64,000 nt of DNA from Parcubacteria group bacterium M6-OD1-1. Lineage in GTDB: Bacteria > Patescibacteriota > Minisyncoccia > GWC2-36-17 > M10-OD1-4. This document shows, piece by piece, positions 1-64,000 of this stretch; position 1 is the first letter of the stretch; the number at the start of each line of letters is the position of its first letter. The notes beneath the pieces are model-generated. The model saw only the letters and a program-made list of their open reading frames with translations, ran no database searches and was not told where the DNA came from. The translations under genes were made by a program, and so were the position numbers. Location of the stretch: contig LSNK01000002.1 in NCBI GenBank assembly GCA_003056085.1, forward strand, positions 110,575 through 174,574, given 5' to 3'.

Positions 1-258
1 CGCGGCATTATAAAATGCCTCCGGCACTATACCAAAAACTTGAGCAACTATTGGCTTCTCTATTTCAGAATAAATAAAATCTTTCAAAAGCACATCGGCT
101 CCGGCGCAAAGACCCTCTGCAGAAACAAATTCCGTGAACATTACATCCGGCTTACCGTATTTTGCCGTAATAAAACGAAAGGAGGCGTCTGTAACGCCGT
201 CCATGGGAGAGAGCCCTAAAATAGGCTTATTTAATTTTCCCCAAAATCCTTTTTGCAT
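1..258 (-). CDS. tRNA-dihydrouridine synthase, partial; N-terminus in window, C-terminus lies beyond the left edge
   Basis: Minus-strand translation from ATG at 258 gives MQKGFWGKLNKPILGLSPMDGVTDASFRFI...; the PMDGVTD...FR motif is typical of the Dus family. Confidence 0.55.
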   Translation of the reverse strand, partial: MQKGFWGKLNKPILGLSPMDGVTDASFRFITAKYGKPDVMFTEFVSAEGLCAGADVLLKDFIYSEIEKPIVAQVFGIVPEAFYNAA

Positions 259-265
259 ATAAGTT

Positions 266-781
266 TTACTGTGAAGTTTTTAGAGCTTGTTTTTCTTTAG
301 CTCTCATAATAGCACCTTTTATTTTATTTGGATTTCTAACCTGTTTAAAAATAAAGTCCGGATTTTCGCTGGCTGTGCGGACTCTTACATCCCCGTAATC
401 TATCAAAGTCGGCAAAACTCCTTTTACATCTACTTCTATTTCTTGAATTCTGGAAAGCTCAAATTCATAAGTAACTCTTGAAAATAGACTTTTTTGCTCA
501 ATTGAGATAACTCTCTCATCAGTTAGTATCCAAACATCAAGATAATAATCAACCAAAGTTATAAATATAGCTATCCAAAGAAGATGCAAAAAAAGCGTCA
601 TAACAAACAGAGCAAGGATAGTTATTTCAAAAAACATTGAAAAAAACATAAAAACAACAAAAAATGCTATAGCTACAGTAACTATGGCAAAGAAAACCAA
701 AGGAAAAAGTTCAAGCAAAAAAACAAAGACGTGTCTGCGATAAACTGATATTATATTTTCCCCTTCTTTTATATTAAGCAT
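266..781 (-). CDS. membrane protein with bacterial PH domain (YdbS/YdbT-like, bPH_2)
   Basis: Three N-terminal transmembrane helices followed by a YdbS-like C-terminal domain (VDYYLDVWILTDERVI...). Confidence 0.45.
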   Translation of the reverse strand: MLNIKEGENIISVYRRHVFVFLLELFPLVFFAIVTVAIAFFVVFMFFSMFFEITILALFVMTLFLHLLWIAIFITLVDYYLDVWILTDERVISIEQKSLFSRVTYEFELSRIQEIEVDVKGVLPTLIDYGDVRVRTASENPDFIFKQVRNPNKIKGAIMRAKEKQALKTSQ

Positions 782-796
782 AGTCTAATTCGTAAT

Positions 797-1069
797 TTAA
801 AATGGATACGGATTTTGAATAACTTCATCCGTTTTAATATTAATTCTTTCCGTCATATAACTCATCAGTCCGTTCCAGTCAATGTAAAAAAATAAATAAA
901 GCTCAAAAAACACTAAAATAACAGACCCCGTAAGAAAAATGCTTAAGATGAGCTTATGATGACTTTTTGAAAAACGAAATTTTATAAAATGATACACTAA
1001 AACGATACTTGCCAAAACAAATACCATTAAAATTATTACAAAAAGAAGAAATATTAATAGCTTCATCAA
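797..1069 (-). CDS. hypothetical small membrane protein
   Basis: 90 aa ORF with two hydrophobic helices; abuts the next gene. Confidence 0.3.
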   Translation of the reverse strand: MMKLLIFLLFVIILMVFVLASIVLVYHFIKFRFSKSHHKLILSIFLTGSVILVFFELYLFFYIDWNGLMSYMTERINIKTDEVIQNPYPF

Positions 1070-1489
1070 TTAAATCATTAAATTTAAACCTGTATTATCA
1101 TCATACCCTCTTTTGATTTTTGCGTCAAAAACAGTTAAAAACATCTCACATGTCGCAGAAACAACTATTCTCTTTATATGCCCGCCTTGTACTTTTGTAT
1201 TTAAGTCAGAAAACAGTCCATGAGCATGCACAACTGTCTCGTTGTTCATTTTGGCGATATTTCCGGTTAAACTGACTATTTCTAATCTTTCACTTATGTT
1301 TTTGTCTTCGTACTCTTTTTTATCAAGACTGTAATACGCAAGCGTCAATTCACCGCACGCTCCAAAAGCAGAAAAAAATCCTGATTCTATTTTTTCTTTT
1401 TCACAAAAGTTTTTTAAAACCTCAACAATCTCATCACCGGAGTCAAATCTTAAAACATATTTATTTTTTTCTTTTAAAATTTCTTTCAT
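1070..1489 (-). CDS. PPC (DUF296) domain protein
   Basis: 139 aa; GACGELTLAYYSLD...VVHAHGLFSD...GGHIKR pattern is typical of the PPC/DUF296 fold. Confidence 0.4.
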   Translation of the reverse strand: MKEILKEKNKYVLRFDSGDEIVEVLKNFCEKEKIESGFFSAFGACGELTLAYYSLDKKEYEDKNISERLEIVSLTGNIAKMNNETVVHAHGLFSDLNTKVQGGHIKRIVVSATCEMFLTVFDAKIKRGYDDNTGLNLMI

Positions 1490-1493
1490 TTTT

Positions 1494-2219
1494 TTAAAGA
1501 GTTATGCTTTTAATTTCTCCTAATTTTAAATTACCTAATTTAACATCTCCCATCCTTACACGAACCAACCTCACTACTTTATTATTACATGCTTCCGCCA
1601 TACGACGAAGCTGTCTGTTGTATCCTTGGTGGATAATTACACTTAGTCTGTTCCCGTCTATTTTTTCCACTTTATCCGCTTTGGCAATCCCCTCCTGCAG
1701 TTTGATGCCTCTTTTAAATTTTGTTATAAGTCTTTCATCAATCGGATCTTTAAAAGACAATAAATATTCCTTTTCTTTTTGAAATTTTGGATGAGTCAGT
1801 TCAAATATTTTCTGACCGGCATTTGTTAAAATTAACAGACCCTCACTGTTAAAATCCAACCTTCCCACCGGCTTTAAGTCTTGAAGACTTTTTGGCAAAA
1901 GGTTCATAACGGTTTTTCTTCCTTTTGGGTCTTTTCTTACCGTCAAATATCCTTTTGGTTTGTTTAAAATAATAGTTGTTTCTTTTTCCGGGAGCTTAAC
2001 TGTTTTTTTGTTATGTTTGACAATGTCTTTTTTTAGATCCACAACTTGCCAAAAATCAGCAACTTTGCCGTTTATAGTTACGTTTCCTTTTTTAACCTCA
2101 CTTTCAGCTTCGCGTCTGGAAATCCCGGTCGCTTGTGATAAATATTGATTTATTTTCATTTTATTATTAGTAAAATATTTGATTAATTTTATTTTACTAC
2201 TTTGATGCCGCTTAAACAA
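1494..2219 (-). CDS. pseudouridine synthase, RsuA/RluB family with N-terminal S4 domain; true start probably the second Met (MKINQYL...)
   Basis: S4 motif ISRREAESEVKKGNVTINGKVA and catalytic GRLDFNSEGLLILTNAG motif. Confidence 0.75.
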   Translation of the reverse strand: MFKRHQSSKIKLIKYFTNNKMKINQYLSQATGISRREAESEVKKGNVTINGKVADFWQVVDLKKDIVKHNKKTVKLPEKETTIILNKPKGYLTVRKDPKGRKTVMNLLPKSLQDLKPVGRLDFNSEGLLILTNAGQKIFELTHPKFQKEKEYLLSFKDPIDERLITKFKRGIKLQEGIAKADKVEKIDGNRLSVIIHQGYNRQLRRMAEACNNKVVRLVRVRMGDVKLGNLKLGEIKSITL

Positions 2220-2254
2220 CCAAAATCAGAAACCCCTCGCATTTACGAGGAGTT

Positions 2255-2647
2255 TCAAAAGTTTTTATTATTTTTATAAAAAAAGTCATTGCAAAGATTT
2301 GGATATTTGCATCTTTCAAAGTGATTTTTCAACCAAAAACTTTCACTATTTTTTTGCACTTGTACAGCAATTATATTTTCTAATTTGCTATCATACGCCC
2401 ATAACAAAAGGGACTGCAGCGCTCTACTGCCAAAACCGTGTCTTGTTTTATCTTCCGGCAGCGTAGTCATATTTGTTATAACCAAATCTGCGCCACTGTA
2501 GTCTTCAAAAACAATTCTTATGGTTGTTGTTGCTTCTTCAAAGGGAAATTTTATTATATATGCTTTTTTGTCAAATCTATCACGCTTTATATAAGCGCCG
2601 TATTGTTTCAAATACATTAACTCATCCATTTCTCTTTTCTCCTGCAA
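2255..2647 (-). CDS. GNAT family N-acetyltransferase
   Basis: 130 aa; acetyl-CoA binding-like motif HGFGSRALQSLLLWA. Confidence 0.5.
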   Translation of the reverse strand: MQEKREMDELMYLKQYGAYIKRDRFDKKAYIIKFPFEEATTTIRIVFEDYSGADLVITNMTTLPEDKTRHGFGSRALQSLLLWAYDSKLENIIAVQVQKNSESFWLKNHFERCKYPNLCNDFFYKNNKNF

Positions 2648-2770
2648 TGTGAGCTTAACTAAACATATTATGAATAATAAATTTAGTCAAGATTTTATTT
2701 TAAGATTTCAACACTCTTAGAACATGCTCTTTTCTTAAAACATTTTAAAACAATCTACTCCGCTTCAAAT

Positions 2771-2791
2771 TGGCTACCAGACCTAGATTTC
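2771..2791 (-). repeat. degenerate fragment of the tRNA-Gln 3' end (acceptor 3' strand plus CCA-like)
   Basis: Minus strand reads GAAATCTAGGTCTGGTAGCCA; compare the tRNA 3' end GAATCCAGGTCTGGCAGC. Confidence 0.4.
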
Positions 2792-2827
2792 TCATCCTTC
2801 ACTTGCATACTAAATTTTACGAGCAAC

Positions 2828-2849
2828 GCTGCCAGACCTGGATTCGAAC
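2828..2849 (-). repeat. exact copy of the tRNA-Gln 3' 22 nt (T loop, T-stem 3' strand, acceptor 3' strand)
   Basis: Identical to 2971-2992: minus strand GTTCGAATCCAGGTCTGGCAGC. Confidence 0.7.
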
Positions 2850-2907
2850 ACTCCGGAGTACTATCGTTTTGTTAGCCAATCGCTTCGTTCTTGGACAAAA
2901 CGTGAGC

Positions 2908-2922
2908 CAAGATAACAGCTTT
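2908..2922 (-). repeat. exact copy of a tRNA-Gln internal segment (anticodon loop 3' side, anticodon stem 3' strand, variable region, start of T stem)
   Basis: Minus strand AAAGCTGTTATCTTG, identical to the matching part of the intact gene. Confidence 0.6.
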
Positions 2923-2970
2923 CCCCGTTTAAATGGGAAAAGTCAACTAAATACTAACTCCTATTCAAAG

Positions 2971-3041
2971 CTGCCAGACCTGGATTCGAACCAAGATAAC
3001 AGCTTTCAGAGAGCTGTGTCCTACCATTAGACGATCTGGCA
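2971..3041 (-). tRNA. tRNA-Gln (anticodon CUG), 71 nt, CCA not encoded
   Basis: Cloverleaf folded by hand from the minus strand. Acceptor stem TGCCAGA/TCTGGCA. Three-bp D stem GTC/GAC with loop TAATGGTAG. Anticodon stem CAGCT/AGCTG with loop CTCTGAA, giving anticodon CTG. T arm CTTGG-TTCGAAT-CCAGG. Discriminator G. Confidence 0.8.
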
Positions 3042-3100
3042 GCTTTGAATATGAGTATTATGAAAACAACGATTTTTCCCATTTAAGCGGGACAGACGGC

Positions 3101-3133
3101 GAGCTGTGTCCTACCATTAGACGATCTGGCAGC
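3101..3133 (-). repeat. exact copy of the tRNA-Gln 5' 33 nt (acceptor 5' strand, D arm, anticodon stem 5' strand)
   Basis: Minus strand GCTGCCAGATCGTCTAATGGTAGGACACAGCTC, identical to 3009-3041 of the intact gene. Confidence 0.7.
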
Positions 3134-3246
3134 GTTGCACACAAAAATTGGCAATGATTTTTTGTATTATACACAAAAATTCTTTACTTTCAAATAAATT
3201 TTTATATTCTTCTATATGAATATAAAATTTCTATATTTGGGTGTAA

Positions 3247-3275
3247 TTCAAAAAAATGAGAAATTAAGGTAATAT
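3247..3275 (+). promoter_or_regulatory. putative sigma70-like promoter for element A (TTCAAA, 17 nt spacer, TAATAT)
   Basis: The -10 box and the following ~20 nt (TAATATATGACAGAACAAAATGAAAT) are conserved upstream of copy B (TAATACATAACAGAATAAATGAAAT). Confidence 0.3.
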
Positions 3276-3412
3276 ATGACAGAACAAAATGAAATTCATA
3301 ATATTGAGTAAAGACCGAGGTAAAAGCTGTGAGAGAAATTGAGTCGTAGTAACGTTACGACGAAATGAGCGAATAGCTTTTAACGAAGGTATTTGCCAAT
3401 ATTATGGATTTC
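3270..3412 (+). ncRNA. candidate structured ncRNA, copy A of a two-copy ~140 nt element; strand uncertain, plus strand favoured
   Basis: About 90 percent identical to 10577-10718. Outer 16 bp stem GAAATTCATAATATTG/CAATATTATGGATTTC. Middle stem AAAAGCTG/TAGCTTTT. Inner hairpin GTCGTAG-TAACG-TTACGAC. G-U wobbles pair only in the plus-strand RNA. Confidence 0.45.
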
Positions 3413-3413
3413 A

Positions 3414-4331
3414 TCAAACCTTGAGATATTTCTGCATAGCAATAAGCGACCCTAAAACACCAATTCCACTGCCAACAGCAAATAATATCAACCATATTTG
3501 AAAAATATTTCCCACGAAATACTCAAATAAATTAACTCCTGAGAAAAAATTTGCTATAAGCGGTGAACTGAAAAATAACATCGGAAGAACTAAAACAATC
3601 GTTACTAAAGAAGAAACGAGACCATAAAGCAAACCTTCAACCACAAACGGACCTCTAACAAACCAGTTTGTGGCGCCGACAAGCTTCATAACTCCTATTT
3701 CCTCGCGCATTGTAAAAATCGTTATTCTTATCGTGTTAAATGCAACTAAAAATGCAATTATAACCAAAACAATACTGATACTAAAACCTACCTTTCTTAT
3801 AGACGAAATAAATGAACTTAATTTATCTATAATTTCTTTATTTTCATAATAATTTATTTTGTTCACCATATCTTTGTATTGGTCTTTTTCTAAAGTTGCA
3901 ACAATACCTTCAAACTGACTCGGGTCTTTTGCCTTTATATTTAAACTCGCCTCCAGTGGATTTTCTTGAAGCGCATCCAAAGACTGAATAATAATTTCAT
4001 TTTCACTGTGTTTTTCTCTAAACTCCAACAAAGCATCATCTTCTGAAATATAGTCTACGCTTTTAACTTCACCCAAGACTAATATATCATTTTTCATATT
4101 TAAAATATCCGCTTCTTTTGTATCTTTTGTAAAATAAACAGAAACATCCACTCTGCTCTTAAGGTCGGTAATTAAAGACTCTGTCAAAACAGAAACCATA
4201 ATAAGCCCCAATATCATAAATAAAGTTACCGACAAAACAGATACCGTAGCGGTTGACAGCCATCCGTTTCTCCAGAAATTATTAAAACCGGATTTTGTTA
4301 TTCTTTTTAAAATTGTAAAAATATTTGTCAT
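3414..4331 (-). CDS. ftsX: cell division ABC transporter permease FtsX
   Basis: 305 aa with an N-terminal transmembrane helix, a periplasmic loop and three C-terminal helices (FtsX-like permease fold); directly downstream of ftsE. Confidence 0.8.
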   Translation of the reverse strand: MTNIFTILKRITKSGFNNFWRNGWLSTATVSVLSVTLFMILGLIMVSVLTESLITDLKSRVDVSVYFTKDTKEADILNMKNDILVLGEVKSVDYISEDDALLEFREKHSENEIIIQSLDALQENPLEASLNIKAKDPSQFEGIVATLEKDQYKDMVNKINYYENKEIIDKLSSFISSIRKVGFSISIVLVIIAFLVAFNTIRITIFTMREEIGVMKLVGATNWFVRGPFVVEGLLYGLVSSLVTIVLVLPMLFFSSPLIANFFSGVNLFEYFVGNIFQIWLILFAVGSGIGVLGSLIAMQKYLKV

Positions 4332-4406
4332 AAATAACAGTCAAAAGTTATAAAGTTAAAAATTTTTGCAGAATTTACTTTTTAACTTTTTACTTCTAAC
4401 TTTTTA

Positions 4407-5087
4407 CTAAAGTACATACCTGCCGTTTTCTTCATCACGAACAACTTTTCCATTATCCAATGTTACCACTCTTTTGTTTAACATATTTATAACCTCTCTG
4501 TTGTGCGTTGCTAAAATAACGGTGGCGCCAAGTTCATTTATTTTTAAAAGCAGCCTTATAACATCCCATGTATTTAAAGAGTCTAAACTCCCTGTCGGTT
4601 CGTCTGCTATTAAAATATCCGGTCTATCCACGAGTGCTCTTGCAATAGCAACTCTTTGCTTTTCTCCTCCTGAAAGCTCGTTTGGAAACTTATCTGACTT
4701 ATGAGACAATCCGACTAAATTCAACACCTGAGGAACATCTTCTTCAACATCACTGTTACTGACACCGGAAACCTCAAGAGTAAAAGCAACATTTTCATAA
4801 ACCGTTTTTTTCGGCAAAAGTCTAAAATCCTGAAAAATCATACCAACTTTTTTTCTCAAAATATGCATATCATGTTCAGAACATAAAGAAATATTTTTTT
4901 CACCAACAAAAACCCTTCCCTCCGTCGATTTTTCTTCCCCTATGATAAGTTTTAAAATCGTTGATTTTCCATAACCTGATTGTCCAACAATAGAAACAAA
5001 CTCCCCTTTTTTTATATGGAAACTCACATCATTTAAAGCTTTTGATTCGTCTTTATATACTTTTGATACGTGATCGAAAATTATCAT
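4407..5087 (-). CDS. ftsE: cell division ATP-binding protein FtsE
   Basis: Walker A GQSGYGKST, ABC signature LSGGEKQRVAIARAL, Walker B ILIADEPT. Confidence 0.85.
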   Translation of the reverse strand: MIIFDHVSKVYKDESKALNDVSFHIKKGEFVSIVGQSGYGKSTILKLIIGEEKSTEGRVFVGEKNISLCSEHDMHILRKKVGMIFQDFRLLPKKTVYENVAFTLEVSGVSNSDVEEDVPQVLNLVGLSHKSDKFPNELSGGEKQRVAIARALVDRPDILIADEPTGSLDSLNTWDVIRLLLKINELGATVILATHNREVINMLNKRVVTLDNGKVVRDEENGRYVL

Positions 5088-5146
5088 TTAATGTATTTGA
5101 CCTACCTTCTAATAATTTTATTAAAAAATTTTATTTTAAGATAGAT

Positions 5147-6260
5147 CTATTTTTTTATTTCTGATTCTATAAATTCATCAAGGTCGCCGTCAAGCACCTT
5201 GTCAACTTGTGAAGTCTCTGTATTTGTCCTATGATCTTTTACTAATTTGTAAGGATGCAGAACATAAGACCTTATTTGACTTCCCCATTCTATTTCAACT
5301 TTTTTTCCTTTAAGTTCTGAAATTTCTTTTTTCTTCTGTGCTTCCACTTCCTTAATCAACTTTGAAGCTAAAAGCTTCATCGCTATTTCTTTGTTTTTCG
5401 CTTGGTTTCTTTCACTTTGGCATGCAACAACTATACCCGTCTGATTATGTTTTATCCTTACCGCTGTTTCTCTTTTGTTGACATTTTGACCTCCCGGACC
5501 GGAAGATCTAAATGTATCAATTTGAAGATCTTCGTCTTTTATATCCACATCTGAAATACTTTCAATCTCCGGCATCACTTGAACATAAGAAAAGGATGTA
5601 TGTCTTAAATTTTGCGCAGAAAACGGAGAAACTCTGACAAGCCTATGAACTCCCGTCTCTTTTTTTAAATATCCATAAGCATACTTGCCGGAAACACCAA
5701 ATGTAACATTTTTCGTGATGATTCCTGCGGTTCCCGACTCTTCGCCTGTGTGGTGGTGAAAAATAGTAATTTGCCAACCTCTTTTTTCCGCGTATTTTTG
5801 ATACATTCTCAAAAGCATAGAAGTCCAATCTTGAGCATCGGCTCCTCCCGCTCCTGAGTATATTGATATTATAGCATGATTCTTATCAAACTTTGAAGAG
5901 AAGAAAACTTTTATCTCTTCTTTTTTAAATTTTCTTTCAAATTCAGAAATTCTTTCTGATAAATCTTTTTCAAATACTCCTTTTTCCTCAAAGTCTTCCA
6001 TCGCTTCAACCTCCTCTGCATCTTTTTTTATTTTATCAAATTCATTTAAAAAATCTTCTATGGTTTTTACCTCGTCTTTTAGAGAATTGAGTTCTGCTGT
6101 TATCTTTTTTGCACGAGAAGAATCATCCCAAAAATTAGGATGCACTGTTTTTTCTTCCAACTCTTTAATTTTCTTTTCAGTTTCAACTAAGTCAAAGCCG
6201 GTCTCTCATTTCTGAGAGCCTTTTTTTCAAATCTTTAATTTTTTGTTTTATTTCATCCAT
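5147..6260 (-). CDS. prfB: peptide chain release factor 2, made by a programmed +1 frameshift that joins a 21-codon ORF0 to the 337 aa ORF
   Basis: RF2 signatures SPF and GGQ (SSGPGGQNVNK). Upstream ORF0 MDEIKQKIKDLKKRLSEMRDRL ends at CTT TGA C (minus strand, forward 6191-6197). A +1 shift continues into ...DLVETEKKIKELEEKTVHPNFW. Confidence 0.85.
6191..6197 (-). promoter_or_regulatory. prfB: prfB programmed +1 frameshift site CUU UGA C
   Basis: Canonical RF2 autoregulatory heptamer on the minus strand; the in-frame UGA is followed by C. Confidence 0.8.
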
Positions 6261-6413
6261 ATTTTATTTTTCTAATTCACTTATTACCTCTTTAAGTTTA
6301 CCATTAATTTATTTTTTTGAAATAGATTCCTTACCCCCTTTAAAATATAATACTGCTTTGGATTATTAAATTTTTAATATAAAAATCAATACGTCCCTTT
6401 TAAAGATACAGAA

Positions 6414-8213
6414 TTATATCTTTCCGAGTTTTCTTGCAAGATCCTCAGCGTTTTTGAGCAGTTGCTCTGTTTCTTCAATCCCGCTCTCCCAAAAGTTTTT
6501 ATCGGCTATGTCTATGCCTAATTTTTTAAATATATTTTTAGGGGAATCTGAAACTCCCGCAGATAAAAATCCTTTTACTTTTTCTATAAAGCCGGCATCC
6601 TGCTTTAAAGAATTTTGCATAAATTTTGATATTAAAAGTCCACTTGCATAAGAATAAACATAAAAAAAACTTCTTATGTGCCCCCACGGCACCCACCAGT
6701 TTTCAGACCCAGCTGAAAACTTAACACTATCGCCCATATAAGAAGACATGTGTTTTTTAAAAATTTCTCCAATTTCTTTTTTGGATAAATACCCCTTTCC
6801 CCTGAAACTTTCGTGCATCTCTTTTTCAAAATTATAGCAAGCAACTTGCCTGAATATTGTTGATATGTCAGAGTCCAGCTTATCCATCATAATTTCCAAC
6901 CTCAATTCATCATCGGCATTCTCCAGAAGCTCCTCCATTACAAAATCCTCCATAAAAGTACTTGCAACTTCTGCGGTGGACAAAGGAGTGCCAAAATTCA
7001 ATGCGTTCTGACTTTCTTTTATAAATTCAGAATTAATACCATGACCAGTCTCATGCGCCAATGTCAAAACATCCTGTAATTTTCCCGTGTGATTAAGCAA
7101 AAGATAAGTAGGATGTTCTTTTATGCTGTTTGCGCAAAATGCTCCTCCACTTTTTCCTTTTTTAGGAAAAACATCAACCTGCCCGCCCTCTACAAATCCT
7201 TTAAATATTTCAGCAAATTTTTTATCAAGCTTCTCAAAAACTTTAAAAACTAAAGATACAGCTTCTTGATAAGAATATTCTTTATCAATTTTTCCGTAAG
7301 GAACTGTTTTTTCATAATATTCCAAACTCTCAACCCCCATCAATTTTGATTTGAATCTATAATATTTCTTGGAGATATCAAACCTGTTTGTCACCGATTC
7401 AATTAAAATATCTACAACACCGCTGTCAACATCATCACTGATATGTCTGCTTAAGTCGGGTCTTGGCATTTTACGCAATTTGTCATCTATTTTTTTATTT
7501 GCCAAAATTGAGTTTATTTCAGCCTCCGCCGCATCGGAATGTTTAATTAAAATATCATTTAAAATTCCGGCTGAAAAATCCCTCACTTTTTTATCTTTGT
7601 TGGAAATAAGGCTTACAATCTCTGAAAAGCTTTTTACCTCCTTTTTACCATTTTCCAAAAGAACCTTTTTTTCTTCTTTGGACAAAAAATTATTTATCAT
7701 CTTAACCCAATTTGAGTGAGATGCCTCCGACTTTAAAGTTAGAATTTTTTCTTCCGGCTCACTCAATAAATATTTTGCATCTTCAAAAATTTTCTCCAAA
7801 AAGTGTCTATATTCTTTTAAATCTTCTGCCGTTAAAAACTCTTTTTGCTTGTCTTGTGATATTTTAGCCAACCTAAATTCAAAAAACCTTATATTATTTA
7901 AAATATTCTTGCCAAATGCTTCAATTTTATTTAATTTAGCTTTTATTTCAGGATTGTCTCCATCCTGACTTGATCTTAGCCAAAAATAATAGCCTTCTTT
8001 TCCATCAATGCCAAAATATCTAAACCACTCTTCATACTCATCCAACGCTTCTTTTAGAACCTTGGGATCACTTAAATAGTCATTTCTATTTTCCCATTTG
8101 TTTATAAATTCAGAACTTTTTTGTTCCACCTTAATTCTTTCTTTCTTCATTTCCGGATCATTATCTCCATTAAAAAGCAAAGATAAATCCCAATCTGTTT
8201 TTTTTATATTCAT
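6414..8213 (-). CDS. pepF: oligoendopeptidase F (M3B family)
   Basis: 599 aa; zinc motif HETGHGINSEF and overall PepF length and architecture. Confidence 0.8.
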   Translation of the reverse strand: MNIKKTDWDLSLLFNGDNDPEMKKERIKVEQKSSEFINKWENRNDYLSDPKVLKEALDEYEEWFRYFGIDGKEGYYFWLRSSQDGDNPEIKAKLNKIEAFGKNILNNIRFFEFRLAKISQDKQKEFLTAEDLKEYRHFLEKIFEDAKYLLSEPEEKILTLKSEASHSNWVKMINNFLSKEEKKVLLENGKKEVKSFSEIVSLISNKDKKVRDFSAGILNDILIKHSDAAEAEINSILANKKIDDKLRKMPRPDLSRHISDDVDSGVVDILIESVTNRFDISKKYYRFKSKLMGVESLEYYEKTVPYGKIDKEYSYQEAVSLVFKVFEKLDKKFAEIFKGFVEGGQVDVFPKKGKSGGAFCANSIKEHPTYLLLNHTGKLQDVLTLAHETGHGINSEFIKESQNALNFGTPLSTAEVASTFMEDFVMEELLENADDELRLEIMMDKLDSDISTIFRQVACYNFEKEMHESFRGKGYLSKKEIGEIFKKHMSSYMGDSVKFSAGSENWWVPWGHIRSFFYVYSYASGLLISKFMQNSLKQDAGFIEKVKGFLSAGVSDSPKNIFKKLGIDIADKNFWESGIEETEQLLKNAEDLARKLGKI

Positions 8214-8308
8214 ATTTTTTTTGAAATAATTAATAAAAAATCAAAACAATCCTTCCCCAACTTCGGCAAATGGCGCGAAAAATAAATTATTTTATTTCAC
8301 CCCGTTAG

Positions 8309-8381
8309 AGCCGACTCGGAGAGTTGAACTCCGGACCTATCCATTACGAGTGGATTGCTCTACCAACTGAGCTAAGTCGGC
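8309..8381 (-). tRNA. tRNA-Thr (anticodon CGU), 73 nt
   Basis: Minus-strand cloverleaf. Acceptor stem GCCGACT/AGTCGGC. D stem GCTC/GAGC. Anticodon stem ATCCA/TGGAT with loop CTCGTAA, giving anticodon CGT. T arm CGGAG-TTCAACT-CTCCG. Discriminator T. Confidence 0.8.
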
Positions 8382-8434
8382 TCTAACAGGACAAACTAAG
8401 TTATATCAATTTGAAATTAAGCAAAAACTATATT

Positions 8435-9106
8435 TTAGAACTGTTTTTTGTTTCTTTTTAATTCCAACAGATGTATTAAAAAGCCCAGCCAAATTCCGGA
8501 AAAAATAAAACTTGCAAATACATCAGATGGCCAATGAACACCAAGATAAACTCTGGAAAAAGCTATAAGCAGCATAATTGCGACAGATATTAATATTGCA
8601 GCTGCTTTTTCAAAGTTATTTTTTGAAGATACAAATACAAAATAAGCCAAAATACCGTAAAAAGCAACTGCTATCATCGTGTGCCCTGAAGGAAAAGAAA
8701 ACCCGTTTATAACAATCAAAGCATTTTCTGAAGATGGTCTCGCTTTTGCAAACAAAAGCTTAACAAAATAGAAAATTAAAGCGGCAACGACAGACGAAGT
8801 CAAAAATCCAAATAGAAATTCATATTTTTTTCTGAAAATAAAATATAAAAATATTAAAAAAGATAAAGAAAAAATAATAATAGTATCTGCAAAATTAGTT
8901 ATATAAATCATGACTTGAGTTAAAGCATCTCCTCTCAAAGAAAAAATAGATTCTTGGATTTTGCCGTCTATTTTATCGGTTGCATCAAAGCCGAGTAAAA
9001 TATATGAAAAACCAAGCAAAACAACCAAAAACAAAAGGTATGTAAAAAATACTGAAAGAAATTTTCTATCAAAAAAATATTTAAACTCTTTTTTAAATTC
9101 AGACAT
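8435..9106 (-). CDS. PAP2 family phosphatase (undecaprenyl-diphosphatase / PgpB-like)
   Basis: PAP2 motifs KARPSSE, PSGHT and SRVYLGVHWPSD; multi-pass membrane protein. Confidence 0.7.
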   Translation of the reverse strand: MSEFKKEFKYFFDRKFLSVFFTYLLFLVVLLGFSYILLGFDATDKIDGKIQESIFSLRGDALTQVMIYITNFADTIIIFSLSFLIFLYFIFRKKYEFLFGFLTSSVVAALIFYFVKLLFAKARPSSENALIVINGFSFPSGHTMIAVAFYGILAYFVFVSSKNNFEKAAAILISVAIMLLIAFSRVYLGVHWPSDVFASFIFSGIWLGFLIHLLELKRNKKQF

Positions 9107-9126
9107 AGTTAATAAAATGCATCATT

Positions 9127-9474
9127 TTAAATTATAACGACTAAAACCAACACCAAAAGCCAAGCCAAAGACACCATTAAAGCGGCTCCTGCCATTATAT
9201 CTTTTATATATTTTATATTATCATCGTGGTGTTTTGTTATTAAATCCAAGGATTTTTCAAATGCCGTATTTATAAGCTCAACCACGAGCATCAAAACTCC
9301 TGCAAAAATGATAATAACTGACTTAATGTAGTCCAACTCAAAAAAATAAATCAAGAAAAAAGAAACAAAAACCAAACCAAGCATTATCCTAAAATTACGC
9401 TCAGAAAAAAACGCAATTTTTAAACCGTAAAATGCATTTTTAAAACTTTTGATTATTTTTTTAAAATTAAACAT
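9127..9474 (-). CDS. diacylglycerol kinase family protein (DgkA-like)
   Basis: 115 aa with three transmembrane helices; N-terminal amphipathic segment and ELINTAFE motif as in DgkA. Confidence 0.55.
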   Translation of the reverse strand: MFNFKKIIKSFKNAFYGLKIAFFSERNFRIMLGLVFVSFFLIYFFELDYIKSVIIIFAGVLMLVVELINTAFEKSLDLITKHHDDNIKYIKDIMAGAALMVSLAWLLVLVLVVII

Positions 9475-9493
9475 TTTATTTATAAAGCACAGT

Positions 9494-9919
9494 TTATTTT
9501 AAACCGGTTGAACCAAATCCATCTTCTCCTCTTTTGGTGTCAGTCAAATCTTCTGCAATTTCAATTTTAGGAGATTCAAATTTTTGAATTATCATTTGTG
9601 CTATTTTACTTTCTTTTTTAATTTCTAAAATTTCTTTTGATAAATTTGTCATAATAACTTTCAGTTCTCCTCTATATCCTGAATCTATTACTCCTCCCAT
9701 GGTTTTTACCCCTTTTTTCAAAGCAAGTCCGCTTTTGTCCCAAAACAGCGCAACATAACCGTTGGGCAGTTCCATTTTTATCCCTGTTGATACGGCTTTT
9801 ATTTCTCCTGGGGCGATACTTGCATCTTCGTTTGAATACAAGTCCATACCTGCATCACCCTCGTGCGCAAATGAAGGAATTTTTGCATCTTTTGAAATTT
9901 TCTGAAATTTTATATTCAT
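9494..9919 (-). CDS. dut: dUTP diphosphatase
   Basis: dUTPase motifs GDAGMDLY, GVIDSGYRGEL, and FGSTG at the C-terminus. Confidence 0.85.
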   Translation of the reverse strand: MNIKFQKISKDAKIPSFAHEGDAGMDLYSNEDASIAPGEIKAVSTGIKMELPNGYVALFWDKSGLALKKGVKTMGGVIDSGYRGELKVIMTNLSKEILEIKKESKIAQMIIQKFESPKIEIAEDLTDTKRGEDGFGSTGLK

Positions 9920-9936
9920 ATTATAAAAATTTTAAA

Positions 9937-10350
9937 TTAATTACCAAAAATCACTTTAACCCATTTTTTGAAATTTTCTTTTCCTGAAATTTTATTTTTA
10001 TTTTCTTCTATCTTTACCTGTCCAACGCTTTCTTTCTCATTTAATGCGTAAGGCTTATCCACCAAAACAACCACCTCTTCCCCTTCTTTTTTAAAATTTA
10101 ATTTTAACCTTGCTTCTCTCTCTATATAATCCTCATTGGTAAGTATATTTTTTGTATTTTGAAGCTCCTCTTTTTTACTTTTCAGTTCATTTATTTGACT
10201 GTTTAGTATTGAAATTTCCTTCTTTATCTGATACTTTTTATAGAAGGTCTCATAAGTATAAAAACTGAGAACAAGAAATAGAAAAATTAAAAAGACCAAA
10301 AATGCTTTGGAATTTAAAAATGGCTGATGATCTCTTTCTTTAATTCTCAT
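9937..10350 (-). CDS. septum formation initiator family protein (FtsB/DivIC-like)
   Basis: Single N-terminal transmembrane helix, coiled coil, and conserved EDYIEREARLKLN segment. Confidence 0.55.
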   Translation of the reverse strand: MRIKERDHQPFLNSKAFLVFLIFLFLVLSFYTYETFYKKYQIKKEISILNSQINELKSKKEELQNTKNILTNEDYIEREARLKLNFKKEGEEVVVLVDKPYALNEKESVGQVKIEENKNKISGKENFKKWVKVIFGN

Positions 10351-10576
10351 ACTAAATATAACTAATTTTAAAGTACTTTAATTATATGTCAAAATATAAA
10401 AAAATTATAGAACTAATGTGGAAGTCTCTTGTAATCTTAATAGTGATATCTATGGTTGGATTTACTATATTACCATTTTTATTCTAATTTATAAGTAAAA
10501 AACTTAGAATTTTAAGCGTAGTTGAAAAACTTTTAGATTTGAGCACAGATTCAAGCTAAAAAATAAAAAACGAAAA

Positions 10577-10718
10577 TAATACATAACAGAATAAATGAAA
10601 TGCATAATATTGAGTAAAGACCGAGGCAAAAGCTGTGAGAGAGATTGAGTCGTAGTAACGCTACGACGAAATGAACGAACAGTTTTTAACGAAGGCATTT
10701 GCCAATATTATGCATTTT
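10577..10718 (+). ncRNA. candidate structured ncRNA, copy B of the two-copy element; strand uncertain
   Basis: Same three-stem architecture as 3270-3412 with compensatory substitutions: outer-stem pair 6 is U-G in A and G-C in B; the inner hairpin closes with G-U in A and G-C in B. The outer stem is followed by a U-run on both strands. Confidence 0.45.
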
Positions 10719-10719
10719 A

Positions 10720-12525
10720 TTATTTTTTAAGAACTTTAAAGTACACTTCCGGCGGTATATTAACCCTCCCTGAAGCTTTCATTTTTTGCTTTCCCTTTTT
10801 CTGCTTTTCAAGAAGTTTTTTCTTTCTCGTTATATCTCCTCCATATAAATACCCCGTAACATCTTTTCTCATGGCGGAAATATCTTCTCTTGCAAGAATT
10901 TTACCTCCTACAGCAGCTTGCAAAGAAACTGAAAAAAGCTGTCTTGGAATTATATCTTTAAGCTTTGCCACCATTTTTCTTCCCGCCTCTTGAGCTTGCG
11001 ACTTCACAATTATCCTTGAAAGAGCCTCGACTTTATCACCGGCAACCAAAATATCCATTTTAACAAGCTCTGCAGACTTAAAACCTATAAGTTTATAATT
11101 TAACGACGCATAACCGGAAGTAACTGATTTTAAATCATCAAAAAAATCAACTATAATCTCAGACAAAGGAGCTTCATATAAAAGCAAAACCTTCTGTTCA
11201 GTTAAATATTGCGTATCTTTATAAACACCTCTTGCTCTATCAAGGAGTGTCATTATACCGCCCATATATTCAATTTTAGTCATTATTTCCAATTTCACAT
11301 AGGGCTCTCTGCTTTCTGATATATTTGTAGGATCAGGCATCTGACTTGGTGAATATATCAATTTCTCTTCTCCATTTCTTTGTTTAATGTTGTAAGAAAC
11401 TGATGGAGTTGTTATCAACGGCTCTATGCCGTATTCTCTTTTTAAGCGTTCCCTTAAAATATCCATATGGAGCATACCTAAAAATCCGCACCGAAAACCT
11501 CTCCCAAACGCCTCTGACTGTTCCGGTTCAAATGTCAAAGAAGCATCATTTAAACGAAGCTTTAAAAGTCCGTCCCTTAAAAGCTCATAGTCATCTGCGT
11601 CCTGTGGAAACAAGCTTGCAAAAACAACAGGGTCTGACTCTTTATAACCGGCTAAATTTTCTTCTGCCTGATTTTTCTGCAAAGTTATCGTGTCTCCGAC
11701 TCTAACCTGGTCTATTTCTTTAAGACCCGTTGCTATATATCCTATTTGTCCTGTTAAAAGCTCTTTTTTTTCAACAAGTTGCGGCTTAAAAACCCCGCAC
11801 TCCAAAATCTCAGCTTCAGATTTTTGAACCATAAATTTAATTTTGTCATGCCGCTTCAAAGACCCATCAACTATTCTTATATTTGCTATAATTCCCTTAA
11901 AAGAATCAAAAATAGAATCAAAAATGAGAGCCTTCAAAGGCGCTTCCGTGTTGCCTCTTGGCGCGGGAACCTTTTCTATAATTTTTGCTAAAAGATTTAA
12001 AACTCCCTCCCCCGTTTTTCCTGATATTTCAAATATTTCACTCTCGTCTATCTGTAAAAATTTTGAGATTTCTTTTTTCACCTCATCCGGCATTGCGTTT
12101 GGAAGGTCAATTTTGTTCACCGCCGGGATTATAACCAAATCCTGCTTTTGCGCTTGCTCCAAAACAGCCAAAGTTTGCGCCTGCATTCCTTTTGTAGCAT
12201 CAACCAAAAGTACTGCCCCCTCAACTGCGGCAAGAGACCTTGAAACTTCATAAGAAAAATCAACGTGACCGGGAGTGTCTATGAGATTTAAAATATAATC
12301 ACTTCCGTCACTGTGTTTATAGTTCATAACCACAGGTTGCATCTTTATGGTAATACCCCTTTCTCTCTCAAGGCTCATAGTGTCCAAAAGCTGTTCCTGC
12401 ATCTTTCTTTTTTCAACTGTCCCTGTTATCTCCAAAAACCTGTCAGACAAAGTAGATTTGCCATGGTCAATATGAGCTATAATACAGAAATTTCTTATTA
12501 AACTTTGTTTGTTTTCTTCATTCAT
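10720..12525 (-). CDS. lepA: translation elongation factor 4 (LepA)
   Basis: 601 aa; GTPase motifs AHIDHGKST, DTPGH and NKID, and the LepA-specific C-terminal domain. Confidence 0.9.
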   Translation of the reverse strand: MNEENKQSLIRNFCIIAHIDHGKSTLSDRFLEITGTVEKRKMQEQLLDTMSLERERGITIKMQPVVMNYKHSDGSDYILNLIDTPGHVDFSYEVSRSLAAVEGAVLLVDATKGMQAQTLAVLEQAQKQDLVIIPAVNKIDLPNAMPDEVKKEISKFLQIDESEIFEISGKTGEGVLNLLAKIIEKVPAPRGNTEAPLKALIFDSIFDSFKGIIANIRIVDGSLKRHDKIKFMVQKSEAEILECGVFKPQLVEKKELLTGQIGYIATGLKEIDQVRVGDTITLQKNQAEENLAGYKESDPVVFASLFPQDADDYELLRDGLLKLRLNDASLTFEPEQSEAFGRGFRCGFLGMLHMDILRERLKREYGIEPLITTPSVSYNIKQRNGEEKLIYSPSQMPDPTNISESREPYVKLEIMTKIEYMGGIMTLLDRARGVYKDTQYLTEQKVLLLYEAPLSEIIVDFFDDLKSVTSGYASLNYKLIGFKSAELVKMDILVAGDKVEALSRIIVKSQAQEAGRKMVAKLKDIIPRQLFSVSLQAAVGGKILAREDISAMRKDVTGYLYGGDITRKKKLLEKQKKGKQKMKASGRVNIPPEVYFKVLKK

Positions 12526-12579
12526 AATATACTTTAAATTATAGGTTGATTATACATAATTTTTTCAAAAAAGCGAACA

Positions 12580-12620
12580 AAAAAACCGAGAATAGGCTTA
12601 CTCTCGGTTTTTGTTTTATT
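12580..12620 (-). terminator. intrinsic terminator (bidirectional hairpin CCGAGA...TCTCGG flanked by A and T runs)
   Basis: Forward AAAAAAACCGAGAATAGGCTTACTCTCGGTTTTTGTTTT; it lies downstream of the 12646 gene on the minus strand. Confidence 0.5.
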
Positions 12621-12645
12621 TCGGAAATTTCACAAAAAAATAAAC

Positions 12646-13206
12646 TTAAGTTTCAAATTGTTTTTTTTGGTTAAGCAAAAAACTTATTCCGTTTATCCAT
12701 TCTCTGACTTTAGATGTACCGGGAGGAAGCGGATTACAGGATATAAAATAAGCTCCGCAGGCTAAAAATAGAAAATAAAAAAACATACAAGCAAAGAATA
12801 AAAGCGAATCAACATTTGTATTAATCGAAATACCCAAAAAATAAAATGTAAATAAAATAAGAAAGTCCAAAGACAGTCTAATTTTAGAAAGCAAAATTTT
12901 TAACGGATTGGCTAAACCTGACCGACTAAATTTTTTTGCACGCTCCTCTATTCTTTTTATGGCAAAAAATGAAGAAAAAAGAAAGGCCAAGCCCAAAAAA
13001 GAAGACATAACATTAATATTGGAATACTGCTCTTTAGGTTCAATGGAGAAATTACCAAAAATAATCGGAATTAACCAAAGAGATAAAACAGAGAAAAACA
13101 TGGACATTTTAGCCAGCCAAAAACAATCTTTCCCGGTTAATTTCTGGTGCCAACAACTGAATTTCTCAAAATTATTTGAGATGTAAGCATCAAATTTTGC
13201 AAACAT
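12646..13206 (-). CDS. hypothetical membrane protein
   Basis: 186 aa with four predicted transmembrane helices; no motif I can name. Confidence 0.35.
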   Translation of the reverse strand: MFAKFDAYISNNFEKFSCWHQKLTGKDCFWLAKMSMFFSVLSLWLIPIIFGNFSIEPKEQYSNINVMSSFLGLAFLFSSFFAIKRIEERAKKFSRSGLANPLKILLSKIRLSLDFLILFTFYFLGISINTNVDSLLFFACMFFYFLFLACGAYFISCNPLPPGTSKVREWINGISFLLNQKKQFET

Positions 13207-13282
13207 ATTTCTTGCTCCTTTTTGTTTGTAAAAGATCTAAAAACGCACTTGTAAAACATACTTTTAAATAAACACATTTTTA

Positions 13283-13332
13283 CCAAAAAATCAACACCGT
13301 AGCAAATGGTGACGACCGTCACCATTTGCTAC
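13283..13332 (-). terminator. intrinsic terminator after murJ (perfect 16 bp stem, then U-run on the minus strand)
   Basis: GTAGCAAATGGTGACG-AC-CGTCACCATTTGCTAC followed on the minus strand by GGTGTTGATTTTTTGG. Confidence 0.6.
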
Positions 13333-13354
13333 ATCATGTAATGCGTCTGGTATT

Positions 13355-15043
13355 TTATATTTTTTCAGAACCGTTAACTTGAGAAGGATAACTTTTTGAT
13401 AAAAACATTCTTTTTATAGGTAATGTAAACGCTTCCCAAAAAGCAAAAAACTCGGGAATTTTAAGAAAATACGCGCAGCCGATGTACACAAAAAGCCCAA
13501 CTAAAAATGCCGCCGCTCCTTGCAGGAATATCCCTAAAAAAGTATGCATATTTACGATGTCAGCCAAGAAATAAAGCGTCGGATAAACCGTAACACCCAT
13601 GGCAAAAACAGCTAAATTTATTCTGTTTACCGAATAAAGTATTTTATCGCTGCTGTACTCCTTGATGCTGTGGGAAAAAGAAAAATAAAGCCATAGCAAG
13701 TTAATCACACTCGCAATAGAAAATGCCAAAGGAAGCCCCAAAACAGCAATATCAGCTATGTCAGAAACCTTAAAAGCCTGCCCCAAAACAGTTCTAAATA
13801 CTCCTTCGGTTTTTAGAAGATTAACAAAGAAAAAACTGAGTCCTATATTTATAGCCAAAGATGATACATTTATGAAAACAGGTTTTTTTGAATTTCCCAT
13901 GGCAAAAAAAGCACGGGAAAATAATGGAACCAAACTTTGCGCAAAGACAGACAAAGCAAAAAGCCCTAAAGCGGCAGCTGTTAATCTTGTGTCCTCCCAA
14001 GAAAACTCTCCATAACCATAAAGAATTCTCACAATTTGCGCTCTTTCTAAAATTAAAAATACAGATATTGGAATAACTAAAAATAAAATTTGATTTACCG
14101 TAGAATAAAATTTAATCAAAAATTCTTTCATGTCTTTTTTTGCATAATTTTCCGAAAGTGATGGAAAAACAGCGGTAACAAAAGATAAAGCCACTATGCC
14201 TATAGGCACATATTGAAGATCATTTGCAAAATTAAAAATAGCTATACTTCCGGAAGCCAACGAAGAACCTATAAAAGTTATGACTATGAAATTAAGCTGA
14301 TAAGCAAGAAGACTGATTACTCTTGGCGCCGCCAAAACATACATTTTTTTAAGCCCGGGGTGAAAGACATCAAAAGAAAATTCATACTTAAAACCTAGTT
14401 TATACACAGCCGGCAACTGAACCAACAAATGCATAAAAGCCCCCAAAACAACACCATAAGCCAATCCTAAAATTCCAAATTTAGAAACCAAAAATAACGC
14501 TCCAAATATAATACCAATATTATAAAAAATAGGAGCAAGAGCAAAAGCAAAAAATCTTTTTTGAGCTTGCAGAAAATTACCCAAAATACTTGAGACCCCC
14601 AAAAGTATCGGGGACAAAAGCATTATTCTTGTCAGATCTACTGTTGCTTTGATTTTTTCCTCAGAAAAACCTCCAACCAACAAAGACATAATTTCTTCTG
14701 TAAATATGGCTAAAATAGCCGATGCCACAATAACAAAAAAAACAAAAACATTTAAAACGGTATTTGTAAGATGCAACGCCTCTTTTTTGCTTTTTTGCAG
14801 ATATTCAAAAAAAACCGGAATAAAAATAGCTCCTATGGCTCCAACTATAAAAATATTATAAATTAAGTCCGGAATTCTGAAAGCTGAAAAATATATATCT
14901 GTCGCATCCCCCGCTCCGAATTCACTTGTGAAGATACTGTTTCTTAAAATCCCTAAAATTCTGGAAATCAGCGAAAAAAAGCCAATCATTAATGCGGCTG
15001 ATATTATAAACTTGGATTCTTTATTTAGTATATTTTTTATCAA
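13355..15043 (-). CDS. murJ: lipid II flippase MurJ (MviN)
   Basis: 562 aa, about 14 transmembrane helices, N-terminus ...RILGILRNSIFTSEFGAGDATDIYFSAFRIPD typical of MurJ. Confidence 0.8.
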   Translation of the reverse strand: MIKNILNKESKFIISAALMIGFFSLISRILGILRNSIFTSEFGAGDATDIYFSAFRIPDLIYNIFIVGAIGAIFIPVFFEYLQKSKKEALHLTNTVLNVFVFFVIVASAILAIFTEEIMSLLVGGFSEEKIKATVDLTRIMLLSPILLGVSSILGNFLQAQKRFFAFALAPIFYNIGIIFGALFLVSKFGILGLAYGVVLGAFMHLLVQLPAVYKLGFKYEFSFDVFHPGLKKMYVLAAPRVISLLAYQLNFIVITFIGSSLASGSIAIFNFANDLQYVPIGIVALSFVTAVFPSLSENYAKKDMKEFLIKFYSTVNQILFLVIPISVFLILERAQIVRILYGYGEFSWEDTRLTAAALGLFALSVFAQSLVPLFSRAFFAMGNSKKPVFINVSSLAINIGLSFFFVNLLKTEGVFRTVLGQAFKVSDIADIAVLGLPLAFSIASVINLLWLYFSFSHSIKEYSSDKILYSVNRINLAVFAMGVTVYPTLYFLADIVNMHTFLGIFLQGAAAFLVGLFVYIGCAYFLKIPEFFAFWEAFTLPIKRMFLSKSYPSQVNGSEKI

Positions 15044-15088
15044 AACAATTTATTGATTTATTTTTTAGAAGAAAATTCTAAATTTTAG

Positions 15089-17395
15089 TTAATACCCCAC
15101 TCCGATACTAAAAAATTTATCAGAATCAAAGACTCCTCTAAATTTACCCCAAGATCTTTCAGGTAAGCTATAAATAAACCCCCAACCATCCGGCAAAACA
15201 ACATCAAAGCTAAGTTCACTTTTTACACCCGGCTGAGCTTGAAAAATAAAATCAAGATCATCTCCTTTTTTGTTTTTGTTTAACTTAAATGGAAGCTTGT
15301 AAGTGTAAGATACTTCAACTTCCTCGCCCGGGCTTACATATACCCAATTTCCAAAAACTGTTTTTCCAGATTCTTTAAAAATATCAGTTTTTGTTTTTTC
15401 ATCTTTTAATGAAGAATTTACAGATGCAAAAACATCTTTATCCGACTTAAACCCGGCCTTTTTATAATCTATTGGCGCTTCGTATTTTTCGTTTGTATAC
15501 CCGCTAGCATCTAAAAGCTCGGAACCCAAAGGAACATACACTCTTAAATAACTTGAATTTACCTTATTTAACCATTCATATTCTTCGCCTCCGCCATTAT
15601 GAATTCTTTTTATTTTTACAGTATTTATTATAGAGCCGTCTTCTTCAACTTTGGTTATTTTTGTAATTTTCTGATCTATAACTCTATCCGTCTTAAAACC
15701 GTTTATATTACTTGAAACAACAGCAAGATAGTCAGAATCATCACTTTTTAATACTTCCCCTCCCCAGCCTTTTTGTAAAACAAATTTTTGACGCTTTGGC
15801 TGATTTGCCCATATTAAAATATCTTTTTTATCTAAACTTGATACGAAGACATTAAAAACTTTTGTTAATTCCTCTTGGGATAAATCTGAAAATTTTTCAA
15901 AGAGTTTTGGAAGCATATCATCTAAAATCTTTTTTGGTCTGTTTATAGTTTTATCATAATTCTTTTCAATTTCATACTGCAGTGTATCAACAAAATTATC
16001 AGCATTTAAAACAACTCCGTACTCCGGCATATTTACGGACCCCACCACTCTTAAAATTCTTTCTATCACTTTTTCATTTATAGCTATGACGCCATCCGGA
16101 GTCGGCCCTCCCGCCTTTTCATAAAAAAATGCTATTTTTTTTGCAGAAGTTGGAAAATCCAAGAACCAATTTGCATCATGAGTGCTCCATGCGGTTGATA
16201 TTTTTTGAATAGGACGCGGAGGAATCGCTTTGTAAGACAACTGCCCATCTAAATTATAGATGTCATCCATAAATATATCTTTTATATAGCCAAACTCAGA
16301 ACTTAAAAGACCATACGAACCCAAAAAACCTCCCGTCGCTCTTGCTTCAGATGTATTTTGAGAAACTATAAGAAATTTCTTGGGATTATCTTCTCCTAAA
16401 AACCACAAAACAAAATCTGAATATTCAGATAAAGTATCCACTTTATTTTTTATATCGGGAAATTTATTTTTAAGCTCCCAAATGTTTTTTTGTAAATCTT
16501 CCGGAAAGTCATAAGGATCAATCTCTTTTAAACTTATCTCTGCATCTTTTAAAGCGGTTTTTGACTTTTCTATACCGGAAGTCATAGAAGCTAAATTCAC
16601 ACCAAATGAGTTATCTCCCTTGATGCCCTCTTTTTTAAAAATAGAATCACTTGATATTTTAAGGAGAGGTTCAACAGCTTCAGACAATGTCTTGCCTGCA
16701 TAAGAAAGCTGAACTCCCACATTTATTAAATTATTTGATGAGTTTACTTCAGACGAAAACGGCAACCACAAAAAAGCCCCCAAAACCGAAGCCCCTGCGC
16801 TGTTTGCCTCTTTTTGAGCCAAAGAAAACTTTTTATGAGCCTCAGAAAACTCAAATCCTGCATTTTTAAAGTCTAAATTTTTAAGATACTTTTGGGCGGA
16901 AACTATATTTTCATATGCAGAAGCGCTGTTTTTTATAATATTTCCCTTCGCCTCAACTCCTTTTTTATAAAATAAAAATAAAAGCGATGATGCTAAAATT
17001 AAAATTACAACTAAAAAAACGGCTAAAATTTTAAAATTAAATTTATTTTTAATTTCCGGTTCTTCAACCTCATAATAATCATCATCTTTAAATTCATTTT
17101 CACGTCTTTTTTCAGCCTGACGATTGGACTGCCAAGTTGATTTTTTATACACACTTTGTGATATTTTAACGGGAGCATCTCTTGTAAAAGAATTATCATA
17201 AGCTGAGACAGCTTTAAAATCACTTTCATTTTTAATATCATCTTTTACAAAAGTCGCTTTAATTTCAGATTTTGGAACGCCAAAACCCCCTGCTTTTTCT
17301 TCCTCCTCTGCTAATGTTTCAGCAGACAAAGAAGCTTCGGCAGGCGGCTTTATATCATAAAGTTTCTTTTCTATATTGCACCTTGGTGATCTCAT
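15089..17395 (-). CDS. large membrane-anchored hypothetical protein (disordered acidic N-terminus, one transmembrane helix, ~600 aa extracytoplasmic domain; possibly DUF4012-like)
   Basis: 768 aa; transmembrane helix FKILAVFLVVILILASSLLFLFY; no catalytic motif recognised. Confidence 0.4.
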   Translation of the reverse strand: MRSPRCNIEKKLYDIKPPAEASLSAETLAEEEEKAGGFGVPKSEIKATFVKDDIKNESDFKAVSAYDNSFTRDAPVKISQSVYKKSTWQSNRQAEKRRENEFKDDDYYEVEEPEIKNKFNFKILAVFLVVILILASSLLFLFYKKGVEAKGNIIKNSASAYENIVSAQKYLKNLDFKNAGFEFSEAHKKFSLAQKEANSAGASVLGAFLWLPFSSEVNSSNNLINVGVQLSYAGKTLSEAVEPLLKISSDSIFKKEGIKGDNSFGVNLASMTSGIEKSKTALKDAEISLKEIDPYDFPEDLQKNIWELKNKFPDIKNKVDTLSEYSDFVLWFLGEDNPKKFLIVSQNTSEARATGGFLGSYGLLSSEFGYIKDIFMDDIYNLDGQLSYKAIPPRPIQKISTAWSTHDANWFLDFPTSAKKIAFFYEKAGGPTPDGVIAINEKVIERILRVVGSVNMPEYGVVLNADNFVDTLQYEIEKNYDKTINRPKKILDDMLPKLFEKFSDLSQEELTKVFNVFVSSLDKKDILIWANQPKRQKFVLQKGWGGEVLKSDDSDYLAVVSSNINGFKTDRVIDQKITKITKVEEDGSIINTVKIKRIHNGGGEEYEWLNKVNSSYLRVYVPLGSELLDASGYTNEKYEAPIDYKKAGFKSDKDVFASVNSSLKDEKTKTDIFKESGKTVFGNWVYVSPGEEVEVSYTYKLPFKLNKNKKGDDLDFIFQAQPGVKSELSFDVVLPDGWGFIYSLPERSWGKFRGVFDSDKFFSIGVGY

Positions 17396-17442
17396 ATAAA
17401 TAAATTATATCATAAACTAACAAGGATTGTAATTTGAATTTT

Positions 17443-18555
17443 TTAAATTTCTTGGTATAAGTTTATGGTTTTTTGAACACAATCTGACCAACTATATTTC
17501 TTAATTATTTTTTGACCCCGTTTAACCAATTCGTCTTTTAAATTTTTATTATCTAAAATAAGATTTATCTTTTCTGCGATATCATCTGAATTTTTAGGAT
17601 CAAAATAAATCGCGGACTCTCCTAAAACTTCGGGAAGCGAACCGACATCTGAAACCGCAACAGGAGTTTCGTAGCTTAATGCTTCAAGAGGCCCAAAACC
17701 AAAACCTTCAACAAAAGAAGGTAAAACAAAAACCTCCGCATTTTTTAAAAAAAGCCCCATTTCCTCATTTTTTATAAATCCCGGTCTTATAATTTCACTG
17801 CCAAGCTCCAACTCCTGCCAAACCTCCCTCACCTCGGGATAGAACCTATCCTCCTTCCCGCCCAAAACCAAAGTTAAATCTTTTTGATATTTTCTTTTTA
17901 AAACATTAAAAGCTTTAACAAGACCAACTAAATTTTTATGATCTCTCCAAACTCCCGTATAGAAAATAAAAGGTTTTTTTATTTTGTATTTTTTAAAAAA
18001 TTCTTTATTTGAAATATAGAATTCTTTATTTTTATTTAAATTTGGAATTCCTTCATACACAACCTCTATCCTTTTTGGATCTATTTTATAATATTTTAAT
18101 ATTTCACCTTTTGTATATTCTGAAACCGCAATTATTTTTTCACTTTTAAAAATACCTCTTTTAAAAACAATCCAAAAAGCCAATCTTCTTAAAAAAGAAT
18201 TCATCTTATGACCCGGAAAATATTTGGGAGTTAGATCATGAACTGTTGTTATTCTTTTGCCGGAATAAAATATCGGCGCATTAAAACTTGGAAAATGCAT
18301 CAAATCTAATTTTTGCCTTAGAATATTAAAAAGAAATTTAGTCTGCTCGGAAAAAGAATACCATCTGCTGTTTGCCAAAACCTTTTTGAAATTTTCCGCC
18401 GGCAATTTGAACTCTAAAAACTGCTCTTTTCTTAAAAACAAAACATATTGATTGCTTTTATCAATTTTTGCAATATTTTCTATTAAGTTTTTTATATAAA
18501 GCCCTATACCGGTTTGCTTTTCACCAAGCATACGAGCATCTATTCCTATCTTCAT
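17443..18555 (-). CDS. glycosyltransferase family 4
   Basis: GT-B C-terminal motif EGFGFGPLEALSYETPVAVSDVGSLPEV. Confidence 0.75.
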   Translation of the reverse strand: MKIGIDARMLGEKQTGIGLYIKNLIENIAKIDKSNQYVLFLRKEQFLEFKLPAENFKKVLANSRWYSFSEQTKFLFNILRQKLDLMHFPSFNAPIFYSGKRITTVHDLTPKYFPGHKMNSFLRRLAFWIVFKRGIFKSEKIIAVSEYTKGEILKYYKIDPKRIEVVYEGIPNLNKNKEFYISNKEFFKKYKIKKPFIFYTGVWRDHKNLVGLVKAFNVLKRKYQKDLTLVLGGKEDRFYPEVREVWQELELGSEIIRPGFIKNEEMGLFLKNAEVFVLPSFVEGFGFGPLEALSYETPVAVSDVGSLPEVLGESAIYFDPKNSDDIAEKINLILDNKNLKDELVKRGQKIIKKYSWSDCVQKTINLYQEI

Positions 18556-18780
18556 AAAAATATCTTTAGATATAAAATTTATACATTTATAATGTGTTTT
18601 ACACCACTAATGTGGTTGACACTGTGGATAACTATATGTTATATTTACCAATAGAAGCATGCAATAATAGCTTACGAGATGCTGTGATGTTCCCTCAAAG
18701 CATTTGAGACTTAAGTTGCAGGCAACCATCTTGCAAGACGCTGCTTCTATTAAAAAAAGTGAGTTTTTTGCTCGCTTTTT

Positions 18781-19455
18781 TTATTTGTTATATTTCTTAT
18801 CCCAGTGATCTTTGAATAATTCTTTTCCATCTTTTAAAAGATTGTTCTTTAAGATATTAAAACACTCTCCTCCTAATTCTTTCCCCTCCAAATGCCATGC
18901 TAATGCTCCGACAATCCAATCTGCGATTTGTATATTTGCATCAAAAGTTGAATTAATCATTTCAATTTGAATAATAGTTCCTGCAGGAAGCTGCGGTGCA
19001 AGTCGATTTTTTAAAATACTTTTAAATTCTGATGGCTTAATTCCTTTCAAGTGCCTTTTGTCACAAAATACCCTAAATTCCAAATCATTCGTTGGAAGAT
19101 ACATTTCTAATGTCTCTCCAATAATATTAGTATAAAGACGACCACTTTCTAATTTATTTTTATTCTTATAAGTATCTGGAATATTTTTTCTTAATAAATA
19201 AGAGTAGTGTATACGAACATCCAAGTCAGAAATATATTTTAATGTTTTTAATCTTAGTTTTGAATTTATCTTAACTTCAGAAAATTTTATTTCTGGTTGA
19301 TTTCGCATCTTTCTTGGAAAACGTGTTTTATGCCATGAACGAAATCGTTTATTCGTTCTATTTTTATCACCAACAATAAAAGAACCAACAACAAAATATT
19401 CTTCGTTATTATGCTTTGTAAATTGTCCACTTTCATCTAAAAAAATACAAGCCAT
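18781..19455 (-). CDS. DUF3800 family protein
   Basis: N-terminal MACIFLDESG and C-terminal IQIADWIVGA match the DUF3800 signature (predicted RNase H-like fold). Confidence 0.5.
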   Translation of the reverse strand: MACIFLDESGQFTKHNNEEYFVVGSFIVGDKNRTNKRFRSWHKTRFPRKMRNQPEIKFSEVKINSKLRLKTLKYISDLDVRIHYSYLLRKNIPDTYKNKNKLESGRLYTNIIGETLEMYLPTNDLEFRVFCDKRHLKGIKPSEFKSILKNRLAPQLPAGTIIQIEMINSTFDANIQIADWIVGALAWHLEGKELGGECFNILKNNLLKDGKELFKDHWDKKYNK

Positions 19456-19651
19456 TACCTCTTAATTTATTTTACAAAAAAATTTAATACTTTCTTACAA
19501 CTTATCTGAATATAATGATATTTCTACATCCATTATACCATAAAAACACCCGACTAATTGAGTGTATTTCCTGAAATGATTATAAAGATAACTGAAAATT
19601 AAAATTATTTAAATCTAACCTTCGTAGTTTTATTCTTTAATTTAAGTTACT

Positions 19652-20464
19652 TCAAAAAGTTAGACTATCCAATAAAGAATAGAATATCATAGAATATTCT
19701 TTTGCCTTAATTGGATCCTGAGCTTTGTTGATAAAATCTACAACTAAGACATATTCTTTATTTTTAAGTTCAAAAAATGCAGTTTTTGTCTTGATTCTAT
19801 TAAAATCTTTTGATCCTATAAATTTTTTACCTCCTAATGAAATAATTTGTAACCCTACGGTGGGAAATAGAGTGTCTAAATTCCATTTTTCTTTAAACCA
19901 ATCTTCTATCGTTTGGTCTTTTATTTTTTTATATAACCAAAAATTAATACGGGCATATTCAACATTATATGCAACTGCTACTCCATCTTCATTAAATTCA
20001 TATTCTGCTCCGGTTGGAGTTGTCGAAAAAACAACAGACCATGGATATCCAACTTCTATTTCTTTTGGATATAATTCTCTTGAATTTTTATACCAGTCAT
20101 CAGGATATTTTACATCAAAACCATAAGTATTATTTTTATAAACTTTCCAATTATCTATATTTTCTACAAAATCTTTTATATTTATAACATCCTTATTGAT
20201 CTTAAAATTGGACTTAAAATCTGACCCTATTTTTGATTTTTCAGCAGAAATTTGTCCTGTTTCTTTTATAACTTCCGGATTAGCTGAATAAAACACGGGG
20301 GTTCCATTAATTTCTGAAACACCCTCATTTCTTGATTCTGTTAATTTAGCTAAATTTAAATCAGTTATATCAATTTTTTTATACTTTTCTATCTTCACCA
20401 CTACGATAGCACTTAAAGAAATAAAAAATACTAAGATCATTATCAGTATTATTCTATTTTTCAT
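19652..20464 (-). CDS. hypothetical secreted or membrane-anchored protein
   Basis: N-terminal signal/anchor MKNRIILIMILVFFISLSAIVVV; otherwise no recognisable motif. Confidence 0.35.
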   Translation of the reverse strand: MKNRIILIMILVFFISLSAIVVVKIEKYKKIDITDLNLAKLTESRNEGVSEINGTPVFYSANPEVIKETGQISAEKSKIGSDFKSNFKINKDVINIKDFVENIDNWKVYKNNTYGFDVKYPDDWYKNSRELYPKEIEVGYPWSVVFSTTPTGAEYEFNEDGVAVAYNVEYARINFWLYKKIKDQTIEDWFKEKWNLDTLFPTVGLQIISLGGKKFIGSKDFNRIKTKTAFFELKNKEYVLVVDFINKAQDPIKAKEYSMIFYSLLDSLTF

Positions 20465-20602
20465 ATTATTAAAATTCTAAAATAATTATTTAAATACAAT
20501 ACAACTTTAATCATAAAAACTCAAGAACTAAATAAAAAGAAAGCTTGGAAAAATTATATTTCCCAAGCTTTACTGCTTAACTTAAATTTATCAAGTAAAT
20601 TA

Positions 20603-21739
20603 TTAACGCTGTAATGTTATTTGATAAAAATAATTTGGATCAAAAGAAGCGGGATCACAATTTACCGCAGGATCAATACGAATATTTTTTATTATACCAA
20701 CCCAATTTGGATCATTACCCATATAGAACCAATAATTAGCAGGTGAAGTGTAATCAAATGAATTACTTTTTATTTCACTCCAAGTATCATCTAATGAGGT
20801 TTTATAATAAACTTTCATGGGATTGGTAATGCAAAAATTTTGTATATTCACCATTACCCACTTATATATATTAGCATCAGCCGTTATTTGAGCACTACAT
20901 GGTTTTGTTAGAGTTGTAAGTTCAGGCTCACAATTAACATAACCATTCACATCTCCATTCCTCCATATATATGGATCGTAATTACCATCTATCCAATAAA
21001 TGTCAGACTCTATCCCAGAATAAGATGTATTAAGATCAGTCCAATACTCTGAATTCCCCTGATCTGCAAATGTCCAATTATAACCCCCAACAACAAAAAC
21101 TATAGGATTATAAGTATATTCCGTAACTTTAAAATCAGAGTCAGGAGTATTATAAGTACGATTTATAAGCTGAGGATACCAAGGTTTATAAAATGCATGA
21201 TTTTTATCTATTTGGAAATGAAGATGAGCTCCACCTGAAGTTCCGGAGCAAACATCTCCAGCCCCACCACCACTTTCTCCGATAACACTACCCTCCACAA
21301 CCTGATTACCAACTGAATAATAAGACCAATTCCTCAAATGAGCATATGAAGTATATATGATTTCACTTGAATTATATGGACTAATAGATTTTATAACAAC
21401 GAGCCCTCCCCATCCAAGATTTGTTTCACATTCAGCTTTTACTACCTCACCAGCAAAAGATGCCTTAACCAAGGTTCCGCTAATAATTGGAATATCAACT
21501 CCTCCATGACTTCCACACCCCTCTCCATTACAACCAGAAACACTGCCGAAGTCTTCATTGTCACGATAAAGAGTTCCCGTATTAATACCGGAGCGATACT
21601 CTATCGTTCCAGTACCAGGGGATCCTTTATAAGTCCCGTTATAATCACGAAGACCATCTAATGGCTTTGTGCCTGCAAAGCTAACAGAAAAAGTTAAAAG
21701 AAATAGAACACCTAATAAACAGAAATTAAATTTTTTCAT
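20603..21739 (-). CDS. secreted M23 family metallopeptidase (LytM domain) with C-terminal extension
   Basis: Signal peptide; LytM motifs GGVDIPI...GTLVKASFAGEV, YAHLRN and GGAHLHFQI. Confidence 0.65.
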   Translation of the reverse strand: MKKFNFCLLGVLFLLTFSVSFAGTKPLDGLRDYNGTYKGSPGTGTIEYRSGINTGTLYRDNEDFGSVSGCNGEGCGSHGGVDIPIISGTLVKASFAGEVVKAECETNLGWGGLVVIKSISPYNSSEIIYTSYAHLRNWSYYSVGNQVVEGSVIGESGGGAGDVCSGTSGGAHLHFQIDKNHAFYKPWYPQLINRTYNTPDSDFKVTEYTYNPIVFVVGGYNWTFADQGNSEYWTDLNTSYSGIESDIYWIDGNYDPYIWRNGDVNGYVNCEPELTTLTKPCSAQITADANIYKWVMVNIQNFCITNPMKVYYKTSLDDTWSEIKSNSFDYTSPANYWFYMGNDPNWVGIIKNIRIDPAVNCDPASFDPNYFYQITLQR

Positions 21740-21853
21740 TAGAAAACTCCTCTACAAAATCAAAAGAACAAAAAATCACCAAGCCAATCTTGATGACAAA
21801 TACATATTAACATTTTCTTAAAAAAAAAAATCAAATTCTAATTGTGGATAGAA

Positions 21854-22981
21854 TTATATTTCTTTTAAAATTTTTATTGTTTCCTCTCCTGTTTTCTCCC
21901 AGTTAAATTTCTCTGCCTGTTTTAAACCTCTCTGTTTTAAAATATCGGAAAGACCCTCATCTTCCAATATCATATCCAACGCCTCTGCAATTTCCGATGG
22001 TTTGTATGGATCTATCATAATACCGGCATCTCCAACTACTTCGGGGAGCGATGAACAGTTTGAAACAACAACCGGCACACCGCAAGCCATCGCTTCAAGC
22101 GGCGGAAACCCAAACCCCTCAAAAAAACTTGGATAAACAAAAATCTTCGCTAAATTATATAAATAAATCTTATCTTCTTGATTTATAAATCCTACAAACA
22201 AAATATCCTCTGAAAATTTGGAGTTTTCCGCCCTTTTTATTATATCATCAAAAAGCCAACCAAATGTTCCGGAAATAACCAAGCTTATTTTCTTTTTTTC
22301 TCTCACAGCTTCAAATGCTTCAATAATGCCTATTATATTTTTTCTCGGCTCAATAGTGCCAAGATACAAGATAAAATTATTTGGTAAGTTATATTTCTCC
22401 TTAACTCTGTTTAAATTTGGGTTATCTTTTGAAACAGGCTTAAAACTTTCATCCACTCCGGAATAAATCACTGAAATTTTTTCTTCTTTTATATTATAAA
22501 AATTCACAATGTCATTTTTTGTTGACTCTGACATTGCTATTATTTTATCTGAATATTTTGCCTGCTTTTTAGGATTTTGGAGGAAATGCCAATATCTTTT
22601 TTTAAGTGAAAAAAATTCAGGATAATGCAAAAAAGAAATATCATGAAAAACGGTAATTTTCCTGCAATTTTTACTTAAAGGAGCTGCTAAAAAATGCGGG
22701 CTGAAGAAAACATCAACCCCGCCCAATAATTTATCAAACTTAGGAGAGTTCAAAAGCAAAAACATATCCAGAAATTTATTTGGAACATTAAAATCTTTCA
22801 ATAAAACATTTTTATTATTTAAAACCTCATTTTCAAAATTAACTTTTAAAAATGCATTGTAAAAAAGAAAAAAATCGTCTTCCTTGTGTTTTGTAAGTTC
22901 TCGCAAAATATTAAGAGTGTACTCCTCCACTCCCGTGTGCCTGCCTCGCGCTATTGTTCTTAAATCAAATCCTATTTTCAT
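21854..22981 (-). CDS. glycosyltransferase family 4
   Basis: EGFGFPPLEAMACGVPVVVSNCSSLPEVVGDAG. Confidence 0.75.
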   Translation of the reverse strand: MKIGFDLRTIARGRHTGVEEYTLNILRELTKHKEDDFFLFYNAFLKVNFENEVLNNKNVLLKDFNVPNKFLDMFLLLNSPKFDKLLGGVDVFFSPHFLAAPLSKNCRKITVFHDISFLHYPEFFSLKKRYWHFLQNPKKQAKYSDKIIAMSESTKNDIVNFYNIKEEKISVIYSGVDESFKPVSKDNPNLNRVKEKYNLPNNFILYLGTIEPRKNIIGIIEAFEAVREKKKISLVISGTFGWLFDDIIKRAENSKFSEDILFVGFINQEDKIYLYNLAKIFVYPSFFEGFGFPPLEAMACGVPVVVSNCSSLPEVVGDAGIMIDPYKPSEIAEALDMILEDEGLSDILKQRGLKQAEKFNWEKTGEETIKILKEI

Positions 22982-23180
22982 GCCAATATTATTAAAATTT
23001 ACGAGCTCAATGCGAAGTAAATTTTACTATAACATTGAGCACCTCTCATTTGGACTGATAAAAAACAATTTATAACTTTAAAATAAATAATATGTCTTTT
23101 TTACAAATCCAAGTGATGGATGAAGTTTTACTGCTGAATTTTATTCACCTAATGGCTTCAAGATTCAGATAAAGCCCTTA
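22982..23180 (-). repeat. intergenic structured element, R family copy 1 (core CATCACTTGG ... CCAAATGAGAGG); its 5' part is read through by the upstream GT4 gene
   Basis: Shares hairpins, the CCTCACTTGG/CCAAGTGAGG core and the GGTGCTCAATGTT box with five other copies (see findings). Confidence 0.6.
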
Positions 23181-24249
23181 TCTTTTCTTTAAATATTTTT
23201 TTATCAAAAGTTTTGGCATGATTTCTTATAAAATCAACATCAAAACTTAAATCTTTAAATCTGCTAACAGCATCTATGATGCTTTCTTCTGTTTGCTCTT
23301 TAAAAAAGATGCCTGTTTTTCCGGAAATAACAGTTTCCCGAGCCCCGCCGGCTTCAAAAGCTATAACAGGACGGCCTAATGCCATCGCCTCAAGCGGAAC
23401 AATGCCAAAATCCTCCTCTTGAGGAAAAATAAGGGCTTTTGCGTTTTGGTAATACTCTCTTAGTTTTTCGTCTTCAAGTGCTCCTAAAAATTCTATATTA
23501 TCACTCGCTATTTTTTCTAATTTTTTTCTTTCCGGACCGTTACCCACTATTTTTAAAGGCAGTCCTATTTTAGAAAAAGCCGTTATGGCAAGATCAAATT
23601 TTTTATAAGACAGAAGCCTTCCCACCATCAAAAAATAACTTCCTTTATTTTTTTTAGCGGAATTTTTTGAAAAATTGAATTTTAAAGTATCTACAGGCGG
23701 GTGAATCACCAATGCATCTTGTTTATAATATTTTTTTATCCTTTTTGCGACAAAGTTGGAATTTGCCAAATAAAAATCCGGCCTCTGAGAAGCTTGAAAA
23801 TCCCATGTTCTTATATATGTCATAAAATAAGGAATAAATTTTTTAACAAAGTCCGGAAATGGAAAATCTCTTATATATTTATGGGAGTCATCCCATGCGT
23901 ACCTTGTGGGAGTGTGGCAATAGCAAATATGCTTTGTTTTGGGAAGTGTTATAACTCCTTTGGCATAGGAGGCTGTATCTGAAATAACAAGATCATAGTC
24001 TGAAAGATCAAACTGCTCTATGGCAAGCGGCATTAAAACCAGAAAGCTTCGGTGTCTTTTTTTTGCAAAAGGAACTTTTTGCAAAAAAGAGGAATAAATC
24101 TTTCTTCCCGGAAATTTTTTTTCAATTAATTTTTCATCATAAATTAATGTATAAATGGGGGCATCCGGATAAATCTCACACAACGCCTCCAAAACACGCT
24201 CTGCTCCTCCGTATTGAGTTAGATAATCGTGAATTAAGGCTACTTTCAT
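23158..24249 (-). CDS. glycosyltransferase family 4
   Basis: MKVALIHDYLTQYGGAERV at the N-terminus and GT-B C-terminal EDFGIVPLEAMALGRPVIA. Confidence 0.75.
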   Translation of the reverse strand: MKVALIHDYLTQYGGAERVLEALCEIYPDAPIYTLIYDEKLIEKKFPGRKIYSSFLQKVPFAKKRHRSFLVLMPLAIEQFDLSDYDLVISDTASYAKGVITLPKTKHICYCHTPTRYAWDDSHKYIRDFPFPDFVKKFIPYFMTYIRTWDFQASQRPDFYLANSNFVAKRIKKYYKQDALVIHPPVDTLKFNFSKNSAKKNKGSYFLMVGRLLSYKKFDLAITAFSKIGLPLKIVGNGPERKKLEKIASDNIEFLGALEDEKLREYYQNAKALIFPQEEDFGIVPLEAMALGRPVIAFEAGGARETVISGKTGIFFKEQTEESIIDAVSRFKDLSFDVDFIRNHAKTFDKKIFKEKIRALSES

Positions 24250-24454
24250 ACTAATGTTGTTTTAATTATAAACAAGACTTAATGTTGGAAACAGTAACTA
24301 AATTACAACATTTAGCACCCCTCACTTGGACTAACAATTAAAAATTAAAACTTAATATTAACGCCAAAATCTTGCTTTAAAAACCAAGTGAGGGATTAAG
24401 GTTTTGCTCCCAAAATTTCAAGGCTTAGCCTTGAAATTTTGGGCAAAGCCCTTA
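24250..24454 (-). repeat. intergenic structured element, R family copy 2
   Basis: Minus strand TAA-GGGCTTTG, a 16 bp hairpin, AAAACCTTAATC, CCTCACTTGG, a 60 nt spacer, CCAAGTGAGG, GGTGCTAAATGTT. Confidence 0.6.
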
Positions 24455-25837
24455 ACATGCTGATTTATCTTTAAACAGAACAAGAATTGTTCTTAATAAT
24501 ATTTTTATATCCAAAAAAAGCGACCAATTTTCTATATAATAAACATCCAATTTTATTTCTTCTTCAAACGGCAAATCGGAAGACCCTGAAACTTGAGCCA
24601 TTCCTGTCATTCCTGATTTTATCGCAAGGACTTTTTTATGATGTTTTTCGTATTTTTCTATCTCGTCAGACTGGTGTGGTCTCGGTCCCACCAAGCTCAT
24701 ATCTCCTAAAAAAACATTAAAAAACTGAGGAAATTCATCTAACCTTGTTTTTCTTATAAACCTCCCTATTTTAGTAATTCTTGGATCTTCTTTCATCTTA
24801 AACAATGGACCGTCTTTTCTTTCATTTGCGCCTAAAAGGTCTTTTTTCATAAACTCTGCATCTTGAACCATTGACCTTAACTTTAAAAGATAAAATTCTT
24901 TATCTTGAGTAACCCTTTTTAACTTAACAAAAACAGGTCCTTTAGAATCCAATTTTATAATGATGCCCAAGATTAAAAAGATGGGGGAAAAAATAATAAT
25001 TCCAAACAAGGACCCGACTATATCCACCGATCTTTTTATAACTCTCCCCCAACCGTCTAAAGGAGTATATTTAATTTCCATTAAAGGAATACCAAAAAAA
25101 GTATTTATATTTATATTCGTAGCCAAAGCCTGAAAAACAGTCGGCGCAAATTTAAAATTCACCCTGTTTAGTTGGCAAAATTCAGCAAGATCAACCATGG
25201 CATTTGACGGATAGTCAGACTGCCCAACCACGACAGTATCTATATTTTTATCTTCTATTAATTTTTGAATATAATTTAGGTCAAAATTTGAAACTTTCAA
25301 AATAACATTATAGCCAAATTTAGGCTTTGACTTCATTTCATCTGCAAGTAAATTAGATATTTTATCACTCCCCACCATCAAAGTTCTTTGAGCTCCAAAA
25401 CCATATTTTTCAGTTAAGTGTTTTTCAATTTTTCTTAAAATAAATCTTCCTAAAGTAAGATAAAAAATTGAGAAAAATAAAATTGCCAAAATAATAAATC
25501 TGGAATCAAACTGCTCGCTTTGCAAAAAGATATATATAATAACAGCCATCATAGCCAAAGATGCTGCAGCGATAATTTGAAAAAATTCCTCCAATATATT
25601 TTTTCTATTTACTTTATAAAGCCCCAGTAATGCAAAAAGAAAAATCCAAAAAGGAATCACCACAATAACCAACATTATATATTTTTCAAACGGCAAGTTT
25701 TCAAAAAACAGCACAGGTCTTAATTGAGATACAAAATCACTGGTACGCAAAAAATAGGCGGAAACAGCCGCAAGAAAAAGCATGGCAAAATCAAGCGGAA
25801 CTAATATTACTGTAAAAAATAATGATGATTTCTTCAT
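24452..25837 (-). CDS. polyprenyl-phosphate sugar transferase (WbaP/exopolysaccharide priming glycosylphosphotransferase family)
   Basis: C-terminal bacterial sugar transferase domain with DEFPQFFNVFLGDMSLVGPRP; N-terminal transmembrane helices. Confidence 0.8.
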   Translation of the reverse strand: MKKSSLFFTVILVPLDFAMLFLAAVSAYFLRTSDFVSQLRPVLFFENLPFEKYIMLVIVVIPFWIFLFALLGLYKVNRKNILEEFFQIIAAASLAMMAVIIYIFLQSEQFDSRFIILAILFFSIFYLTLGRFILRKIEKHLTEKYGFGAQRTLMVGSDKISNLLADEMKSKPKFGYNVILKVSNFDLNYIQKLIEDKNIDTVVVGQSDYPSNAMVDLAEFCQLNRVNFKFAPTVFQALATNININTFFGIPLMEIKYTPLDGWGRVIKRSVDIVGSLFGIIIFSPIFLILGIIIKLDSKGPVFVKLKRVTQDKEFYLLKLRSMVQDAEFMKKDLLGANERKDGPLFKMKEDPRITKIGRFIRKTRLDEFPQFFNVFLGDMSLVGPRPHQSDEIEKYEKHHKKVLAIKSGMTGMAQVSGSSDLPFEEEIKLDVYYIENWSLFLDIKILLRTILVLFKDKSAC

Positions 25838-25904
25838 TTTGATGATATTTTGTTTATAAAGCTGTTGGAAAATTATATCCTTCTACAGTCTTATGATATA
25901 GAAT

Positions 25905-25945
25905 TTTACGCAAAATTAAAAGGGCGCCGTTTGGCGCCCTTTATG
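25905..25945 (-). terminator. intrinsic terminator (GGGCGCC-GTTT-GGCGCCC hairpin, then U-run on the minus strand)
   Basis: Forward AAAGGGCGCCGTTTGGCGCCCTTT preceded by AAAATTAAAA. Confidence 0.6.
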
Positions 25946-25952
25946 ACTCTGA

Positions 25953-26186
25953 CTATCCCGGTAAAACATCCGAGATTTGAGATAAAAAAATAGTAACGGG
26001 ACGACCTCCGTTTGTCATTCCTTTTTTGTTCCTGAAAAGAGGAGTTTGAAGTTGAGCCGATTCCAAAGTTACTCGGAGCACACAACCAACTACTTCACTC
26101 CCCTTAAGAAGAACCACTTTCACCATCTCGCCCTTCTTTGTCCTTTTCAGCTTATTGATTGCATCTTGATTTTCTTTACTTACCAT
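25953..26186 (-). CDS. hypothetical small protein
   Basis: 77 aa ORF followed by a strong terminator; no assignable family. Confidence 0.3.
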   Translation of the reverse strand: MVSKENQDAINKLKRTKKGEMVKVVLLKGSEVVGCVLRVTLESAQLQTPLFRNKKGMTNGGRPVTIFLSQISDVLPG

Positions 26187-26341
26187 TTGTCTTCTCCTCT
26201 GATATCCAATGCGTTATCGCTAAAAATAAACTATTTTAAAACCTCAATAGCTTGCTATTTTAACATAAAAATAAGCTCCTGACAACCCTATTAAAATCAA
26301 TTTTCCCCATAGGTGACACCTATGTGGAAAATAAAATTGGA

Positions 26342-26758
26342 TTATTTGTCTAATGCTTCATTTAATGCAGCATCTGCCTCTTTGTTGTATTCTCTTCTTA
26401 CATGTTCAAATGTCACTTTTTTAAAGTCTGTTTTTAGATTATGTATTTCTATAAAAAATTTCTGTATCTTTTCATCTTTCAATTTATAAACACCTGTCAA
26501 TTGTCTGAATGCAAGCTCAGAATCCATTTTCATATGAACTTCCACTTCTTTTGCTTTTTTCTTCCCCAAAAGCAGTTTTGCTTTTTCTAAAGCAAGAATT
26601 ATAGCTTTGTATTCCGCTTCATTGTTTGTTCCATGACCTATTTTTTCGCCATAAGTTTTAACAGTCTCCCCCTTCGCGTCTTTTATAACTATTCCTATCG
26701 CAGAAGGTCCCGGATTTCCCCTTGACCCGCCGTCTGTGTATATGGTTATTTTATTCAT
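26342..26758 (-). CDS. rnhA: ribonuclease HI
   Basis: IYTDGGSRGNPGPSAIG and NNEAEYKAI catalytic-site motifs. Confidence 0.8.
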   Translation of the reverse strand: MNKITIYTDGGSRGNPGPSAIGIVIKDAKGETVKTYGEKIGHGTNNEAEYKAIILALEKAKLLLGKKKAKEVEVHMKMDSELAFRQLTGVYKLKDEKIQKFFIEIHNLKTDFKKVTFEHVRREYNKEADAALNEALDK

Positions 26759-26862
26759 TGTTTTTAATTCTTGTCACTTATTATATTAATACATGTATAA
26801 TATAAAATTTAAGATAAAAATAAAAGAGGATGTTTTACAAACATCCTCTTTATAAAATCTTA

Positions 26863-27099
26863 TTAGTAAGATACTGTAAAATTGGAAGAATAAGCCCAAA
26901 ATATATGAAGAGTTACAATTTCATGCTCGCCTTCTCCACAAGCAAATCGCATTGTTACTTTCCCGCTTACTTCATTTATAGACGCAACCACCCCATAAAT
27001 ACTGTCGCCACCATCAAATCTAACAGATACATGACGACCAATGAGCTTCCTGAACAATTCCAACTTTTCATTGCGTATAGATTGACTTTCATCTGTCAT
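26863..27099 (-). CDS. hypothetical small protein (possibly Sm-like fold)
   Basis: 78 aa; segment LIGRHVSVRFDGGDSIYGVVASINEVSGKVTM resembles LSm/Hfq-like beta strands. Weak call. Confidence 0.25.
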   Translation of the reverse strand: MTDESQSIRNEKLELFRKLIGRHVSVRFDGGDSIYGVVASINEVSGKVTMRFACGEGEHEIVTLHIFWAYSSNFTVSY

Positions 27100-27179
27100 C
27101 TTAACTCTCCTTATACATTAAATAAAAATGTGCGATTATTAACTAAATAAATATAGCACATACATTTTTAAGGTGCAAA

Positions 27180-28931
27180 TTATTTTGTTAAGACTATATC
27201 CTTGAGTTTCAGTTGCAAGCTCTTATTTCCATTCCATTCATTTTCCTCTATTGTAAACACAATATTTATTTTATCGCCTTTTTTTAATTTTTCATAAAAT
27301 TCAGGAATTCCAAAACCGATAGCATCAAAAAATTTAATTTCTCCTTCTTTTAATTTTGCTTTCAAAGTAAGCTTTAAATGTTTGCTTCCGTTTCCAACCA
27401 ACCTCAAAGCCGCAATTTCGATATTTTCCATAGAAAATATCGGAGCATTATTACCTTGCCCGTAAGGCTCAAATTGAGAAAGCCAATTTGATATTTCCCA
27501 GTTGATATCATCCGGCAATATTTTATTTTCCACTCTTACAACAGGTATTTTCGGCTTATTTTTTAATTTTCCTTCTGAAATTTTTAAAATAAGTTTTTTA
27601 AAATCATTCATATTTTCTTCTGAAATAGAAAATCCTCCGGCTCCCGCATGACCGCCAAACGCCAAAAAAATATCTTTATTTTTTTTAGCACACTCTGACA
27701 TTGCCTCCACGATGTTAAATCCATCGACGCTTCTGCATGAACCTTTAAATATATTCCCTATTCTTCCGTACACAAAAGACGGCCTATTATATTTTTCTGT
27801 TAATCTGCTCGCCACAAGACCAACTATCCCAGGAGTCCAACCATTGTCTCCTATAACAATAACCTCTGGCACCCCTCCTTTTTCCGAAATATCTTTTTCC
27901 ATCCAAAAAATAGCATCTTTTACCGCCTTATCTACAAATTTTCTTCTGTCATTATTTGCTTTCTCAACCATTTCTATGAGTTTCTCCGCTATCTCTTCGT
28001 TGTCAGTTTCTAAAAGATCATATGAAACCGATGCGTGGGTCATTCTTGATGTCGCATTTATTTTCGGAGCTATTCTAAATGCAATCATATTTGCATCTAT
28101 ACCATTTCTAAGATTTCCTGCCCTATCCAGCAACTTTTTTAAACCAATTCTTTTTGTTTTTTTTACAACCTTAAGTCCATATTTTACCAATGTTCTATTC
28201 TCGCCTAAAAGCGGCATCATATCTGCAATTGTTGCTATGGTAACAACATCTAAAAGCCATTTTTCCGCCCCTTCTTTTATCCCTCTCTTTTTTCCAATCT
28301 CTGAACAAAAAAGAGCGGAACAAAATTTAAAGGCAACTCCCGCAGCGCAAAGATCTTTAAACTCATAACAACAATCTTTTTGTTTGGGGTTTACTATCGC
28401 ATGGGCCTTAGGCAGTTTCTCGCCGGGTAAATGATGATCAATTATTATCACGTCTGTTTCATTTTTATTTAAAAGATCAACCTCCTCTACATCATTTATT
28501 CCGCAATCCACCGTAATCAAAAGATCAACTCCTTTTTTTAAGATACTTTTAACGGCTTCTTTATTTAATCCATAGCCTTCTTTTTGTCTGTCCGGAGTAT
28601 AGGTTTCAAAATCAACCCCCAACTCTTTTAAAGCTGAAGCGACAACAATAGACCCGCAAACTCCATCCGCATCATAGTCATGATACACAACTATTTTTTC
28701 TTTATTTTCTATCGCTTTTATAAGTCTTTTGAGTGCTTTTTCCAACCCAAAAACCAAAAAAGGATCCTTTAGGTCCTTCTCATAATCCGGATTAAAAAAT
28801 TGCTTTGCTTCTATTTTCGTCTTTATCCCTCTATTGTATAAAAGCTGAACTACAACATCAGGATAATCATCTAATTCTTTTAAAATTTTATCCGGGGCTT
28901 TTTTTTGAATTTCCCAAATCTTCTCTTGCAT
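27180..28931 (-). CDS. recJ: single-stranded-DNA-specific exonuclease RecJ
   Basis: DHH motifs VVYHDYDADG and IIIDHH, plus DHHA1 region GGHAGAGG. Confidence 0.85.
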   Translation of the reverse strand: MQEKIWEIQKKAPDKILKELDDYPDVVVQLLYNRGIKTKIEAKQFFNPDYEKDLKDPFLVFGLEKALKRLIKAIENKEKIVVYHDYDADGVCGSIVVASALKELGVDFETYTPDRQKEGYGLNKEAVKSILKKGVDLLITVDCGINDVEEVDLLNKNETDVIIIDHHLPGEKLPKAHAIVNPKQKDCCYEFKDLCAAGVAFKFCSALFCSEIGKKRGIKEGAEKWLLDVVTIATIADMMPLLGENRTLVKYGLKVVKKTKRIGLKKLLDRAGNLRNGIDANMIAFRIAPKINATSRMTHASVSYDLLETDNEEIAEKLIEMVEKANNDRRKFVDKAVKDAIFWMEKDISEKGGVPEVIVIGDNGWTPGIVGLVASRLTEKYNRPSFVYGRIGNIFKGSCRSVDGFNIVEAMSECAKKNKDIFLAFGGHAGAGGFSISEENMNDFKKLILKISEGKLKNKPKIPVVRVENKILPDDINWEISNWLSQFEPYGQGNNAPIFSMENIEIAALRLVGNGSKHLKLTLKAKLKEGEIKFFDAIGFGIPEFYEKLKKGDKINIVFTIEENEWNGNKSLQLKLKDIVLTK

Positions 28932-28965
28932 AAATTAAAAATGAATAATTTTAAGTTTTTGTCCA

Positions 28966-29100
28966 TTTTAATATAAAACTTCTAAAATCGAGGACAGGTC
29001 GCAGCCAAAAGCGAGATTGCGAAGGCAAGACGTATTTAAAAATACGTTGAAGTCGAGCAAGGAGCTTTTGGCAAGAGATGTTCAGATTTTAGAAGTTTTA
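28966..29100 (-). other. highly structured intergenic element (nested inverted repeats) between pilT and recJ; strand unknown
   Basis: Outer 15 bp pair AAAACTTCTAAAATC/GATTTTAGAAGTTTT. Middle pair GCCAAAAGC/GCTTTTGGC. Inner hairpin ACGTATTT-AAA-AATACGT. Confidence 0.4.
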
Positions 29101-30111
29101 TTATTCTATGAGGCCTTTAGAGCGCAACTCGGCTTTAGACTGAGCCATGGTTATCATACCATCTCTTGAGCCCATCTGCATAACAGAAAAAATATTTGCT
29201 ATTCTGTGTTCTCTTATGAGACTTGAAACAGCTGGTGTGTTTATCATAATCTCATATGATGCTATTCTCCCTCCTTCTTTTTTCTTAAGCAACTCTCTTG
29301 AAACAACAGCTATAAGGTTGCTTGCGAGTTGATTTAATATTTGTTGAGACTGAATAGCCGGAAACATGTTTACTATTCTTTCTATGGACTCAATAGTAGA
29401 AGAGCTATGGATAGTTGCAAACACCAAATGCCCTGTTTCTGCCGCCATGAGAGCCGTTTCTATCGTCTCAAGATCCCTAAGCTCACCTATCATAATAACA
29501 TCCGGATCCTGCCTGAATGAAGCTCTTAAAGCATCATAAAACGAGTGACTATCCACTCCTATTTGCCTTTGCTCTATCACACTTTGCTTTTTTGGATAAA
29601 CAAATTCAACCGGATCCTCAATTGTTATTATATGAGACTTTTTCTCAGAATTTATCATATTAATCAAAGAAGCAATAACAGAAGACTTACCGGAAGCCGT
29701 AGAACCGGTTAATAAAACCAATCCTTTTTTAAGTTGTGCAAATTTCATAAGAACCGGGGAAAAACCTAAAAATTCCGGAGTTGGAATATCACTTGAAATT
29801 ATACGAATAGACAAAGCAAACATTCCTTGCTGAAGATGAATATTTGTCCTAAACCTGGTTTCTTCATGTTTGTAAATAATATCAAACTCATAACCTTGAG
29901 CAACTCTTTCTCTTGATTCTTCACTTGGTAAAATATTAAAAACAAATTCTGCCAAAAGACTTGCATCCACTTCTTCTTGACTCAAAAACTCAAGATTTCC
30001 ATGTACTTTAACAGAGGGCTTCTGTCCGGCAATAAAATAAATATCAGAGGCGTCTTTTTTTACAGCCACAGTTAAATAATTATTAAATTTTTCCATAGCT
30101 TTATTATCCAT
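29101..30111 (-). CDS. pilT: type IV pilus twitching motility ATPase PilT family
   Basis: Walker A GSTASGKSS, Asp box, His box and overall PilT length. Confidence 0.75.
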   Translation of the reverse strand: MDNKAMEKFNNYLTVAVKKDASDIYFIAGQKPSVKVHGNLEFLSQEEVDASLLAEFVFNILPSEESRERVAQGYEFDIIYKHEETRFRTNIHLQQGMFALSIRIISSDIPTPEFLGFSPVLMKFAQLKKGLVLLTGSTASGKSSVIASLINMINSEKKSHIITIEDPVEFVYPKKQSVIEQRQIGVDSHSFYDALRASFRQDPDVIMIGELRDLETIETALMAAETGHLVFATIHSSSTIESIERIVNMFPAIQSQQILNQLASNLIAVVSRELLKKKEGGRIASYEIMINTPAVSSLIREHRIANIFSVMQMGSRDGMITMAQSKAELRSKGLIE

Positions 30112-30164
30112 ATAATTTCAATCTGATAGACTTATTACGAAATAAGTTGTGCAACAAATCTAAT

Positions 30165-31346
30165 TTAATTATTAGACTTATCTCTCAATAAGGGCTCTAC
30201 ACCCGGCATGGGATCTCCGGCTAAAAACTCAAGCATAGCTCCCCCTCCGGTTGATACAAAATCAATCTTTGATAAATTTCCTGTTTTATCCAAGGCGGTA
30301 ATAGATTCGCCTCCGCCAACAACCTTATAAGCATCGCTTTTACATAAAACATCTGCAAAATTATCCGTGCCATTTGCAAATTTTTCAATTTCAGAATAGC
30401 CGAAAGGACCATTCCATACAACCATTTTTGCATTTTTTACGATATTTGAAAAAAGATCAACAGTAGAAGGGCCTATATCCAATATTAAATCATCTTCTGA
30501 AACAGAACCCGTAGCAACAACTTCCGATTCTGCATCTTCTGATATTTCTTTTGCCACAACAAGATCAACCGGCAAATGAAGCTTGGGTGATGTTAAATCA
30601 AGATTTTCAAGTTCACTTCTGTCGTTTCCGTCCATTTTTGATTTACCGATAGATATGCCTTTTGCATCCAAAATAACATTGGAAATAACTCCGCCTATTA
30701 AAATATGATCCGCCTTATCAAGAAATCTCTTTATAAGCTTAACCTTTGTAGCTATTTTTGCGCCACCCATGGCAATAACCAATGGTTTTTTTGGCTTATG
30801 GTAAACTTCACCCAAGGCATTAAATTCTTTTTCCATTAAAAGTCCGGCATAGGAAGGCAAATGAGAAGTTATGGCAGAAACTGAAGCATGAGCCCTATGA
30901 GAAACAGAAAAGGCATCATTTACATAAACATCAGCAAGAGAAGCCAGCTCAGAAGCAAACTCATCATCATTTTTTTCTTCTTCACTGTAAAATCTTAAAT
31001 TTTCAAGCATCAAGATTTCCCCAGACTCAAGATTAGAAACAGCATCAGCAACACGAGACCCCACGCTATCTGAAATAAATCCTACTTCAATCCCGACATA
31101 ATCTTCTAATCTTTTTGCTATATTTTTTAAACTAAGATCCGGGTCTTTTTTCCCTTTGGGCCTGCCAAGATGTGTCGCTATTATGACTTTGGCTCTTTTT
31201 GTTAAAAGATATTCAATGGTGTCCAATGCCATCTTTATTCTGAAGTCATCATCTATCTTCCCTTCTTTTATGGAAACATTAAAATCAACACGCAAAAAGA
31301 TACGCTTATTTTCTATATCAACATCTCTTATACTTTTTATTTGCAT
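30165..31346 (-). CDS. pgk: phosphoglycerate kinase
   Basis: Pgk N-terminal pattern RVDFNV and C-terminal GGGA...STGGGA motifs. Confidence 0.9.
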   Translation of the reverse strand: MQIKSIRDVDIENKRIFLRVDFNVSIKEGKIDDDFRIKMALDTIEYLLTKRAKVIIATHLGRPKGKKDPDLSLKNIAKRLEDYVGIEVGFISDSVGSRVADAVSNLESGEILMLENLRFYSEEEKNDDEFASELASLADVYVNDAFSVSHRAHASVSAITSHLPSYAGLLMEKEFNALGEVYHKPKKPLVIAMGGAKIATKVKLIKRFLDKADHILIGGVISNVILDAKGISIGKSKMDGNDRSELENLDLTSPKLHLPVDLVVAKEISEDAESEVVATGSVSEDDLILDIGPSTVDLFSNIVKNAKMVVWNGPFGYSEIEKFANGTDNFADVLCKSDAYKVVGGGESITALDKTGNLSKIDFVSTGGGAMLEFLAGDPMPGVEPLLRDKSNN

Positions 31347-31464
31347 AATATAATATATATTATATTACTTTAAATTTTAAAATTTAAAGTAACTAAATTT
31401 TATCATACTTTAACTTTTAATAAAACAATGATAACCTTAAACATAGCCACTATAAAATAAAACT

Positions 31465-32790
31465 ATGGATATCCTATCAAAAAAATTGAAAAAAAATATA
31501 ATAATTCTTGGAGCCGGGTTTGCAGGCGTTAAATGCGCTTTGGATTTGGAAAAATTAGCAAAAAAAGACAAATCCCTTTCCTCTAATTTTAACATAGTTT
31601 TAATTGATAAAAACAATTATCACCTTTATACTCCTACGCTTTATGAGGTAGCCTCAACAGCAAAAGCGGATGCTTCGGGATCTGTTTTAAAAAAAGTAAT
31701 AACAACACCGATAGAAAACATAGTTAAAAACAAAAATATTAAATTCTTGCAGGGAGAGATAATAGATATTGATTTTAAAAAACGAACGGTTGATTTTTCC
31801 GATCAAACTGTAATTAATTTTGAATATTTAGTATTAGCTCTTGGGTCAAAACCAACATACTTTGGGATAGAAGGACTAAAAGAATATTCTTTGTCTTTAA
31901 AGTGGTTAAATGACGGCATAAGAATACGAAACAAAATAAGAAATAAATTTTTAGAGAAAAGAAACGGAGAGGAAATTAAAATAATAATCGGAGGTTCCGG
32001 ACCAAATGGAGTTGAATTTTCAGCGGAACTTGCAGGCTACATAAAAGAATTAAACAATATTTACAATAAAAAAATAGAAGCTAACATTAAACTGATAGAT
32101 GGCTCTTCTCATATACTTCCGGGCTTTGAACATAATGTAGTAAAAAAAGCATTAAAAAGACTTGAATATTTAAATATAAAAACAATAAATGGATTTGTTA
32201 TTTTAAAAGTTGATAAATTAAGAGTTTACTTAAAACAACTTCCACCATCAAACGAACCTCGGGAGAACTTCACACCTGAAGAAAAAACAGAAGATTATGA
32301 TATTTTGATTTGGTCTGGCGGAGTTGAAGCAAATAGCCTTTTGATGCATATTGATATGTCAAAAGAAAAAAGAGGAAGAATAGAAACAAATCAATTTTTA
32401 GGATGCCTTCCTCCTGACAAACATCTTGATGTTGCAAAAAATATTTTTGCTATAGGAGATAATTCATGTTTTTATGACCCAAAAACACAAAGACCCGTTC
32501 CTGGGACCGCAAAAATTGCCATAGAACAGGCAAAAATAGCTGCAAAAAATATTTATAACTTGATAAATAAAAAACCAAAGGAGCTTTACAAGATAAAACC
32601 TCTTCCTTTTGCCATTCCCATAGGAGGAAAATATGCTTTAACAAAATGGGGGCCGTTTCTATTTACCGGATTTACCGGCTGGATAATAAAACAGCTCATT
32701 GAACTTTATTATCTGTATTCAGTAACAAAAAAAGCATCTGTTATATTCAATTGGTGGCGAGGAATAAGAATATTCTCAAAAAACGACTAA
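31465..32790 (+). CDS. FAD-dependent pyridine nucleotide-disulfide oxidoreductase (type II NADH dehydrogenase-like)
   Basis: Two Rossmann motifs IIILGAGFAGV and IIIGGSGPNGVE, plus FAIGD. Confidence 0.6.
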   Translation: MDILSKKLKKNIIILGAGFAGVKCALDLEKLAKKDKSLSSNFNIVLIDKNNYHLYTPTLYEVASTAKADASGSVLKKVITTPIENIVKNKNIKFLQGEIIDIDFKKRTVDFSDQTVINFEYLVLALGSKPTYFGIEGLKEYSLSLKWLNDGIRIRNKIRNKFLEKRNGEEIKIIIGGSGPNGVEFSAELAGYIKELNNIYNKKIEANIKLIDGSSHILPGFEHNVVKKALKRLEYLNIKTINGFVILKVDKLRVYLKQLPPSNEPRENFTPEEKTEDYDILIWSGGVEANSLLMHIDMSKEKRGRIETNQFLGCLPPDKHLDVAKNIFAIGDNSCFYDPKTQRPVPGTAKIAIEQAKIAAKNIYNLINKKPKELYKIKPLPFAIPIGGKYALTKWGPFLFTGFTGWIIKQLIELYYLYSVTKKASVIFNWWRGIRIFSKND

Positions 32791-32885
32791 TTCAGTTTTT
32801 AGATTTTACGCTGTTGCTGGGTAATTTTCTTTGTGTTATTGTTGTAAATAATAGAGTTTACAGATATCAAAAAGGAGACTAAATA

Positions 32886-33287
32886 ATGAACACTCTTGAT
32901 AGAACATTGAAAAATCTCACACAAACGGAAGAAGAGATGAGGCAAAATTATGAAGTTTTAAAAAAACGATTTGTTGATGCAGCAAGAAGATCATTTATTT
33001 TGTGCATACATTGTAATAAAAAAAGTGTATTGTCCTCCTGGACTTTTATTCAAAATCATTGGTATGAAAAACCTCATGGCTGTCTGGGTGGCGATAATTG
33101 GTGGTCCTCAAAAAAAGAATGTTGCCATATTTCTTGTCCGAAGTGCGAAAAACAAAACTATCTGTACAATCATCCGCAAAAAGAAAAAATTGTAAAAATA
33201 TTAAATGACTTTCGTTTTAATGAAGAAGAATTGTTTCTGATGGTTTATGATGAACACAATGACAAATATAAAAGCCGAAAAGAATAA
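32886..33287 (+). CDS. hypothetical Cys-rich protein (zinc-ribbon-like CxxC...CxxC)
   Basis: CIHCNKK and CPKCEKQ pairs; no family assigned. Confidence 0.3.
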   Translation: MNTLDRTLKNLTQTEEEMRQNYEVLKKRFVDAARRSFILCIHCNKKSVLSSWTFIQNHWYEKPHGCLGGDNWWSSKKECCHISCPKCEKQNYLYNHPQKEKIVKILNDFRFNEEELFLMVYDEHNDKYKSRKE

Positions 33288-33342
33288 TGAAAAAAAGAGA
33301 CGAAACAAATTAGACATTTATTAATGTTTATTCTTTATAAAT

Positions 33343-33372
33343 CCAAAAGGCGCCAATCGGCGTTTTTTTTTA
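33343..33372. terminator. bidirectional intrinsic terminator between the convergent 32886 ORF and tpiA
   Basis: AAAAGGCGCCAATCGGCGTTTTTTTTT. Confidence 0.45.
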
Positions 33373-33381
33373 TTTTTAAAA

Positions 33382-34119
33382 TTATCCAACCAGTTTTATC
33401 ATCTTTGTAAATTCATCTTTTTTTGTTGATGCAGAACCGACTAAGACTCCGTCTATTCCATGATAGTTTACAAATTCCAAAACATTTTTTGAATTAACCG
33501 ATCCCCCATAAAGCACTTTTACGCCCATTCCTAATTTTGTATGATACATCTTCCCTATTGTTTTTCTTATATAAAGCGCTGCCTGATGCGCATTTTCAGG
33601 GGTGTCTGAAAGTCCTGTTCCTATAGCCCAAATAGGCTCATACGCCACCATAACATTATGTATTTTGGTTTTTGGAACTCCTGCCAAATTCGCTTTTATT
33701 TGTTCTGCCACTATTTTTGGGATAACATTCTTTTCTTTTCTCTGTTTCTCGCCAACACATAAAATAACTTTAAGCCCCGCTTTTAATGCCGCTTTTACTT
33801 TTTTGTTTATAACCTCATCTGACTCTTCAAAATACTTCCTCCTTTCTGAATGACCTAAAATGACATATTCCACATTTAAGTTTCTCAGCATATCCAAAGT
33901 AACTTCACCTGTATAAGCTCCCTTTGTCTCCCAAAAAACATCTTGAGCGCCTGCCGCCATATCCCAATCTTGTTTGATGTCCGGTAAAAATGGAAAAGGC
34001 GGACAAACTATAACTTCAGACAAACAAGCATCCGCCTCGTCTCTTGTGGCCAAAAAAAGCGCTTTTGCATCTTTATGGCTTGTTATGTATGATTTCCAGT
34101 TAGCAACTAAATATTTCAT
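33382..34119 (-). CDS. tpiA: triosephosphate isomerase
   Basis: VANWK, ILGHSERR and AYEPIWAIGTG motifs. Confidence 0.9.
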   Translation of the reverse strand: MKYLVANWKSYITSHKDAKALFLATRDEADACLSEVIVCPPFPFLPDIKQDWDMAAGAQDVFWETKGAYTGEVTLDMLRNLNVEYVILGHSERRKYFEESDEVINKKVKAALKAGLKVILCVGEKQRKEKNVIPKIVAEQIKANLAGVPKTKIHNVMVAYEPIWAIGTGLSDTPENAHQAALYIRKTIGKMYHTKLGMGVKVLYGGSVNSKNVLEFVNYHGIDGVLVGSASTKKDEFTKMIKLVG

Positions 34120-34258
34120 AAAAAGATATTAATTTTAATTATTTTTTCTAAAGCTATATCTTTTAAAATAACATATCAAAACAAAAAAATCCAAATTTCA
34201 AAGCTTAAATATTTAAAAATTCAGTAATTTTGATTTGATATTTGGATTTTAGTATTTG

Positions 34259-34870
34259 TTATTTGTTTTTCAAATGTTTTTTTAAAAACCAGTAAATACC
34301 TCCTATAATTAAAGCGGCCATTACCCACTCTGCTTTCTCAAAATACGGACGTAACATCCCCCAATTCTCCCCCGCTTTAACTCCGGTATAAGTTAAAGCA
34401 TAGACCCATGGAATACAACCAAAAAAAGTGTATGCTGTAAATTTAAAAACATTCATTTTAGCGACTCCAGGAACAAATGATATAAATGTCCTTACTCCAG
34501 GAAGCATCCTTGATAATAAAACTACTGAGCTGCCGTATTTTTTAAACCATCTCTCTGTTTTTTCCAAATCATGATGAGTAAATAAAAAATACTTTCCATA
34601 TTTTTCTAAAAATGACCTGCCTCCAAAATATCCAACATAATACAAAATCAAAGAACCAACTACATTACCTAAAACTCCCGCTAAAAATACGCTCATAAAT
34701 GTCATCTTGCCTTCAAATACCAAAAATCCGGAAAACGGCATTATGATTTCCGATGGTATCGGGATTGCCGCGCTTTCCGCCAACATTAAAAAAAACACCC
34801 CGGAAACCCCAGTTCCGCCTATAACCCACATCACAAATTCCGTTAAAATCTCAAAAAGTTTACCTATCAT
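34259..34870 (-). CDS. DedA family membrane protein
   Basis: DedA/SNARE-associated motif around ...FGGRSFLEKYGKY... and the typical topology. Confidence 0.65.
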   Translation of the reverse strand: MIGKLFEILTEFVMWVIGGTGVSGVFFLMLAESAAIPIPSEIIMPFSGFLVFEGKMTFMSVFLAGVLGNVVGSLILYYVGYFGGRSFLEKYGKYFLFTHHDLEKTERWFKKYGSSVVLLSRMLPGVRTFISFVPGVAKMNVFKFTAYTFFGCIPWVYALTYTGVKAGENWGMLRPYFEKAEWVMAALIIGGIYWFLKKHLKNK

Positions 34871-34936
34871 AAATTATGAATATATAGAATGGATTTTAAT
34901 TTCCAAACAGTGAATAAATTCATTAATAAAATAATT

Positions 34937-35956
34937 TTAAAGTTTTACGTTCTTTAAAAAACGAGCAGCTTCTTCTGGTAAAACTGCAGATATCTCCATG
35001 CCCGACCCAATTTCGTAACCCGCCCATATTGAAGTTTTTGGTAAAATCGAAAGATGCCAATGATAATGCTCGTGCTTTCCTTTTGTTGGTGTTGAGTGAA
35101 TAAAAAAATTAAAAGCCGGGTCGTTTAATCCACTTCTTAACTTACCTAAAGATTTTTGCAATAAATCTCCAAAAAATTTAATATCCTCCTCTTTTAATTG
35201 AGCAAAACTTGACTGATGCTCTTTCGGGAAAATTCTTATTTCAAAAGCAATTCTTGAAGCAAATGGAATAAAAGCGACAAATTTTTTATTCTGGCATATT
35301 ATTCGTTTTTTTGATTTTATTTCATATTGCACCATTTCACAATGAACACATTTTTTATGTTTTTGAAAATATTTTTTTGAACTGTTTATGCTTCTTAAAA
35401 CATCAATCGGAACAACCGGCGGAGCTATTATCTGACTATGAAGATGCCTCAAAGACGAACCCGCCGCCCTGCCGTGGTTATGAAGTATTAAAATATACTC
35501 TATTATTTTTTCCTTTGATAAGTCTATATATCTTTTTTTATATGCAAGAATCATGTCTTTTACCTCATCTTTTGAGAGGTCCGGTATAAACTTATCATGA
35601 TCACGCATTATTATAAGCTCATGGGCACCCACACCCCTCATTATGTTATAAGGGCCTTCCTTTCTTAATTTTAAAGGACCTCCATTACTGAGTGCTGGAA
35701 ATTTATTTGGCAAAACAACTAAAGACCAGTCTTTTTCTTCGTTTTTCCCTCCCTTTTTTAAAAAAACATCTATTGGTTTTTTCTCCAAAAATGGATTCTC
35801 AAATGGACATGAGGATTTAGATTGTTTTATCGTTGCCGGTTCTCCAGAAAAAGCATGGGGTCTTTTCCCTCTTGCTGTTGCTATAATAACCCATTCACCT
35901 TTTACCGGGTCCTGCCTTATTTCTGAAGCATCTATTTTATTTTTATTTGTTTTCAT
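34937..35956 (-). CDS. galT: galactose-1-phosphate uridylyltransferase (HIT family)
   Basis: Zn site CPFC...; active site HNHGRAAGSSLRHLHSQ (HxHxQ). Confidence 0.75.
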   Translation of the reverse strand: MKTNKNKIDASEIRQDPVKGEWVIIATARGKRPHAFSGEPATIKQSKSSCPFENPFLEKKPIDVFLKKGGKNEEKDWSLVVLPNKFPALSNGGPLKLRKEGPYNIMRGVGAHELIIMRDHDKFIPDLSKDEVKDMILAYKKRYIDLSKEKIIEYILILHNHGRAAGSSLRHLHSQIIAPPVVPIDVLRSINSSKKYFQKHKKCVHCEMVQYEIKSKKRIICQNKKFVAFIPFASRIAFEIRIFPKEHQSSFAQLKEEDIKFFGDLLQKSLGKLRSGLNDPAFNFFIHSTPTKGKHEHYHWHLSILPKTSIWAGYEIGSGMEISAVLPEEAARFLKNVKL

Positions 35957-35982
35957 AGTTTATAATTATATTATACTTTAAA

Positions 35983-36405
35983 TTATTTTTGTTGAGCTTT
36001 TTTGCTGTCCAAGTAACTCTGCAGTATAATAGCCGCTGAAGATTCGTCTATTTTTTCTTTTTCAACTCCGGATCTTTCCGCCTGCACACTTGTTAAAAAT
36101 TCATTTTCAAATTCAACAGGAATGTCAATTTGTCTTTTTAGTTCATTTACAAATTTTTTTGTCTTCCTTGTCTGCTCCGTTTCTTCCATGCTTAAGTTTA
36201 ACGGCAAGCCAAAAATAATTATTTTAACATTTTCTTCTTTTATTATTTTTTTAAAATTTTTAATAAGATCTTTATTTGGTATGGTTTTGTGCGGCATACC
36301 TAAAATTCCTTCGTCATCTGACAAAGCAAGTCCAACCCTTTTATCTCCATAATCAACTCCTAAATATCTCATATTAAATTTTAAGTTGTGGACTTTTTGC
36401 CACAA
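35983..36405 (-). CDS. ruvX: Holliday junction resolvase-like protein RuvX/YqgF
   Basis: YLGVDYGDKRVGLALSD and the typical ~140 aa length. Confidence 0.8.
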   Translation of the reverse strand: MWQKVHNLKFNMRYLGVDYGDKRVGLALSDDEGILGMPHKTIPNKDLIKNFKKIIKEENVKIIIFGLPLNLSMEETEQTRKTKKFVNELKRQIDIPVEFENEFLTSVQAERSGVEKEKIDESSAAIILQSYLDSKKAQQK

Positions 36406-36491
36406 CTTAAAGCATCCAATAAAATATTAACATTTATAAAAATAAGATGCAAAGACAAAAGCGGAGGTTTATAACCCCCGCTTTTTATTTT

Positions 36492-36809
36492 TTAAGCATT
36501 GCCGTAATACTTATTTACCACATTTTCTGCAAACTCCATATTTTTTTCAACATCCTGAATCAACACATAGCGCAACAGAAAAAAAACTTTATAAGCAATA
36601 TTTCTAACCAACAAATTATTATTTACAAAAAATGGCTGAACAAAAGTTTTTATTTTTTCCGTTAAATCTAAAATTAAGTCACCATCATCTTCTTCAATCG
36701 CCAACTCCAAGGCGCAAAGAAGCGTTTTAAGATATTGAACGGTTTTGATATTAACGCCGTTTAAAGCGCTATTTACCATATTAAAACACAAAACAAGCTC
36801 GTTATTCAT
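36492..36809 (-). CDS. hypothetical protein
   Basis: 105 aa ORF in an operon position; no motif. Confidence 0.3.
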   Translation of the reverse strand: MNNELVLCFNMVNSALNGVNIKTVQYLKTLLCALELAIEEDDGDLILDLTEKIKTFVQPFFVNNNLLVRNIAYKVFFLLRYVLIQDVEKNMEFAENVVNKYYGNA

Positions 36810-36853
36810 AACTTCAAAACCTCTTTTTCGTTAAAATAGCTTTTATTAAAATA

Positions 36854-37627
36854 CTATATTTCTGTTAAAATGTCAAATCCATCTTTTGTAACGGCAACCG
36901 TATGTTCAAAATGAGCAGCAAGCTTGCCATCTTGAGTTTCTATCCCCCAACCATCGCTTGAATGCTTTATCTGCCAAGTGCCTTCTGTTATCATGGGCTC
37001 CAAAGCTAAAACCATTCCCTCCACTAAAGTTTCTCCTGTTCCCTTTCTTCCATAATTTAAAACATAGGGATCTTCATGAACCTTATACCCAACACCATGT
37101 CCTGCAAGATCTCTCACTATTTCAAAATTACTTTCTTTTTTTACATAAGACTCTATAGCATGTCCAATATCATTTAGTTTGGCGCCTTCTTTTATGACGC
37201 TGATACCTTCATATAAAGAATTTTCTGTAATCCAAAGCAATTTTTCCGCAATTTTTGCTCCTTTACCGCCAACTATTTTTGTTCTTGCCGAGTCAACACA
37301 CAATTTTTTAAACCAAAGCCCCAAATCAAAAGAAAAAAGATCTCCATTTTTTAACTTTCTTTCAGATGGAATAGAATGAACGACTTCTTCATTTATACAA
37401 GTGCATAAAGATGCGGGATATGGTCTTGGGGCTCCCCCAGGATGATAATTTAAGAAAGACGGAGTCGCTCCCATTTTTAAAATGAGGCTTTCTGCCAACT
37501 CATCTAAATATTTTGTAGTAACTCCCTCCTCTATATTTTTTTCAACCTCATCTAAAACTTGAGCAAGCATAGCACCGCCCTCTTTTAAAATTTTTATTTC
37601 TTCTTTAGTTTTAATTGTAGTCATCAA
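36854..37627 (-). CDS. map: methionine aminopeptidase type I
   Basis: Metal ligands in ...FSFDLGL..., GHGVG and LALEPM contexts; 257 aa. Confidence 0.9.
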   Translation of the reverse strand: MMTTIKTKEEIKILKEGGAMLAQVLDEVEKNIEEGVTTKYLDELAESLILKMGATPSFLNYHPGGAPRPYPASLCTCINEEVVHSIPSERKLKNGDLFSFDLGLWFKKLCVDSARTKIVGGKGAKIAEKLLWITENSLYEGISVIKEGAKLNDIGHAIESYVKKESNFEIVRDLAGHGVGYKVHEDPYVLNYGRKGTGETLVEGMVLALEPMITEGTWQIKHSSDGWGIETQDGKLAAHFEHTVAVTKDGFDILTEI

Positions 37628-37649
37628 TAAATAAATTTAGAATTCTAAA

Positions 37650-38369
37650 TTAACCCAATGCTTTTATAATATCTTCGGATACTTTATCTACCGGCTGATT
37701 CCCATTTATACGAATCAACTTCCCATGTTTTTCAAAAAATTGAATAACTTGTGAAACTTCTTCTTTAAACCATTTTATCCTTGTTTTTATGGATTCAGGA
37801 TTATCTTCGGGCCTTATATTCATAAGACCGCCGCAATAGTCGCATATAGCCTCTTCTTTGTCTTTCTCAACATAGGCGCTCTTTTTACACTTCCCGCAAG
37901 TTCTTCTGTTTATAAGCCTCTTAAAAGACTCTTCTTCGGAAATATCCAATAAAATAGCTTTTAAATTATCTCTCTCATACCAATCCAAAACATCTGTTAA
38001 AAGTTGTGCTTCGCTTAATTTTCTAGGACTTCCGTCAAATAAAACACCTTTATCTTCCTGGACATGGGCAAGCTTATCCATCCATAAATAAAATGGAAGC
38101 CATGTTGGAGCCAGCTTGCCTTCTGCTAATTCTTTTTTTAATCTTTTAGCTGCGACATTGTCTTCGTTGGAAAACTCTCTTAAAAGATTTCCTGTTCCTA
38201 TATATTCAAGATTATATTTTTCATATAATATTTTTGATTGAGTTCCTTTGCCGGAACCGGAAATTCCAAGCAATACTATATTTAAAGGTTTTTGTTGTTT
38301 TTCCATAAAATATAAATTTAAAATTATAAATAAAAAATTTGGATAAAAAAAAGGAAGCGGGAATGACAA
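37650..38369 (-). CDS. adk: adenylate kinase (zinc-lid type); true start probably the Met at ~38306 (MEKQQKPLNIVLLG)
   Basis: P-loop GISGSGKGTQ; lid CGKCKK...CDYCGG. Confidence 0.9.
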   Translation of the reverse strand: MSFPLPFFYPNFLFIILNLYFMEKQQKPLNIVLLGISGSGKGTQSKILYEKYNLEYIGTGNLLREFSNEDNVAAKRLKKELAEGKLAPTWLPFYLWMDKLAHVQEDKGVLFDGSPRKLSEAQLLTDVLDWYERDNLKAILLDISEEESFKRLINRRTCGKCKKSAYVEKDKEEAICDYCGGLMNIRPEDNPESIKTRIKWFKEEVSQVIQFFEKHGKLIRINGNQPVDKVSEDIIKALG

Positions 38370-38414
38370 ATCACTCCCGCAAAAATTTAAAAAATAAAGA
38401 TTATGCCAGTTAAA

Positions 38415-38672
38415 TTATACGGCGTCTGTGCCGCATAATTCTTTGACTAATTCATCGTTTATTGGCTTAAAGAACAACGAGGAAGAATAAGTGAAAAAAT
38501 TACACTCCTTACACCCCCAAATCATATTTGTGTATGGATGATACAATGCATTTTCACCGCATTTTATGTGTATAAACTTGTCTGACTTACGCCATCCTTT
38601 AGTGACTGAAACTGGGATGTCTTCCATTTTTTCCTGCGTCATGCCTTCAGGCATCGGTAATGATTCTTTCAT
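38415..38672 (-). CDS. hypothetical small Cys-containing protein between secY and adk
   Basis: 85 aa; HIKCGEN...CKECNFF; not a known spc-operon member. Confidence 0.3.
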   Translation of the reverse strand: MKESLPMPEGMTQEKMEDIPVSVTKGWRKSDKFIHIKCGENALYHPYTNMIWGCKECNFFTYSSSLFFKPINDELVKELCGTDAV

Positions 38673-38858
38673 AACACGCCTCCTAAACTCAACAAAGTTA
38701 AAGCTGGACTACTCCTTCCCCTTTTTTTAAAAAAACATTAAAGGACAGCATTTTTAATAATTCTGTTTTATATTTATTATAATGTTTTTTATAAAAAATT
38801 AAAAGCCGCGGACAACCACGGCGCTAAAAAACCAATAAGTTATAATTTATAATCTGTA

Positions 38859-40133
38859 TTAGTATTTATCGTACTCATGCATAACCATCTGAGCCTGCAC
38901 TTGTTTTATGGTGTCAATAACAACAGACACAACAATCAAAAGCGCAGTACCTCCTATGGTTAAAGTGGCAATACCTGTAAAATACCTGAAAATGTAAGGC
39001 AATATAGCTATAAGACCCAAAGAAACAGCTCCAAAAAGAGTAATACGATTCATAACTTTAAATAGAAATTCAGTTGTTGGTTTTCCAGGTCTTATCCCAG
39101 GGATAAATCCGCCTTGTTTTTGCACATTTTCTGAAATTTGCTTAGGATCAAACGTAATTGCCGTATAAAAATATGTAAATAATACAACTAAAGTAAAGTA
39201 AAGCGTAGGATAAAACCATCCGCCCTGCTGAAAAAATCTTAAAAATGCCTCAGAAGCCGAACTTAACCAAGCGGTATTGGATAATTTCGCTATATTTGCA
39301 AGCATCTCAGGAAAAAGTAATATTGAAATTGCAAAAATAATTGGAATAACTCCTGCTTGATTAACTTTTAAAGGCAAATATGTAGAAACGCCGCCGTACA
39401 TTTTAGCCCCTCTTATTCTTTTTGCATAAGAAACGGGAATATTTCTTGTGCTTTCATTCATATAAACAATTCCTGCTATGACAAATAAAGATGCAATAAT
39501 AAATACTATTACTGTTGGAATTAAAGATGGGTCAAAGTTTGCATAAAACTGTTTCAGAGTTGTTGGGGTACCCGCAATGATACCGGCAAAAATTAAAAGA
39601 GATATTCCATTGCCAAGTTTTTTTTCTGTTATAAGCTCTCCCAACCACATTAAAAATACGGTCCCTGCAGTAACAACTATTAAGTTTGTAATCAAGTCAA
39701 ACTTACTTAACTTATCAATAACATTTTGATTTTGAAGAAGCGCTAAAAGACCATACCCTTGAAGTAAAGCTAATGGTATGGTTGCGAGTCTTGTATATTG
39801 ATTAAATTTTTGTCTGCCAGCCTCTCCGGATTCCTGATAAAGTTCTTTTATTTTTGGGAAAACAACCGTTAAAAGCTGCATTATAATTAAGGCGGTAATG
39901 TAAGGACCTATCCCAAGCATAACAATGGACATGTTGTCTAATGCGCCGCCGGAGAATATATTTAAAAGTCCGAAAAATTGATTTCCTTCAAAAAAACTTT
40001 TTAATCTTGCCGTATCAATGCCAGGCACCGGAATAACAGCAGCTATCCTAAAAATAGCTAAAAGAGCCATAACAAAAAAGATTTTATTTCTTAAATCTTT
40101 TATTTTGAAAACTTTTATTATTTTACTTAGCAT
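38859..40133 (-). CDS. secY: preprotein translocase subunit SecY
   Basis: 424 aa with 10 transmembrane helices and conserved SecY segments (GIGPYITA..., GTALLIVV). Confidence 0.9.
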   Translation of the reverse strand: MLSKIIKVFKIKDLRNKIFFVMALLAIFRIAAVIPVPGIDTARLKSFFEGNQFFGLLNIFSGGALDNMSIVMLGIGPYITALIIMQLLTVVFPKIKELYQESGEAGRQKFNQYTRLATIPLALLQGYGLLALLQNQNVIDKLSKFDLITNLIVVTAGTVFLMWLGELITEKKLGNGISLLIFAGIIAGTPTTLKQFYANFDPSLIPTVIVFIIASLFVIAGIVYMNESTRNIPVSYAKRIRGAKMYGGVSTYLPLKVNQAGVIPIIFAISILLFPEMLANIAKLSNTAWLSSASEAFLRFFQQGGWFYPTLYFTLVVLFTYFYTAITFDPKQISENVQKQGGFIPGIRPGKPTTEFLFKVMNRITLFGAVSLGLIAILPYIFRYFTGIATLTIGGTALLIVVSVVIDTIKQVQAQMVMHEYDKY

Positions 40134-40161
40134 AAAATTAGATTATAGATTAAAATTCAAT

Positions 40162-40599
40162 CTACTTTATTTGCCCACCGGCTTTTTTTATCTTTTCTTC
40201 AGCGGATCCTGAAATTTGACATTCCGAAACTAAAATCTTCACAGCAAGATTACCATTGCCAAGCAACTTAACCTTTGGATATCTACCCCCTGTTTTTGAA
40301 ATTAATCCTTTTTCTGAAAGAGTTTTTATATTTACTTCATCTCCATCACTAAAACTCCCTGTCAAATCACCAACATTTACAATTGATGGTTTTGTTTTTA
40401 TACTTGCAAATTTATTTTTACCCCTGCCTCTTAATTTAGGAATTTTTTTAATAAAATCCCTCTCCGCAGGCCTAATATTGGCTCCGGCTCTTGATTTTTG
40501 ACCGTTCATTCCTCTCCCGGAAGTTTTTCCTCTGCTCCCGCCTCTTCCTACTCGTTTCTTGCTTTTAAATTTTGTAAAAAATATATCTTTTAATTGCAT
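40162..40599 (-). CDS. rplO: 50S ribosomal protein L15
   Basis: KRVGRGGSRGKTSGRGMNGQKSRAG. Confidence 0.9.
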   Translation of the reverse strand: MQLKDIFFTKFKSKKRVGRGGSRGKTSGRGMNGQKSRAGANIRPAERDFIKKIPKLRGRGKNKFASIKTKPSIVNVGDLTGSFSDGDEVNIKTLSEKGLISKTGGRYPKVKLLGNGNLAVKILVSECQISGSAEEKIKKAGGQIK

Positions 40600-40678
40600 A
40601 AAAATAGTTATGAAGTCACAAAGTCAAAAAGTAGAAAATAAATTACGTCTAACTTTTTAACCTTTAACTTTTAACTTT

Positions 40679-41242
40679 CTATTTTGTATTATTTTCTTTT
40701 TTTTCTTCTTTGCTTTCAGTTTTTTTATTAATTTTTGTCTTTTTAGCCGGTTTTAACTGACTAAGAGCCTTTATCGTTGCTCTTGCATTATTTATTTTGT
40801 TTTTACTCTTACTTAAAATTTTTGCTGTAATATTATGAATTCCGGCAAATTCGCAAACAATTCTTACTGCGCCGCCTGCAATAACACCACGACCGGCTTT
40901 TGCGGGTTTCAATAAAATCTTTGCGCCTTTATTTTTAACTTCAATTTCATGAGGAATAGTGCCTTCAGAAATATTTACAGTAATTAAATTCTTTTTTGCA
41001 TTATTAACCGCTTTCCCCATAGCTAAACTAACATCGGAACCCTTTGCAACACCTATGCCAACTCTACCCTTCTTATCACCTATAACAGCAGCAATCCTAA
41101 AACTGAATCTTCTTCCTCCTGCCATAACACGAGTAACTCTTGCAATATCAAGTATCTTTTGCTCAAATTCCGGCTTCTCTTTTTTGAAAAACCTTCCTCC
41201 TCTTGGTCTTGTTGATTTTGTTTTATTATTATTTTTTTCCAT
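40679..41242 (-). CDS. rpsE: 30S ribosomal protein S5
   Basis: RVTRVMAGGRRFSFRIAAVIGDKKGRVGIGVAKG. Confidence 0.9.
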   Translation of the reverse strand: MEKNNNKTKSTRPRGGRFFKKEKPEFEQKILDIARVTRVMAGGRRFSFRIAAVIGDKKGRVGIGVAKGSDVSLAMGKAVNNAKKNLITVNISEGTIPHEIEVKNKGAKILLKPAKAGRGVIAGGAVRIVCEFAGIHNITAKILSKSKNKINNARATIKALSQLKPAKKTKINKKTESKEEKKENNTK

Positions 41243-41244
41243 AT

Positions 41245-41580
41245 TTAAAATTTTAAACCGCCCTCTTTGGCTCCTTCTGCTAATAATTTTACACGACCAT
41301 GAAATTTATGACCCCCTCTATCAAACACAACCTCAGTAATCTTTTTTTCCTTTGCTTTTTTTGCAACCTCAGACCCAACTTTTTTTGCCAAAATACTTTT
41401 TGTATCTTTTCCTTTTTTCAGCTTAAGGTCAGAAAAAGCAACTAATGTGCTCCCTTTTTCATCATCAATTAACTGCGCGTATATATGCTGTGAAGATCTA
41501 AAAACCGCCAACCTTGGTCTTTTTGTTGTTCCTGAAAGTTTTGATCTTATTTTTTTGTGTCTTTGTTTTCTATCTGACAT
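41245..41580 (-). CDS. rplR: 50S ribosomal protein L18
   Basis: [20 protein letters not shown]. Confidence 0.9.
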
Positions 41581-41669
41581 ATTATCAATTAAAAGTCATA
41601 AAGTCCCAAATTATAAAGTTTTATGTAATTTACTTTTTAACTTTCAACTTTTTAACTTTCAACTTTTAC

Positions 41670-42212
41670 TTATGCTGCTGTTGCAGCTTTTTTACCTGCT
41701 TTTCTTCTTACTACTTCACCCTGATATCTTATACCCTTTCCTTTGTAAGGTTCTGGTTTCTTTAACTTTCTTATATTTGCAGCTGTTTGACCGACTAACA
41801 TCTTACTGATACCGGAAACCGTTATTGTATTTTTCTCGACTGCAAAACTAATTCCTTCCGGAGCTTCAATTTCAACAGGATGAGAAAATCCTAACGCCAT
41901 CACAAGCTTATTTCCCTGCAAGTCAACCTTAAAACCAACACCTTCAATTTCCAATTTCTTTTCATATCCTTTACTCACGCCATCTAACATATTTGCAATA
42001 AGAGATCTTGTAAGCCCCCAAAAAGCCGGGCCTCTTTTATCTTCTCCTAAAATAGAAACTAGAATTTGACTATCACTCATTTTAACATCCACAAAAGAAG
42101 CTTTTTTCATTGAAAGCTCGCCTTTTGGTCCTTTAGCAGTGATATTGTCTCCATTTATAGTTACTGTAATATCACTTCCTATTTCTATTGGTTGTTTTCC
42201 TACTCTGCTCAT
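41670..42212 (-). CDS. rplF: 50S ribosomal protein L6
   Basis: MSRVGKQPIEIGSDITVTI. Confidence 0.9.
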   Translation of the reverse strand: MSRVGKQPIEIGSDITVTINGDNITAKGPKGELSMKKASFVDVKMSDSQILVSILGEDKRGPAFWGLTRSLIANMLDGVSKGYEKKLEIEGVGFKVDLQGNKLVMALGFSHPVEIEAPEGISFAVEKNTITVSGISKMLVGQTAANIRKLKKPEPYKGKGIRYQGEVVRRKAGKKAATAA

Positions 42213-42427
42213 ACCAGTGTTGTTTTAATTATTTAATGAGACTCAATGTTGAGTGAAATAATTAAATTTCAACATTGAGCATCCCTCACTTGGATTAATA
42301 AAAGATAAATTATAAGTTTAAGTAAATAATATATCTTTTTTAAAAAACCCAAGTTAGGAGTAAGGTTTTCTATCCAAGTTTTTACTTCTGATTAACATCA
42401 GAACCAAAAACTTGGATAAAACTCTTA
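42213..42427 (-). repeat. intergenic structured element, R family copy 3, lying between rpsH and rplF
   Basis: Minus strand TAA-GAGTTTTA; hairpin TCCAAGTTTTTGGTTCTGAT-GTTA-ATCAGAAGTAAAAACTTGGA; AAAACCTTACTC; CTAACTTGG; 55 nt spacer; CCAAGTGAGG; GATGCTCAATGTTGA hairpin. Confidence 0.6.
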
Positions 42428-42817
42428 CCAAACTTCGCATAAAACTTCTCCTCCAATTTTATTTTTTCTTGCTTCTTTATTGCTTATAACACCCATTGGA
42501 GTTGAAAGTATTGAAATGCCAAATCCTTGCCTAATATCAAAAAGCTCTGAATGCCCCTTGTAAATCCTCTGGCTTGGTCTTGAAACTCTCTTAAGCTCTG
42601 AAATATAAGATTCTCCTTCTGTATTGTATTTTAATTTAATCTCAATTATTTTTTTAATCTTTTTTCCTTTTTTGTCACAAGAATCAATAAATCCCTCTTT
42701 TTTAAGAACGCTTGCAATTGACATTTTCATTTTTGAATAAGGAATATGCACAGTTGGTTTTCCAACTGCTTTTGAATTTCTTATTCTTGTTAACATATCT
42801 GCTATTGGGTCTGTCAT
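42425..42817 (-). CDS. rpsH: 30S ribosomal protein S8
   Basis: MTDPIADMLTRIRNS. Confidence 0.9.
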   Translation of the reverse strand: MTDPIADMLTRIRNSKAVGKPTVHIPYSKMKMSIASVLKKEGFIDSCDKKGKKIKKIIEIKLKYNTEGESYISELKRVSRPSQRIYKGHSELFDIRQGFGISILSTPMGVISNKEARKNKIGGEVLCEVW

Positions 42818-42890
42818 TTTTTTAGGTTTTAGGTTATAGGTTTTAGGAATTAGATTTTACCAACACCTACAAACTATCGCCTTAATTAAT

Positions 42891-43076
42891 TTACCAACTT
42901 GATTTTTTAATTCCTGGAATTTCACCTTTATTTGCCATTTCTCTGAAGCAAATCCTACAAAGATCAAAATCTCTCATATATCCATGTTTTCTTCCACATT
43001 TAAAACACCTTAATACTTTACGAGTAGAAAACTTCGGTGTCTTTTTTGATCTTGCTATTGTTGATTGCTTTGCCAT
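42891..43076 (-). CDS. rpsZ: 30S ribosomal protein S14 type Z (61 aa, zinc-binding)
   Basis: [23 protein letters not shown]. Confidence 0.9.
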
Positions 43077-43142
43077 AATAATTAGTTATAAACTTGTTAA
43101 GTCCAAAGGTTAAAAATCGCTTGCTTTATAACTTTTAACTTT

Positions 43143-43694
43143 CTACTTTTTACTTTCAACCTTTAACGGAAATCCTAATAATCTAAATAATTTTTCTGCT
43201 TGTTTTTTGTCTTTACTGGATGTAACAACTGTAATCTGGAGTCCAAAAATACCTCTTGCATTTTCCTGATTAATTTCAGGAAATACGATTTGTTCACGAA
43301 TCCCTATGGTTAAATTCCCATTTTCATCAATATTTTTAAGCTCTAATCCTCTGAAATCTCTTGTTCTTGGAAGTGACACAGATACCAATCTATCAATAAA
43401 ATCATACATTTTTTCACCCCTTAGAGTAACTCTTACTCCAACATCCATACCTTCTCTTAATTTAAAAGCGGCGATTGATTTTTTTGCCTTTGCTTTCACG
43501 GCTTTCTGACCAGCAATAGCTGTGATGTCTTTTTCTATCGCATCCACCAAAGCTGTATCCTTTGCTACCCTTCCTGTCCCGCTGTTTAAAATAACTTTTT
43601 TAATCTTCGGCACCTGAAAATCATTTTTAAAACCAAACTCCTTTTTAAGCTGTTCTGTTATTTCTTTTTTGTATTTTTCCTTTAATCTGTTCAT
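43143..43694 (-). CDS. rplE: 50S ribosomal protein L5
   Basis: [12 protein letters not shown]...[22 protein letters not shown]. Confidence 0.9.
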
Positions 43695-43836
43695 AATAAC
43701 GAATCAAGAATCAAGAATTAAAAATCAAGTATTTTTACCGTTTAACTTAATTTATAATTTTTGCTTCTTATTTACTTCTCAAACTATTCTCGTAAAAAAT
43801 TATTCTCAGTCAATCTTATTTTTTCTTATTTCTCAA
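43695..43836 (-). repeat. intergenic repeat, S family copy 1 (between rplX and rplE)
   Basis: About 80 percent identical over ~95 nt to 44578-44716; contains AATCAAG tandem units. Confidence 0.55.
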
Positions 43837-44151
43837 CTATATTATAGTTTCACACCTCTTGCATAATCTGTTTTTTCCTTCTTTGTTCAACTTATAACCT
43901 ACTCTTGTTGGTTTGTTGCATTTTTTACATACCAGCATAACATTTGAAATATGTGTCGGCGCCTCAACATCTATTATTTGGCCCTTTTCACCTTGTTTCT
44001 TGGGTCTCACATGTCTTTTTCGCATATTTACACCCTCAACAACAACCTTATCAATCTTTGGTATAGCTTGAATTATCTTTCCGTCTTTTCCTTTATCTTT
44101 TCCTGATAAAATTATTACATTGTCTCCTTTTTTTATTTTCATAAAAATCAA
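43837..44151 (-). CDS. rplX: 50S ribosomal protein L24 (true start probably MKIKKGD)
   Basis: KOW motif KIKKGDNVIILSGKDKGKDGKI. Confidence 0.9.
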   Translation of the reverse strand: MIFMKIKKGDNVIILSGKDKGKDGKIIQAIPKIDKVVVEGVNMRKRHVRPKKQGEKGQIIDVEAPTHISNVMLVCKKCNKPTRVGYKLNKEGKNRLCKRCETII

Positions 44152-44211
44152 TTATAAAGTTAAAAAGCTCAAAAATGAATTACATAAAACTTTTAACTTT
44201 TTCTATTTTAA

Positions 44212-44577
44212 CTAAATTACTTCCGGTGCAAGCGATGTCAATTTCAGATAACCTCTTTCTTTCAACTCTCTTGGAATCGGACCAAAAACACGCCCTCCTT
44301 TTATATCTTTTCCATCCAGCACAACAGCTGCGTTTTCGTCAAACCTGATATAAGAACCGTCTTTTCTTCTGAAAGTCTTTTTTTGCCTCACAATAACAGC
44401 CTTAACAACATCTGATTTTTTTACAGCTTTCCTCGGTTCAGCAGACTTTACAGCAGCAACTATAATATCCCCAATCTGGGCATATCTTCTTTTTGACCCA
44501 CCTAAAACCTTTATGCATTGGATCTTTTTTGCGCCGCTGTTATCGGCTATTTTTAACATTGTTTGTACTTGAATCAT
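44212..44577 (-). CDS. rplN: 50S ribosomal protein L14
   Basis: [28 protein letters not shown]. Confidence 0.9.
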
Positions 44578-44716
44578 AATAATGAATTAAGAATCAAGAA
44601 TTAAAAATCAAGTATTTTATCGTTTAACTTAATTTATAATTTTTGATCCTTACTTCTTGTTTATTTTTTAAACTATTTCCTGCTTCGTAAATACTTTTAT
44701 ATAAATCTACACCTAA
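44578..44716 (-). repeat. intergenic repeat, S family copy 2 (between rpsQ and rplN)
   Basis: Homologous to 43695-43836. Confidence 0.55.
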
Positions 44717-44965
44717 CTAATTTGCTTTTATAACCACCCATTTCTTGTCTTTTGAAATAGGCTTTGACTCTAAAATTCTAACCGCATCACCCACCTTATG
44801 TAAATTTTTTTCATCGTGCGCCTTATATCTTTTTGAAACCTTGATGTATTTTTTATATATCTTATGTTTTTTGTATTCAGATACTAAAACAACAACAGTT
44901 TTATCCATTTTATCTGAAACCACCATTCCCTCAAGTATTCTTTTGTTCACTGTTTTTGTTTTCAT
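44717..44965 (-). CDS. rpsQ: 30S ribosomal protein S17
   Basis: [28 protein letters not shown]. Confidence 0.9.
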
Positions 44966-45060
44966 AAATCTCTTAATTCATATTAACTACTTGCATCAAA
45001 AGATAAAATTATATTTAATATCTCTTTTGTGCTTATGGTTAATAAAAGTCTTTATAGCAT

Positions 45061-45243
45061 TTATTTTTGATTAAGTAAAGTTTTCACCCTTGCAATACCT
45101 CTTTTAACCATCTTTACTTCACTTATATTTTTTAATCTATTAAAAGTCAGATCAAATCTAAGATCATGAAGTTTTTTAATATCATTTTTCAAAACTTTTT
45201 CCAATTCGGATTTTGTTTTTGATTTTAATTCCACTTTTTTCAT
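45061..45243 (-). CDS. rpmC: 50S ribosomal protein L29
   Basis: 60 aa, L29 helix pattern [25 protein letters not shown]. Confidence 0.85.
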
Positions 45244-45247
45244 ATTA

Positions 45248-45664
45248 TTACTTTAATCTTTTAACAAATTTGGTTTTAACAGGAAGCTTAAAAGATGCTT
45301 TTCTAAAAGCGTCTTTTGCTTTCTCTTCGGACACTCCATCCATTTCAAAAAGAATTCTCCCGGGCTTTATCGGCATAACATATTTATCAACAGAACCTTT
45401 TCCTCCACCCATAGGGGTTTCAGCTCCTTTTTTGGTTATCGGTTTGTCAGGGAAAACCCTAATCCAAATTTTACCTCCTTTTTGAACTGTTCTTGTTATA
45501 ACACGTCTTGCAGCTTCAATCTGTCTTGAGTCTATCCATGCTCTGCCTTCTGATTTCATACCAAAACTACCAAAACTAATAGTAGCTCCTCTTGATTCAA
45601 CGCCAGTGCTTTTCTTGCGTCCCTTCTGCCATTTTCTATGTTTTACTTTATTTGGTATTAACAT
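45248..45664 (-). CDS. rplP: 50S ribosomal protein L16
   Basis: [33 protein letters not shown]. Confidence 0.9.
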
Positions 45665-45738
45665 AAGTTCATTATAATAAGTTATAAAGTGTAAAAGCTT
45701 AATATAACTTACTTTTAACTTGATAACTTCTTACTTTT

Positions 45739-46419
45739 TTATTTTTTATTCTCTTTTTTTTGCTCTTTAAATACTTCTCCTTTATAAATCCAAACCTTAA
45801 TTCCGGAAACTCCATACCTGCAATATGCGTTAACCTGCGCATAATCAATGTCCGCTCTTATGGTCTGTAAAGGAATATTTCCTTTTGACAACCATTCTGT
45901 TCTTGCCATTTCAGCTCCATCAAGCCTGCCAGAAATCATAATCTTAACCCCTTTTACCTCGGAGTTTTGCATAACTTTTTCTATAGACTGTTTAAGAACT
46001 CTTCTGAAAGGCATTCTTTTTTCCATCTGATCTGCAATCTGCTGACCTAATATCTGAGCATTAGACTCCGGTTTTGAAACTTCTTCTATCTGTAATTTAA
46101 TATTTGTTTTTGAAGATTTGTCTTCTCTTATTCTTTTATAAAAATTATCAATCTCTTTTTTCAATGTTTCAATACCGGCACCACCCTTACCAATAATAAG
46201 CCCTGGTCTTGAAGTGTGTATTATAATCTTAAGTTCGTTTTCTGATCTCTCCATTTCTATCTTGCTTAAGCCTTGTTTTTTTAATTTGTCCGTCACTAAC
46301 TTACGAAGATAATAATCTTCTTTCAAAAATCCTTTATATTTTTTTAGACTAAACCACATTGACCTCCAGGTCGTTGTCTCTCCTATTCTAAAAACTAATG
46401 GATGAACTTTTTTACCCAT
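45739..46419 (-). CDS. rpsC: 30S ribosomal protein S3
   Basis: MGKKVHPLVFRIGETTTWRSMWF; KH domain. Confidence 0.9.
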   Translation of the reverse strand: MGKKVHPLVFRIGETTTWRSMWFSLKKYKGFLKEDYYLRKLVTDKLKKQGLSKIEMERSENELKIIIHTSRPGLIIGKGGAGIETLKKEIDNFYKRIREDKSSKTNIKLQIEEVSKPESNAQILGQQIADQMEKRMPFRRVLKQSIEKVMQNSEVKGVKIMISGRLDGAEMARTEWLSKGNIPLQTIRADIDYAQVNAYCRYGVSGIKVWIYKGEVFKEQKKENKK

Positions 46420-46421
46420 AA

Positions 46422-46904
46422 CTATTTATCTTTTTTATTAATCTGCTTCTTATCTTCTTTTTTAACCGACTTTTTCACCTTCTTGTCTGTTACTTCTTCA
46501 GTCTTTTCTTTACTATTGTCAATTTCTTTATCTAATTTATTTTTTTCCTTCTTTTCTTTCGGTTCGGTTTTTTCTTTATCTTCCAATACCAAAGTTATAT
46601 GAGAAGTTCTTTTTCTTATATGAAAAGCCCTCCCCATAGCTCTTGGCATAATTCTTTTTAAAGTCGGACCTTCATTTACAAATAACTCTGAAATATATAA
46701 ATCTGACTCTTTCAACTTAAAATTATGTTCTGCATTTGCGATTGCAGAATTTAAAAGCTTAAGCATACTCTTTGAAGATCTTTTAATCAAAAAATGAAGT
46801 TGGTGTTTTGCGTCCGCAACATCAAGACCCCTCACCAAATCTGCTACTAATCTGACTTTTCTTGGTGAAATTCTTAAGTTGTTCAACTTCGCTTTTACCT
46901 TCAT
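46422..46904 (-). CDS. rplV: 50S ribosomal protein L22 with Lys/Glu-rich C-terminal tail
   Basis: RISPRKVRLVADLVRGLDVADAKHQLHF. Confidence 0.9.
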   Translation of the reverse strand: MKVKAKLNNLRISPRKVRLVADLVRGLDVADAKHQLHFLIKRSSKSMLKLLNSAIANAEHNFKLKESDLYISELFVNEGPTLKRIMPRAMGRAFHIRKRTSHITLVLEDKEKTEPKEKKEKNKLDKEIDNSKEKTEEVTDKKVKKSVKKEDKKQINKKDK

Positions 46905-47077
46905 GAAAATATTATTTTAATTATTTAACGAAACTCAATTTGGATTAATAAAAGACAAGTTATAAGTTTAAGTAAATAATATGTCTTTTTTTACAAACCC
47001 AATTGAGAGGTAAGTTTTTTTATCCAAGTTTTTACTTCCGATTAACATCGGAATCAAAAACTTGGATAAAACCCTTA
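46905..47077 (-). repeat. intergenic structured element, R family copy 4, lying between rpsS and rplV
   Basis: Same architecture as copy 3, but core arms changed to CTCAATTGG / CCAAATTGAG. Hairpin 1 carries CCGAT/ATCGG instead of CTGAT/ATCAG. Confidence 0.6.
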
Positions 47078-47353
47078 CTTTTTCTGATCTAAAACTTTTT
47101 GAATTTTTCCTCCGTGTCTCACAAACTTCTTTGTCGGAGAAAACTCTCCAAGCCTGTGTCCTACCATATCCTCTGTTACAAACACCTCCAAATGCTGTTT
47201 TCCATTATGGACACCAAATGTATGACCAACCATTTCCGGAGATATCATAGAAGCCCTGGCCCAAGTTTTGATAACCTCGCCTCGCTTTGCGTTTAATACC
47301 TTTTTTGCCAATTTTTCATCTACGTATGGTCCTTTTTTTAAACTTCTTGACAT
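47075..47353 (-). CDS. rpsS: 30S ribosomal protein S19
   Basis: [15 protein letters not shown]...[12 protein letters not shown]. Confidence 0.9.
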
Positions 47354-47375
47354 TTTTTTACTTTTTACTTTTTAA

Positions 47376-48212
47376 TTATCTTTTCTTGCTTACTCTCCTT
47401 CTTATTATCAATTTATTTGAAGGATTGTGCTTTTTTCTGGTCTTTTTGCCTAAAGCATGCTTTCCCCAAGGTGTTTTTGGATATTTCATTCCAATTCCTT
47501 GTCTTCCCTCTCCTCCACCATGAGGATGATCAACCGGGTTCATGGCAGAACCACGAACTGTTGGTCTTTTCCCAACCCATCTTGATCTTCCTGCTTTTCC
47601 ATGATTTACCAAAGCATATTCAGTATTTGAAACTATTCCAATCGTAGCCAAACAGCTGTCCAATACTTTTCTTATTTCCTTTGACGGCATAAGCAACTGT
47701 GTGTAACCTTTCTCATTTGCCATAACCTGAGCTGATGAACCTGCTGACCTTGTAATTTGACCTCCTTTATTTGGTTGTAATTCAATATTATGAACAAAAT
47801 ATCCTACTGGAATATTTTTAAGCGGCATTCTGTTTCCCTCTTTTAACGGAGCTTTTTCTGAAGTAATAACCTCATCGCCAACTTTTATTGATTTTTCTGC
47901 AATAACATACCTTTTATCTCCATCTGCATATGTTAAAAGTGCAATAAAAGCGGATCTATTAGGATCATATTCCAAAGTTGTAACTTTAGCCGGAACATCA
48001 AATTTATCCTGTTTAAAGTCTATTTCTCTGTATAATCTTTTATTTCCACCACCTTTATGTCTTACTGTTATTCTTCCTGATGTCGCTCTGCCCTTTCTTC
48101 TTTTAAATCCTGATGTCAAAGATTTTTCCGGATTTTTAACAGTCAAAACAGAGTAGTCAACTACTGTTCTCCCTCTTTGTCCTGGTGTTGTTGGTTTTAA
48201 TCTTTTTAACAT
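47376..48212 (-). CDS. rplB: 50S ribosomal protein L2
   Basis: GRNMPLKNIPVG...HGGGEGR. Confidence 0.9.
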   Translation of the reverse strand: MLKRLKPTTPGQRGRTVVDYSVLTVKNPEKSLTSGFKRRKGRATSGRITVRHKGGGNKRLYREIDFKQDKFDVPAKVTTLEYDPNRSAFIALLTYADGDKRYVIAEKSIKVGDEVITSEKAPLKEGNRMPLKNIPVGYFVHNIELQPNKGGQITRSAGSSAQVMANEKGYTQLLMPSKEIRKVLDSCLATIGIVSNTEYALVNHGKAGRSRWVGKRPTVRGSAMNPVDHPHGGGEGRQGIGMKYPKTPWGKHALGKKTRKKHNPSNKLIIRRRVSKKR

Positions 48213-48493
48213 AATAATAAATTTTTATTTTTCTAAAAACTAATCTGTTTGAGTGTAATTTAAGAAAAAAGCGAGGAGTGAAACGAAAATGTACTTATTG
48301 GGTACATTGAGTAAACTCAATATGAAATGAATTTTACTATAATATTGAGTACTCCTCACTTAGACCTACAAAAAATAAATTACGAAATCTACATACATAA
48401 TATATTCTTTACAAACCCAAGTGAGGAATAAGGTTTGCTAACCAAATTTTTACCTCCGATAAATCGGAAATAAAAATTTGGAGCAAGCCCTTA
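48213..48493 (-). repeat. intergenic structured element, R family copy 5 (longest, 278 nt), lying between rplW and rplB
   Basis: Minus strand TAA-GGGCTTGCT; hairpin CCAAATTTTTA...TAAAAATTTGG; AAACCTTATTC; CTCACTTGG; spacer; CTAAGTGAGG; AGTACTCAATATT hairpin. An extra GTGAGGAGT/ACTCCTCGC pair lies in the 3' tail. Confidence 0.6.
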
Positions 48494-48904
48494 TACTCCT
48501 ATATCTATTTTATCTCCATCCTTTAATGTAACTATCGCTTTTTTAAAACCTGGCTTTCTTCCTTGATGCGCTCCAAGTCTGACTTTCTTGCTTGCCGTAT
48601 TAATGATAGCCACATTTATCACCGTAACATCATAAATACTTTCCACTGTATTTCTAACATCAATCTTATTTACTGCATCCAAAACTTTAAAAACATATTT
48701 ATTTTCCTGACCCATCATAGCGGTTTTTTCTGTTATATACGGCGCTTTAAGGATATTATAATACACAAAATCAGCTGCCTTTGCAATAGCTTTTTTTTCA
48801 GTTTTAGGCTGGTCAACTTTGGACTGATCTTTTTTCTGCACTTCCAAATCCTTTGTGCTATCGTCCTTTTTTACTGTTTTTTTTAATTTATCTAAAATTG
48901 TCAT
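48491..48904 (-). CDS. rplW: 50S ribosomal protein L23 with N-terminal extension
   Basis: YYNILKAPYITEKTAMMGQENKYVFKV. Confidence 0.85.
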   Translation of the reverse strand: MTILDKLKKTVKKDDSTKDLEVQKKDQSKVDQPKTEKKAIAKAADFVYYNILKAPYITEKTAMMGQENKYVFKVLDAVNKIDVRNTVESIYDVTVINVAIINTASKKVRLGAHQGRKPGFKKAIVTLKDGDKIDIGV

Positions 48905-48905
48905 T

Positions 48906-49577
48906 TTATTTATCAGATTTACTATGTAATTTAGTGTATGTATTTTTTATAACTTCAACAGAATCTTTAAGTATTACTGTATATTTATAATTTAAAACAT
49001 CTACAACATTCAAACTATCTGCGTTTATAACCTTAACTGTTTGAATATTTCTAAAAGACAACTGCAACTCTCTATCTGCCTTTGGTAATATTACCAAAGT
49101 TTTTTTATTGCCCTTTGCGTTAAAAATCTTGTCTGTCATAACATCCAAAAAATCATCAGCATCTTTTGTTTTAATACCGGAAAATGACAAGCTATTCACC
49201 ACGACCATCTCTTTATCAGTTAACTTTGAAGTTAATGCCATAAACAATGCTTTTTGTTTCTGTTTCTTATTTATATTTTTTGAAAAATTTCTATCACTTC
49301 TTGGCCCAAAAGTTATTCCACCGCCAATCCATAAAGGAGATCTTATGGAGCCGTGCCTTGCTCTACCTGTTCCTTTTTGTTTCCACGGCTTTGCTCCTCC
49401 ACCTCTTACTTCTCCTCTTGTTTTTGTATGAGCAACGGCAATTCTTGCATTAGCCTCTTGAGCTACATATGTCTGATGAATCAAATTAGAATTTAATTTA
49501 ACTCCGAAAATCTCTTCCGGCAAATTAATCTTACCTGACTTTTCCCCTTTTTGATTGTATGCGTCAATACTTAACAT
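48906..49577 (-). CDS. rplD: 50S ribosomal protein L4
   Basis: KPWKQKGTGRARHGSIRSPLWIGGGITFGP. Confidence 0.9.
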   Translation of the reverse strand: MLSIDAYNQKGEKSGKINLPEEIFGVKLNSNLIHQTYVAQEANARIAVAHTKTRGEVRGGGAKPWKQKGTGRARHGSIRSPLWIGGGITFGPRSDRNFSKNINKKQKQKALFMALTSKLTDKEMVVVNSLSFSGIKTKDADDFLDVMTDKIFNAKGNKKTLVILPKADRELQLSFRNIQTVKVINADSLNVVDVLNYKYTVILKDSVEVIKNTYTKLHSKSDK

Positions 49578-49600
49578 AACTTATAATTTTATAAATATAA

Positions 49601-50236
49601 TTATTTTTTTTCACTTACTATTTCAAGAAGCGTTCCTCTTCTCCCCGGAAGAGCTCCGGAAATTGCCAAAATACCATTTTCTGCATCAACTTTAACAACT
49701 TTAAGTCCTTTAACAAAAACCCTATCAGAACCCATTCTTCCTGCCATCCTTTTTCCTTTAAACACTTTCTGAGGACCTAATGCTCCAATAGAACCTGGGG
49801 ATCTTAAAGAATGTTTTTGACCATGACTTGCAGGACCACCTTTAAAATTATATCTTTTTACAACTCCTTGAAATCCCTTACCTTTTGAAATCCCCGTTAC
49901 GGTAACATCCTCACCTTCTTCAAAGACAGAAGCGTCTATTTTGTCTCCAACTTTATACTCTTTGGCGTCAATTTTAAATTCTTTAAGCACCCTGCAATTT
50001 CCAAGACTTTTAGACAAATGACCTTTTTCCGGTTTATTAAATTTCTTTTTTTCACCCATACCGATTTGAACAGCCTCATATCCGTCTTTATCTTCCATTC
50101 TTATTTGGGTAACTGTACATGAAAAAACTTCCACCAAGGTTACAGGAACAACTTTGTTGTCTTCATCAAAAATTTGAGTCATATTTAATTTTTTCCCTAA
50201 AATAAATTTCATATTCTTTAACAAAAAAATGAGCAA
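49601..50236 (-). CDS. rplC: 50S ribosomal protein L3 (true start probably MKFILGKK at ~50212)
   Basis: ILGKKLNMTQIFDEDNKVVPVTLVEV. Confidence 0.9.
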   Translation of the reverse strand: MLIFLLKNMKFILGKKLNMTQIFDEDNKVVPVTLVEVFSCTVTQIRMEDKDGYEAVQIGMGEKKKFNKPEKGHLSKSLGNCRVLKEFKIDAKEYKVGDKIDASVFEEGEDVTVTGISKGKGFQGVVKRYNFKGGPASHGQKHSLRSPGSIGALGPQKVFKGKRMAGRMGSDRVFVKGLKVVKVDAENGILAISGALPGRRGTLLEIVSEKK

Positions 50237-50367
50237 AGCTCATTTTCAAATAAACCTTGTTTTTTAAATAATTATTTTAAATTATAATTATATTGTTTTT
50301 CATAAATTACAAGTGATTCTGTAATCTAGAAAACCTATGTAACTTTAAAATCCAACAATAAACCTTT

Positions 50368-50694
50368 TTAAATCATTTTGATCTCAATATCAACACCTGC
50401 TGGAAGACTAAGATTTGTTAAAGCATCAATCGTCTTTGCGCTTGGACTTAAAATATCAACAATTCTTTTGTGAATCCTCATCTCGTAATGATCTCCCGCA
50501 CTTCTGTGAACAAATGTTGACCTTCCAACTGCATACCTTTTTGTTTCGGTTGGCAAAGGCACCGGACCTGAAATGTCACCACCTTGTCTTTCTGCAGCTT
50601 CAACAATCTGACGCGCGCTGTTATCAATAATCTTATTGTCATACGCCCTGATTTTTATTCTCAATTTTTGAATTTGTTCTTCTTTTTTTGACAT
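50368..50694 (-). CDS. rpsJ: 30S ribosomal protein S10
   Basis: KLRIKIRAYDNKIIDNSARQIVEAAERQGGDISGPVPLPTE. Confidence 0.9.
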   Translation of the reverse strand: MSKKEEQIQKLRIKIRAYDNKIIDNSARQIVEAAERQGGDISGPVPLPTETKRYAVGRSTFVHRSAGDHYEMRIHKRIVDILSPSAKTIDALTNLSLPAGVDIEIKMI

Positions 50695-50769
50695 TTTAAT
50701 CTCAAATTTATTATTTAATAACGAGTTTATGAAAGCATCTCCTAAAAGGGAGATGCTTTCATAAATAAT

Positions 50770-51963
50770 TTAAACTGAAATTTTCAGCACAACACCTGCT
50801 CCAACAGTTTTCCCACCTTCTCTGATAGCAAATCTTTGTTGTTCTTCAAGAGCAACCGGTGTAATTAGTTTAACTTTAACTTTAACAGTATCTCCTGGCA
50901 TAACCATTTCTGTTCCTTCAGGAAGCGTAATGTCTCCTGTTACGTCTGTTGTTCTGATATAAAATTGTGGTTTATATCCTGTGAAAAATGGTGAATGTCT
51001 TCCTCCTTCTTCCTTTGTAAGAATATAAATCTCAGCATCAAATTCAGTATGCGGAGTAACAGAACCGGCTTTTGCAAGAACTTGACCTCTTTCAATTTCC
51101 TCTTTTTTAATACCACGAAGCAAAAGTCCCGCATTATCTCCAGCAATAGCAGAATCAAGGCTCTTATTGAACATTTCAACTCCTGTGACAATCACTTTTC
51201 TTGTATCTTTAATACCAACAAGTTCAATTTCTTCATTTACCTTAACCTCACCTCTTTCTACTCTACCGGTTACAACCGTACCTCTACCTTCAATTGAGAA
51301 AATATCCTCAACAGGCATAAGAAATGGTTTGTCAGTCTCTCTTACAGGATCCGGAATCCACTCATCACAAGCTTTCATAACTTCAAGAATTTTTTTAACA
51401 TTTTCCCCATCAACTGTTTTTTCTTCCAAAGCTTTAACTGATGAACCTCTGATAAATGGAGTATTTTCTCCATCATATCCGTATTTTGTTAAAAGCTCTC
51501 TAATTTCTTCTTCAACCAAGTCAACAAGTTCCGGATCGTCTGCTAAGTCCATTTTATTTAGATAAACAACAATAGAAGGAACTCCAACTTGTTTTGCAAG
51601 CAAAATATGCTCTCTTGTTTGAGGCATCGGACCGTCCGGAGCCGCAACAACTAAAATTGCGCCATCCATTTGAGCGGCACCTGTGATCATATTTTTTATA
51701 TAATCAGCATGCCCGGGAGCATCAATATGAGCATAGTGTCTTTTTTCTGTTTCATATTCAGAATGATGAAGAGCGATAGTAATACCTCTTTCTCTTTCTT
51801 CCGGAGCTGTGTCTATCTGGTCAATAGACTCAACTCTTGCCTTTTGTCCGGCAAGATTCAACGAATGCAAAATTGCAGCCGTTGTTGTTGTTTTCCCATG
51901 ATCAACATGGCCAATTGTGCCGATGTTAACATGCGGTTTTGTGCGTTCAAATTTTTCTGCCAT
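50770..51963 (-). CDS. tuf: elongation factor Tu
   Basis: [21 protein letters not shown]; 397 aa. Confidence 0.95.
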
Positions 51964-52226
51964 ATTTTTATTTAATATATAGAGTGAGTTAACAATTAAG
52001 CTTGAAATTACTGGGGTTCATCAGAACCAATAATTTAAAGCCTACTGCCAATTCAATCCGCAAATTAATTATTTTTTATTTTTTAATTAAAAACTTAATA
52101 AAAGATTTCAATATTTTAATCTAAAAAACCAACAAAGTCAAGACCAAAACAGTTGAAAACTTGGAAATTATAAGGTTTTACATAACTTACCTTCTACTCT
52201 TAGCTTTCATGCTTCATAACTTTTGA

Positions 52227-52598
52227 CTAAAACGGCAAATCTTCTAACTTAACTTCTTTTAAATCTTTCTTTATTTTTTCCACCTCATGATAACCTTCAA
52301 ATTGATTTTTAAGCTCAATCTCCCTTGATTTTACTATCTTTTCTCTGTTTATCTTAAGCTCATCTTCTATGACGCTGTGAATTGCATCTATATCATTATC
52401 ATGAAATTCAGTCTCTTTTTTAAAAAAATCTTCATTAAATCCATCCGAATCATCCAATAGATAATCACTCTCTATGGTTTTTTTCATATTTCTCGTATAG
52501 TCCTCAAAAGGAACCACAACATAGGATGGCTTTCCATCTTCCATAACAACTATACCTTTTTTAGATACATCCAATACCTTTTTTATATCATCAAGCAT
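52227..52598 (-). CDS. hypothetical acidic protein located between fusA and tuf
   Basis: 123 aa, Asp/Glu-rich; no motif. Good ORF context with an R-family element upstream. Confidence 0.35.
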   Translation of the reverse strand: MLDDIKKVLDVSKKGIVVMEDGKPSYVVVPFEDYTRNMKKTIESDYLLDDSDGFNEDFFKKETEFHDNDIDAIHSVIEDELKINREKIVKSREIELKNQFEGYHEVEKIKKDLKEVKLEDLPF

Positions 52599-52795
52599 GT
52601 TAATGTTATTAAAATTTACGAGCTCAATGCGAAGTAAATTTTACCATAACATTGAGTACCCCTCACTTGGATCATTAAAAAATAAATTACAACCTCTTGA
52701 AGCAAGTACTGTGTTTTTTATAACCCAAGTGAGAGGTAAGGTTTTGTTGCTGAATTTTAAAACCTTTAAGCTTCAAAATTCAGACAAAGCCCTTA
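52599..52795 (-). repeat. intergenic structured element, R family copy 6 (fusA stop codon to the 52598 gene)
   Basis: 3' ~75 nt nearly identical to copy 1. Core CCTCTCACTTGG / CCAAGTGAGGGG. Confidence 0.6.
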
Positions 52796-54895
52796 TCTCT
52801 TTCCTTCTATAACTTCTTGCGCGATATTTTTCGGCGCTTCTTCATAACTTGAAAATTCCATACTGTAAGAAGCTCTTCCTTCTGTCATTGACCTTAACTG
52901 AGTTGAATAACCAAACATCTTAGCTAAAGGAACTTGAGCAATAACAACTTTTATATTTCCTCTATCTTCCATAGAATCAATCCTGCCTCTTCTTGCATTT
53001 AAATCTCCTGTAACATCCCCTAAAAAGTCAGGTGGCGTAATAACAGAAACCTTCATAATAGGCTCCAAAAGTATAGGATTTGCCTGCGCAACTCCAGCTT
53101 TTAAAGCCATAGAACCTGCAATCTTAAAGGCCGCCTCAGATGAATCAACTTCATGATAAGAACCATCGTATAGGGTTACTTTAACATCCTGAAGCGGATA
53201 TCCGGCAACAACACCTTTTTCAAGAGCTTCCACCACACCCTTTTCAACTGGATTAATAAACTCTTGAGGAATAACCCCTCCTCTAATTTCATTTACAAAT
53301 TCAAATCCAGCATTCTTTTCAAGAGGCTCAATTCTTATCTTAACATGACCATACTGACCCCTACCTCCAGACTGCTTAACATATTTTTCTTCAGACTCCG
53401 CCGTTCCTTTAATAGTTTCTTTATATGCAACTTGAGGAGCTCCAATAGAAGCTTCAACCTTAAACTCTCTTAACATTCTGTCCACCAAAACCTCAAGATG
53501 AAGTTCTCCCATTCCGGAAATAATAGTTTCTCCTGTTTCGTGATCAACCCTTACCTTAAAAGTAGGATCCTCCTCAGAAAGCCTTCTTAAAGCAAGCCCC
53601 ATCTTTTCTTGATCTGCTTTTGTCTTGGGTTCTATTCTTAAAGATATAACCGGTTCTGGAAATGTTATCTGCTCCAAAATAATAGGATTTGCCTCATCAC
53701 ATAAGGTGTCTCCTGTTGTGGTTTCTTTAAGACCAACTGCGGCTGCAATCTCACCGGCAAAAACTTCATCTACTTCCTCTCTATCATTTGAATGCATTCT
53801 TAAAATTCTGCCAATTCTTTCCTTTTTATCTTTTGTTGAATTATAAACATACGAACCTTTCGTAAGTTTTCCTGAATAAACTCTGAAAAAAGCCAATGAA
53901 CCGACAAATGGATCATTTGCAATTTTAAATGCTAATGCGGAAAATGGAGCTTCATCGTTTGCTTCTCTTTTTTCTTCTTTTTCAGTTTTTGGATTAACTC
54001 CTTCTATAGCGGGAACATCCAATGGTGAAGGTAAATAATCAATAACGGCATCCAAAAGAAGCTGTACACCTTTATTTTTCAAAGCCGTACCGCAAAGCAC
54101 CGGATTAATTTCTCCGGAAAGAGTAGCTTTTCTAAAAGCGGACTTAATGTCTTCCACTGAAATATCTTTTCCTTCAAGATATTTTTCCGCCAAAACATCA
54201 TCCTCTGAAGCTATCATATCAAGCATTTCCTCTCTCCACTTTTCAGCTTCAGCTTTCATCTCTTCCGGAATATCCGACACCTCAAGCTTTTCACCCATAT
54301 CTCCAACAAATAAAATTTGTTTTTGAGTAACAAGGTCAATAACTCCTTTAAAGTCTGCTTCTTGACCCACGGGTATTTGAACGGGAATTGCTTTCTCGTT
54401 TAATCTTTCTCTTATAGAGAGAAGGTCTTTATGCCAGTCAGCTCCTGTTCTATCTAATTTATTTATAAAACAAATTCTCGGTACATTATATTTATCGGCT
54501 TGATGCCAAACTGTTTCTGACTGAGGCTCTACGCCTGCAACTCCATCAAAAACAACAACTCCACCATCCAAAACACGCAAAGATCTTTCAACCTCAACAG
54601 TAAAATCAACGTGACCGGGTGTATCAATAATATTAAATCTATATTCTTTGGACTTGTCTCCTCCCTCGTAAGTTGGAATCCAAAAACATGTTGTAGCGGC
54701 AGAAGTGATAGTAATTCCTCTTTCTCTTTCCTGCTCCATCCAATCCATAACAGCTTCTCCTTCATGCACTTCTCCTATTTTATGAGATACTCCTGTATAA
54801 AATAGAACTCTTTCTGTTACAGTTGTCTTTCCCGCATCAATGTGGGCTATTATTCCTATGTCTCTTGTTCTTTCTAATGGATAACTTCGTGCCAT
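52793..54895 (-). CDS. fusA: elongation factor G
   Basis: [21 protein letters not shown]; 700 aa with EF-G domains III-V. Confidence 0.95.
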
Positions 54896-55081
54896 AAATT
54901 TTAAATTAAAAAGTAAAAATACAAAAATTAAAAACTTTTAAAGTTTATTATAGATATAAAACTTTCAAAATTGAGTACGCTTCGAGGAGCGGCTGAGGAA
55001 CAAAGCAAACCGTACTTAAAAGTACGGCGAAACGAGTACCGGAATCCGCGACAAAAAAGCGTGCCAATTTTCAAAATTTTA

Positions 55082-55549
55082 TTACCAAGAAAAATGAGCA
55101 AATGCTTTATTAGCCTCCGCCATTCTCTGAGTATCGCTTCTTTTCTTCATAGCAGATCCTTCGCCTTTAGCTGCAAGCAATATTTCATCTGCAAGTCTAT
55201 GAGCCATTGAACTTCCTTTTTTTGCTTTAGATGCAATTATGACCCACCTTAAAGCTAAAGTAAGTTTTCTGTCTCCCCTAACTTCCCTTGGAACTTGATA
55301 GTTAGCTCCACCAATTCTTTTTGATTTTATTTCTAAAACAGGCGAAATATTTCTTATTGCTAAATCAAAAGTCTCAATCGGATCTGACTTTGTTGCTTCT
55401 TCAACTTCCGCTAATGCCCCATAAACGATTTTCTCAGCAATGGAAAGCTTGCCATCAAGCATAATGGTTTTTATTAGTTTAGTGATAGTAATATTATTAT
55501 ATTTCCTATCAGGATCTACCGTTCTTTTAAATTTTTGTTTTCTTCTCAT
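55082..55549 (-). CDS. rpsG: 30S ribosomal protein S7
   Basis: MRRKQKFKRTVDPDRKY... Confidence 0.9.
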   Translation of the reverse strand: MRRKQKFKRTVDPDRKYNNITITKLIKTIMLDGKLSIAEKIVYGALAEVEEATKSDPIETFDLAIRNISPVLEIKSKRIGGANYQVPREVRGDRKLTLALRWVIIASKAKKGSSMAHRLADEILLAAKGEGSAMKKRSDTQRMAEANKAFAHFSW

Positions 55550-55620
55550 TTCCTTATTATTTCCCTATTATTTAAATTTCCTTATTATTTCCTTATTAAT
55601 TTAATTTCCCTATTATTTCC
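55550..55620 (-). repeat. tandem purine-rich repeats (about six AAUAAGGAAAU / AAUAGGGAAAU units on the coding strand) in the rpsL-rpsG spacer
   Basis: Forward ttattatttccctattatttaaatttccttattatttccttattaatttaatttccctattatttccctatt. Each unit carries an SD-like AGGA or GGGA. Confidence 0.6.
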
Positions 55621-56037
55621 CTATTCAGCTTTTGGTCTTTTAGCGCCATACTTAGACCTCTCCTGTTTCCTTCCTTCAACTCCAGTAGCGTCCAACACCC
55701 CTCTTACAACATGATATCTTACTCCGGGTAAATCTTTCACCCTTCCTCCTCTTATTACAACAACTGAATGCTCTTGCAATGTATGACCTTCTCCTGGAAT
55801 ATATGCTGTAACTTCCATTCCGTTTGTCAATCTTACTCTCGCAATTTTTCTTAAAGCTGAATTAGGTTTTTTAGGAGTTGTTGTTGAAACTTTGGTGCAT
55901 ACACCTCTTTTAAATGGAGACGAGTAACCTGTTGGTTTATTTTTTAAATTATTAAAACCACGCATCATTGCCGGAGATTTTGATTTCTTCGTAGAAGTTT
56001 TTCTTTTTTTTCTTACTAACTGATTTATTGTTGGCAT
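55621..56037 (-). CDS. rpsL: 30S ribosomal protein S12
   Basis: [13 protein letters not shown]...[10 protein letters not shown]. Confidence 0.9.
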
Positions 56038-56104
56038 CTTTATATTGACTTTTAGAATTTATAAAAAATAAACAAAGGCGAATAACACCTTAGTTAATAA
56101 AGAT

Positions 56105-56133
56105 AATCTATCAAATAACTAAATTAAAGTCAA
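56105..56133 (-). promoter_or_regulatory. putative rpsL (str operon) promoter: TTGACT, 17 nt spacer, TAGATT
   Basis: Minus strand TTGACTTTAATTTAGTTATTTGATAGATT, about 90 nt upstream of the rpsL start. Confidence 0.35.
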
Positions 56134-56165
56134 GACTTAAAAACGCCTTTTTAAAAGAATTAAAA

Positions 56166-56822
56166 TTAAAGACCTGAAAAAGCCAAATAAAAAATAGGCA
56201 GTTGAAAAAGCCATGAGAACATAGAAACAAAAGAGTATATTAATATCCCTATAACGTTGGTTAAAAATACTAAGGCGATGAGAATAAAAAATCCCCATTG
56301 TTCCATAAACGGTGCAAACCGCGCAAAAGCTTTAGGAGCAAAAGACTCAAACATTCTATAACCGTCAAGAGGAGCTATCGGCAAAAGATTAAAAATAAAC
56401 AAAGCTAAATTTATATAAATCAAAAAAGCTAAAAATTTAATTAGAAAATTCATCTCTCCCACTCCTGTCATCAAAATAATCTTAATAGCTAAAATAGCAA
56501 ATACAGCCATTAAAATATTAGAAACTATCCCTGCTACAGAAACTAAAAATTTACCCATATTCCCTTTTCTTACTTTAAGTAAATTTATAGGAACCGGTTT
56601 TGCCCAACCAAAACCGACCAAGACAAGCATCAGAGAACCTAAAAGATCAAGATGCGCCAAAGGATTTAACGTTAAACGACCCATGCTTTCTGCTGTGTCA
56701 TCTCCGAGTTTATATGCCGTGTATCCGTGAGAAACTTCATGAATTGTAATGGCAATAAGAAGGGCAAAAAGCCACGGAATAATAAGCGCTGGATTATCTG
56801 AAAAAAGTTTAAATAATAACAT
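56166..56822 (-). CDS. M50 family site-2 protease-like zinc metalloprotease
   Basis: HEVSHGYTA (HExxH) in a transmembrane helix and downstream LDG motif (LPIAPLDG); multi-pass membrane protein. Confidence 0.65.
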   Translation of the reverse strand: MLLFKLFSDNPALIIPWLFALLIAITIHEVSHGYTAYKLGDDTAESMGRLTLNPLAHLDLLGSLMLVLVGFGWAKPVPINLLKVRKGNMGKFLVSVAGIVSNILMAVFAILAIKIILMTGVGEMNFLIKFLAFLIYINLALFIFNLLPIAPLDGYRMFESFAPKAFARFAPFMEQWGFFILIALVFLTNVIGILIYSFVSMFSWLFQLPIFYLAFSGL

Positions 56823-57027
56823 GGTTATTTTAAGTTAAGATATTTTTTATTAATTTATTCATATTATCACGAGTAGTCTTAAAGTTCAAAGATTTAAAAG
56901 AATTAAAAATCAAGAAAATAAGAAACTAAAAAACTTAATTCTTAATTCTCTTGCATATTAAACCTTGATTTTTTTTAAGAGCCGTGTTAAATTAGCAAAA
57001 TCATATAAAAATATAAAATATAAAACT

Positions 57028-57216
57028 ATGGCTCGATCATGTCCAATTTGTGAAAAAACATCAAAAATGAATACAGTACTTGTTAAACTTCGCGGAAATT
57101 ACAACCCAACATGCAAAAGAAGAAAATACCCAAATCTACAATGGGTAACGATAGGTAAAAAAAGAATCAAAGCTTGCACAAAATGCATCAGAACTATGAA
57201 CAAACAACCTAAATAA
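57028..57216 (+). CDS. rpmB: 50S ribosomal protein L28 (start moved to the internal Met; the ORF track starts at 56965)
   Basis: MARSCPICEKTSKMNTVLVKLRGNYNPTCKRRKYPNLQWV matches the L28 pattern (C-x-x-C, TKRR, PNLQ). Confidence 0.65.
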   Translation: MARSCPICEKTSKMNTVLVKLRGNYNPTCKRRKYPNLQWVTIGKKRIKACTKCIRTMNKQPK

Positions 57217-57224
57217 ACTCATTA

Positions 57225-57260
57225 AAAAAAACACCTCCAAAAAAGAGGTGTTTTTTTTAA
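57225..57260 (+). terminator. intrinsic terminator after rpmB
   Basis: AAAAAAAACACCTCCAAAAAAGAGGTGTTTTTTTT. Confidence 0.7.
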
Positions 57261-57673
57261 TGAGTTTATGTTAAATTTTTACATAATGAGATTTAGCATA
57301 AACCCATAAGTCCCACCAAAACATAATATGAACGTAAGCAAAAAATCCAAGTGGGTGCTCGCAGCATTAAACCCTGGACTAAGAGCTCACATGAAAATCT
57401 TTTTCTACTGCAGTTTTAAATTTTGACTGCAAACAATTCAAATTTCGTCATCTATAAACCATATAAACTCCTCCATTTTCATTGTTTTCGTTCAAAATTA
57501 AAAAACTTCGCAACGAAAAAAACTTTCAAGTGAGCTCTACCAGAAGCTTAAAGCAATGTAAAGCTCCCAAAAAGACATATTTGTCCTTAGTTCATTTAAT
57601 GTCTGATGGGACACTTTTATTATATATCTTTAAAAAAAGAAAATCAAATAAAAATCATCTCAGATTTTTAACC

Positions 57674-57702
57674 TTGACTACTTATAATTTGTAGTGTATA
57701 GT
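57674..57702 (+). promoter_or_regulatory. putative promoter for the 57755 gene: TTGACT, 17 nt spacer, TATAGT; SD AAGGAGAAG before the ATG
   Basis: TTGACTACTTATAATTTGTAGTGTATAGT. Confidence 0.4.
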
Positions 57703-57754
57703 TGCAAAAAATAGTCCTTTTCATATAAAAAATATAGATTTAAGGAGAAGCCTA

Positions 57755-58801
57755 ATGCAAACCTCAAGAAATATTACTATCGCTGGAGGAGGAATTGGCG
57801 GATTAGTTTCAGGTATTATTTTACAAAAAGCCGGTTTTTCTGTCTCAGTTTTTGAAAAACTCAACAATTGCGGCGCACGCTTTCACGGAGATTGGCAAGG
57901 AATAGAAAATTGGAGCTCTGATAAAGATATTATTGAAGAGCTTAAAATATTTGGTATAGACATTACCGATATTATTATTCCCACCAGTAACTTTACAGCC
58001 TTTTCTTATAAAAAAACATTTCAGATAAACTCTTCTTACCCTGCATTTTATTTGGTAAAAAGAGGTTCTGATAAAGGAACTCTTGATCAAAAGCTGAAAT
58101 ACATTGCGGAACAATGCGGCGTCAAAATTCATTACGACACTCCTGTTGTGAGTATGGACAATATTGATATTGTCGCCACCGGACCAAATCCGAAAAATTC
58201 CATATATATAGCAAAAGGTCTTAATTTTACAACCGATTGCTATAATGTTGCCGCTGTGTATTTAGATACCAAACGATTCCCTTACGGCTATGCGTATTTC
58301 TTAACAATAAATGGACAGGCAACACTTGCGATGTGCGGTAAAAAAAATACCCTTCAAAAAAAAGAGAAAATGCTAAATGATGCTATTGATTTTTTCAGAA
58401 GCAAACTGGGATTATTTGAAATTCAAAATAAAAGAAATTTTGGCGGCTATGGCATCACACCACTTCCTAATATCTTCTCCATCTCAAAACCTCTCATTAT
58501 TGGAGAAGCTGCGGGACTTCAAGATAATCTCTTTGGATTTGGAATGAGATACGCGTTTAGGTCGGCAATAGCCGCTTCTCAATGCATTGCTAATGATGTG
58601 CCTTATCATTCATTTTTTAAAAATAAATTGGCACCGGATGTTGTTGCAAGCCGTCTCTGGGGAAAAATCATATTTAGGGCGCTCAAAAATCCGGGCATTG
58701 ACTTTATATGTTCTATGGCGGAAAAAGATTGTCAGTCATCATTAAAACCTTTCTATAATTCTTCTTTGTTCACCAAAATTGCTGGACCAATATTTTCTTA
58801 A
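57755..58801 (+). CDS. FAD-dependent oxidoreductase (geranylgeranyl reductase / NAD(P)-binding Rossmann family)
   Basis: ITIAGGGIGGLVSGIILQKAGFSVSVFEK dinucleotide-binding motif; GEAAGL. Confidence 0.55.
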   Translation: MQTSRNITIAGGGIGGLVSGIILQKAGFSVSVFEKLNNCGARFHGDWQGIENWSSDKDIIEELKIFGIDITDIIIPTSNFTAFSYKKTFQINSSYPAFYLVKRGSDKGTLDQKLKYIAEQCGVKIHYDTPVVSMDNIDIVATGPNPKNSIYIAKGLNFTTDCYNVAAVYLDTKRFPYGYAYFLTINGQATLAMCGKKNTLQKKEKMLNDAIDFFRSKLGLFEIQNKRNFGGYGITPLPNIFSISKPLIIGEAAGLQDNLFGFGMRYAFRSAIAASQCIANDVPYHSFFKNKLAPDVVASRLWGKIIFRALKNPGIDFICSMAEKDCQSSLKPFYNSSLFTKIAGPIFS

Positions 58802-58838
58802 AAAACACCGGTTATCCAAAGGATAACCGGTGTTTTTC
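58801..58838. terminator. bidirectional intrinsic terminator (12 bp stem CACCGGTTATCC/GGATAACCGGTG)
   Basis: AAAAACACCGGTTATCCAAAGGATAACCGGTGTTTTT between the convergent 57755 gene and ndk. Confidence 0.75.
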
Positions 58839-58854
58839 TATTTTTAGAACAATT

Positions 58855-59448
58855 TTACTCTAAAATACCATCTAAATTTATATCATAAAGCATCTTTTCA
58901 TTCACATGCTTGTAGTTTATTATTTCGTCATCTTTGAACCAAATTTTTATCTCTCTTTCCGCTTCTTCAGGGACATCTGAACAATGAAGTAAATTTCTAA
59001 CAGCTCTATTGCCAATATTTGCCAAAGCATATGAGTCTACCGTTAAATCTCCTCTTATAGTTCCAACATCAGAAGTTAGCGGCTCTGTTCCTCCTACAAT
59101 TTTTTTAACAATACCCACGGCTTGATTGCCTTCAATAATCATAGCAACAACAGGGCTTGCCGTCATGAAAGAAAAATTTCCTTCTAAAATCTCTCTTCCA
59201 TATTCTAAGGCACTTTTTTCCGGCTTATCGCCTTTTTCTTTAATATTTTTTATGGTAATATTTCCTTTTTCTTCACACCAAACATCATCTTTATTATAAT
59301 GAGCTGCAACTTGTTCCCTTGTAGGAACAACCATTTTTATAGCGGCAAACTTTAACCCTAATCTTTCAATTCTTTGTATTATCTCCCCCATAAGCGACCG
59401 ATGAACCGCATCGGGTTTTAATATTACAAGACTTCTCTCTTTAATCAT
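58855..59448 (-). CDS. ndk: nucleoside diphosphate kinase (long form with insertion)
   Basis: ERSLVILKPDAVHRSLMGEIIQRIE...; active-site region NLLHCSD. Confidence 0.75.
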   Translation of the reverse strand: MIKERSLVILKPDAVHRSLMGEIIQRIERLGLKFAAIKMVVPTREQVAAHYNKDDVWCEEKGNITIKNIKEKGDKPEKSALEYGREILEGNFSFMTASPVVAMIIEGNQAVGIVKKIVGGTEPLTSDVGTIRGDLTVDSYALANIGNRAVRNLLHCSDVPEEAEREIKIWFKDDEIINYKHVNEKMLYDINLDGILE

Positions 59449-59581
59449 TTTTTTAGATTACTTTAAATTACGAAATGAGCTTATTGCGAAAATTTAAAAT
59501 AAGATTTAATTTTAATAATTTTAAGATTAACATAAAAAATATAAATTTAAAAGGAAAAACGCAACATATTTGCTGCGTTTT

Positions 59582-60301
59582 CTAAAAATAAAACTGGTTT
59601 TTACCAAAAAGAACTGAGCTTGATGTTTTTGACCCGTGATGATTGATTTTTAAAACATCAACGTCAATATCAAGACCTGAATTTGATAAGTTTAACTCCT
59701 CTTTTAACTCAGCATCACCGGAAAACAAAAATTTCCTATCAAAAAATTTTAAAATCAATGCTAAAGAAGTATTATTTGGATTTTCCACTTTCACCCCTGA
59801 CATGTCAGAAAAAGGATATAAAACATCCATTGAAACAAATTCACCTAAATTTATTTGAACTCCCGCCTTTGCTTCTATTTTATTTATATTTTTTTCCTTT
59901 ACTAACCCGGACAACTCTTTGTAAAGGCTGTTTTTGTATTCAATGCTGGAAAATAATATATTGTCCACTTTATATCTTTTTAAAACATCAATGAGTCCGA
60001 AAATATGATCTTTTTGGGGATGCGTTATCACTAAAAGGTTTATTTCTCTATCATAAAAAGGCATAACTTTAGAAAGCTCAGATAAAACGGAATTGTCCGG
60101 ACCTCCGTCTATCAAAACCTGAATTTTTTCAGGTGTTTCAATGAAAATCGCATCCCCTTGCCCTACATTTAAAAAATAAATTTTTAAATTTCCATCTGCG
60201 CCATACTTAAAAATAAAACTCCAAATAAATATCACAATAATCAACACTCCACCCCAAAAATATAATTTATTTTTTGTATTTTTATTAAAATTAAAAATCA
60301 T
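59582..60301 (-). CDS. comEC: ComEC/Rec2 C-terminal metallo-beta-lactamase domain fragment, separated from the comEC body by a transposase insertion
   Basis: One transmembrane helix, then MBL-fold motifs VITHPQKDH...GDAE...HHGSK. Its start codon directly abuts palindrome P1. Confidence 0.6.
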   Translation of the reverse strand: MIFNFNKNTKNKLYFWGGVLIIVIFIWSFIFKYGADGNLKIYFLNVGQGDAIFIETPEKIQVLIDGGPDNSVLSELSKVMPFYDREINLLVITHPQKDHIFGLIDVLKRYKVDNILFSSIEYKNSLYKELSGLVKEKNINKIEAKAGVQINLGEFVSMDVLYPFSDMSGVKVENPNNTSLALILKFFDRKFLFSGDAELKEELNLSNSGLDIDVDVLKINHHGSKTSSSVLFGKNQFYF

Positions 60302-60307
60302 CCCCTC

Positions 60308-60332
60308 AACTTAGGGGTGCAACCCCTAAGTG
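60308..60332. repeat. REP-like palindrome P1 (CTTAGGGGTGCACCCCTAAG)
   Basis: Perfect 20 nt palindrome between the comEC MBL fragment and the transposase stop. Confidence 0.7.
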
Positions 60333-60346
60333 ATTTAACGCTAAAA

Positions 60347-61024
60347 TTATTCCAACAGAAAACTTTCTACCTCTTTTAATCTTTTTCTTCTTTCTAAAAT
60401 AGACTCCAGAGACTTTTTTGCAAATTTTCTATAATCTTCTTTATTTTTAAACTGATTTAAAATAATATCTTTCTTACAAAAATTATTTTCTGTATTTTCT
60501 GTATACTCCATCCAGCTTGACCTGCTTTTAACCAACTTAGGGGTTGCACCCCTAAGTTGATGAACTTCATTATTTAAATTAACATAAACACTCGTGTTTA
60601 AAAGTTGTTCGTTTGAATCTATATGCACGGACTTAAATCTTCCTTGAAAAAGCACTCCTGAACGATTATATTTTTTGTTAAAATATGAAGTATACCCGCC
60701 CAATCTTCTCATAAACTCACTAATACCACCATCAACAACTTGCTCTAATATAAAATGATAATGATTTGGATTAAGACAAAAAGCTAAAATATTTACTAAT
60801 TTAGAATCATTAACCAACTTAGGGGTTGAACCCCTAAGTTGGTTAATTTTAAATGATTGTGCGTAAATACTGCCTATAGGATTTATATTATTAAATTCAT
60901 TCATGCTCTGATAAAATCTATCAACATCATATTGGTCTAAAAAAACATTACGCTGATCTACGCCACGATTACAAATATGATAAAACTCATTATTTGTAAT
61001 AAATTGTATTTTTCTATTACCCAT
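60347..61024 (-). mobile_element. RAYT/IS200-like HUH Y1 transposase (transposase_17 family), 225 aa, with two in-frame palindrome insertions
   Basis: HUH motif NPNHYHFIL. Tyr-rich GGYTSYFNKKY, then GVLFQGRFKSVHIDSNEQL (the RAYT-type GxWQxRF motif). Peptides QLRGSTPKLV and QLRGATPKLV are encoded by palindrome copies at 60533-60560 and 60813-60841. Confidence 0.65.
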
Positions 61025-61040
61025 ATACTTAATATTGTAC

Positions 61041-61079
61041 CATAAACTTACTTAGGGGTTGAACCCCTAAGTAAGTTTA
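61041..61079. repeat. REP-like palindrome P4 (perfect 39 nt: ATAAACTTACTTAGGGGTT-G-AACCCCTAAGTAAGTTTAT)
   Basis: Lies exactly between the transposase start and the stop codon of the comEC N-terminal fragment. Confidence 0.75.
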
Positions 61080-62459
61080 TTAAAAAGAAATTGAGGAAAA
61101 AGACAGGCTTCCAAGAACCTCTATCACCTTCAGTTGGTAAGCTAAAATAAACCATAAAGGAAATACAAATATCTTAGCTAAAAAAAGAGAAACAAAACTC
61201 AATACTCCTGTTAAAAACGCCAAAAGCATAGCAATGGGTATTACGGGCAATATTAAAATATTAGCCAATGGAGAAATAACAGAAATCTGATTAAAATTAT
61301 ATATTAATATGGGCAAAACAGCGGCTTGCGCAGAGAGAGTCGCAGATAGTGTATCCCGCAATTTAAAAAAATTCGGAATCTTTTTAAATTTTTTTAAAAA
61401 ATAAGGATAAAAATACAATAGTCCTAAAGTTGCCAAAAAAGAAAGCTGAAAAGAAACATCAAATACTAAAATTTTTGGATTAAAAAGTATCATTAAAAAT
61501 GCAGCAAAAACAAGTGCGTTCAAAGAGTGTTGCGCTCTACCATAGTATCTTGCTAAAAGCAAAACCGAACCCATTAAGGCAGCCCTCACAACGGAAGCGG
61601 ATGCTCCCGTCATAACAACAAATAAAGTTATCGTAAAAATAGCAGTCAATACTATAACTTTTCTATTTGAAATAAAAAAACTGAATATCCACGCCAAGAA
61701 CATCACAATAATGGTTACATTAAAACCAGACAGCGCAATAATATGTGCTGTCCCTGTTTTTATAAAATCATCATATAATTTGGGCGGGATTTCCGACTTT
61801 GAACCAAAAATCACACCATTTATAAAATCAGCTTCCGGAGAAGGAAGTAAAATTTTAATATTATTTTCAAATTCTTTTTTAAATTTAAAAAGATTAGAAG
61901 CAATGACATTTCCTTTTTCTTTCTCTTTAACTTCAATTTTAGGATTTTGCATCAAAAAATATATATTATCTTTTGAAAGATATGCTCTATAATCAAAATC
62001 ATTAAAATTTTCCGGTTCTTTTAATTCTCCTCTCACCAAAATTAAATCTCCATACTCATACTCCGGATATCTTTCTGTTTTTATTAAAACCCTCTCTTTT
62101 TCTTTTGTTTGTAAAATAATTTTTTGTTTGACACCTTTAAACTCCGGCTCTCTTAAAATAATCCCTGAAATTTCTATATTTTCCCCAACAAACTTTTCCA
62201 ACGATAAATATTTTGGAGATGATTTTTGATACCAGAAAATCCCTGCAAAAAATATTAAAAAGAAAATAAAAAGAAGAAAAATGTGCTTTTTTTGAAAAAA
62301 AGAAAATAAAAAGACAGCAATGATAGAAAAAACAAATAATACCAAAAACAAGTCAAAACCAAAAAATGTTGCATAAAAAACGCCACCCAAAAAAGACAGC
62401 ATTGTAAATAAAAATATTTTTGATTTTGTAAAAATACTAAATTGACTCTTCATACTCAT
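61080..62459 (-). CDS. comEC: ComEC/Rec2 N-terminal (DUF4131-like) plus competence membrane domain, truncated before the MBL domain
   Basis: Multi-pass membrane region with GTAHIIALSGFNVTIIVMFLAWI (competence domain). Its stop codon abuts palindrome P4. Confidence 0.6.
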   Translation of the reverse strand: MSMKSQFSIFTKSKIFLFTMLSFLGGVFYATFFGFDLFLVLFVFSIIAVFLFSFFQKKHIFLLFIFFLIFFAGIFWYQKSSPKYLSLEKFVGENIEISGIILREPEFKGVKQKIILQTKEKERVLIKTERYPEYEYGDLILVRGELKEPENFNDFDYRAYLSKDNIYFLMQNPKIEVKEKEKGNVIASNLFKFKKEFENNIKILLPSPEADFINGVIFGSKSEIPPKLYDDFIKTGTAHIIALSGFNVTIIVMFLAWIFSFFISNRKVIVLTAIFTITLFVVMTGASASVVRAALMGSVLLLARYYGRAQHSLNALVFAAFLMILFNPKILVFDVSFQLSFLATLGLLYFYPYFLKKFKKIPNFFKLRDTLSATLSAQAAVLPILIYNFNQISVISPLANILILPVIPIAMLLAFLTGVLSFVSLFLAKIFVFPLWFILAYQLKVIEVLGSLSFSSISF

Positions 62460-64000
62460 GATAACCAGCCAGACTTTTTAAATCTTCTCCCTTCTTAAAT
62501 AAGAAAATTTTATTGAAATCAATTTTATTGATAAAATACCTATCATGACTTACTAATATTAATGTCCCTTTAAAATCTCTGACAGCCTCCTCCAATTTTT
62601 CAAGAGCTTCAAGGTCAAGATGATTAGACGGTTCATCTAAAACAAGACAATTTACTTTTTTAGACATAATAATAGCAAGTATAAGCCTGGACCTCACACC
62701 CGGACTTATATACTTTATTTTTTTATTTATATATTCTCCGTCAATTCCAAATCTATAAAGTAGAGCTCTTCCAAGACTAATATCTATATCCGTATCTTTT
62801 GAAAATTGCTTCAAAACTGTATTTTCATTATTAAAATAATTTTCTTGAGGTAAATATCCTATGCTCACTCGGGATCCTTTTTCTATACAACCTCCATCAT
62901 ACTCTGTCTGACCTAAAATAATCTTTAAAAAAGTTGACTTGCCAATTCCATTTGCGCCAAGAATCAAAATCTTATCACCATATTTTATTGATAGATTTAT
63001 TGGACCAATATTTACATCTTCTATATTTTTTACAACATTCTTAATTTCAAAAACCTTATCTCCGCTCCTTTCATCAACATCAAAATAAAGCCTTAGAGAA
63101 AGCTTTTCCTCTGGCTTCACTCCACTTTCTTTTACTAAAGATGCTTTCTTTTTTAAAAGTTTCGCTTCTTTTGCAAGCTTTCCAGCTTGTGTATTAAAAA
63201 CATCTTTAGTAAGATGATCTTTATCCGTTGCTTTACTACTTATATTTTTTTTCTGTCTTCCTCTTACCTCAATAAGAGAGACATCTCTCATTTTTTTATT
63301 TACTGCATGTTTTAATTTTTTCTCCGCTTTAACACTTTCATTATATACCCCCCACTTGTTTTCTAATATATTCTTTTTAGCTTTTATATAATCACTGTAA
63401 TTACCATTATAAATTTCTGATTTTTTGGAAAATTCATCAATTTCAATAATCTTACCTACTATTCTGTCAATAAACTTTCTATCATGAGATATAATTAAAA
63501 ATGTTTTATTGCTTTTTCTTATAAAATTTTCAAAAAATATTAAAGTTGCTATATCAAGATTATTTGTAGGTTCATCAAGTAAAAACAAACCTGCTTTGGA
63601 ATTTATTATTTTAATCAAAGCAACTTTTGATTTTTCTCCACCACTTAAATTTTTAATGCTTTTTTCTAAATACTTTTTATCAAGATTAAACTTATAAAAA
63701 TAATCTTCTATATTAGATTTATATTTTTCACTATTATTTTCCTGTATTAAATAATCCATAACTGAAATATCCTCCAAAAATTCTTGCGGAAAATATCCTA
63801 TATTTATTTTTTTCACAAAATCTAAACTTCCTTTGTCTGCTTTTAAAAAATCGCCCAATATTTTAAGAAGAGTGGATTTGCCTGATCCGTTCGTGCCGAC
63901 TAATCCGACTTTTTCTCCTTTATATAAACCAAAACTTATACCTTTAAGAACATTAAAATCATCATAGCTTTTTTCTATATTTGTAACCTTTAAGACTATT
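62437..64000 (-). CDS. ABC-F family ATPase (two ABC domains), N-terminus beyond the window edge
   Basis: Second domain Walker A GANGIGKST and signatures LSGGEKSKV and ISPGVRSRL. The reading frame stays open to position 64000, encoding ...KGEKVGLVGTNGSGKSTLLKIL (first Walker A). Confidence 0.8.
   Translation of the reverse strand, partial: IVLKVTNIEKSYDDFNVLKGISFGLYKGEKVGLVGTNGSGKSTLLKILGDFLKADKGSLDFVKKINIGYFPQEFLEDISVMDYLIQENNSEKYKSNIEDYFYKFNLDKKYLEKSIKNLSGGEKSKVALIKIINSKAGLFLLDEPTNNLDIATLIFFENFIRKSNKTFLIISHDRKFIDRIVGKIIEIDEFSKKSEIYNGNYSDYIKAKKNILENKWGVYNESVKAEKKLKHAVNKKMRDVSLIEVRGRQKKNISSKATDKDHLTKDVFNTQAGKLAKEAKLLKKKASLVKESGVKPEEKLSLRLYFDVDERSGDKVFEIKNVVKNIEDVNIGPINLSIKYGDKILILGANGIGKSTFLKIILGQTEYDGGCIEKGSRVSIGYLPQENYFNNENTVLKQFSKDTDIDISLGRALLYRFGIDGEYINKKIKYISPGVRSRLILAIIMSKKVNCLVLDEPSNHLDLEALEKLEEAVRDFKGTLILVSHDRYFINKIDFNKIFLFKKGEDLKSLAGYHEYEESI

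What the first reader, a model, noticed from the sequence alone, without database searches (positions are those of the whole stretch)
2771..3133. Nested and fragmented tRNA-Gln(CUG) locus: an intact tRNA flanked by ~45 nt inverted repeats sits inside the pieces of a second copy
Read on the minus strand, the locus is laid out in this order:
- gcaac, then the first 33 nt of tRNA-Gln (3133-3101, acceptor through position 32);
- gccg TCTG;
- a left inverted repeat, cccgcttaaatgggaaaa...atactcatattcaaa;
- the complete tRNA-Gln (3041-2971);
- a right inverted repeat, tttgaataggagttagtat...ttttcccatttaaacgggg, which is the approximate reverse complement of the left one;
- AAAGCTGTTATCTTG (2922-2908), tRNA positions 37-51;
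- a 57 nt hairpin-forming block with CGTTTTGT/ACAAAACG and the palindrome ACTCCGGAGT;
- GTTCGAATCCAGGTCTGGCAGC (2849-2828, tRNA 3' end), then gttgc;
- a degenerate further 3'-end copy at 2791-2771.

The outer pieces a, e and g plus the TCTG tetranucleotide reconstitute the whole tRNA. The flanks of the outer copy (gcaac/gttgc) and of the inner copy (ttcaaa/tttgaa) each extend the acceptor helix.

Three explanations are possible:
- an outer tRNA gene interrupted by intron-like insertions, one of which carries a second tRNA;
- scars of repeated integration and excision at a tRNA att site, although no integrase is nearby;
- a foldback duplication.

None of these is standard for bacterial tRNA genes.
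Basis: seen in the sequence. Interest (0 to 1): 0.7.

Follow-up and report, generated by a model that had tools for sequence, protein, structure and literature searches.

The report
Live tRNA gene inside dead copy
In this ultra-small (CPR/Patescibacteria) bacterium an intact glutamine tRNA gene sits inside the anticodon loop of a second, broken copy of itself; the layout is real and fixed in the species, but it looks like the residue of gene duplication and insertion, not a split or intron-containing gene.

Summary
On the minus strand, an intact tRNA-Gln(CUG) (3041-2971) lies inside a second copy. That outer copy is cut into four pieces by inserts of 4 nt, 170 nt and 58 nt. Rejoined, the pieces are 74/74 identical to the inner unit. 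The 170-nt insert is the inner gene plus 21-nt inverted arms (19/21; 0 of 2000 shuffles reach this score). Three independent assemblies of the same species carry the same layout, so it is not an artefact.

The host is a Patescibacteria (Azambacteria-like) chromosome. Four outgroup relatives have one plain tRNA-Gln at the same place after ftsX. All four members of the window's own clade have partial copies beside the intact gene. One of them (L012) shares the same 4-nt-plus-hairpin lesion in the anticodon loop, but in tandem rather than nested.

No intron signature, integrase, phage attP or multi-copy element was found. One splice cannot restore the outer gene. Long leader/trailer helices flank both copies and also the window's tRNA-Thr, so they are a lineage trait.

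Best reading: a duplicated gene unit, with the outer copy now a pseudogene shell that still supplies the promoter. How the nesting arose is unresolved. Interest is moderate.

The parts
3166..3193 (-). Promoter of the locus: TTGAAA, 16-nt spacer, TATAAT, with tttgtgtataat. It lies upstream of the OUTER 5' piece.
   Evidence: Best promoter-like site in 2200-3450, 11/12 matches. TTGTGTATAATAC is identical in L012 and conserved in L008 and L009 upstream of their single tRNA-Gln.
3132..3149 (-). Outer leader: the 5' strand of the outer 18-position acceptor-helix extension.
   Evidence: Pairs with 2829-2812: 14 WC, 2 GU, 2 mismatches (I1). In strain L106, G3142 becomes A, turning a G.U into A-U.
3101..3131 (-). 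Outer copy, 5' piece: tRNA positions 1 to C32. The repeat unit also includes gc at 3133-3132.
   Evidence: 33/33 identical to 3043-3011.
3097..3100 (-). 4-nt insert 'gccg' ('J') between positions 32 and 33 of the outer copy.
   Evidence: Read directly from the sequence. The homologous 'gcag' sits at the same place in the L012 second copy.
3093..3096 (-). Outer copy, positions 33-36: TCTG, that is U33 plus the anticodon CUG.
   Evidence: L012 has TCTA at this place.
2923..3092 (-). 170-nt insert in the outer anticodon loop (site 36/37, or equally 35/36). It consists of left arm, inner gene unit and right arm.
   Evidence: Removing it together with J and the 58-nt block restores a 74/74 copy. 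It has no Rfam intron match.
3071..3091 (-). Left inverted-repeat arm. Its first 16 nt, tcccgcttaaatggga, form the small quasi-palindrome 'h'.
   Evidence: 19/21 complementary to 2944-2924; 0 of 2000 shuffles reach this score. L012 has a single h (tcccgtcttatggga) at the same site. Two strain substitutions fall in this arm.
3042..3070 (-). Inner leader. 3070-3057 is an unpaired 14 nt carrying a degraded -10 (ttttcataat). 3056-3042 is the 5' strand of the inner 15-position stalk.
   Evidence: ATAATACT.ATA matches the L012 promoter-leader (p about 0.03). The stalk has 14 WC pairs and 1 mismatch. The promoter scan does not flag it.
2971..3041 (-). Inner, intact tRNA-Gln(CUG): U1-A72, G73, no encoded CCA. 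This is the only functional-looking tRNA at the locus.
   Evidence: ARAGORN; Rfam RF00005 at 60.3 bits, E = 1.5e-10. The mature sequence is identical in relatives L007 and L008.
2945..2970 (-). Inner trailer. With G73 at 2971 it supplies the 3' strand of the inner stalk (2971-2957). It is followed by an unpaired 12 nt (2956-2945).
   Evidence: (I2). gctttgaat matches the L009 and L012 trailers.
2924..2944 (-). Right inverted-repeat arm (gacttttcccatttaaacggg).
   Evidence: (I3).
2908..2922 (-). Outer copy, middle piece: tRNA A37 to G52 (aaagctgttatcttg).
   Evidence: 17/17 identical to the inner copy when the ambiguous flanking Gs are included.
2850..2907 (-). 58-nt insert in the outer T stem (between G52 and G53). 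It contains the 8-nt inverted repeat CGTTTTGT/ACAAAACG and the palindrome ACTCCGGAGT.
   Evidence: Unique in the window and in all loci held. Its fold is no better than shuffled sequence (z = -0.6).
2829..2849 (-). Outer copy, 3' piece: T loop to G73. The c at 2828 also belongs to the repeat unit.
   Evidence: 22/22 identical to 2991-2970.
2812..2829 (-). Outer trailer: the 3' strand of the outer stalk. It starts at G73, so it overlaps the previous part by one base.
   Evidence: I1.
2773..2789 (-). Possible third, degenerate copy of the tRNA 3' end (aatctaggtctggtagc).
   Evidence: 15/17 match to both 3' ends, E = 0.08, which is marginal.

Best explanation
The locus holds two copies of one tRNA-Gln(CUG) gene unit, each made of promoter, leader, tRNA and trailer, produced by DNA-level duplication in a small Azambacteria-like (Patescibacteria) clade.

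The inner copy is the working gene. The outer copy is a pseudogene shell. Its anticodon loop carries a 4-nt insert and the 170-nt block that contains the inner unit between 21-nt inverted arms. Its T stem is split by a further 58 nt.

Inferred steps:
- The shell still supplies the only good promoter, so transcription starts near 3159 and reads through the outer 5' piece.
- The long transcript folds into nested helices: outer stalk, then arms, then inner stalk.
- Only the inner cloverleaf is matured, by the ordinary route of RNase P, 3' trimming and CCA addition. The outer pieces are discarded, not spliced.

The long leader/trailer helices are a lineage-wide property of tRNA precursors here, not a mark of this rearrangement.

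Not resolved: the exact DNA event. It could be capture of a gene unit in a break at the small palindrome 'h' in the outer anticodon loop, or a multi-step tandem duplication followed by deletions.
For: Shown:
- There is one detectable tRNA, and the outer pieces tile to an identical 74-mer only after three excisions.
- There is no intron model match, and ARAGORN with intron models does not call the outer gene.
- The strong promoter lies only upstream of the outer piece. The inner leader keeps a degraded copy of the same -10 region plus L012-like leader and trailer motifs.
- Each copy has its own complementary leader and trailer, with different sequences, so each was a complete unit.
- Outgroups L004, L007, L008 and L009 (64-70% FtsX identity) have a single plain gene at the same position.
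- Every member of the window's clade (76-82%: L012, L011, L001) has partial copies next to the intact gene. L011's fragment carries L011's own derived anticodon stem, so duplication recurs independently.
- L012 has the same J+h lesion in a 5'-truncated tandem copy that cannot be a tRNA.
- The layout is fixed in three assemblies of the species.
- The stalk is a lineage trait: it is seen at tRNA-Thr, and in L009 and L012.
Against: - The outer pieces are 74/74 identical to the inner gene. The L012 second copy has only about 2 changes in 61 nt, although neutral DNA between these lineages cannot be aligned and the J+anticodon+h segment is only about 75% identical. A plain decaying pseudogene should look worse. 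This needs gene conversion, recent exchange of the locus, or some constraint.
- The exact tiling and the arms sitting precisely at the insert boundaries look like one clean insertion, and I can name no established bacterial mechanism for that.
- Paralogy of the outer and inner flanks beyond the -10 box is not statistically supported (p = 0.12 and 0.29).
- No expression data were available.
Confidence: 0.6

Rival explanations
1. The outer copy is a living split or multi-intron tRNA gene. The 4-nt, 170-nt and 58-nt inserts are removed from the RNA, giving a second tRNA-Gln, and the inner tRNA is released from the 'intron'.
For: - The pieces tile exactly and are 74/74 identical to the inner unit.
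- The predicted fold brings the outer halves together.
- Patescibacteria are rich in tRNA group I introns, at sites that include 35/36 and 36/37 (PMC13011429).
- Read as a 35/36 insertion, the 5' exon ends in U and the insert ends in G.
Against: - Three excisions are needed, one of only 4 nt, and no single splice restores the loop (my reading).
- There is no group I or II signal even at E <= 10. Outside the tRNA, the insert is just about 96 nt of helix.
- The T stem is interrupted (no gene is called when only that insert is left).
- L012 keeps the same lesion in a copy without a 5' acceptor strand.
- The outer product would duplicate the inner one, so nothing would select for it.
Confidence: 0.04
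2. The fragments are att-site scars. Integrative elements repeatedly entered and left (or decayed within) the tRNA-Gln gene, each time duplicating part of it.
For: - Partial tRNA copies beside a complete one are the classic signature of element integration (PMC9897764).
- Fragments recur at this tRNA in relatives.
- Gene content downstream of the tRNA varies between relatives. The 124-aa ORF at 2626-2255 is found in unrelated contexts elsewhere.
- There is a possible third 3'-end remnant at 2789-2773.
Against: - No integrase or recombinase was found in the genes typed around the locus or in L106.
- No viral contig carries this tRNA's 3' end or anticodon arm, and phage and plasmid searches hit nothing but generic tRNA similarity.
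- att duplications are direct repeats that overlap the intact gene and bound kilobases of cargo. Here the pieces lie on both sides, tile without overlap, and enclose only 170 nt.
- The variable ORF lies outside all the fragments.
Confidence: 0.12
3. The 170-nt block is, or was, a small mobile cassette: a tRNA-Gln unit between terminal inverted repeats. It inserted into the anticodon loop of its cognate gene and replaces the function it destroys.
For: - The inverted arms sit exactly at the insert boundaries (19/21).
- The outer gene tiles cleanly around the block.
- L012 has a single h at the same site, which could be a footprint.
- L099 also has an intact tRNA-Gln between a 5' and a 3' fragment.
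Against: - There is no target-site duplication.
- There are no other copies of the arms or of the cassette in the 64-kb window, in the 118 loci held, or in the metagenome and viral scans.
- No transposase was found.
- The inner unit's leader and trailer resemble the orthologous flanks in L012 and L009, so it looks resident, not foreign.
- In L012 the intact gene lies upstream of the lesioned copy, not inside it.
Confidence: 0.1
4. The origin is the same as in the best explanation, but the shell is kept by selection. The outer stalk, the pseudo-tRNA halves and the arms would then act as an rRNA-like processing stalk and promoter module for the sole tRNA-Gln(CUG).
For: - The outer pieces and the stalk are intact, and the only stalk substitution seen among strains improves pairing (G.U to A-U).
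- Leader/trailer stalks are a lineage trait.
- The only good promoter is the outer one.
- The tRNA-derived parts of the second copy are better conserved than its inserts between the window and L012.
Against: - The strains differ at only 2-3 sites in all, so there is no real test of constraint.
- A stalk function does not need the D-arm and T-arm sequences to stay identical.
- Relatives manage with 14-17 bp stalks and no shell.
- The L012 second copy lies downstream and cannot pair as a stalk.
Confidence: 0.1

Closest known systems
Partial tRNA genes left by integration of mobile elements (attL/attR duplications; reviewed with examples in van der Gulik et al. 2023, PMC9897764)
   Same: A complete tRNA gene accompanied by partial copies of itself. 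The fragments recur at the same tRNA in related genomes, and gene content next to the tRNA varies.
   Different: - Known cases have one partial and one complete copy at opposite ends of a 9-23 kb element that carries an integrase.
- Here there is no integrase or cargo between the copies.
- The pieces lie on both sides of the intact gene, within 100 nt of it, and tile exactly into one gene.
- Each piece boundary carries an unrelated insert.
Group I introns in Patescibacteria tRNA anticodon loops (Nakagawa et al. 2026, PMC13011429)
   Same: Same phylum. The insert is in the anticodon loop, at a site (35/36 or 36/37) that those introns use. Standard annotation tools miss the interrupted gene.
   Different: - There is no group I core (no Rfam match).
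- Apart from a complete tRNA, the insert is a plain helix.
- Two further inserts (4 nt in the loop, 58 nt in the T stem) would remain.
- tRNA-Gln is not mentioned anywhere in that paper's main text.
Archaeal and algal disrupted tRNA genes: multiple-intron, split and circularly permuted tRNAs processed at bulge-helix-bulge motifs (review PMC3978253; details from my own knowledge)
   Same: The tRNA information is dispersed in pieces that pair through flanking complementary sequences. Inserts sit at non-canonical positions, including the T arm.
   Different: - Those systems need the archaeal/eukaryal splicing endonuclease and BHB motifs at each junction.
- This is a bacterium, and the junctions are not in BHB geometry in the predicted fold.
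- An intact copy of the same tRNA makes the outer gene redundant.
Leader/trailer processing stalks of bacterial rRNA operons, cleaved by RNase III (my own knowledge)
   Same: Long helices formed by sequences flanking a structural RNA. Here they span 15-18 positions beyond the acceptor stem, at both tRNA-Gln copies and at tRNA-Thr.
   Different: They are known for 16S and 23S rRNA, not as a general feature of tRNA genes. Cleavage here is untested.

Membership tests
Group I intron in a tRNA gene | Conserved catalytic core (P3-P9) detectable with covariance models (RF00028 and relatives) | tested here: not met
   An Rfam scan of 2650-3300 at E <= 10 returned only the tRNA and generic long-hairpin hits far below their thresholds. 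Caveat: PMC13011429 notes that some Patescibacteria introns at 36/37 escape RF00028.
Group I intron in a tRNA gene | The 5' exon ends in U, the intron ends in G, and removing one insert restores the mature tRNA | tested here: not met
   The U/G rule can be satisfied if the insert is placed at 35/36. But removing the 170 nt alone leaves gccg in the loop and 58 nt in the T stem. ARAGORN calls the outer gene only when all inserts are removed, or when J alone remains.
Group I intron in a tRNA gene | An insert large enough to hold a ribozyme (about 200 nt or more of intron sequence) | tested here: not met
   The insert is 170 nt. 74 nt of it are the inner gene unit and most of the rest is paired arm or stalk.
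Archaeal-type BHB intron or split tRNA | A bulge-helix-bulge motif at each exon-intron junction | tested here: not met
   In the predicted fold there are about 10 unpaired nt on the 5' side and 3 nt on the 3' side between the anticodon stem and the arm helix. There is no 3-4-3 BHB (my reading). A 4-nt 'intron' is below any known size.
Archaeal-type BHB intron or split tRNA | Presence of a tRNA splicing endonuclease (EndA) and a ligase | not testable with these tools
   Only 64 kb of the genome is available. None of the genes typed is such an enzyme.
att-site duplication by an integrative element | An integrase or recombinase gene adjacent to the tRNA | tested here: not met
   The genes typed from 266 to 20464 are housekeeping or have no Pfam match, and none is an integrase, transposase or recombinase. 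In L106 the far side shows rluB, PCC, PH and dus genes.
att-site duplication by an integrative element | A direct repeat of the tRNA 3' part bounding a block of foreign DNA | tested here: inconclusive
   3'-part copies exist at 2922-2828 and possibly 2789-2773, but they bound only 45-100 nt. The variable ORF (2626-2255) lies beyond them.
att-site duplication by an integrative element | A matching attP on a phage or plasmid | tested here: not met
   There were no exact matches to the tRNA 3' end or anticodon arm in IMG/VR. In INPHARED only generic tRNA similarity was found, and nothing in PLSDB.
MITE or other TIR transposon | Terminal inverted repeats at the insert boundaries | tested here: met
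   The arms match 19/21 at 3091-3071 and 2944-2924, within 1-2 nt of the insert ends.
MITE or other TIR transposon | A target-site duplication | tested here: not met
   The flanks are ...gccgtctg | insert | aaagctg..., with no direct repeat.
MITE or other TIR transposon | Multiple copies in the genome or in related genomes | tested here: not met
   - The arms occur only at this locus in the 64-kb window.
- BLAST of the inserts against all loci held gives only chance-level hits.
- The junction pattern in metagenomes recovers only the same species.
- The rest of the genome could not be searched.
Canonical bacterial tRNA-Gln gene (the inner copy) | A cloverleaf scoring above threshold, U1-A72, G73, and anticodon CUG | tested here: met
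   ARAGORN and Rfam (60.3 bits against a threshold of 29). The sequence is identical to the single-copy genes of L007 and L008.

The most novel reading that the evidence does not exclude
The locus may be one instance of an undescribed process, widespread in Patescibacteria, that acts on tRNA genes.
- The gene is broken at one of its loops.
- The break is filled with palindromic or hairpin DNA and a fresh, complete gene unit, either by self-templated repair or from a hairpin-flanked tRNA cassette.
- The old promoter-bearing copy survives as a shell. It is retained because it now drives the new copy and forms part of its processing stalk.

Support beyond this window:
- L012 has the same lesion, in tandem.
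- L099 has an intact tRNA-Gln between a 5' and a 3' fragment.
- L100 and L102 have promoter-proximal 5' fragments carrying hairpins.
- The L102 tRNA-Thr genes have tandem 5' fragments, and copies at both genes carry the same perfect 16-nt palindrome.
Probability: 0.12. Interest if true: 0.7.

Novelty: new variant of a known kind. Interest (0 to 1): 0.4.

Why it matters
The practical points are these:
- tRNA finders see only the inner gene.
- The repeats break short-k assemblies exactly at this locus.
- Anyone surveying 'interrupted' tRNA genes in CPR genomes for introns needs to tell such shells apart from true intron-bearing genes.

The biological points are these:
- The locus shows that in a genome of under 1 Mb a dead gene copy can persist, sequence-perfect, around its live twin.
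- The sole tRNA-Gln(CUG) seen here is probably made from a roughly 340-nt nested precursor driven by the dead copy's promoter.
- If fragment-plus-palindrome structures at tRNA genes turn out to be common in Patescibacteria, they would point to a characteristic break-repair or recombination process in a phylum whose DNA metabolism is almost unstudied.
- The long leader/trailer helices at every tRNA gene examined would be a separate lead on tRNA maturation in these organisms.

Tried and rejected
- **Intron models.** Rfam at gathering and at E <= 10 gave nothing. ARAGORN -i on the native and edited loci never called the outer gene while the 170-nt or the 58-nt insert was present. My first run used a boundary that was off by one, which I then corrected.
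- **Multi-copy element.** The arms and the 58-nt block are unique in the window. BLAST of all insert parts against the loci held gave only chance-level hits.
- **Junction pattern ACAGCTCGCNGTCTNTCCC.** Of 83 metagenome hits, 82 were chance and one was the same species. The 3 viral hits were all chance.
- **attP search.** Exact tRNA segments gave zero hits in IMG/VR. The phage and plasmid collections gave only generic tRNA similarity, or nothing.
- **Integrase search.** None was found.
- **Tandem-triplet model** (a 5' duplication plus a 3' duplication sharing a breakpoint). It predicts paralogous outer and inner flanks, and a degenerate 3' part after h. None of these was significant (p = 0.12, 0.29 and 0.76).
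- **58-nt block as a derivative of the tRNA or as a stable hairpin.** Not supported. Its similarity to the reverse complement of the downstream remnant is marginal (p about 0.03).
- **Homologues of the downstream ORF as a route to intermediate relatives.** They sit in unrelated contexts.
- **Viral contig L118.** It matches one arm and a 14-mer of the 58-nt block, 40 nt apart, but both lie inside an amidoligase-like coding sequence. I judged this a probable coincidence.
- **Assembly artefact.** Rejected, because three independent assemblies agree.
Full report
**1. What is there**

Read on the minus strand, the locus runs in this order:
- a strong promoter, TTGAAA-16-TATAAT at 3193-3166, the best site in the region;
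- a leader;
- the first 31 nt of tRNA-Gln (3131-3101);
- gccg;
- TCTG;
- a 170-nt block (3092-2923);
- AAAGCTGTTATCTTG (2922-2908);
- a 58-nt block (2907-2850);
- the tRNA 3' end (2849-2829);
- a trailer.

Inside the 170-nt block is a complete tRNA-Gln(CUG) at 3041-2971. It has U1-A72 and G73 and no encoded CCA. It is the only tRNA that ARAGORN and Rfam report here.

The repeats are far beyond chance: 33/33, 17/17 and 22/22 nt, with self-BLAST E-values of 4e-15, 3e-5 and 9e-9. Deleting the three inserts rebuilds a 74-mer identical to the inner unit.

The block's ends are inverted arms that match 19/21. None of 2000 shuffles reached that score, and reading the arms as direct repeats is not significant. 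The first 16 nt of each arm form a small quasi-palindrome, which I call 'h'.

The transcript is predicted to fold as nested helices with z = -7.6.

- The T-arm block is 58 nt, not 57, and is not unusually stable (z = -0.6).
- The repeat unit begins 2 nt before the real tRNA 5' end.
- The inverted repeat is two paired blocks around an unpaired middle.
- The third 3'-end copy (2789-2773) is marginal.

**2. It is real**

Two other NCBI assemblies (L106 and L107/L093) carry the same layout with only 2-3 substitutions. Logan contigs from a further sample break exactly at the 33-nt repeat, as a k=31 assembler would.

**3. Context**

The neighbours are ftsE/ftsX, prfB, pepF, an rluB-like gene and other housekeeping genes. 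The closest named FtsX hits are Candidatus Azambacteria and other Patescibacteria. No integrase, transposase or recombinase was found among the genes typed.

**4. Relatives**

A tRNA-Gln(CUG) directly downstream of ftsX is ancestral.
- L004-6, L007, L008 and L009 (64-70% FtsX identity) have one plain gene there.
- L007 and L008 have a mature sequence identical to the window's.
- L008 and L009 share the tttgtgtataat promoter.
- L009 and L012 have long leader/trailer stalks like the inner copy.

The window groups with L012, L011 and L001 (76-82%), and every member of that clade has extra tRNA-Gln pieces:
- L001 has a degenerate 5' half upstream.
- L011 has a fragment of positions 18-41 downstream, carrying L011's own derived anticodon stem, so this was an independent event.
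- L012 has an intact gene followed, 25 nt later, by a copy that starts at about position 13. Its anticodon loop reads gcag-tcta-tcccgtcttatggga, which is clearly homologous to the window's gccg-tctg-tcccgcttaaatggga.

So the lesioned allele, which I call B(J+h), is shared by two lineages. It is arranged in tandem in one and wrapped around the live gene in the other.

Elsewhere in the phylum:
- L099 has an intact tRNA-Gln between a 5' fragment (positions 1-18) and a 3' fragment (54-72).
- L100 and L102 have promoter-proximal 5' fragments carrying GC-rich hairpins.
- L102 has tandem 5' fragments upstream of both of its tRNA-Thr genes, and copies at both genes carry the same perfect 16-nt palindrome.

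**5. Not an intron**

- No group I or II or other family matches, even at E <= 10.
- ARAGORN with intron models calls only the inner gene. Even when only the 170-nt insert is left it does not call the outer gene, and when only the 58-nt insert is left no gene is found.
- No single excision can regenerate CUCUGAA, because gccg would remain.
- The L012 copy lacks a 5' acceptor strand yet keeps the same lesion.
- Patescibacteria do carry many group I introns in anticodon loops, including at 35/36 and 36/37 (PMC13011429). Read as a 35/36 insertion, this insert would obey the U...G rule. However, apart from the tRNA it is only about 96 nt of helix.

**6. Not demonstrably an att scar or a transposon**

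[quoted passage not shown] Here:
- there is no integrase;
- no viral contig carries this tRNA;
- the phage and plasmid collections give nothing specific;
- the pieces tile rather than overlap.

The arms look like terminal inverted repeats, but there is no target duplication and there are no other copies anywhere I could search.

One viral contig (L118) matches an arm and a 14-mer of the 58-nt block. Both lie within an amidoligase-like coding sequence, and I treat this as a probable coincidence.

**7. Two whole gene units**

The outer copy has the intact promoter and its own 18-position leader/trailer helix (14 WC, 2 GU, 2 mismatches). The inner copy has a degraded copy of the -10 region (ttttcataat against tgtgtataat), leader and trailer motifs like those of L012 and L009, and its own 15-position helix with a different sequence.

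The tRNA-Thr gene at 8381-8309 has a 14-position helix of the same kind. These stalks are therefore a lineage trait, not evidence for split-gene biology.

The inner unit has no convincing promoter of its own, so it is most likely transcribed from the outer one. This step is inferred.

**8. How the nesting arose is open**

A model of two tandem partial duplications that share a breakpoint predicts paralogous flanks, and these are not detectable. A single insertion of the inner unit into the palindrome h of the lesioned copy fits both the tiling and the arms. However, no established mechanism or second example supports it, and it does not by itself explain the tandem order in L012.

A further puzzle is the conservation of the tRNA-derived parts of the second copy. 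They match 74/74 in the window and about 59/61 in L012, while the inserts are only about 75% identical and neutral DNA between the lineages cannot be aligned. Gene conversion from the live copy, recent exchange of the locus, or constraint on the shell could each explain this. I could not separate them.

**9. Verdict**

This is a real and reproducible nested pseudogene/gene pair, produced by DNA rearrangement at a duplication-prone tRNA-Gln locus in a CPR lineage. It is not a split or intron-bearing gene.

It is a new variant of the known phenomenon of tRNA gene fragments. It is of moderate interest, mainly for the recurrence of fragment-plus-palindrome structures and the long precursor stalks at tRNA genes in Patescibacteria.

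Noticed in passing
window 8295-8395 (minus strand): The tRNA-Thr(CGU) gene (8381-8309) also has a complementary leader and trailer: 14 positions beyond the acceptor stem, 10 WC and 4 GU. It has no encoded CCA either. Both tRNA genes in the window, and the tRNA-Gln genes of L009 and L012, therefore have long acceptor-helix extensions. This may be a lineage-wide precursor 'processing stalk'.
   Followed up: partly
L102 230-650: Upstream of both tRNA-Thr genes lie tandem units made of leader, tRNA positions 1-12, an insert, and positions 16-22. Upstream of Thr(GGU) and in one of the two Thr(CGU) units the insert is the same perfect 16-nt palindrome (tccgccagctggcgga). In the other Thr(CGU) unit it is 'gtc'. 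This is the same theme as the palindrome-bearing second copy in the window.
   Followed up: partly
L099 100-460; L100 1230-1445; L102 7070-7260: In other Patescibacteria the tRNA-Gln promoter (tattctgcaat) sits upstream of a 5' fragment of the gene that carries GC-rich hairpins (acgcttg..caagcttcg). A repeated leader and the intact gene follow. L099 also has a 3' fragment (positions 54-72) about 150 nt downstream, so it too is 'nested', although its outer copy is incomplete.
   Followed up: partly
window about 2702 (L109-L112 start here): Four independent assemblies have contigs that begin at exactly the same base, 74 nt upstream of the ORF at 2626-2255. No repeat of 31 nt or more explains this within the window. 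It may mark strain-level structural variation just downstream of the tRNA locus.
   Followed up: no
window 2255-2626 (minus strand): This 124-aa ORF has no Pfam family and lies between the tRNA locus and the rluB-like gene. It is absent from that position in L004. Its homologues (55-63% identity) sit in unrelated contexts in other CPR genomes. It is a variable gene at a tRNA-adjacent gain/loss spot.
   Followed up: partly
L118 10999-11073: A viral contig matches one inverted-repeat arm (21/23) and, 40 nt further on, an exact 14-mer of the 58-nt T-arm insert. Both lie inside an amidoligase-like ORF next to GATase and GGACT genes. This is probably coincidence, though capture of phage-derived filler DNA cannot be excluded.
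   Followed up: yes
window 18653-18748 (+) and 18781-19455 (-): A DUF3800-V RNA (Rfam RF02964, 75.6 bits) lies next to a DUF3800 protein gene on the opposite strand. This is the known association for that RNA motif.
   Followed up: no
L008 5940-6140; L011 2790-2900; L012 1570-1650: A GC-rich, structured-looking block lies between the ftsX stop and the tRNA-Gln promoter in three relatives with AT-rich genomes. It is absent from the window. No Rfam family passed threshold in L011 or L012.
   Followed up: no
window 5147-6240 (minus strand): The RF2 (prfB) ORF starts at a TTG and is 337 aa long. Gene calls for the relatives' RF2 range from 307 to 383 aa. This is consistent with the well-known programmed +1 frameshift in prfB, but I did not check it.
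   Followed up: no
window 2770-3030 (+): An 86-aa ORF on the plus strand runs antisense through the tRNA pieces. It is almost certainly spurious.
   Followed up: no

What the first reader, a model, noticed from the sequence alone, without database searches (positions are those of the whole stretch)
3270..3412. Two-copy ~140 nt three-stem element with G-U wobbles, a candidate novel ncRNA (copies at 3270-3412 and 10577-10718)
The two copies share about 90 percent identity over ~140 nt. The conserved block includes a TAATAT/TAATAC -10-like box, ~20 nt of conserved leader and a three-stem structure. The structure is:
- an outer 16 bp stem, GAAATTCATAATATTG paired with CAATATTATGGATTTC;
- a middle stem, AAAAGCTG paired with TAGCTTTT (copy A) or CAGTTTTT (copy B);
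- an inner hairpin, GTCGTAG-TAACG-(T/C)TACGAC.

Internal loops on both sides carry a repeated GA(A)GG(U/C)A motif. It changes T to C at the same position on both sides in copy B.

Substitutions between the copies are compensatory or wobble-compatible only when read as plus-strand RNA: U-G becomes G-C in the outer stem, and G-U becomes G-C at the hairpin closure. On the minus strand the same pairs become A-C mismatches.

Both copies sit 1-2 nt beyond the stop codon of a minus-strand gene, ftsX and lepA. In copy B the outer stem is followed by U-runs on both strands, so it could also act as a bidirectional terminator.

A spurious 64 aa ORF (10504-10698) overlaps copy B only.
Basis: seen in the sequence. 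Interest (0 to 1): 0.7.

Follow-up and report, generated by a model that had tools for sequence, protein, structure and literature searches.

The report
Structured repeat element behind stop codons
The two look-alike hairpins are real and belong to an undescribed family of ~135-base rod-shaped non-coding elements of tiny uncultured (Parcubacteria/CPR) bacteria that sit directly behind gene stop codons, almost always on the opposite strand, and whose function is still unknown.

Summary
The window holds four copies, not two: 3286-3418, 10592-10724, 28970-29105 and 54953-55086, all on the + strand. A pattern scan plus covariance models found 20+ further members in metagenomes of Azambacteria-like and Kaiserbacteria-like Parcubacteria. 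No Rfam family matches.

The rod structure is strongly supported. On a structure-agnostic alignment, 90.7% of cells pair (69.5% shuffled) and 31 of 37 pairs show double compensatory changes.

Selection acts on one strand. Mismatches in helices are G·U 26 vs A·C 5, and loops are 76% purine.

19 of 26 copies overlap the stop codon of a gene on the opposite strand. These include copies inside the str operon (rpsL|rpsG, rpsG|fusA).

Copies are gained and lost between close relatives, and A and B are recent duplicates.

In one clade a canonical terminator follows the element in gene sense, so host mRNA carries its complement.

Best reading (0.42): a dispersed, probably mobile, palindromic element whose favoured strand, as transcript or folded ssDNA, is recognised by an unknown protein. 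Main rival (0.3): an independently transcribed small RNA family.

This is a new family of uncertain kind.

The parts
3286..3418 (+). Copy A of the rod element; its 3' end overlaps the ftsX stop codon (3414-3416, minus strand)
   Evidence: R1 155.5 bits and R2 117.8 bits. RNA fold -50.1 (+) vs -32.3 (-) kcal/mol. ftsX identified.
10592..10724 (+). Copy B; its 3' end overlaps the lepA stop codon (10720-10722, minus strand). It lies 104 nt downstream of the co-oriented small ORF 10386-10487
   Evidence: R1 161 bits and R2 120.5 bits. Fold -53.1 vs -33.4. Absent from the orthologous lepA-divIC spacer of L005, L006, L008, L009 and L010. Present with 2 substitutions in a 99%-identical strain.
28970..29105 (+). 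Copy C (diverged), between the stop of a PilT/T2SSE-type ATPase gene (29101-29103) and the recJ start (28931)
   Evidence: R1 56 bits and R2 69.1 bits. Fold -57.5 vs -43.0. Flanking genes identified.
54953..55086 (+). Copy D (diverged, partly degenerate), between the rpsG (S7) stop (55082-55084) and the fusA start (54895), inside the str operon
   Evidence: R1 43.3 bits and R2 86.8 bits. Fold -38.7 vs -43.6. Flanking genes identified. A copy at the same site in L013.
3238..3285 (+). ~45-nt left flank shared by copies A and B (B: 10545-10591). In gene sense it is the U-rich trailer after the hairpin
   Evidence: Alignment. A similar AATTAA(A)GGTAATA(T/G) box at the same distance (27-28 nt from TTGAG) in L018. 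Not called as a promoter.
3166..3193 (-). Strong minus-strand promoter-like site (TTGAAA-16-TATAAT) for the tRNA at 2971-3041, lying beyond copy A
   Evidence: 11 of 12 matches; tRNA.
10365..10392 (-). Strong minus-strand promoter-like site (TTGACA-16-TAAAAT) for the divIC/ftsL-like gene, lying beyond copy B
   Evidence: 11 of 12 matches; gene identified.
10386..10487 (+). Conserved 33-aa membrane-peptide ORF convergent with lepA. Its mRNA would run into copy B in the element's favoured orientation
   Evidence: Translation. Orthologous small ORFs overlap the lepA 3' end in five relatives.

Best explanation
The finding is one copy of an undescribed family of ~100-135-nt rod-shaped non-coding elements of Parcubacteria (Patescibacteria/CPR).

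**Anatomy.** Each copy is a long imperfect hairpin. A variable outer stem encloses three conserved modules joined by freely covarying stems:
- AUUG-A-G(U) paired with (G)C-CAAU
- (U)CGAGG opposite AAC(A/G)AAG
- CUGAG-NCGUAC-loop-GUACGN-(U/C)GAAG

**Shown.**
- The family is multi-copy and is gained and lost between close relatives.
- It lies directly behind the stop codon of a host gene, nearly always on the opposite strand.
- Pairing is selected on that opposite strand.

**Inferred.**
- The element is a dispersed, probably mobile or duplicative, palindromic repeat. Its lifestyle is REPIN/MITE-like, but without the defining features of either.
- Its favoured strand, as a transcript or as folded single-stranded DNA, is the substrate of a trans-acting protein that reads the sequence-conserved boxes and purine bulges.
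- Copies survive mainly in the orientation that puts only the weaker-folding, pyrimidine-looped complement into the host mRNA. There it is carried as a 3'-UTR or intercistronic hairpin.
For: **Spread.** Four copies lie in 64 kb. There are 20+ members in metagenomes, some with two copies within a few kb.

**Gain and loss.**
- No copy in ~190 kb of close relatives except L013.
- Empty orthologous sites at lepA, ftsX and rpsG.
- A different junction of the str operon is occupied in different lineages.
- A and B are 90% identical, flank included, behind unrelated genes.
- The same terminal sequence ATAAAACTTTCAAAATTG...CAATTTTGAAAGTTTTAT occurs at unrelated loci and in different organisms.

**Structure.** 90.7% of cells pair vs 69.5% shuffled and ~40% slid. 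159 cells show double changes vs 47 shuffled, with 0 of 500 shuffles reaching this.

**Strand.**
- G·U 59 vs A·C 21 in consensus pairs; 19 of 20 copies fold better in this orientation.
- In a strand-symmetric test, G·U 26 vs A·C 5, p=2e-4, with 76% purine loops.
- The window's + strand is otherwise C-rich.

**Placement and orientation.**
- 19 of 26 copies are antisense and abut a stop codon; 2 are sense.
- Two copies 6 kb apart in L026 have opposite orientations, each antisense to its own gene, so orientation follows the gene.

**Against a dedicated transcript.** No promoter lies at a fixed distance, and a terminator follows in gene sense.
Against: - No target-site duplication at any copy (read).
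- No transposase or recombinase recurs near copies, though only a few kb per locus could be examined.
- In the Kaiserbacteria-like clade the rpsG copy is vertically kept, with compensatory changes, across S7 80-97% identity. It is also found at rpsG in a clade whose S7 is only 54% identical. This looks like in-place function rather than a decaying selfish repeat.
- Conserved G·U wobbles at fixed positions are more typical of RNA than of DNA sites.
- Known ssDNA transposons (IS200/IS605; established knowledge) place their active strand on the lagging-strand template. For co-directional genes that is the sense strand, the opposite of what is seen here.
Confidence: 0.42

Rival explanations
1. The copies form a family of independently transcribed small non-coding RNAs, read from the strand opposite the neighbouring gene. 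The rod with purine-rich loops is a protein-binding scaffold. The 3' end overlaps the convergent gene's stop only because these genomes are compact, or because the RNA acts as a cis-antisense partner of the mRNA 3' end.
For: - Strand-specific G·U excess, purine-rich loops and conserved wobble pairs.
- Strong covariation.
- Loop sequences are conserved between clades whose S7 is only ~54% identical.
- The L020 and L032 variants keep the ~100-nt core without the long outer stem.
- Copy B lies downstream of a co-oriented small ORF, and L015 and L030 are co-oriented with their operons. So this strand is certainly transcribed at some loci.
- A TAATA(T/C/G) box lies 27-28 nt from the core in A, B and L018.
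Against: - No sigma-70-like promoter is called at the box, and its last base is not T in B and L018.
- In L017, L021, L033, L039 and L031 a terminator hairpin lies 15-25 nt upstream in this direction, leaving no room for a promoter.
- Copies lie between rpsL and rpsG or between rpsG and fusA, where convergent transcription would collide with a highly expressed operon.
- The distribution among close relatives is patchy.
Confidence: 0.3
2. It is a cis-acting element of the host mRNA, read in gene sense. A long hairpin starting at the stop codon would end, process or stabilise the transcript, or would couple translation termination to unfolding of the 3' UTR.
For: - Position: it starts at the stop codon in 21 of 26 copies.
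- In the Kaiserbacteria-like clade the layout is gene, then element, then canonical terminator, so the sense RNA must contain it.
- The sense RNA still folds to between -32 and -62 kcal/mol.
- In A, B and L018 a U-rich tract follows in gene sense (read).
Against: - In gene sense the helices carry about five times more C·A mismatches than G·U pairs, and the conserved wobbles become C·A. This is the reverse of what selection on a sense RNA helix produces.
- No terminator-like site is called.
- Downstream genes are 38-60 nt away with no promoter room at copies C and D, so it cannot be an efficient terminator there.
- Relatives do without it.
Confidence: 0.13
3. It is an attC-like recombination site. 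A hairpin folded from the DNA strand antisense to the ORF, at the ORF's 3' end, would be used by a tyrosine recombinase.
For: - The geometry matches attC: at ORF 3' ends, overlapping the stop, with the folded strand antisense to the ORF, 57-141-nt-class imperfect hairpins and unpaired bases (attC properties as summarised in PMC5737381).
- One subfamily has AAC...GTT near its ends.
- The asymmetry persists with DNA parameters.
Against: - No RYYYAAC/GTTRRRY cores in general.
- Copies are solitary rather than in consecutive spacers.
- Flanking genes are core genes in conserved synteny (S7, S12, LepA, FtsX), not cassettes.
- No integrase lies nearby.
- Internal sequence is far more conserved than in attC sites.
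Confidence: 0.05

Closest known systems
REP/REPIN elements mobilised by RAYT transposases
   Same: Non-coding ~100-nt hairpin-forming repeats found outside genes, often just behind genes. They are multi-copy, can persist vertically, have no target-site duplication, and are recognised as a folded single strand.
   Different: The ends here are not built of two short REP palindromes with a conserved GTAG-type tetranucleotide; the conserved bases are internal. No RAYT gene was seen, though this is not testable genome-wide. The family is conserved across deep lineages (S7 54% identical), whereas REP families are usually species-specific (own knowledge).
Bacterial MITEs that fold as RNA hairpins (Correia/NEMIS, ERIC, RUP)
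   Same: 100-150-bp imperfect palindromes with terminal inverted repeats. They are dispersed, show presence/absence between relatives, and are co-transcribed with neighbouring genes.
   Different: No target-site duplication. There is a strong orientation bias relative to the gene, exact placement at stop codons, and strand-specific purine loops with a G·U excess.
Integron attC sites
   Same: Imperfect hairpins at ORF 3' ends, with the functional folded strand antisense to the ORF. Structure is conserved more than the stem sequence.
   Different: No R-box cores, no arrays, no cassette genes and no integrase nearby.
Orphan structured RNA motifs of uncultured bacteria (e.g. DUF3800-I to -XI; Weinberg et al. 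2017, PMC5737381)
   Same: Conserved covarying structures of unknown function found by comparative genomics. One (DUF3800-V) lies in this window in the same convergent position behind a gene.
   Different: No association with one protein family. Multi-copy and patchy. Not in Rfam 15.

Membership tests
Any Rfam 15 family | Covariance-model score at or above the family's gathering threshold | tested here: not met
   No hit on any of the four window copies at gathering threshold or at E<=10. No hit on ten diverse members at E<=1.
Intrinsic (Rho-independent) terminator | Short G+C-rich stem-loop followed directly by a U-tract | tested here: not met
   0 terminator-like sites at copies A and B. Only B has a U-run on the + strand. 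In the Kaiserbacteria-like clade a separate canonical terminator follows the element.
MITE (DDE-transposase derived) | Terminal inverted repeats | tested here: met
   The outer stem covaries. One terminal sequence is shared by copies at unrelated loci.
MITE (DDE-transposase derived) | Target-site duplication flanking the element | tested here: not met
   No direct repeat at the ends of A-D, the L013 copy or L029a, read directly.
MITE (DDE-transposase derived) | Autonomous partner with the same ends encoding a transposase | not testable with these tools
   No recurrent neighbouring gene in the loci held. Whole genomes could not be scanned.
REP/REPIN | Two inverted REP units, each a short palindrome with a conserved 5' tetranucleotide (GTAG-like) | tested here: not met
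   Invariant positions are internal (AUUGAG, CG..G, CGUA/UACG, GAA, AC.AAG, CC.AU). The ends vary.
REP/REPIN | Cognate RAYT (Y1 HUH) gene in the genome | not testable with these tools
   Only the window and short loci are held. None was seen among recurrent neighbours.
Integron attC | R''/R' cores RYYYAAC...GTTRRRY | tested here: not met
   Only an AAC...GTT resemblance in one subfamily. Absent from A, B, the Kaiserbacteria-like clade and L016.
Integron attC | Arrays: one site behind each of several consecutive cassette ORFs, with an integrase | tested here: not met
   Solitary copies behind core genes in conserved synteny. No integrase among neighbours.
Integron attC | Folded functional strand is antisense to the ORF and lies at its 3' end | tested here: met
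Free-standing bacterial small RNA gene | Own promoter at a fixed distance, and a defined 3' end | tested here: inconclusive
   A TAATA(T/C/G) box lies 27-28 nt from the core in A, B and L018 only. It is not called as a promoter. The GC-richer members have no room for one. Expression cannot be tested here.
K-turn / box C/D-like (Nop- or L7Ae-bound) RNA | Tandem sheared G·A pairs next to a 3-nt bulge; variable guide loops | tested here: not met
   CUGA/GAAG tandem G·A geometry is possible. However, covariation of A5 columns 31/109 and the invariant C-G at columns 32/108 support a continuous helix without the 3-nt bulge. The loops are the conserved part, not the variable part. TIGR/bridge RNAs (PMC12045711) are arrays or are transposase-linked.
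6S RNA | ~180-nt single- or low-copy rod with a large central bubble | tested here: not met
   No Rfam 6S hit. Four copies in 64 kb. Only small internal loops on the favoured strand.

The most novel reading that the evidence does not exclude
The family could be a new, widespread class of protein-binding structured RNA specific to CPR/Parcubacteria. Alternatively it could be a new kind of folded-ssDNA site. Either way it would be installed at the 3' ends of genes in a gene-directed orientation, including inside the ribosomal str operon. Three conserved purine-rich modules would be read by an as yet unidentified partner. In that case it would have an in-place function at gene ends rather than being a selfish repeat.
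Probability: 0.3. Interest if true: 0.85.

Novelty: new variant of a known kind. Interest (0 to 1): 0.68.

Why it matters
CPR/Patescibacteria are a large, uncultured and poorly understood part of bacterial diversity with tiny genomes in which little DNA is spare. A well-conserved, strongly covarying, multi-copy non-coding element is therefore unlikely to be meaningless. This one keeps an exact position (the stop codon) and an orientation (opposite the gene), even inside the rpsL-rpsG-fusA operon.

If it is an RNA, it adds a new structured RNA class with an unknown protein partner. If it is a mobile element, it shows an unusual targeting or selection rule (gene ends, gene-directed orientation, no target duplication) and a single-strand-specific recognition structure.

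In practice, the model built here can annotate these elements in CPR genomes. It would also prevent spurious ORF calls such as the 64-aa ORF over copy B.

Tried and rejected
- **Rfam.** Searches of all four copies and ten diverse members found nothing relevant.
- **Genome-contig scan.** A loop-based pattern gave only a chance hit inside a GC-rich coding sequence.
- **Viral contigs.** Two scans, no match.
- **Coding reading.** A 17-codon ORF starts at the ATG in the outer stem of A and B, but C and D have no ATG there. The 64-aa minus-strand ORF matches no family.
- **Promoter and terminator claims.** Not supported by the scanner.
- **Box C/D, K-turn or TIGR-like guide RNA.** Considered after reading PMC12045711 and rejected. 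The loops are conserved rather than variable, there is no 3-nt bulge by covariation, no array and no Nop-domain neighbour.
- **Group II intron domain V resemblance** (GAGCCGUA...UACGG). No Rfam support, and the position after GAG varies.
- **DGR, retron, bridge RNA.** No reverse transcriptase or recombinase is adjacent, and A/B differences are not adenine-specific.
- **Transposition inferred from L021.** Its S7 resembles L033's while its element resembles L017's. This turned out to be a recombinant locus with an extra 85-nt hairpin, not a transposition.
- **Close strain as an empty site.** The strain with 99% identical LepA carries the element with 2 substitutions, so it gave no boundary information.
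- **Linked partner gene.** ORF clustering returned only str-locus synteny.

Full report
**1. Observation**

As plus-strand RNA they fold into one long rod: -50.1 and -53.1 kcal/mol, z about -11, with no shuffle doing as well. The minus strand reaches only -32.3 and -33.4.

Between A and B, RNAalifold finds one double compensatory change (U·G to G-C) and four G-C/G·U switches, with no broken consensus pair.

There is one nuance.

The flanking genes are ftsX/ftsE and lepA plus a divIC/ftsL-like gene. The 64-aa ORF over copy B matches no family.

**2. More copies in the window**

C is at 28970-29105 and D is at 54953-55086, both on the + strand. A family model confirms exactly four copies.

- C lies between a PilT/T2SSE-type ATPase gene and recJ.
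- D lies between rpsG (S7) and fusA (EF-G), inside the str operon.

In all four, the 3' end overlaps the stop codon of the minus-strand gene. The outer stems of C and D differ in sequence from those of A and B but still pair. C folds better on the + strand (-57.5 vs -43.0). D, which has mismatches, does not (-38.7 vs -43.6).

**3. Not a known RNA family**

Rfam 15 gives no match at gathering threshold or at E<=10 for any window copy. It gives none at E<=1 for ten diverse members.

**4. Organism and relatives**

LepA and EF-G place the source in Patescibacteria/Parcubacteria, near Candidatus Azambacteria. Syntenic loci were fetched from relatives with 82-90% identical LepA or EF-G.

- They lack the element at the lepA and ftsX sites. 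The spacers are 118-154 nt against 370 nt in the window, and ~83 nt against 373 nt.
- Three of four lack it at rpsG-fusA, with spacers of 77-98 nt.
- L013 has a full copy at exactly that site and orientation: 52.8 bits, with an antisense fold of -55.7 against -43.4 for the sense strand.
- With the family model, about 190 kb of close relatives hold only that one copy.
- A strain with 99% identical LepA carries copy B with two substitutions.

**5. The wider family**

I derived a pattern from the conserved blocks. It matched nothing by chance in shuffles of the window and returned 28 metagenome loci. Almost all are full-length members by the covariance models. Some contigs carry two copies within a few kb. 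Phage contigs have none.

The most divergent element-bearing clade (L017, L021, L033, L039) is close to Candidatus Kaiserbacteria. Its S7 is only ~54% identical to the window's. In a named Kaiserbacteria genome the element overlaps the stop of rpsL, between rpsL and rpsG. L017 carries copies behind both the S12-like ORF and S7.

**6. Structure**

On a MAFFT alignment of 20 distinct members, which was not fitted to any structure, RNAalifold recovers the rod. Of 37 pairs, 31 show double-sided changes.

| Measure | Observed | Control |
|---|---|---|
| Cells forming a standard pair | 90.7% | 69.5% shuffled; 33-42% with partners slid |
| Cells with a double-sided change | 159 | 46.7 shuffled (0 of 500 shuffles reach the observed value) |

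Conserved positions cluster in three modules:
- AUUG-A-G(U) paired with (G)C-CAAU
- (U)CGAGG opposite AAC(A/G)AAG
- CUGAG-NCGUAC-loop-GUACGN-(U/C)GAAG

The CGUA/UACG stem is invariant. Wobbles are conserved at columns 25/119 (U·G in 12 of 20) and columns 61/80 (G·U in 10 of 20). The L020 and L032 variants keep the core but have only a short outer stem.

**7. Which strand**

- In model-aligned pairs, G·U outnumbers A·C by 59 to 21. 19 of 20 copies fold better in the orientation opposite the neighbouring gene, and every copy has G>C.
- A strand-symmetric test folds with Watson-Crick pairs only and then classifies single mismatches inside helices. It gives G·U 26 vs A·C 5 (p=2e-4) and purine·purine 26 vs pyrimidine·pyrimidine 6. 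Loops are 76% purine.
- The window's + strand is otherwise C-rich, with GC skew -0.22, so mutational bias would predict the opposite.
- With DNA energy parameters the asymmetry keeps its sign but is smaller.

**8. Context rule**

| Context of the 26 distinct copies | Copies |
|---|---|
| Overlap or abut (-9 to +3 nt) the stop codon of a convergent ORF | 19 |
| Abut the stop of a co-directional ORF at their 5' end (L015, L030) | 2 |
| Neither | 5 |

Of the five 'neither' cases, two are within 90 nt of a contig end, one has a secondary 85-nt insertion, and two are the short-stem variants.

The flanking genes are diverse housekeeping genes: S7, S12, LepA, FtsX, ribonucleotide reductase, peroxiredoxin, UppP and others. 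No partner gene recurs.

In L026 two copies 6 kb apart have opposite orientations, each antisense to its own gene. So orientation follows the gene rather than the replichore.

**9. Problems for a free-standing RNA gene**

- The scanner finds no + strand promoter at the TAATAT/TAATAC box and no terminator. It does find strong minus-strand promoters beyond the elements, for the tRNA and for divIC.
- A TAATA(T/C/G) box at a fixed 27-28 nt from the core is seen only in A, B and L018.
- In the Kaiserbacteria-like clade, and in L031, a terminator hairpin lies 15-25 nt upstream in the favoured orientation. In gene sense the order is S7 stop, element, ~20 nt, strong terminator. So the host mRNA certainly contains the complement of the element.
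- Copies C and D leave only 38 and 58 nt to the next start codon.

**10. Interpretation**

Shown:
- A new, widespread, covarying rod-shaped element family.
- Strand-specific selection on the strand opposite the host gene.
- Exact placement at stop codons, with gene-linked orientation.
- Patchy, multi-copy distribution with recent duplication.

Inferred:
- It is a dispersed, probably mobile or duplicative, palindromic element.
- Its favoured strand, as a transcript or as folded ssDNA, is recognised by an unknown protein through the conserved boxes.
- Copies persist mainly in the orientation that is least disruptive to the host mRNA.

I give this 0.42. The small-RNA-gene reading gets 0.30. It gains from the conserved wobbles, from the deep conservation of the loops, and from orthologous rpsG copies evolving by compensation. 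A sense-strand mRNA element gets 0.13 and is disfavoured by the mismatch spectrum. An attC-like site gets 0.05; it shares the geometry but fails the core-site, array and cassette criteria.

Weinberg et al. (PMC5737381) explicitly caution that ssRNA and ssDNA motifs cannot be told apart bioinformatically. That caution applies here.

**11. Novelty and score**

The family is not in Rfam, and nothing like it turned up in the three full-text literature searches run. It resembles REPINs, hairpin MITEs and attC sites in lifestyle or geometry but fails a defining feature of each. I rate it a new variant of a known kind (a dispersed structured hairpin element or orphan RNA motif), with interest 0.68. 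Function is unresolved, but the evidence for selection is unusually strong and the placement rule is striking.

Noticed in passing
window 18653-18748 (+): A DUF3800-V RNA (RF02964, 75.6 bits) lies 33 nt beyond the stop codon of the minus-strand DUF3800 gene (18781..19455). This is the same convergent, behind-the-gene geometry as the element studied.
   Followed up: partly
window 10386-10487 (+): A conserved 33-aa membrane-peptide ORF (MSKYKKIIELMWKSLVILIVISMVGFTILPFLF*) is convergent with lepA. In five relatives the orthologous small ORF overlaps the lepA 3' end. It is probably an unannotated small protein gene.
   Followed up: partly
window 22979-23129, 24260-24404, 42224-42428, 46901-47078, 48289-48463, 52596-52771: A second intergenic repeat family of ~100-200 nt, many copies in the ribosomal-protein cluster. 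It has a CTCAATG...CATTGAG hairpin and a long-range CCCTCACTTGGA / TCCAAGTGAGGG pairing. It has no Rfam hit at gathering threshold.
   Followed up: no
window 60289-61086: Four copies of a perfect palindrome, AACTTAGGGGTTG(A/C)ACCCCTAAGTT, spaced 226-282 nt apart between small genes.
   Followed up: no
window 55548-55625: A 28-nt tandem repeat (2.8 copies, 90% matches; unit ATTTCCTTATTATTTCCCTATTAATTAA) fills the rpsL-rpsG spacer.
   Followed up: partly
L021 ~3580-3664 (between the element and the S7 stop): An extra 85-nt insertion with a near-perfect hairpin (GAAATGAAAATGGAAGCCC...GGGCTTCCATTTTCATTTC) separates the element from the S7 stop. The locus is recombinant: S7 resembles L033, and the downstream DNA resembles L017.
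   Followed up: partly
L009 17362-19601: In a relative with 69% identical LepA, serine recombinase and REP_ORF2-G2P genes, followed by restriction-modification genes, sit directly after ftsX and its tRNA. This is probably an integrated mobile element at the tRNA.
   Followed up: no
L013 8628-8740 (+); window 57210-57273: Other long A+T-rich hairpins give weak matches to the model on both strands (31 bits in L013; 22-25 bits in the window). They are generic hairpins rather than family members.
   Followed up: no

Follow-up and report, generated by a model that had tools for sequence, protein, structure and literature searches.

In the 64-kb stretch of DNA analysed here (the window), which comes from a candidate-phyla-radiation (CPR) bacterium, a ~200-base repeat with three hairpins occurs in six copies, each of which fills the gap between two genes from the TAA of one to the ATG of the next. 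All six copies (c1, 22982-23180; c2, 24250-24454; c3, 42213-42427; c4, 46905-47077; c5, 48213-48493; c6, 52599-52795) lie on the minus strand, which is the coding strand here, and are in the sense orientation relative to the flanking genes. They cluster in ribosomal-protein and exopolysaccharide operons: c1 and c2 are flanked by genes for GT4 glycosyltransferases and a sugar phosphotransferase, c3 separates S8 from L6, c4 S19 from L22, c5 L23 from L2, and c6 fusA from a 123-aa ORF. The coordinates and single orientation given in the original prediction agree with both our alignment and an nhmmer profile, and its flanking genes were identified correctly. Its account of the GT4 gene upstream of c1, which was said to have lost the in-frame TAA and to read on into the element, needed correction: the TAA is one base out of frame, and the gene ends at 23158-23160. 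The parts of each copy (hairpins P1, P2 and P3), a related spacer and a nearby transposase locus are positioned as follows.

23121-23180, minus strand: c1 P1; TAA at 23178-23180, out of frame with the GT4 gene
23042-23120, minus strand: c1 P2; arms CATCACTTGG / CCAAATGAGA
22981-23041, minus strand: c1 P3; TGCTCAATGTTAT pairs with ATAATATTGGCA, and the final A (22981) is the A of the ATG (22979-22981)
24397-24454, minus strand: c2 P1; TAA is the stop of the sugar phosphotransferase gene
24318-24396, minus strand: c2 P2; CCCTCACTTGG ... CCAAGTGAGGGG
24249-24317, minus strand: c2 P3; TGCTAAATGTTGT pairs with ACAACATTAGTA, with compensated changes at the base
42361-42427, minus strand: c3 P1; TAA is the S8 stop
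42282-42360, minus strand: c3 P2; CTCCTAACTTGG ... CCAAGTGAGGGA
42212-42281, minus strand: c3 P3; ends at the ATG of L6
47011-47077, minus strand: c4 P1; TAA is the S19 stop
46940-47010, minus strand: c4 P2; truncated by a 42-nt deletion
46904-46939, minus strand: c4 P3/tail remnant; 5' arm lost, decayed, ends at the ATG of L22
48429-48493, minus strand: c5 P1; TAA is the L23 stop
48352-48428, minus strand: c5 P2
48212-48351, minus strand: c5 P3 region; rearranged by a ~75-80 nt insertion with a second ACTCAATG box, ends at the ATG of L2
52737-52795, minus strand: c6 P1; TAA is the fusA stop
52659-52736, minus strand: c6 P2
52598-52658, minus strand: c6 P3; basal pairs degenerate, ends at the ATG of the 123-aa ORF
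54966-55072, minus strand: S7|fusA spacer; Z-like box GAAAATTGGCAC at 55061-55072 and X-like box GTACTCAATTTTG at 54966-54978
60347-61024, minus strand: Y1 (HUH) transposase of the IS200/RAYT type, 225 aa; Pfam PF01797 at 31.7 bits (cutoff 23)
61047-61075, no strand assigned: palindrome upstream of the Y1 gene; CTTACTTAGGGG ttcaa CCCCTAAGTAAG
60814-60842, no strand assigned: in-frame palindrome within the Y1 ORF, encoding QLRGSTPKLV
60532-60560, no strand assigned: second in-frame palindrome within the Y1 ORF, encoding QLRGATPKLV
60306-60333, no strand assigned: palindrome directly downstream of the Y1 gene

The nhmmer profile built from c1-c6 recovered only these six full copies in the window, with E-values from 2e-48 to 2e-29; the remaining matches were noise at E>1 and weak opposite-strand matches on the copies themselves, as expected from their palindromic sequence. 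The core 10-mer occurs 10 times in the window at no more than one mismatch, against an expectation of 1.6. No further copies were found at 1-22 kb or 53-64 kb of the window or in the 7.5 kb past its edge. No Rfam family matched, and relaxing the threshold to E<=5 brought up generic hairpin noise alone, in line with the earlier view that the repeat is not assignable to a named family.

In the family consensus, the three hairpins abut one another with linkers of 0-1 nt. The basal pairs of P1, TAAGG/CCTTA, take in the upstream TAA stop codon; the first hairpin described earlier therefore exists but had been drawn too short. The middle hairpin, P2, is swappable: in this genome it consists of two inverted copies of a 12-nt motif, in the manner of a REPIN, and at least four unrelated hairpin types occupy its slot across the family. 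P3 is a long helix; the last four bases of its 3' strand, GGCA, are invariant in the family, and the A of this GGCA is usually the A of the downstream ATG. The box TGCTCAATnTT has the tail ACAAnATTGGCA beside the ATG as its partner throughout the family, and the nearby CATTGAGC as a partner in the window-type subfamily only; the minimum-free-energy fold of c1 adopts the long-range box-tail pairing. Thus, the local third hairpin proposed for this box is confined to one subfamily, and what had been called a variable tail is the conserved 3' strand of P3.

We examined covariation in an alignment of 15-18 family members from several genomes, using 500 shuffles and slid-register controls. Standard pairs made up 95% of the P1 cells, with double changes at 12 pairs, a level reached by none of the 500 shuffles, and 92% of the P3 cells were paired, with double changes at 4 pairs; in the slid registers, only 29-62% were paired. 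The covariation of P1 and P3 supports selection on secondary structure, and this claim, made originally from the six copies, thus holds in the enlarged alignment. The TAA was paired in 17-18 of 18 sequences. On both strands, the copies are far more stably folded than shuffled sequences (z between about -7 and -9), and a copy from another genome (L126) is predicted to fold as three abutting hairpins with z = -11.6. All three compensatory changes quoted previously are present in the sequences, but the one in the core, CTCAATTGG/CCAAATTGAG, is the junction of the c4 deletion.

Three of the copies are decaying, c4 by this 42-nt deletion, which took out one arm each of P2 (3') and P3 (5'), c5 by its insertion and c6 by its degenerate base. 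A C>A change in the 5' arm of c4 P2 improves pairing at the deletion junction. Pairwise identity within the genome reaches 89% over 139 nt for c3 and c4 and 86% over 98 nt for c1 and c6. The S7|fusA spacer, suspected to be a decayed seventh copy, turned out to hold a related box pair in reversed order relative to P3, AAAATTGGCAC then GTACTCAATTTTG, which is also kept in a relative (L093).

In seven Azambacteria-like relatives (L088, L090-L093, L140 and L141), the L23|L2, S19|L22 and S8|L6 spacers are only 2-22 nt long, and the stop and start codons are unchanged. The orthologous junctions are thus empty sites in all seven, indicating that the copies at the three ribosomal-protein junctions are lineage-specific gains. 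Among these relatives, only L093 carries the element at fusA|ORF, where its P1 differs in sequence from that of c6 and its P2 is unrelated. Copies within this genome resemble each other more closely than do those that share a junction across genomes. Other Parcubacteria have unrelated junctions occupied (S4|rpoA, rpoA|L17, L32|nusB, x|recR, x|S6 and pilin clusters), and the copies there are co-directional with the genes in every case. The copy starts with the in-frame stop of an upstream ORF of at least 50 codons in 17 of 20 copies (51 codons in L131), and of 15 distinct junctions, about 9 have TG directly after GGCA, which completes the start codon. No gene precedes the L110/L114 copy, and the next start codon is 35-130 nt away from the L018a and L101 copies. 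P3 and the tail share ~94% identity across genomes in which the ribosomal proteins match at just 50-90%; so close a likeness is more suggestive of functional constraint or horizontal transfer than of neutral selfish DNA.

P2 also occurs by itself. The window-type P2 (CCCCTCACTTGG...CCAAGTGAGGGG) is solitary at ~45 loci in CPR genomes, among them sites within the genes for 16S rRNA, 23S rRNA and RNase P RNA, and others immediately upstream of tRNA genes, abutting +1. We take the rRNA sites to be helix tips, including the classical helix-25 intervening-sequence region, by reference to E. coli, and those in RNase P RNA likewise to be helix tips. Only the 12-bp arms are conserved in these solitary copies, around a variable, AT-rich interior, and exact direct repeats of 6-13 nt flank 9 of 43 of them, compared with 0 of 43 in the control.

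The Y1 transposase gene lies ~7.5 kb from c6. It is a single-copy, RAYT-like gene whose synteny is kept in three strains of another species, and its product scored 29.8 bits against the NCBIfam model for REP-associated tyrosine transposases, under the cutoff of 80. With more than 1369 homologues in Patescibacteria, this family is found in very many Parcubacteria, so its presence near the repeat is not a specific association. The palindrome arm at the transposase, CCAACTTAGGGG, agrees with the P2 arm CCAAGTGAGGGG in 10 of its 12 bases. With up to two mismatches allowed, it is found 12 times in the window, compared with 2.5 expected by chance; 7 of these sites belong to the transposase locus, 3 are in P2 arms and 2 lie elsewhere. 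These arms are related but not identical, and the topology is opposed, arm-loop-arm in the Y1 palindromes and arm-50 nt-arm in P2. No similarity to the Y1 palindromes was found in P1 or P3.

Elements of comparable kinds are known from several bacteria. REP, REPIN and BIME elements with their RAYT (Y1) transposases have been described in E. coli and Pseudomonas (PMC2817692, PMC3116915, PMC5581495). They too are extragenic palindromic units arranged in mosaics, between co-transcribed genes and directly after stop codons; P2, as an inverted doublet of a short motif forming a hairpin, resembles a REPIN, and a single-copy RAYT-like gene flanked by palindromes with a related motif is also shared. 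In contrast, the units of the window element are much longer (~60-80 nt each, ~200 nt in total), lack a GTAG or CGTC tag and run exactly from stop to start, with TAA and the A of ATG in basal pairs; P1 and P3 are unrelated to the transposase-flanking palindrome, and the transposase ORF holds two in-frame copies of its own palindrome. IS608 and ISDra2 are models for the mechanism of IS200/IS605-type single-stranded-DNA transposition, for which the known targets are 4-5 nt. IS200/IS605-derived non-autonomous elements (PATEs; see PMC6006769) share with our repeat the subterminal hairpins at both ends, the lack of target-site duplication, a fixed short 5'-flank sequence (here TAA) that pairs with an internal sequence, and a single orientation on the lagging-strand template strand. 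However, the hairpins here begin at the extreme ends, TAA is shorter than those targets, no parent insertion sequence with P1/P3 ends was found, and a 3' end abutting a start codon is not predicted by the mechanism.

Short insertions that lack ORFs have been reported in CPR rRNA genes, and many uncharacterised ones of <200 bp have been likened to intervening sequences, in a study that contains no description of the P2 motif (PMC11270868). The solitary P2 copies inside 23S and 16S rRNA genes resemble these insertions and the intervening sequences that RNase III excises, whereas P2 also occurs in RNase P RNA and tRNA leaders and forms, in the window, the middle unit of a larger element between protein-coding genes. 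Transcribed MITE-like repeats include Correia in Neisseria, ERIC/IRU in enterobacteria, BOX and RUP in pneumococcus and RPE in Rickettsia. The likeness to BOX, Correia and RPE that had been noted before is a fair analogy: these repeats are likewise 100-200 nt long, strongly folded, multi-copy, co-transcribed with their neighbours and patchy among relatives, but the window element is dissimilar in sequence, strictly sense, codon-bounded and modular with three hairpins, and has no TA or other target duplication.

Taken together, we consider that there is about an even chance that the six copies reflect the spread within the lineage of a mosaic, non-autonomous palindromic element of REP/BIME or IS200-derived PATE type. 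The newly gathered evidence favours mobility, and the arguments for it are the empty sites, the intragenomic likeness, the decayed copies, the modular P2 and the nearby RAYT-like gene. We found no consistent target-site duplication around the composite. All copies lie on the G-rich (leading-strand-sequence) strand, each end has a subterminal hairpin, and an internal TTA is the pairing partner of the flanking TAA; these features and the lack of duplication are compatible with IS200/IS605-type single-stranded-DNA transposition. Against mobility, neither a transposition event nor an insertion polymorphism between strains was observed, simple insertion 3' of TAA leaves the loss of the native spacer before the ATG at 6/6 junctions unexplained, and the copies are concentrated in ribosomal-protein and exopolysaccharide operons.

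A second explanation, which we think unlikely, is that of a dedicated cis-acting element of operon mRNA for translation or RNA processing, whose P1 has the stop codon at its foot and whose P3 has the start codon at its foot, and that spread via duplication or recombination because it is useful. It might couple termination to reinitiation over a looped-out spacer, occlude positions -12 to +1 of the next cistron through P3 with the alternative X-Y pairing as a switch, or punctuate polycistronic RNA endonucleolytically into stable units. In the last respect, the intercistronic RNase III processing hairpins of phage T7 early mRNA and the tRNA punctuation of mitochondria are also repeated structured elements exactly between cistrons of polycistronic RNA; this would be a functional analogy only, and the window element is dispensable in relatives. 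The stop and start codon boundaries in most of ~20 copies from several genomes, the paired TAA, the GGCA followed by TG, the invariably sense orientation, the conserved P3 and tail, and the location in essential, highly expressed operons all argue for such a role, although the L110/L114, L018a and L101 copies depart from these boundaries and the seven relatives have no such element at the corresponding junctions. A Shine-Dalgarno sequence is absent from most genes here, and structure at the start codon should therefore matter. Against such a role, parts of P3 are missing in c4, c5 and c6 despite essential downstream genes. The X-Y pairing of the window-type subfamily persists in diverged copies, the P2 change in c4 restored pairing after the deletion, and other enlarged spacers of the same operon contain hairpins that fold well in the sense strand only (z -4.1 vs -2.3, -5.4 vs -1.2 and -3.4 vs -1.4). 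The sense strand of 6/6 copies is also more stable than the opposite one by 4-11 kcal/mol, with ~2x the G-U pairs, but GC skew can account for much of this: the two strands fold about equally once composition is controlled. Also against such a role, P1 and P3 contain G-U cells about as often as A-C cells.

The other explanations are far weaker. A classical MITE mobilised by a DDE transposase, with terminal inverted repeats, a target-site duplication of fixed length and a parent insertion sequence sharing its ends, is improbable. P2 does have 12-bp terminal inverted repeats around its AT-rich interior, and direct repeats flank some solitary copies; however, these vary in length and accompany only 9 of the 43, terminal inverted repeats and a target-site duplication are both absent from the composite, no long element with P2 ends was found among the loci examined, and strict sense orientation is unexpected. 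Self-cleaving ribozymes are often multi-copy and intergenic, and the strong covarying structure would suit an independent small RNA or ribozyme gene; this is nonetheless highly improbable given the Rfam result, conservation in stems and helix feet rather than an unpaired core, and boundaries set by codons and not by a promoter or terminator. Least probable is a repeated module that terminates transcription of the upstream gene and promotes that of the next, for which the intergenic position and -10-like AT-rich hexamers in the tail (e.g. TATAAT in c2) speak, since promoter-like sites number 55 against 52.4 expected from shuffled sequence and fall in c3 and c4 only, at differing positions, no U-tract was found after the element hairpins on the sense strand, and covarying stems of at least 20 bp with a swappable middle hairpin exceed what a promoter needs.

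In the mobile-element reading, we infer that the repeat would be copied as single-stranded DNA and inserted immediately 3' of TAA, the presumed insertion target. The mobilising enzyme, acting in trans, would most likely be the RAYT-like HUH/Y1 transposase at 60347-61024, whose palindromes share the P2 arm motif. Copies would persist only between co-directional genes in the sense orientation, where they would be co-transcribed, and any effect of the element at the RNA level is likewise part of the proposal. We propose that the compact three-helix fold holds the upstream stop and the downstream start at the feet of neighbouring helices, so that expression of the essential L2, L22 and L6 would not be abolished; in addition, the hairpins may serve as sites of RNase III-type processing or of stabilisation. 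Most likely, the element is co-transcribed inside operons and tolerated even in essential ones.

The window was predicted to carry six copies of one element in a shared orientation, and this was indeed borne out. A profile built from the six recovered exactly those six in the 64 kb (E 2e-48 to 2e-29); its other matches were noise and weak opposite-strand ones at the same six loci, which are attributable to palindromic DNA. All six align full-length on the minus strand, and the core 10-mer is six-fold over-represented in the window. The copies, c1 to c6, are as follows.

22982-23180, minus strand: c1, with two GT4 glycosyltransferases and an exopolysaccharide (EPS) sugar phosphotransferase as neighbours
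24250-24454, minus strand: c2, with the same neighbours
42213-42427, minus strand: c3, at the S8-L6 junction
46905-47077, minus strand: c4, at the S19-L22 junction, with a 42-nt deletion
48213-48493, minus strand: c5, at the L23-L2 junction, with an insertion of ~75-80 nt in the 3' part
52599-52795, minus strand: c6, at the junction of fusA and a 123-aa ORF

The repeat is real and beyond chance. In the 64 kb together with 7.5 kb of one flank, the six copies are clustered, and the flanking 7.5 kb is devoid of them. Every copy has TAA at its 5' end and the ATG of the next gene at its 3' end. As predicted, the gene upstream of c1 has lost its in-frame TAA, which lies one base out of frame. Identity is 89% over 139 nt between c3 and c4, and 86% over 98 nt between c1 and c6. 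The window is AT-rich (~32% GC) with nearly all genes on the minus strand, and the plus-strand GC skew of -0.16 to -0.30 throughout means that the gene strand is G-rich, leading-strand sequence. A Shine-Dalgarno motif is absent from most window genes, whose upstream regions are AT-rich. The 123-aa ORF (52227-52598, minus strand), with fusA on one side and tuf on the other, matches nothing in Pfam or NCBIfam; all relatives have an ORF of 100-122 aa at this position, with 45-79% identity. L23 (48491-48904, minus strand; 137 aa) has an N-terminal extension of ~47 aa compared with the family model, and similar extensions are found in relatives (119-139 aa).

Each copy consists of three abutting hairpins, namely P1 on the stop-codon side, a swappable P2 in the middle and P3 on the start-codon side. 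The predicted structural covariation was confirmed in P1, where standard pairs fill 95.4% of cells (18 sequences) and both-sided changes occur at 12 of the 19 pairs; none of 500 shuffles reached the observed values, and slid-register controls paired at 30-62% only. The basal three pairs of P1 join TAA with TTA. The long-range stem of P3 is paired in 92% of cells (15 sequences, interior removed) versus only 29-52% in slid-register controls, with double changes at four pairs (for example CAAT/ATTG, CGAT/ATCG and CGGT/ATCG). This stem is present in the minimum-free-energy folds of c1 and of the copy at L126, a locus from another genome; in the L126 fold the three hairpins abut, with only 0-1 nt between them (z = -11.6). 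A third hairpin proposed earlier, GCTCAATG...CATTGAGC, holds for the window-type subfamily (c1, c3, c5, c6 and the copies at L093, L126 and L131) but not family-wide. It lies within the P3 loop, where it competes with the long-range stem, and may be an alternative conformation. The P1 profile was matched by the reverse complement of P3, and on this sequence evidence P1 and P3 are related palindromic units. A switch in which the P1 3'-strand ACAAAA and P3 compete for TTTTGT was dropped, the complementarity being good, by eye, only at L047, L110 and L131. On either strand the copies fold well beyond the level of shuffled sequences. Sense-strand folds are more stable by 4-11 kcal/mol and have 43 G-U pairs versus 19 on the opposite strand, but composition-controlled z-scores of the strands are nearly equal and the sense strand is G-rich, so the strand comparison does not tell an RNA element from a single-stranded DNA one.

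By its L2 protein the window belongs among Candidatus Azambacteria-like Parcubacteria. The operon was compared in seven relatives, which are at roughly equal distance, with ribosomal-protein identities of ~50-90%. The check for empty sites was positive: at L23-L2, S19-L22 and S8-L6 all seven have spacers of 2-22 nt without the element, bounded by the same stop and start codons. The fusA-ORF junction is empty in six of the seven. The seventh, L093, has a homologous element there, with a different P1, an unrelated, shorter and GC-rich P2, and a 3' part ~94% identical to c1. The window copies resemble one another more than the same-junction copy of another genome. Because the junctions are empty in relatives, we regard the window copies as gains; the alternative, that they are survivors of repeated loss, is much less parsimonious. 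An apparent insertion polymorphism among strains L142-L144 was rejected as a poly-G/N assembly artefact.

Scans of species-representative genomes with the P2 arms and of metagenomes with the P2-flanking boxes revealed further full elements at L047/L134, L018 (two), L101, L102, L103, L110 (with identical copies in L114 and L136), L120 (two), L126 and L131. The consensus is [TAA/TAG] GGGCTTTGTCTAAAATTT - loop - AAATTTTAGAnACAAAACCTTA for P1, CC - variable hairpin - GG for P2, and TGCTCAATnTTGTAG - variable inner hairpin(s) - ACAAnATTGGCA for P3, usually followed by TG, so that the last A of P3 opens the start codon. At least four unrelated types of hairpin are seen in the P2 position of different elements. 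Occupied junctions include S4-rpoA, rpoA-L17, L32-nusB, those preceding recR and S6, and type IV pilin clusters, and every family copy is co-directional with the genes. TAA, also the usual stop codon, is on the 5' flank in 20 of 20 copies, and in 17 of them the copy start is the in-frame stop of an upstream ORF 50 or more codons long (51 at L131); the exceptions are c1, out of frame, and L110/L114, where there is no upstream gene. The 3' terminus is GGCA in all 15 sequences, with TG next at about nine distinct junctions, and a native-looking spacer 3' of the element occurs only in L120b (6 nt), L018a (35 nt) and L101 (~130 nt). At L047:2759-3000 and L134:925-1170, an ATG in the P2 loop starts an ORF that continues in frame across P2 and P3 and joins a type IV pilin (...KTKSAG/FTLVEL); judging by this reading frame, the prepilin leader may be encoded partly by the element.

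The window-type P2, in which the 12-bp arms CCCCTCACTTGG and CCAAGTGAGGGG enclose ~50 nt of AT-rich sequence, is an inverted doublet of a 12-nt motif and also occurs alone. Such free P2 hairpins are conserved in their arms only. Three extra C/G pairs that the search pattern does not demand are found in ~45 of the 86 genome matches; these ~45 come from CPR/Patescibacteria or unclassified MAGs, bar a few labelled otherwise, perhaps through mis-binning. Their contexts were assigned by Rfam and ARAGORN, except for one RNase P RNA assigned by eye.

16S rRNA: L043, L036 (twice) and L082
23S rRNA: L039 and L024
RNase P RNA: L015, L027 and L041, and by eye L045
ITS: L028
At or within 3 nt of tRNA position +1: L001, L008, L026, L066 and L081

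On the tRNA side, a duplicate of the first 9-11 nt of the tRNA precedes the hairpin, the left junction being GTAG/CCCC. L001 and L007 each hold a tandem pair; a CRISPR-like reading of tandem P2 by tRNAs was rejected, with interiors conserved between copies in some genomes and arrays of two units only. By comparison with E. coli rRNA, the L043 16S insertion replaces helix 6, and the L039 23S site lies in the helix-25 region, the classical intervening-sequence site. An rRNA intervening sequence takes the place of a helix tip and is excised by RNase III; the free P2 copies of 16S and 23S genes lie at helix-tip positions by the E. coli comparison, and the window copies are outside rRNA. Exact flanking direct repeats of 6-13 nt accompany 9 of 43 free P2 copies versus none of 43 in a shifted control; since their length varies and they are absent in rRNA and RNase P contexts, a fixed target-site duplication is unlikely. 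CPR rRNA genes are known to carry many uncharacterised ORF-less insertions of <200 bp, which have been likened to RNase III intervening sequences, and the P2 motif is not described in the survey that notes them (PMC11270868).

A candidate source of transposase activity lies in the same window.

60347-61024, minus strand: gene of a 225-aa Y1/HUH transposase (Pfam Y1_Tnp 31.7 bits, cutoff 23)

The protein has an HYH motif and scores 29.8 bits with the NCBIfam RAYT model, below the cutoff of 80. Its locus (60306-61075, minus strand) contains four palindrome copies with the arm CCAACTTAGGGG, one before the gene, one after it and two within the ORF and in frame with it, where they encode QLRGxTPKLV (QL(G/R)GxTPKL when L142-L144 are included). 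The family has >1369 members of ~220 aa across Parcubacteria, and in every homologue inspected (~70) the two peptide motifs vary together, and each Y1 gene therefore seems to carry its own cognate repeat copies. The four-palindrome layout recurs at L142-L144:9953-10688 in three strains of another species, where the gene is single-copy and syntenic, a pattern of RAYT behaviour (PMC5581495). The sequence link between this gene and the element is suggestive only. The Y1 and P2 arms agree at 10 of 12 positions; at ≤2 mismatches the Y1 arm has 12 window sites (7 in its own locus, 3 in P2 arms and 2 others) versus 2.5 expected. The topologies are opposed, arm-loop-arm in the Y1 palindrome versus arm-50 nt-arm in P2, and P1 and P3 are unrelated to the Y1 palindrome. 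A parent insertion sequence sharing the element's ends was seen neither in the window nor in the collected loci, none of those loci has an autonomous element with P2 ends, and tblastn of the Y1 protein against those loci gave no match. Viral contigs scanned for P2 and the scaffold gave 0 matches, hence no sign of a phage vector.

Other spacers of the window are also enlarged. A second spacer-filling family, D1 (40600-40678, 41581-41669, 45665-45738 and 4332-4404; AAAGTTAAAAAGT... / ...ACTTTTTAACTTT), lies between S5-L15, L6-L18 and S3-L16 and forms long AU-rich hairpins, which fold well on the sense strand only (z -4.1 vs -2.3, -5.4 vs -1.2 and -3.4 vs -1.4). Two 96%-identical copies of a 45-nt repeat (43691-43735 and 44574-44618) adjoin the start codons of L5 and L14, and the repeat is part of a larger hairpin of the S17-L14 spacer (z -4.7). 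The tuf-S10 spacer holds a perfect 17-bp hairpin without a U-tract (50726-50765, minus strand; z -6.9), at a junction where L088 has 4 nt, and the S12-S7 spacer (55522-55625) holds three tandem 28-nt repeats that have Shine-Dalgarno-like AAGGAA/AGGGAA on the coding strand and are predicted to be unstructured. In the 186-nt S7-fusA spacer (54896-55081, minus strand), GC-rich hairpins lie between AAAATTGGCAC and GTACTCAATTTTG, both of which are kept in L093; this spacer may be a structured leader related to P3 with reversed strand order. L093 itself has a different repeat at L23-L2, S14-S8 and S8-L6 (L093:9839-10000, 14856-14988 and 15382-15495), the common 3' part of which, ...TTTTCATTTTAAATTTAGCGAAGCGAAT, terminates exactly at ATG. 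The window also contains a direct repeat of 145 nt (3287-3431 and 10593-10737; 88% identical, 7.3 kb apart). As for the attenuator suggested at rplC, the hairpin ATGAGC-TTT-GCTCAT followed by T7 is present (50222-50247, minus strand), ~10 nt upstream of the ATG called as the rplC start in other assemblies, but a consensus terminator scan did not flag it.

Taken together, these data best fit a non-autonomous mosaic palindromic element, either of the REP/BIME kind (PMC2817692, PMC3116915) or a PATE derived from IS200/IS605, and we best class it as a REP/BIME- or MITE-like structured intergenic repeat. From the comparison of sequences, the best fit is that it proliferated in the lineage of the window and is co-transcribed within operons. 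Like REP, REPIN and BIME, it is made of palindromic units, three abutting per copy with P2 an inverted doublet. REP palindromes have a conserved GTAG or CGTC tag at one end (PMC3733652), whereas the window copies lack such a tag beside P1, P2 or P3, and GTAG precedes free P2 only when the tetranucleotide belongs to the 5' end of a tRNA. REP-type repeats number tens to hundreds per genome, against the six clustered copies in the sequence covered here. In REP/RAYT systems the RAYT gene is flanked by the repeat itself; the Y1 gene here has flanking palindromes, but with the 10/12 arm, the different topology, no relation to P1 or P3, and the RAYT score below cutoff. The hairpins, the lack of a target-site duplication, the TAA flank and the single G-rich strand would fit a PATE, but the orientation is confounded with gene direction and TAA is a common stop codon in any case; unlike a PATE with its parent, the element has a P1 and a P3 that differ from the end palindromes of the Y1 gene. 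A Y1 single-stranded DNA mechanism of the IS608/ISDra2 type would give insertion 3' of TAA, hairpins at both ends, a single strand, no target-site duplication, and pairing of the flanking TAA with an internal TTA. Unusual in this element are its codon-to-codon boundaries, a modular hairpin common to insertions in rRNA, RNase P RNA and tRNA leaders, and a RAYT family nearby with in-frame copies of its own palindrome.

Several features do not sit well with plain selfish DNA. The fit from stop to start codon is exact, with a spacer remnant at none of the six window junctions; P3 and its tail are near-identical between distant genomes; and the copies are concentrated in ribosomal-protein and EPS operons. 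These misfits, the general absence of Shine-Dalgarno sequences in the window and the hairpins that other enlarged spacers of this operon form specifically on the sense strand keep alive a second explanation, that of a functional mRNA element that would couple translation, occlude the start codon or serve as processing 'punctuation'. Both readings could hold at once, as the element may be mobile and persist only at sites where its fold leaves both neighbours expressed.

The remaining alternatives are poorly supported. The element is structurally constrained, as an sRNA or ribozyme would be, but it fits no curated RNA family: Rfam gathering matches in the window are two tRNAs and a DUF3800-V RNA, all away from the elements, and relaxing the search to E≤5 brings up, for the elements, only miRNA-precursor hairpin models with scores well under the threshold. 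That DUF3800-V RNA (RF02964, 75.6 bits; 18653-18748, plus strand) lies on the strand opposite the surrounding genes. A DDE-type MITE has terminal inverted repeats and a target-site duplication of fixed length; the composite element lacks both, and free P2 has inverted ends but flanking repeats that vary from 6 to 13 nt and accompany only 9 of 43 copies. GGCTTTGT may resemble the IS903 inverted repeat, a similarity given no weight here. Literature searches returned unrelated primer matches only for the motif string and nothing relevant on MITEs in Patescibacteria. As for a promoter/terminator module, promoter-like sites in the copies are at background frequency and at positions that are not conserved, and there is no terminator-like site except a chance match overlapping the L23 end. 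The likeness to a boxA-like antitermination site (TGCTC...) extends over 5 nt only.

There is also a bolder reading, which we consider unlikely: a mobile insert self-neutralised by its fold, with the P2 insertion system remodelling CPR RNA genes via the RAYT. Three stacked helices would put the upstream UAA beside the downstream AUG at the helix feet, and terminating ribosomes could then reinitiate on the next cistron across ~200 looped-out nt; alternatively, an endonuclease could cut at the helix feet, freeing a near-leaderless downstream mRNA. Such an insert would amount to a bacterial version of mitochondrial 'punctuation' and, in terms of RNA topology, to an analogue of self-splicing. Across CPR, this P2 system would also remodel rRNA, RNase P RNA and tRNA leaders, its driver being a RAYT family that bears its recognition palindrome in frame.

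The genomes of CPR/Patescibacteria are deemed streamlined, yet here structured inserts of ~200 nt are found in the S10, spc and str ribosomal-protein operons. They belong to a previously undescribed element family across Parcubacteria, with an architecture from stop codon to start codon, which is tied to the unexplained short insertions of CPR rRNA genes, extends these to RNase P RNA and tRNA leaders, and has a RAYT-like Y1 transposase as its candidate enzyme. For CPR lineages, the inserts and free P2 affect gene calling, the designing of primers, and searches for rRNA and RNase P RNA. If the element is neutral only through its fold, it would show how mobile DNA can colonise essential operons; if it has a function, this would be a novel mode of intercistronic control among organisms mostly without Shine-Dalgarno sequences.
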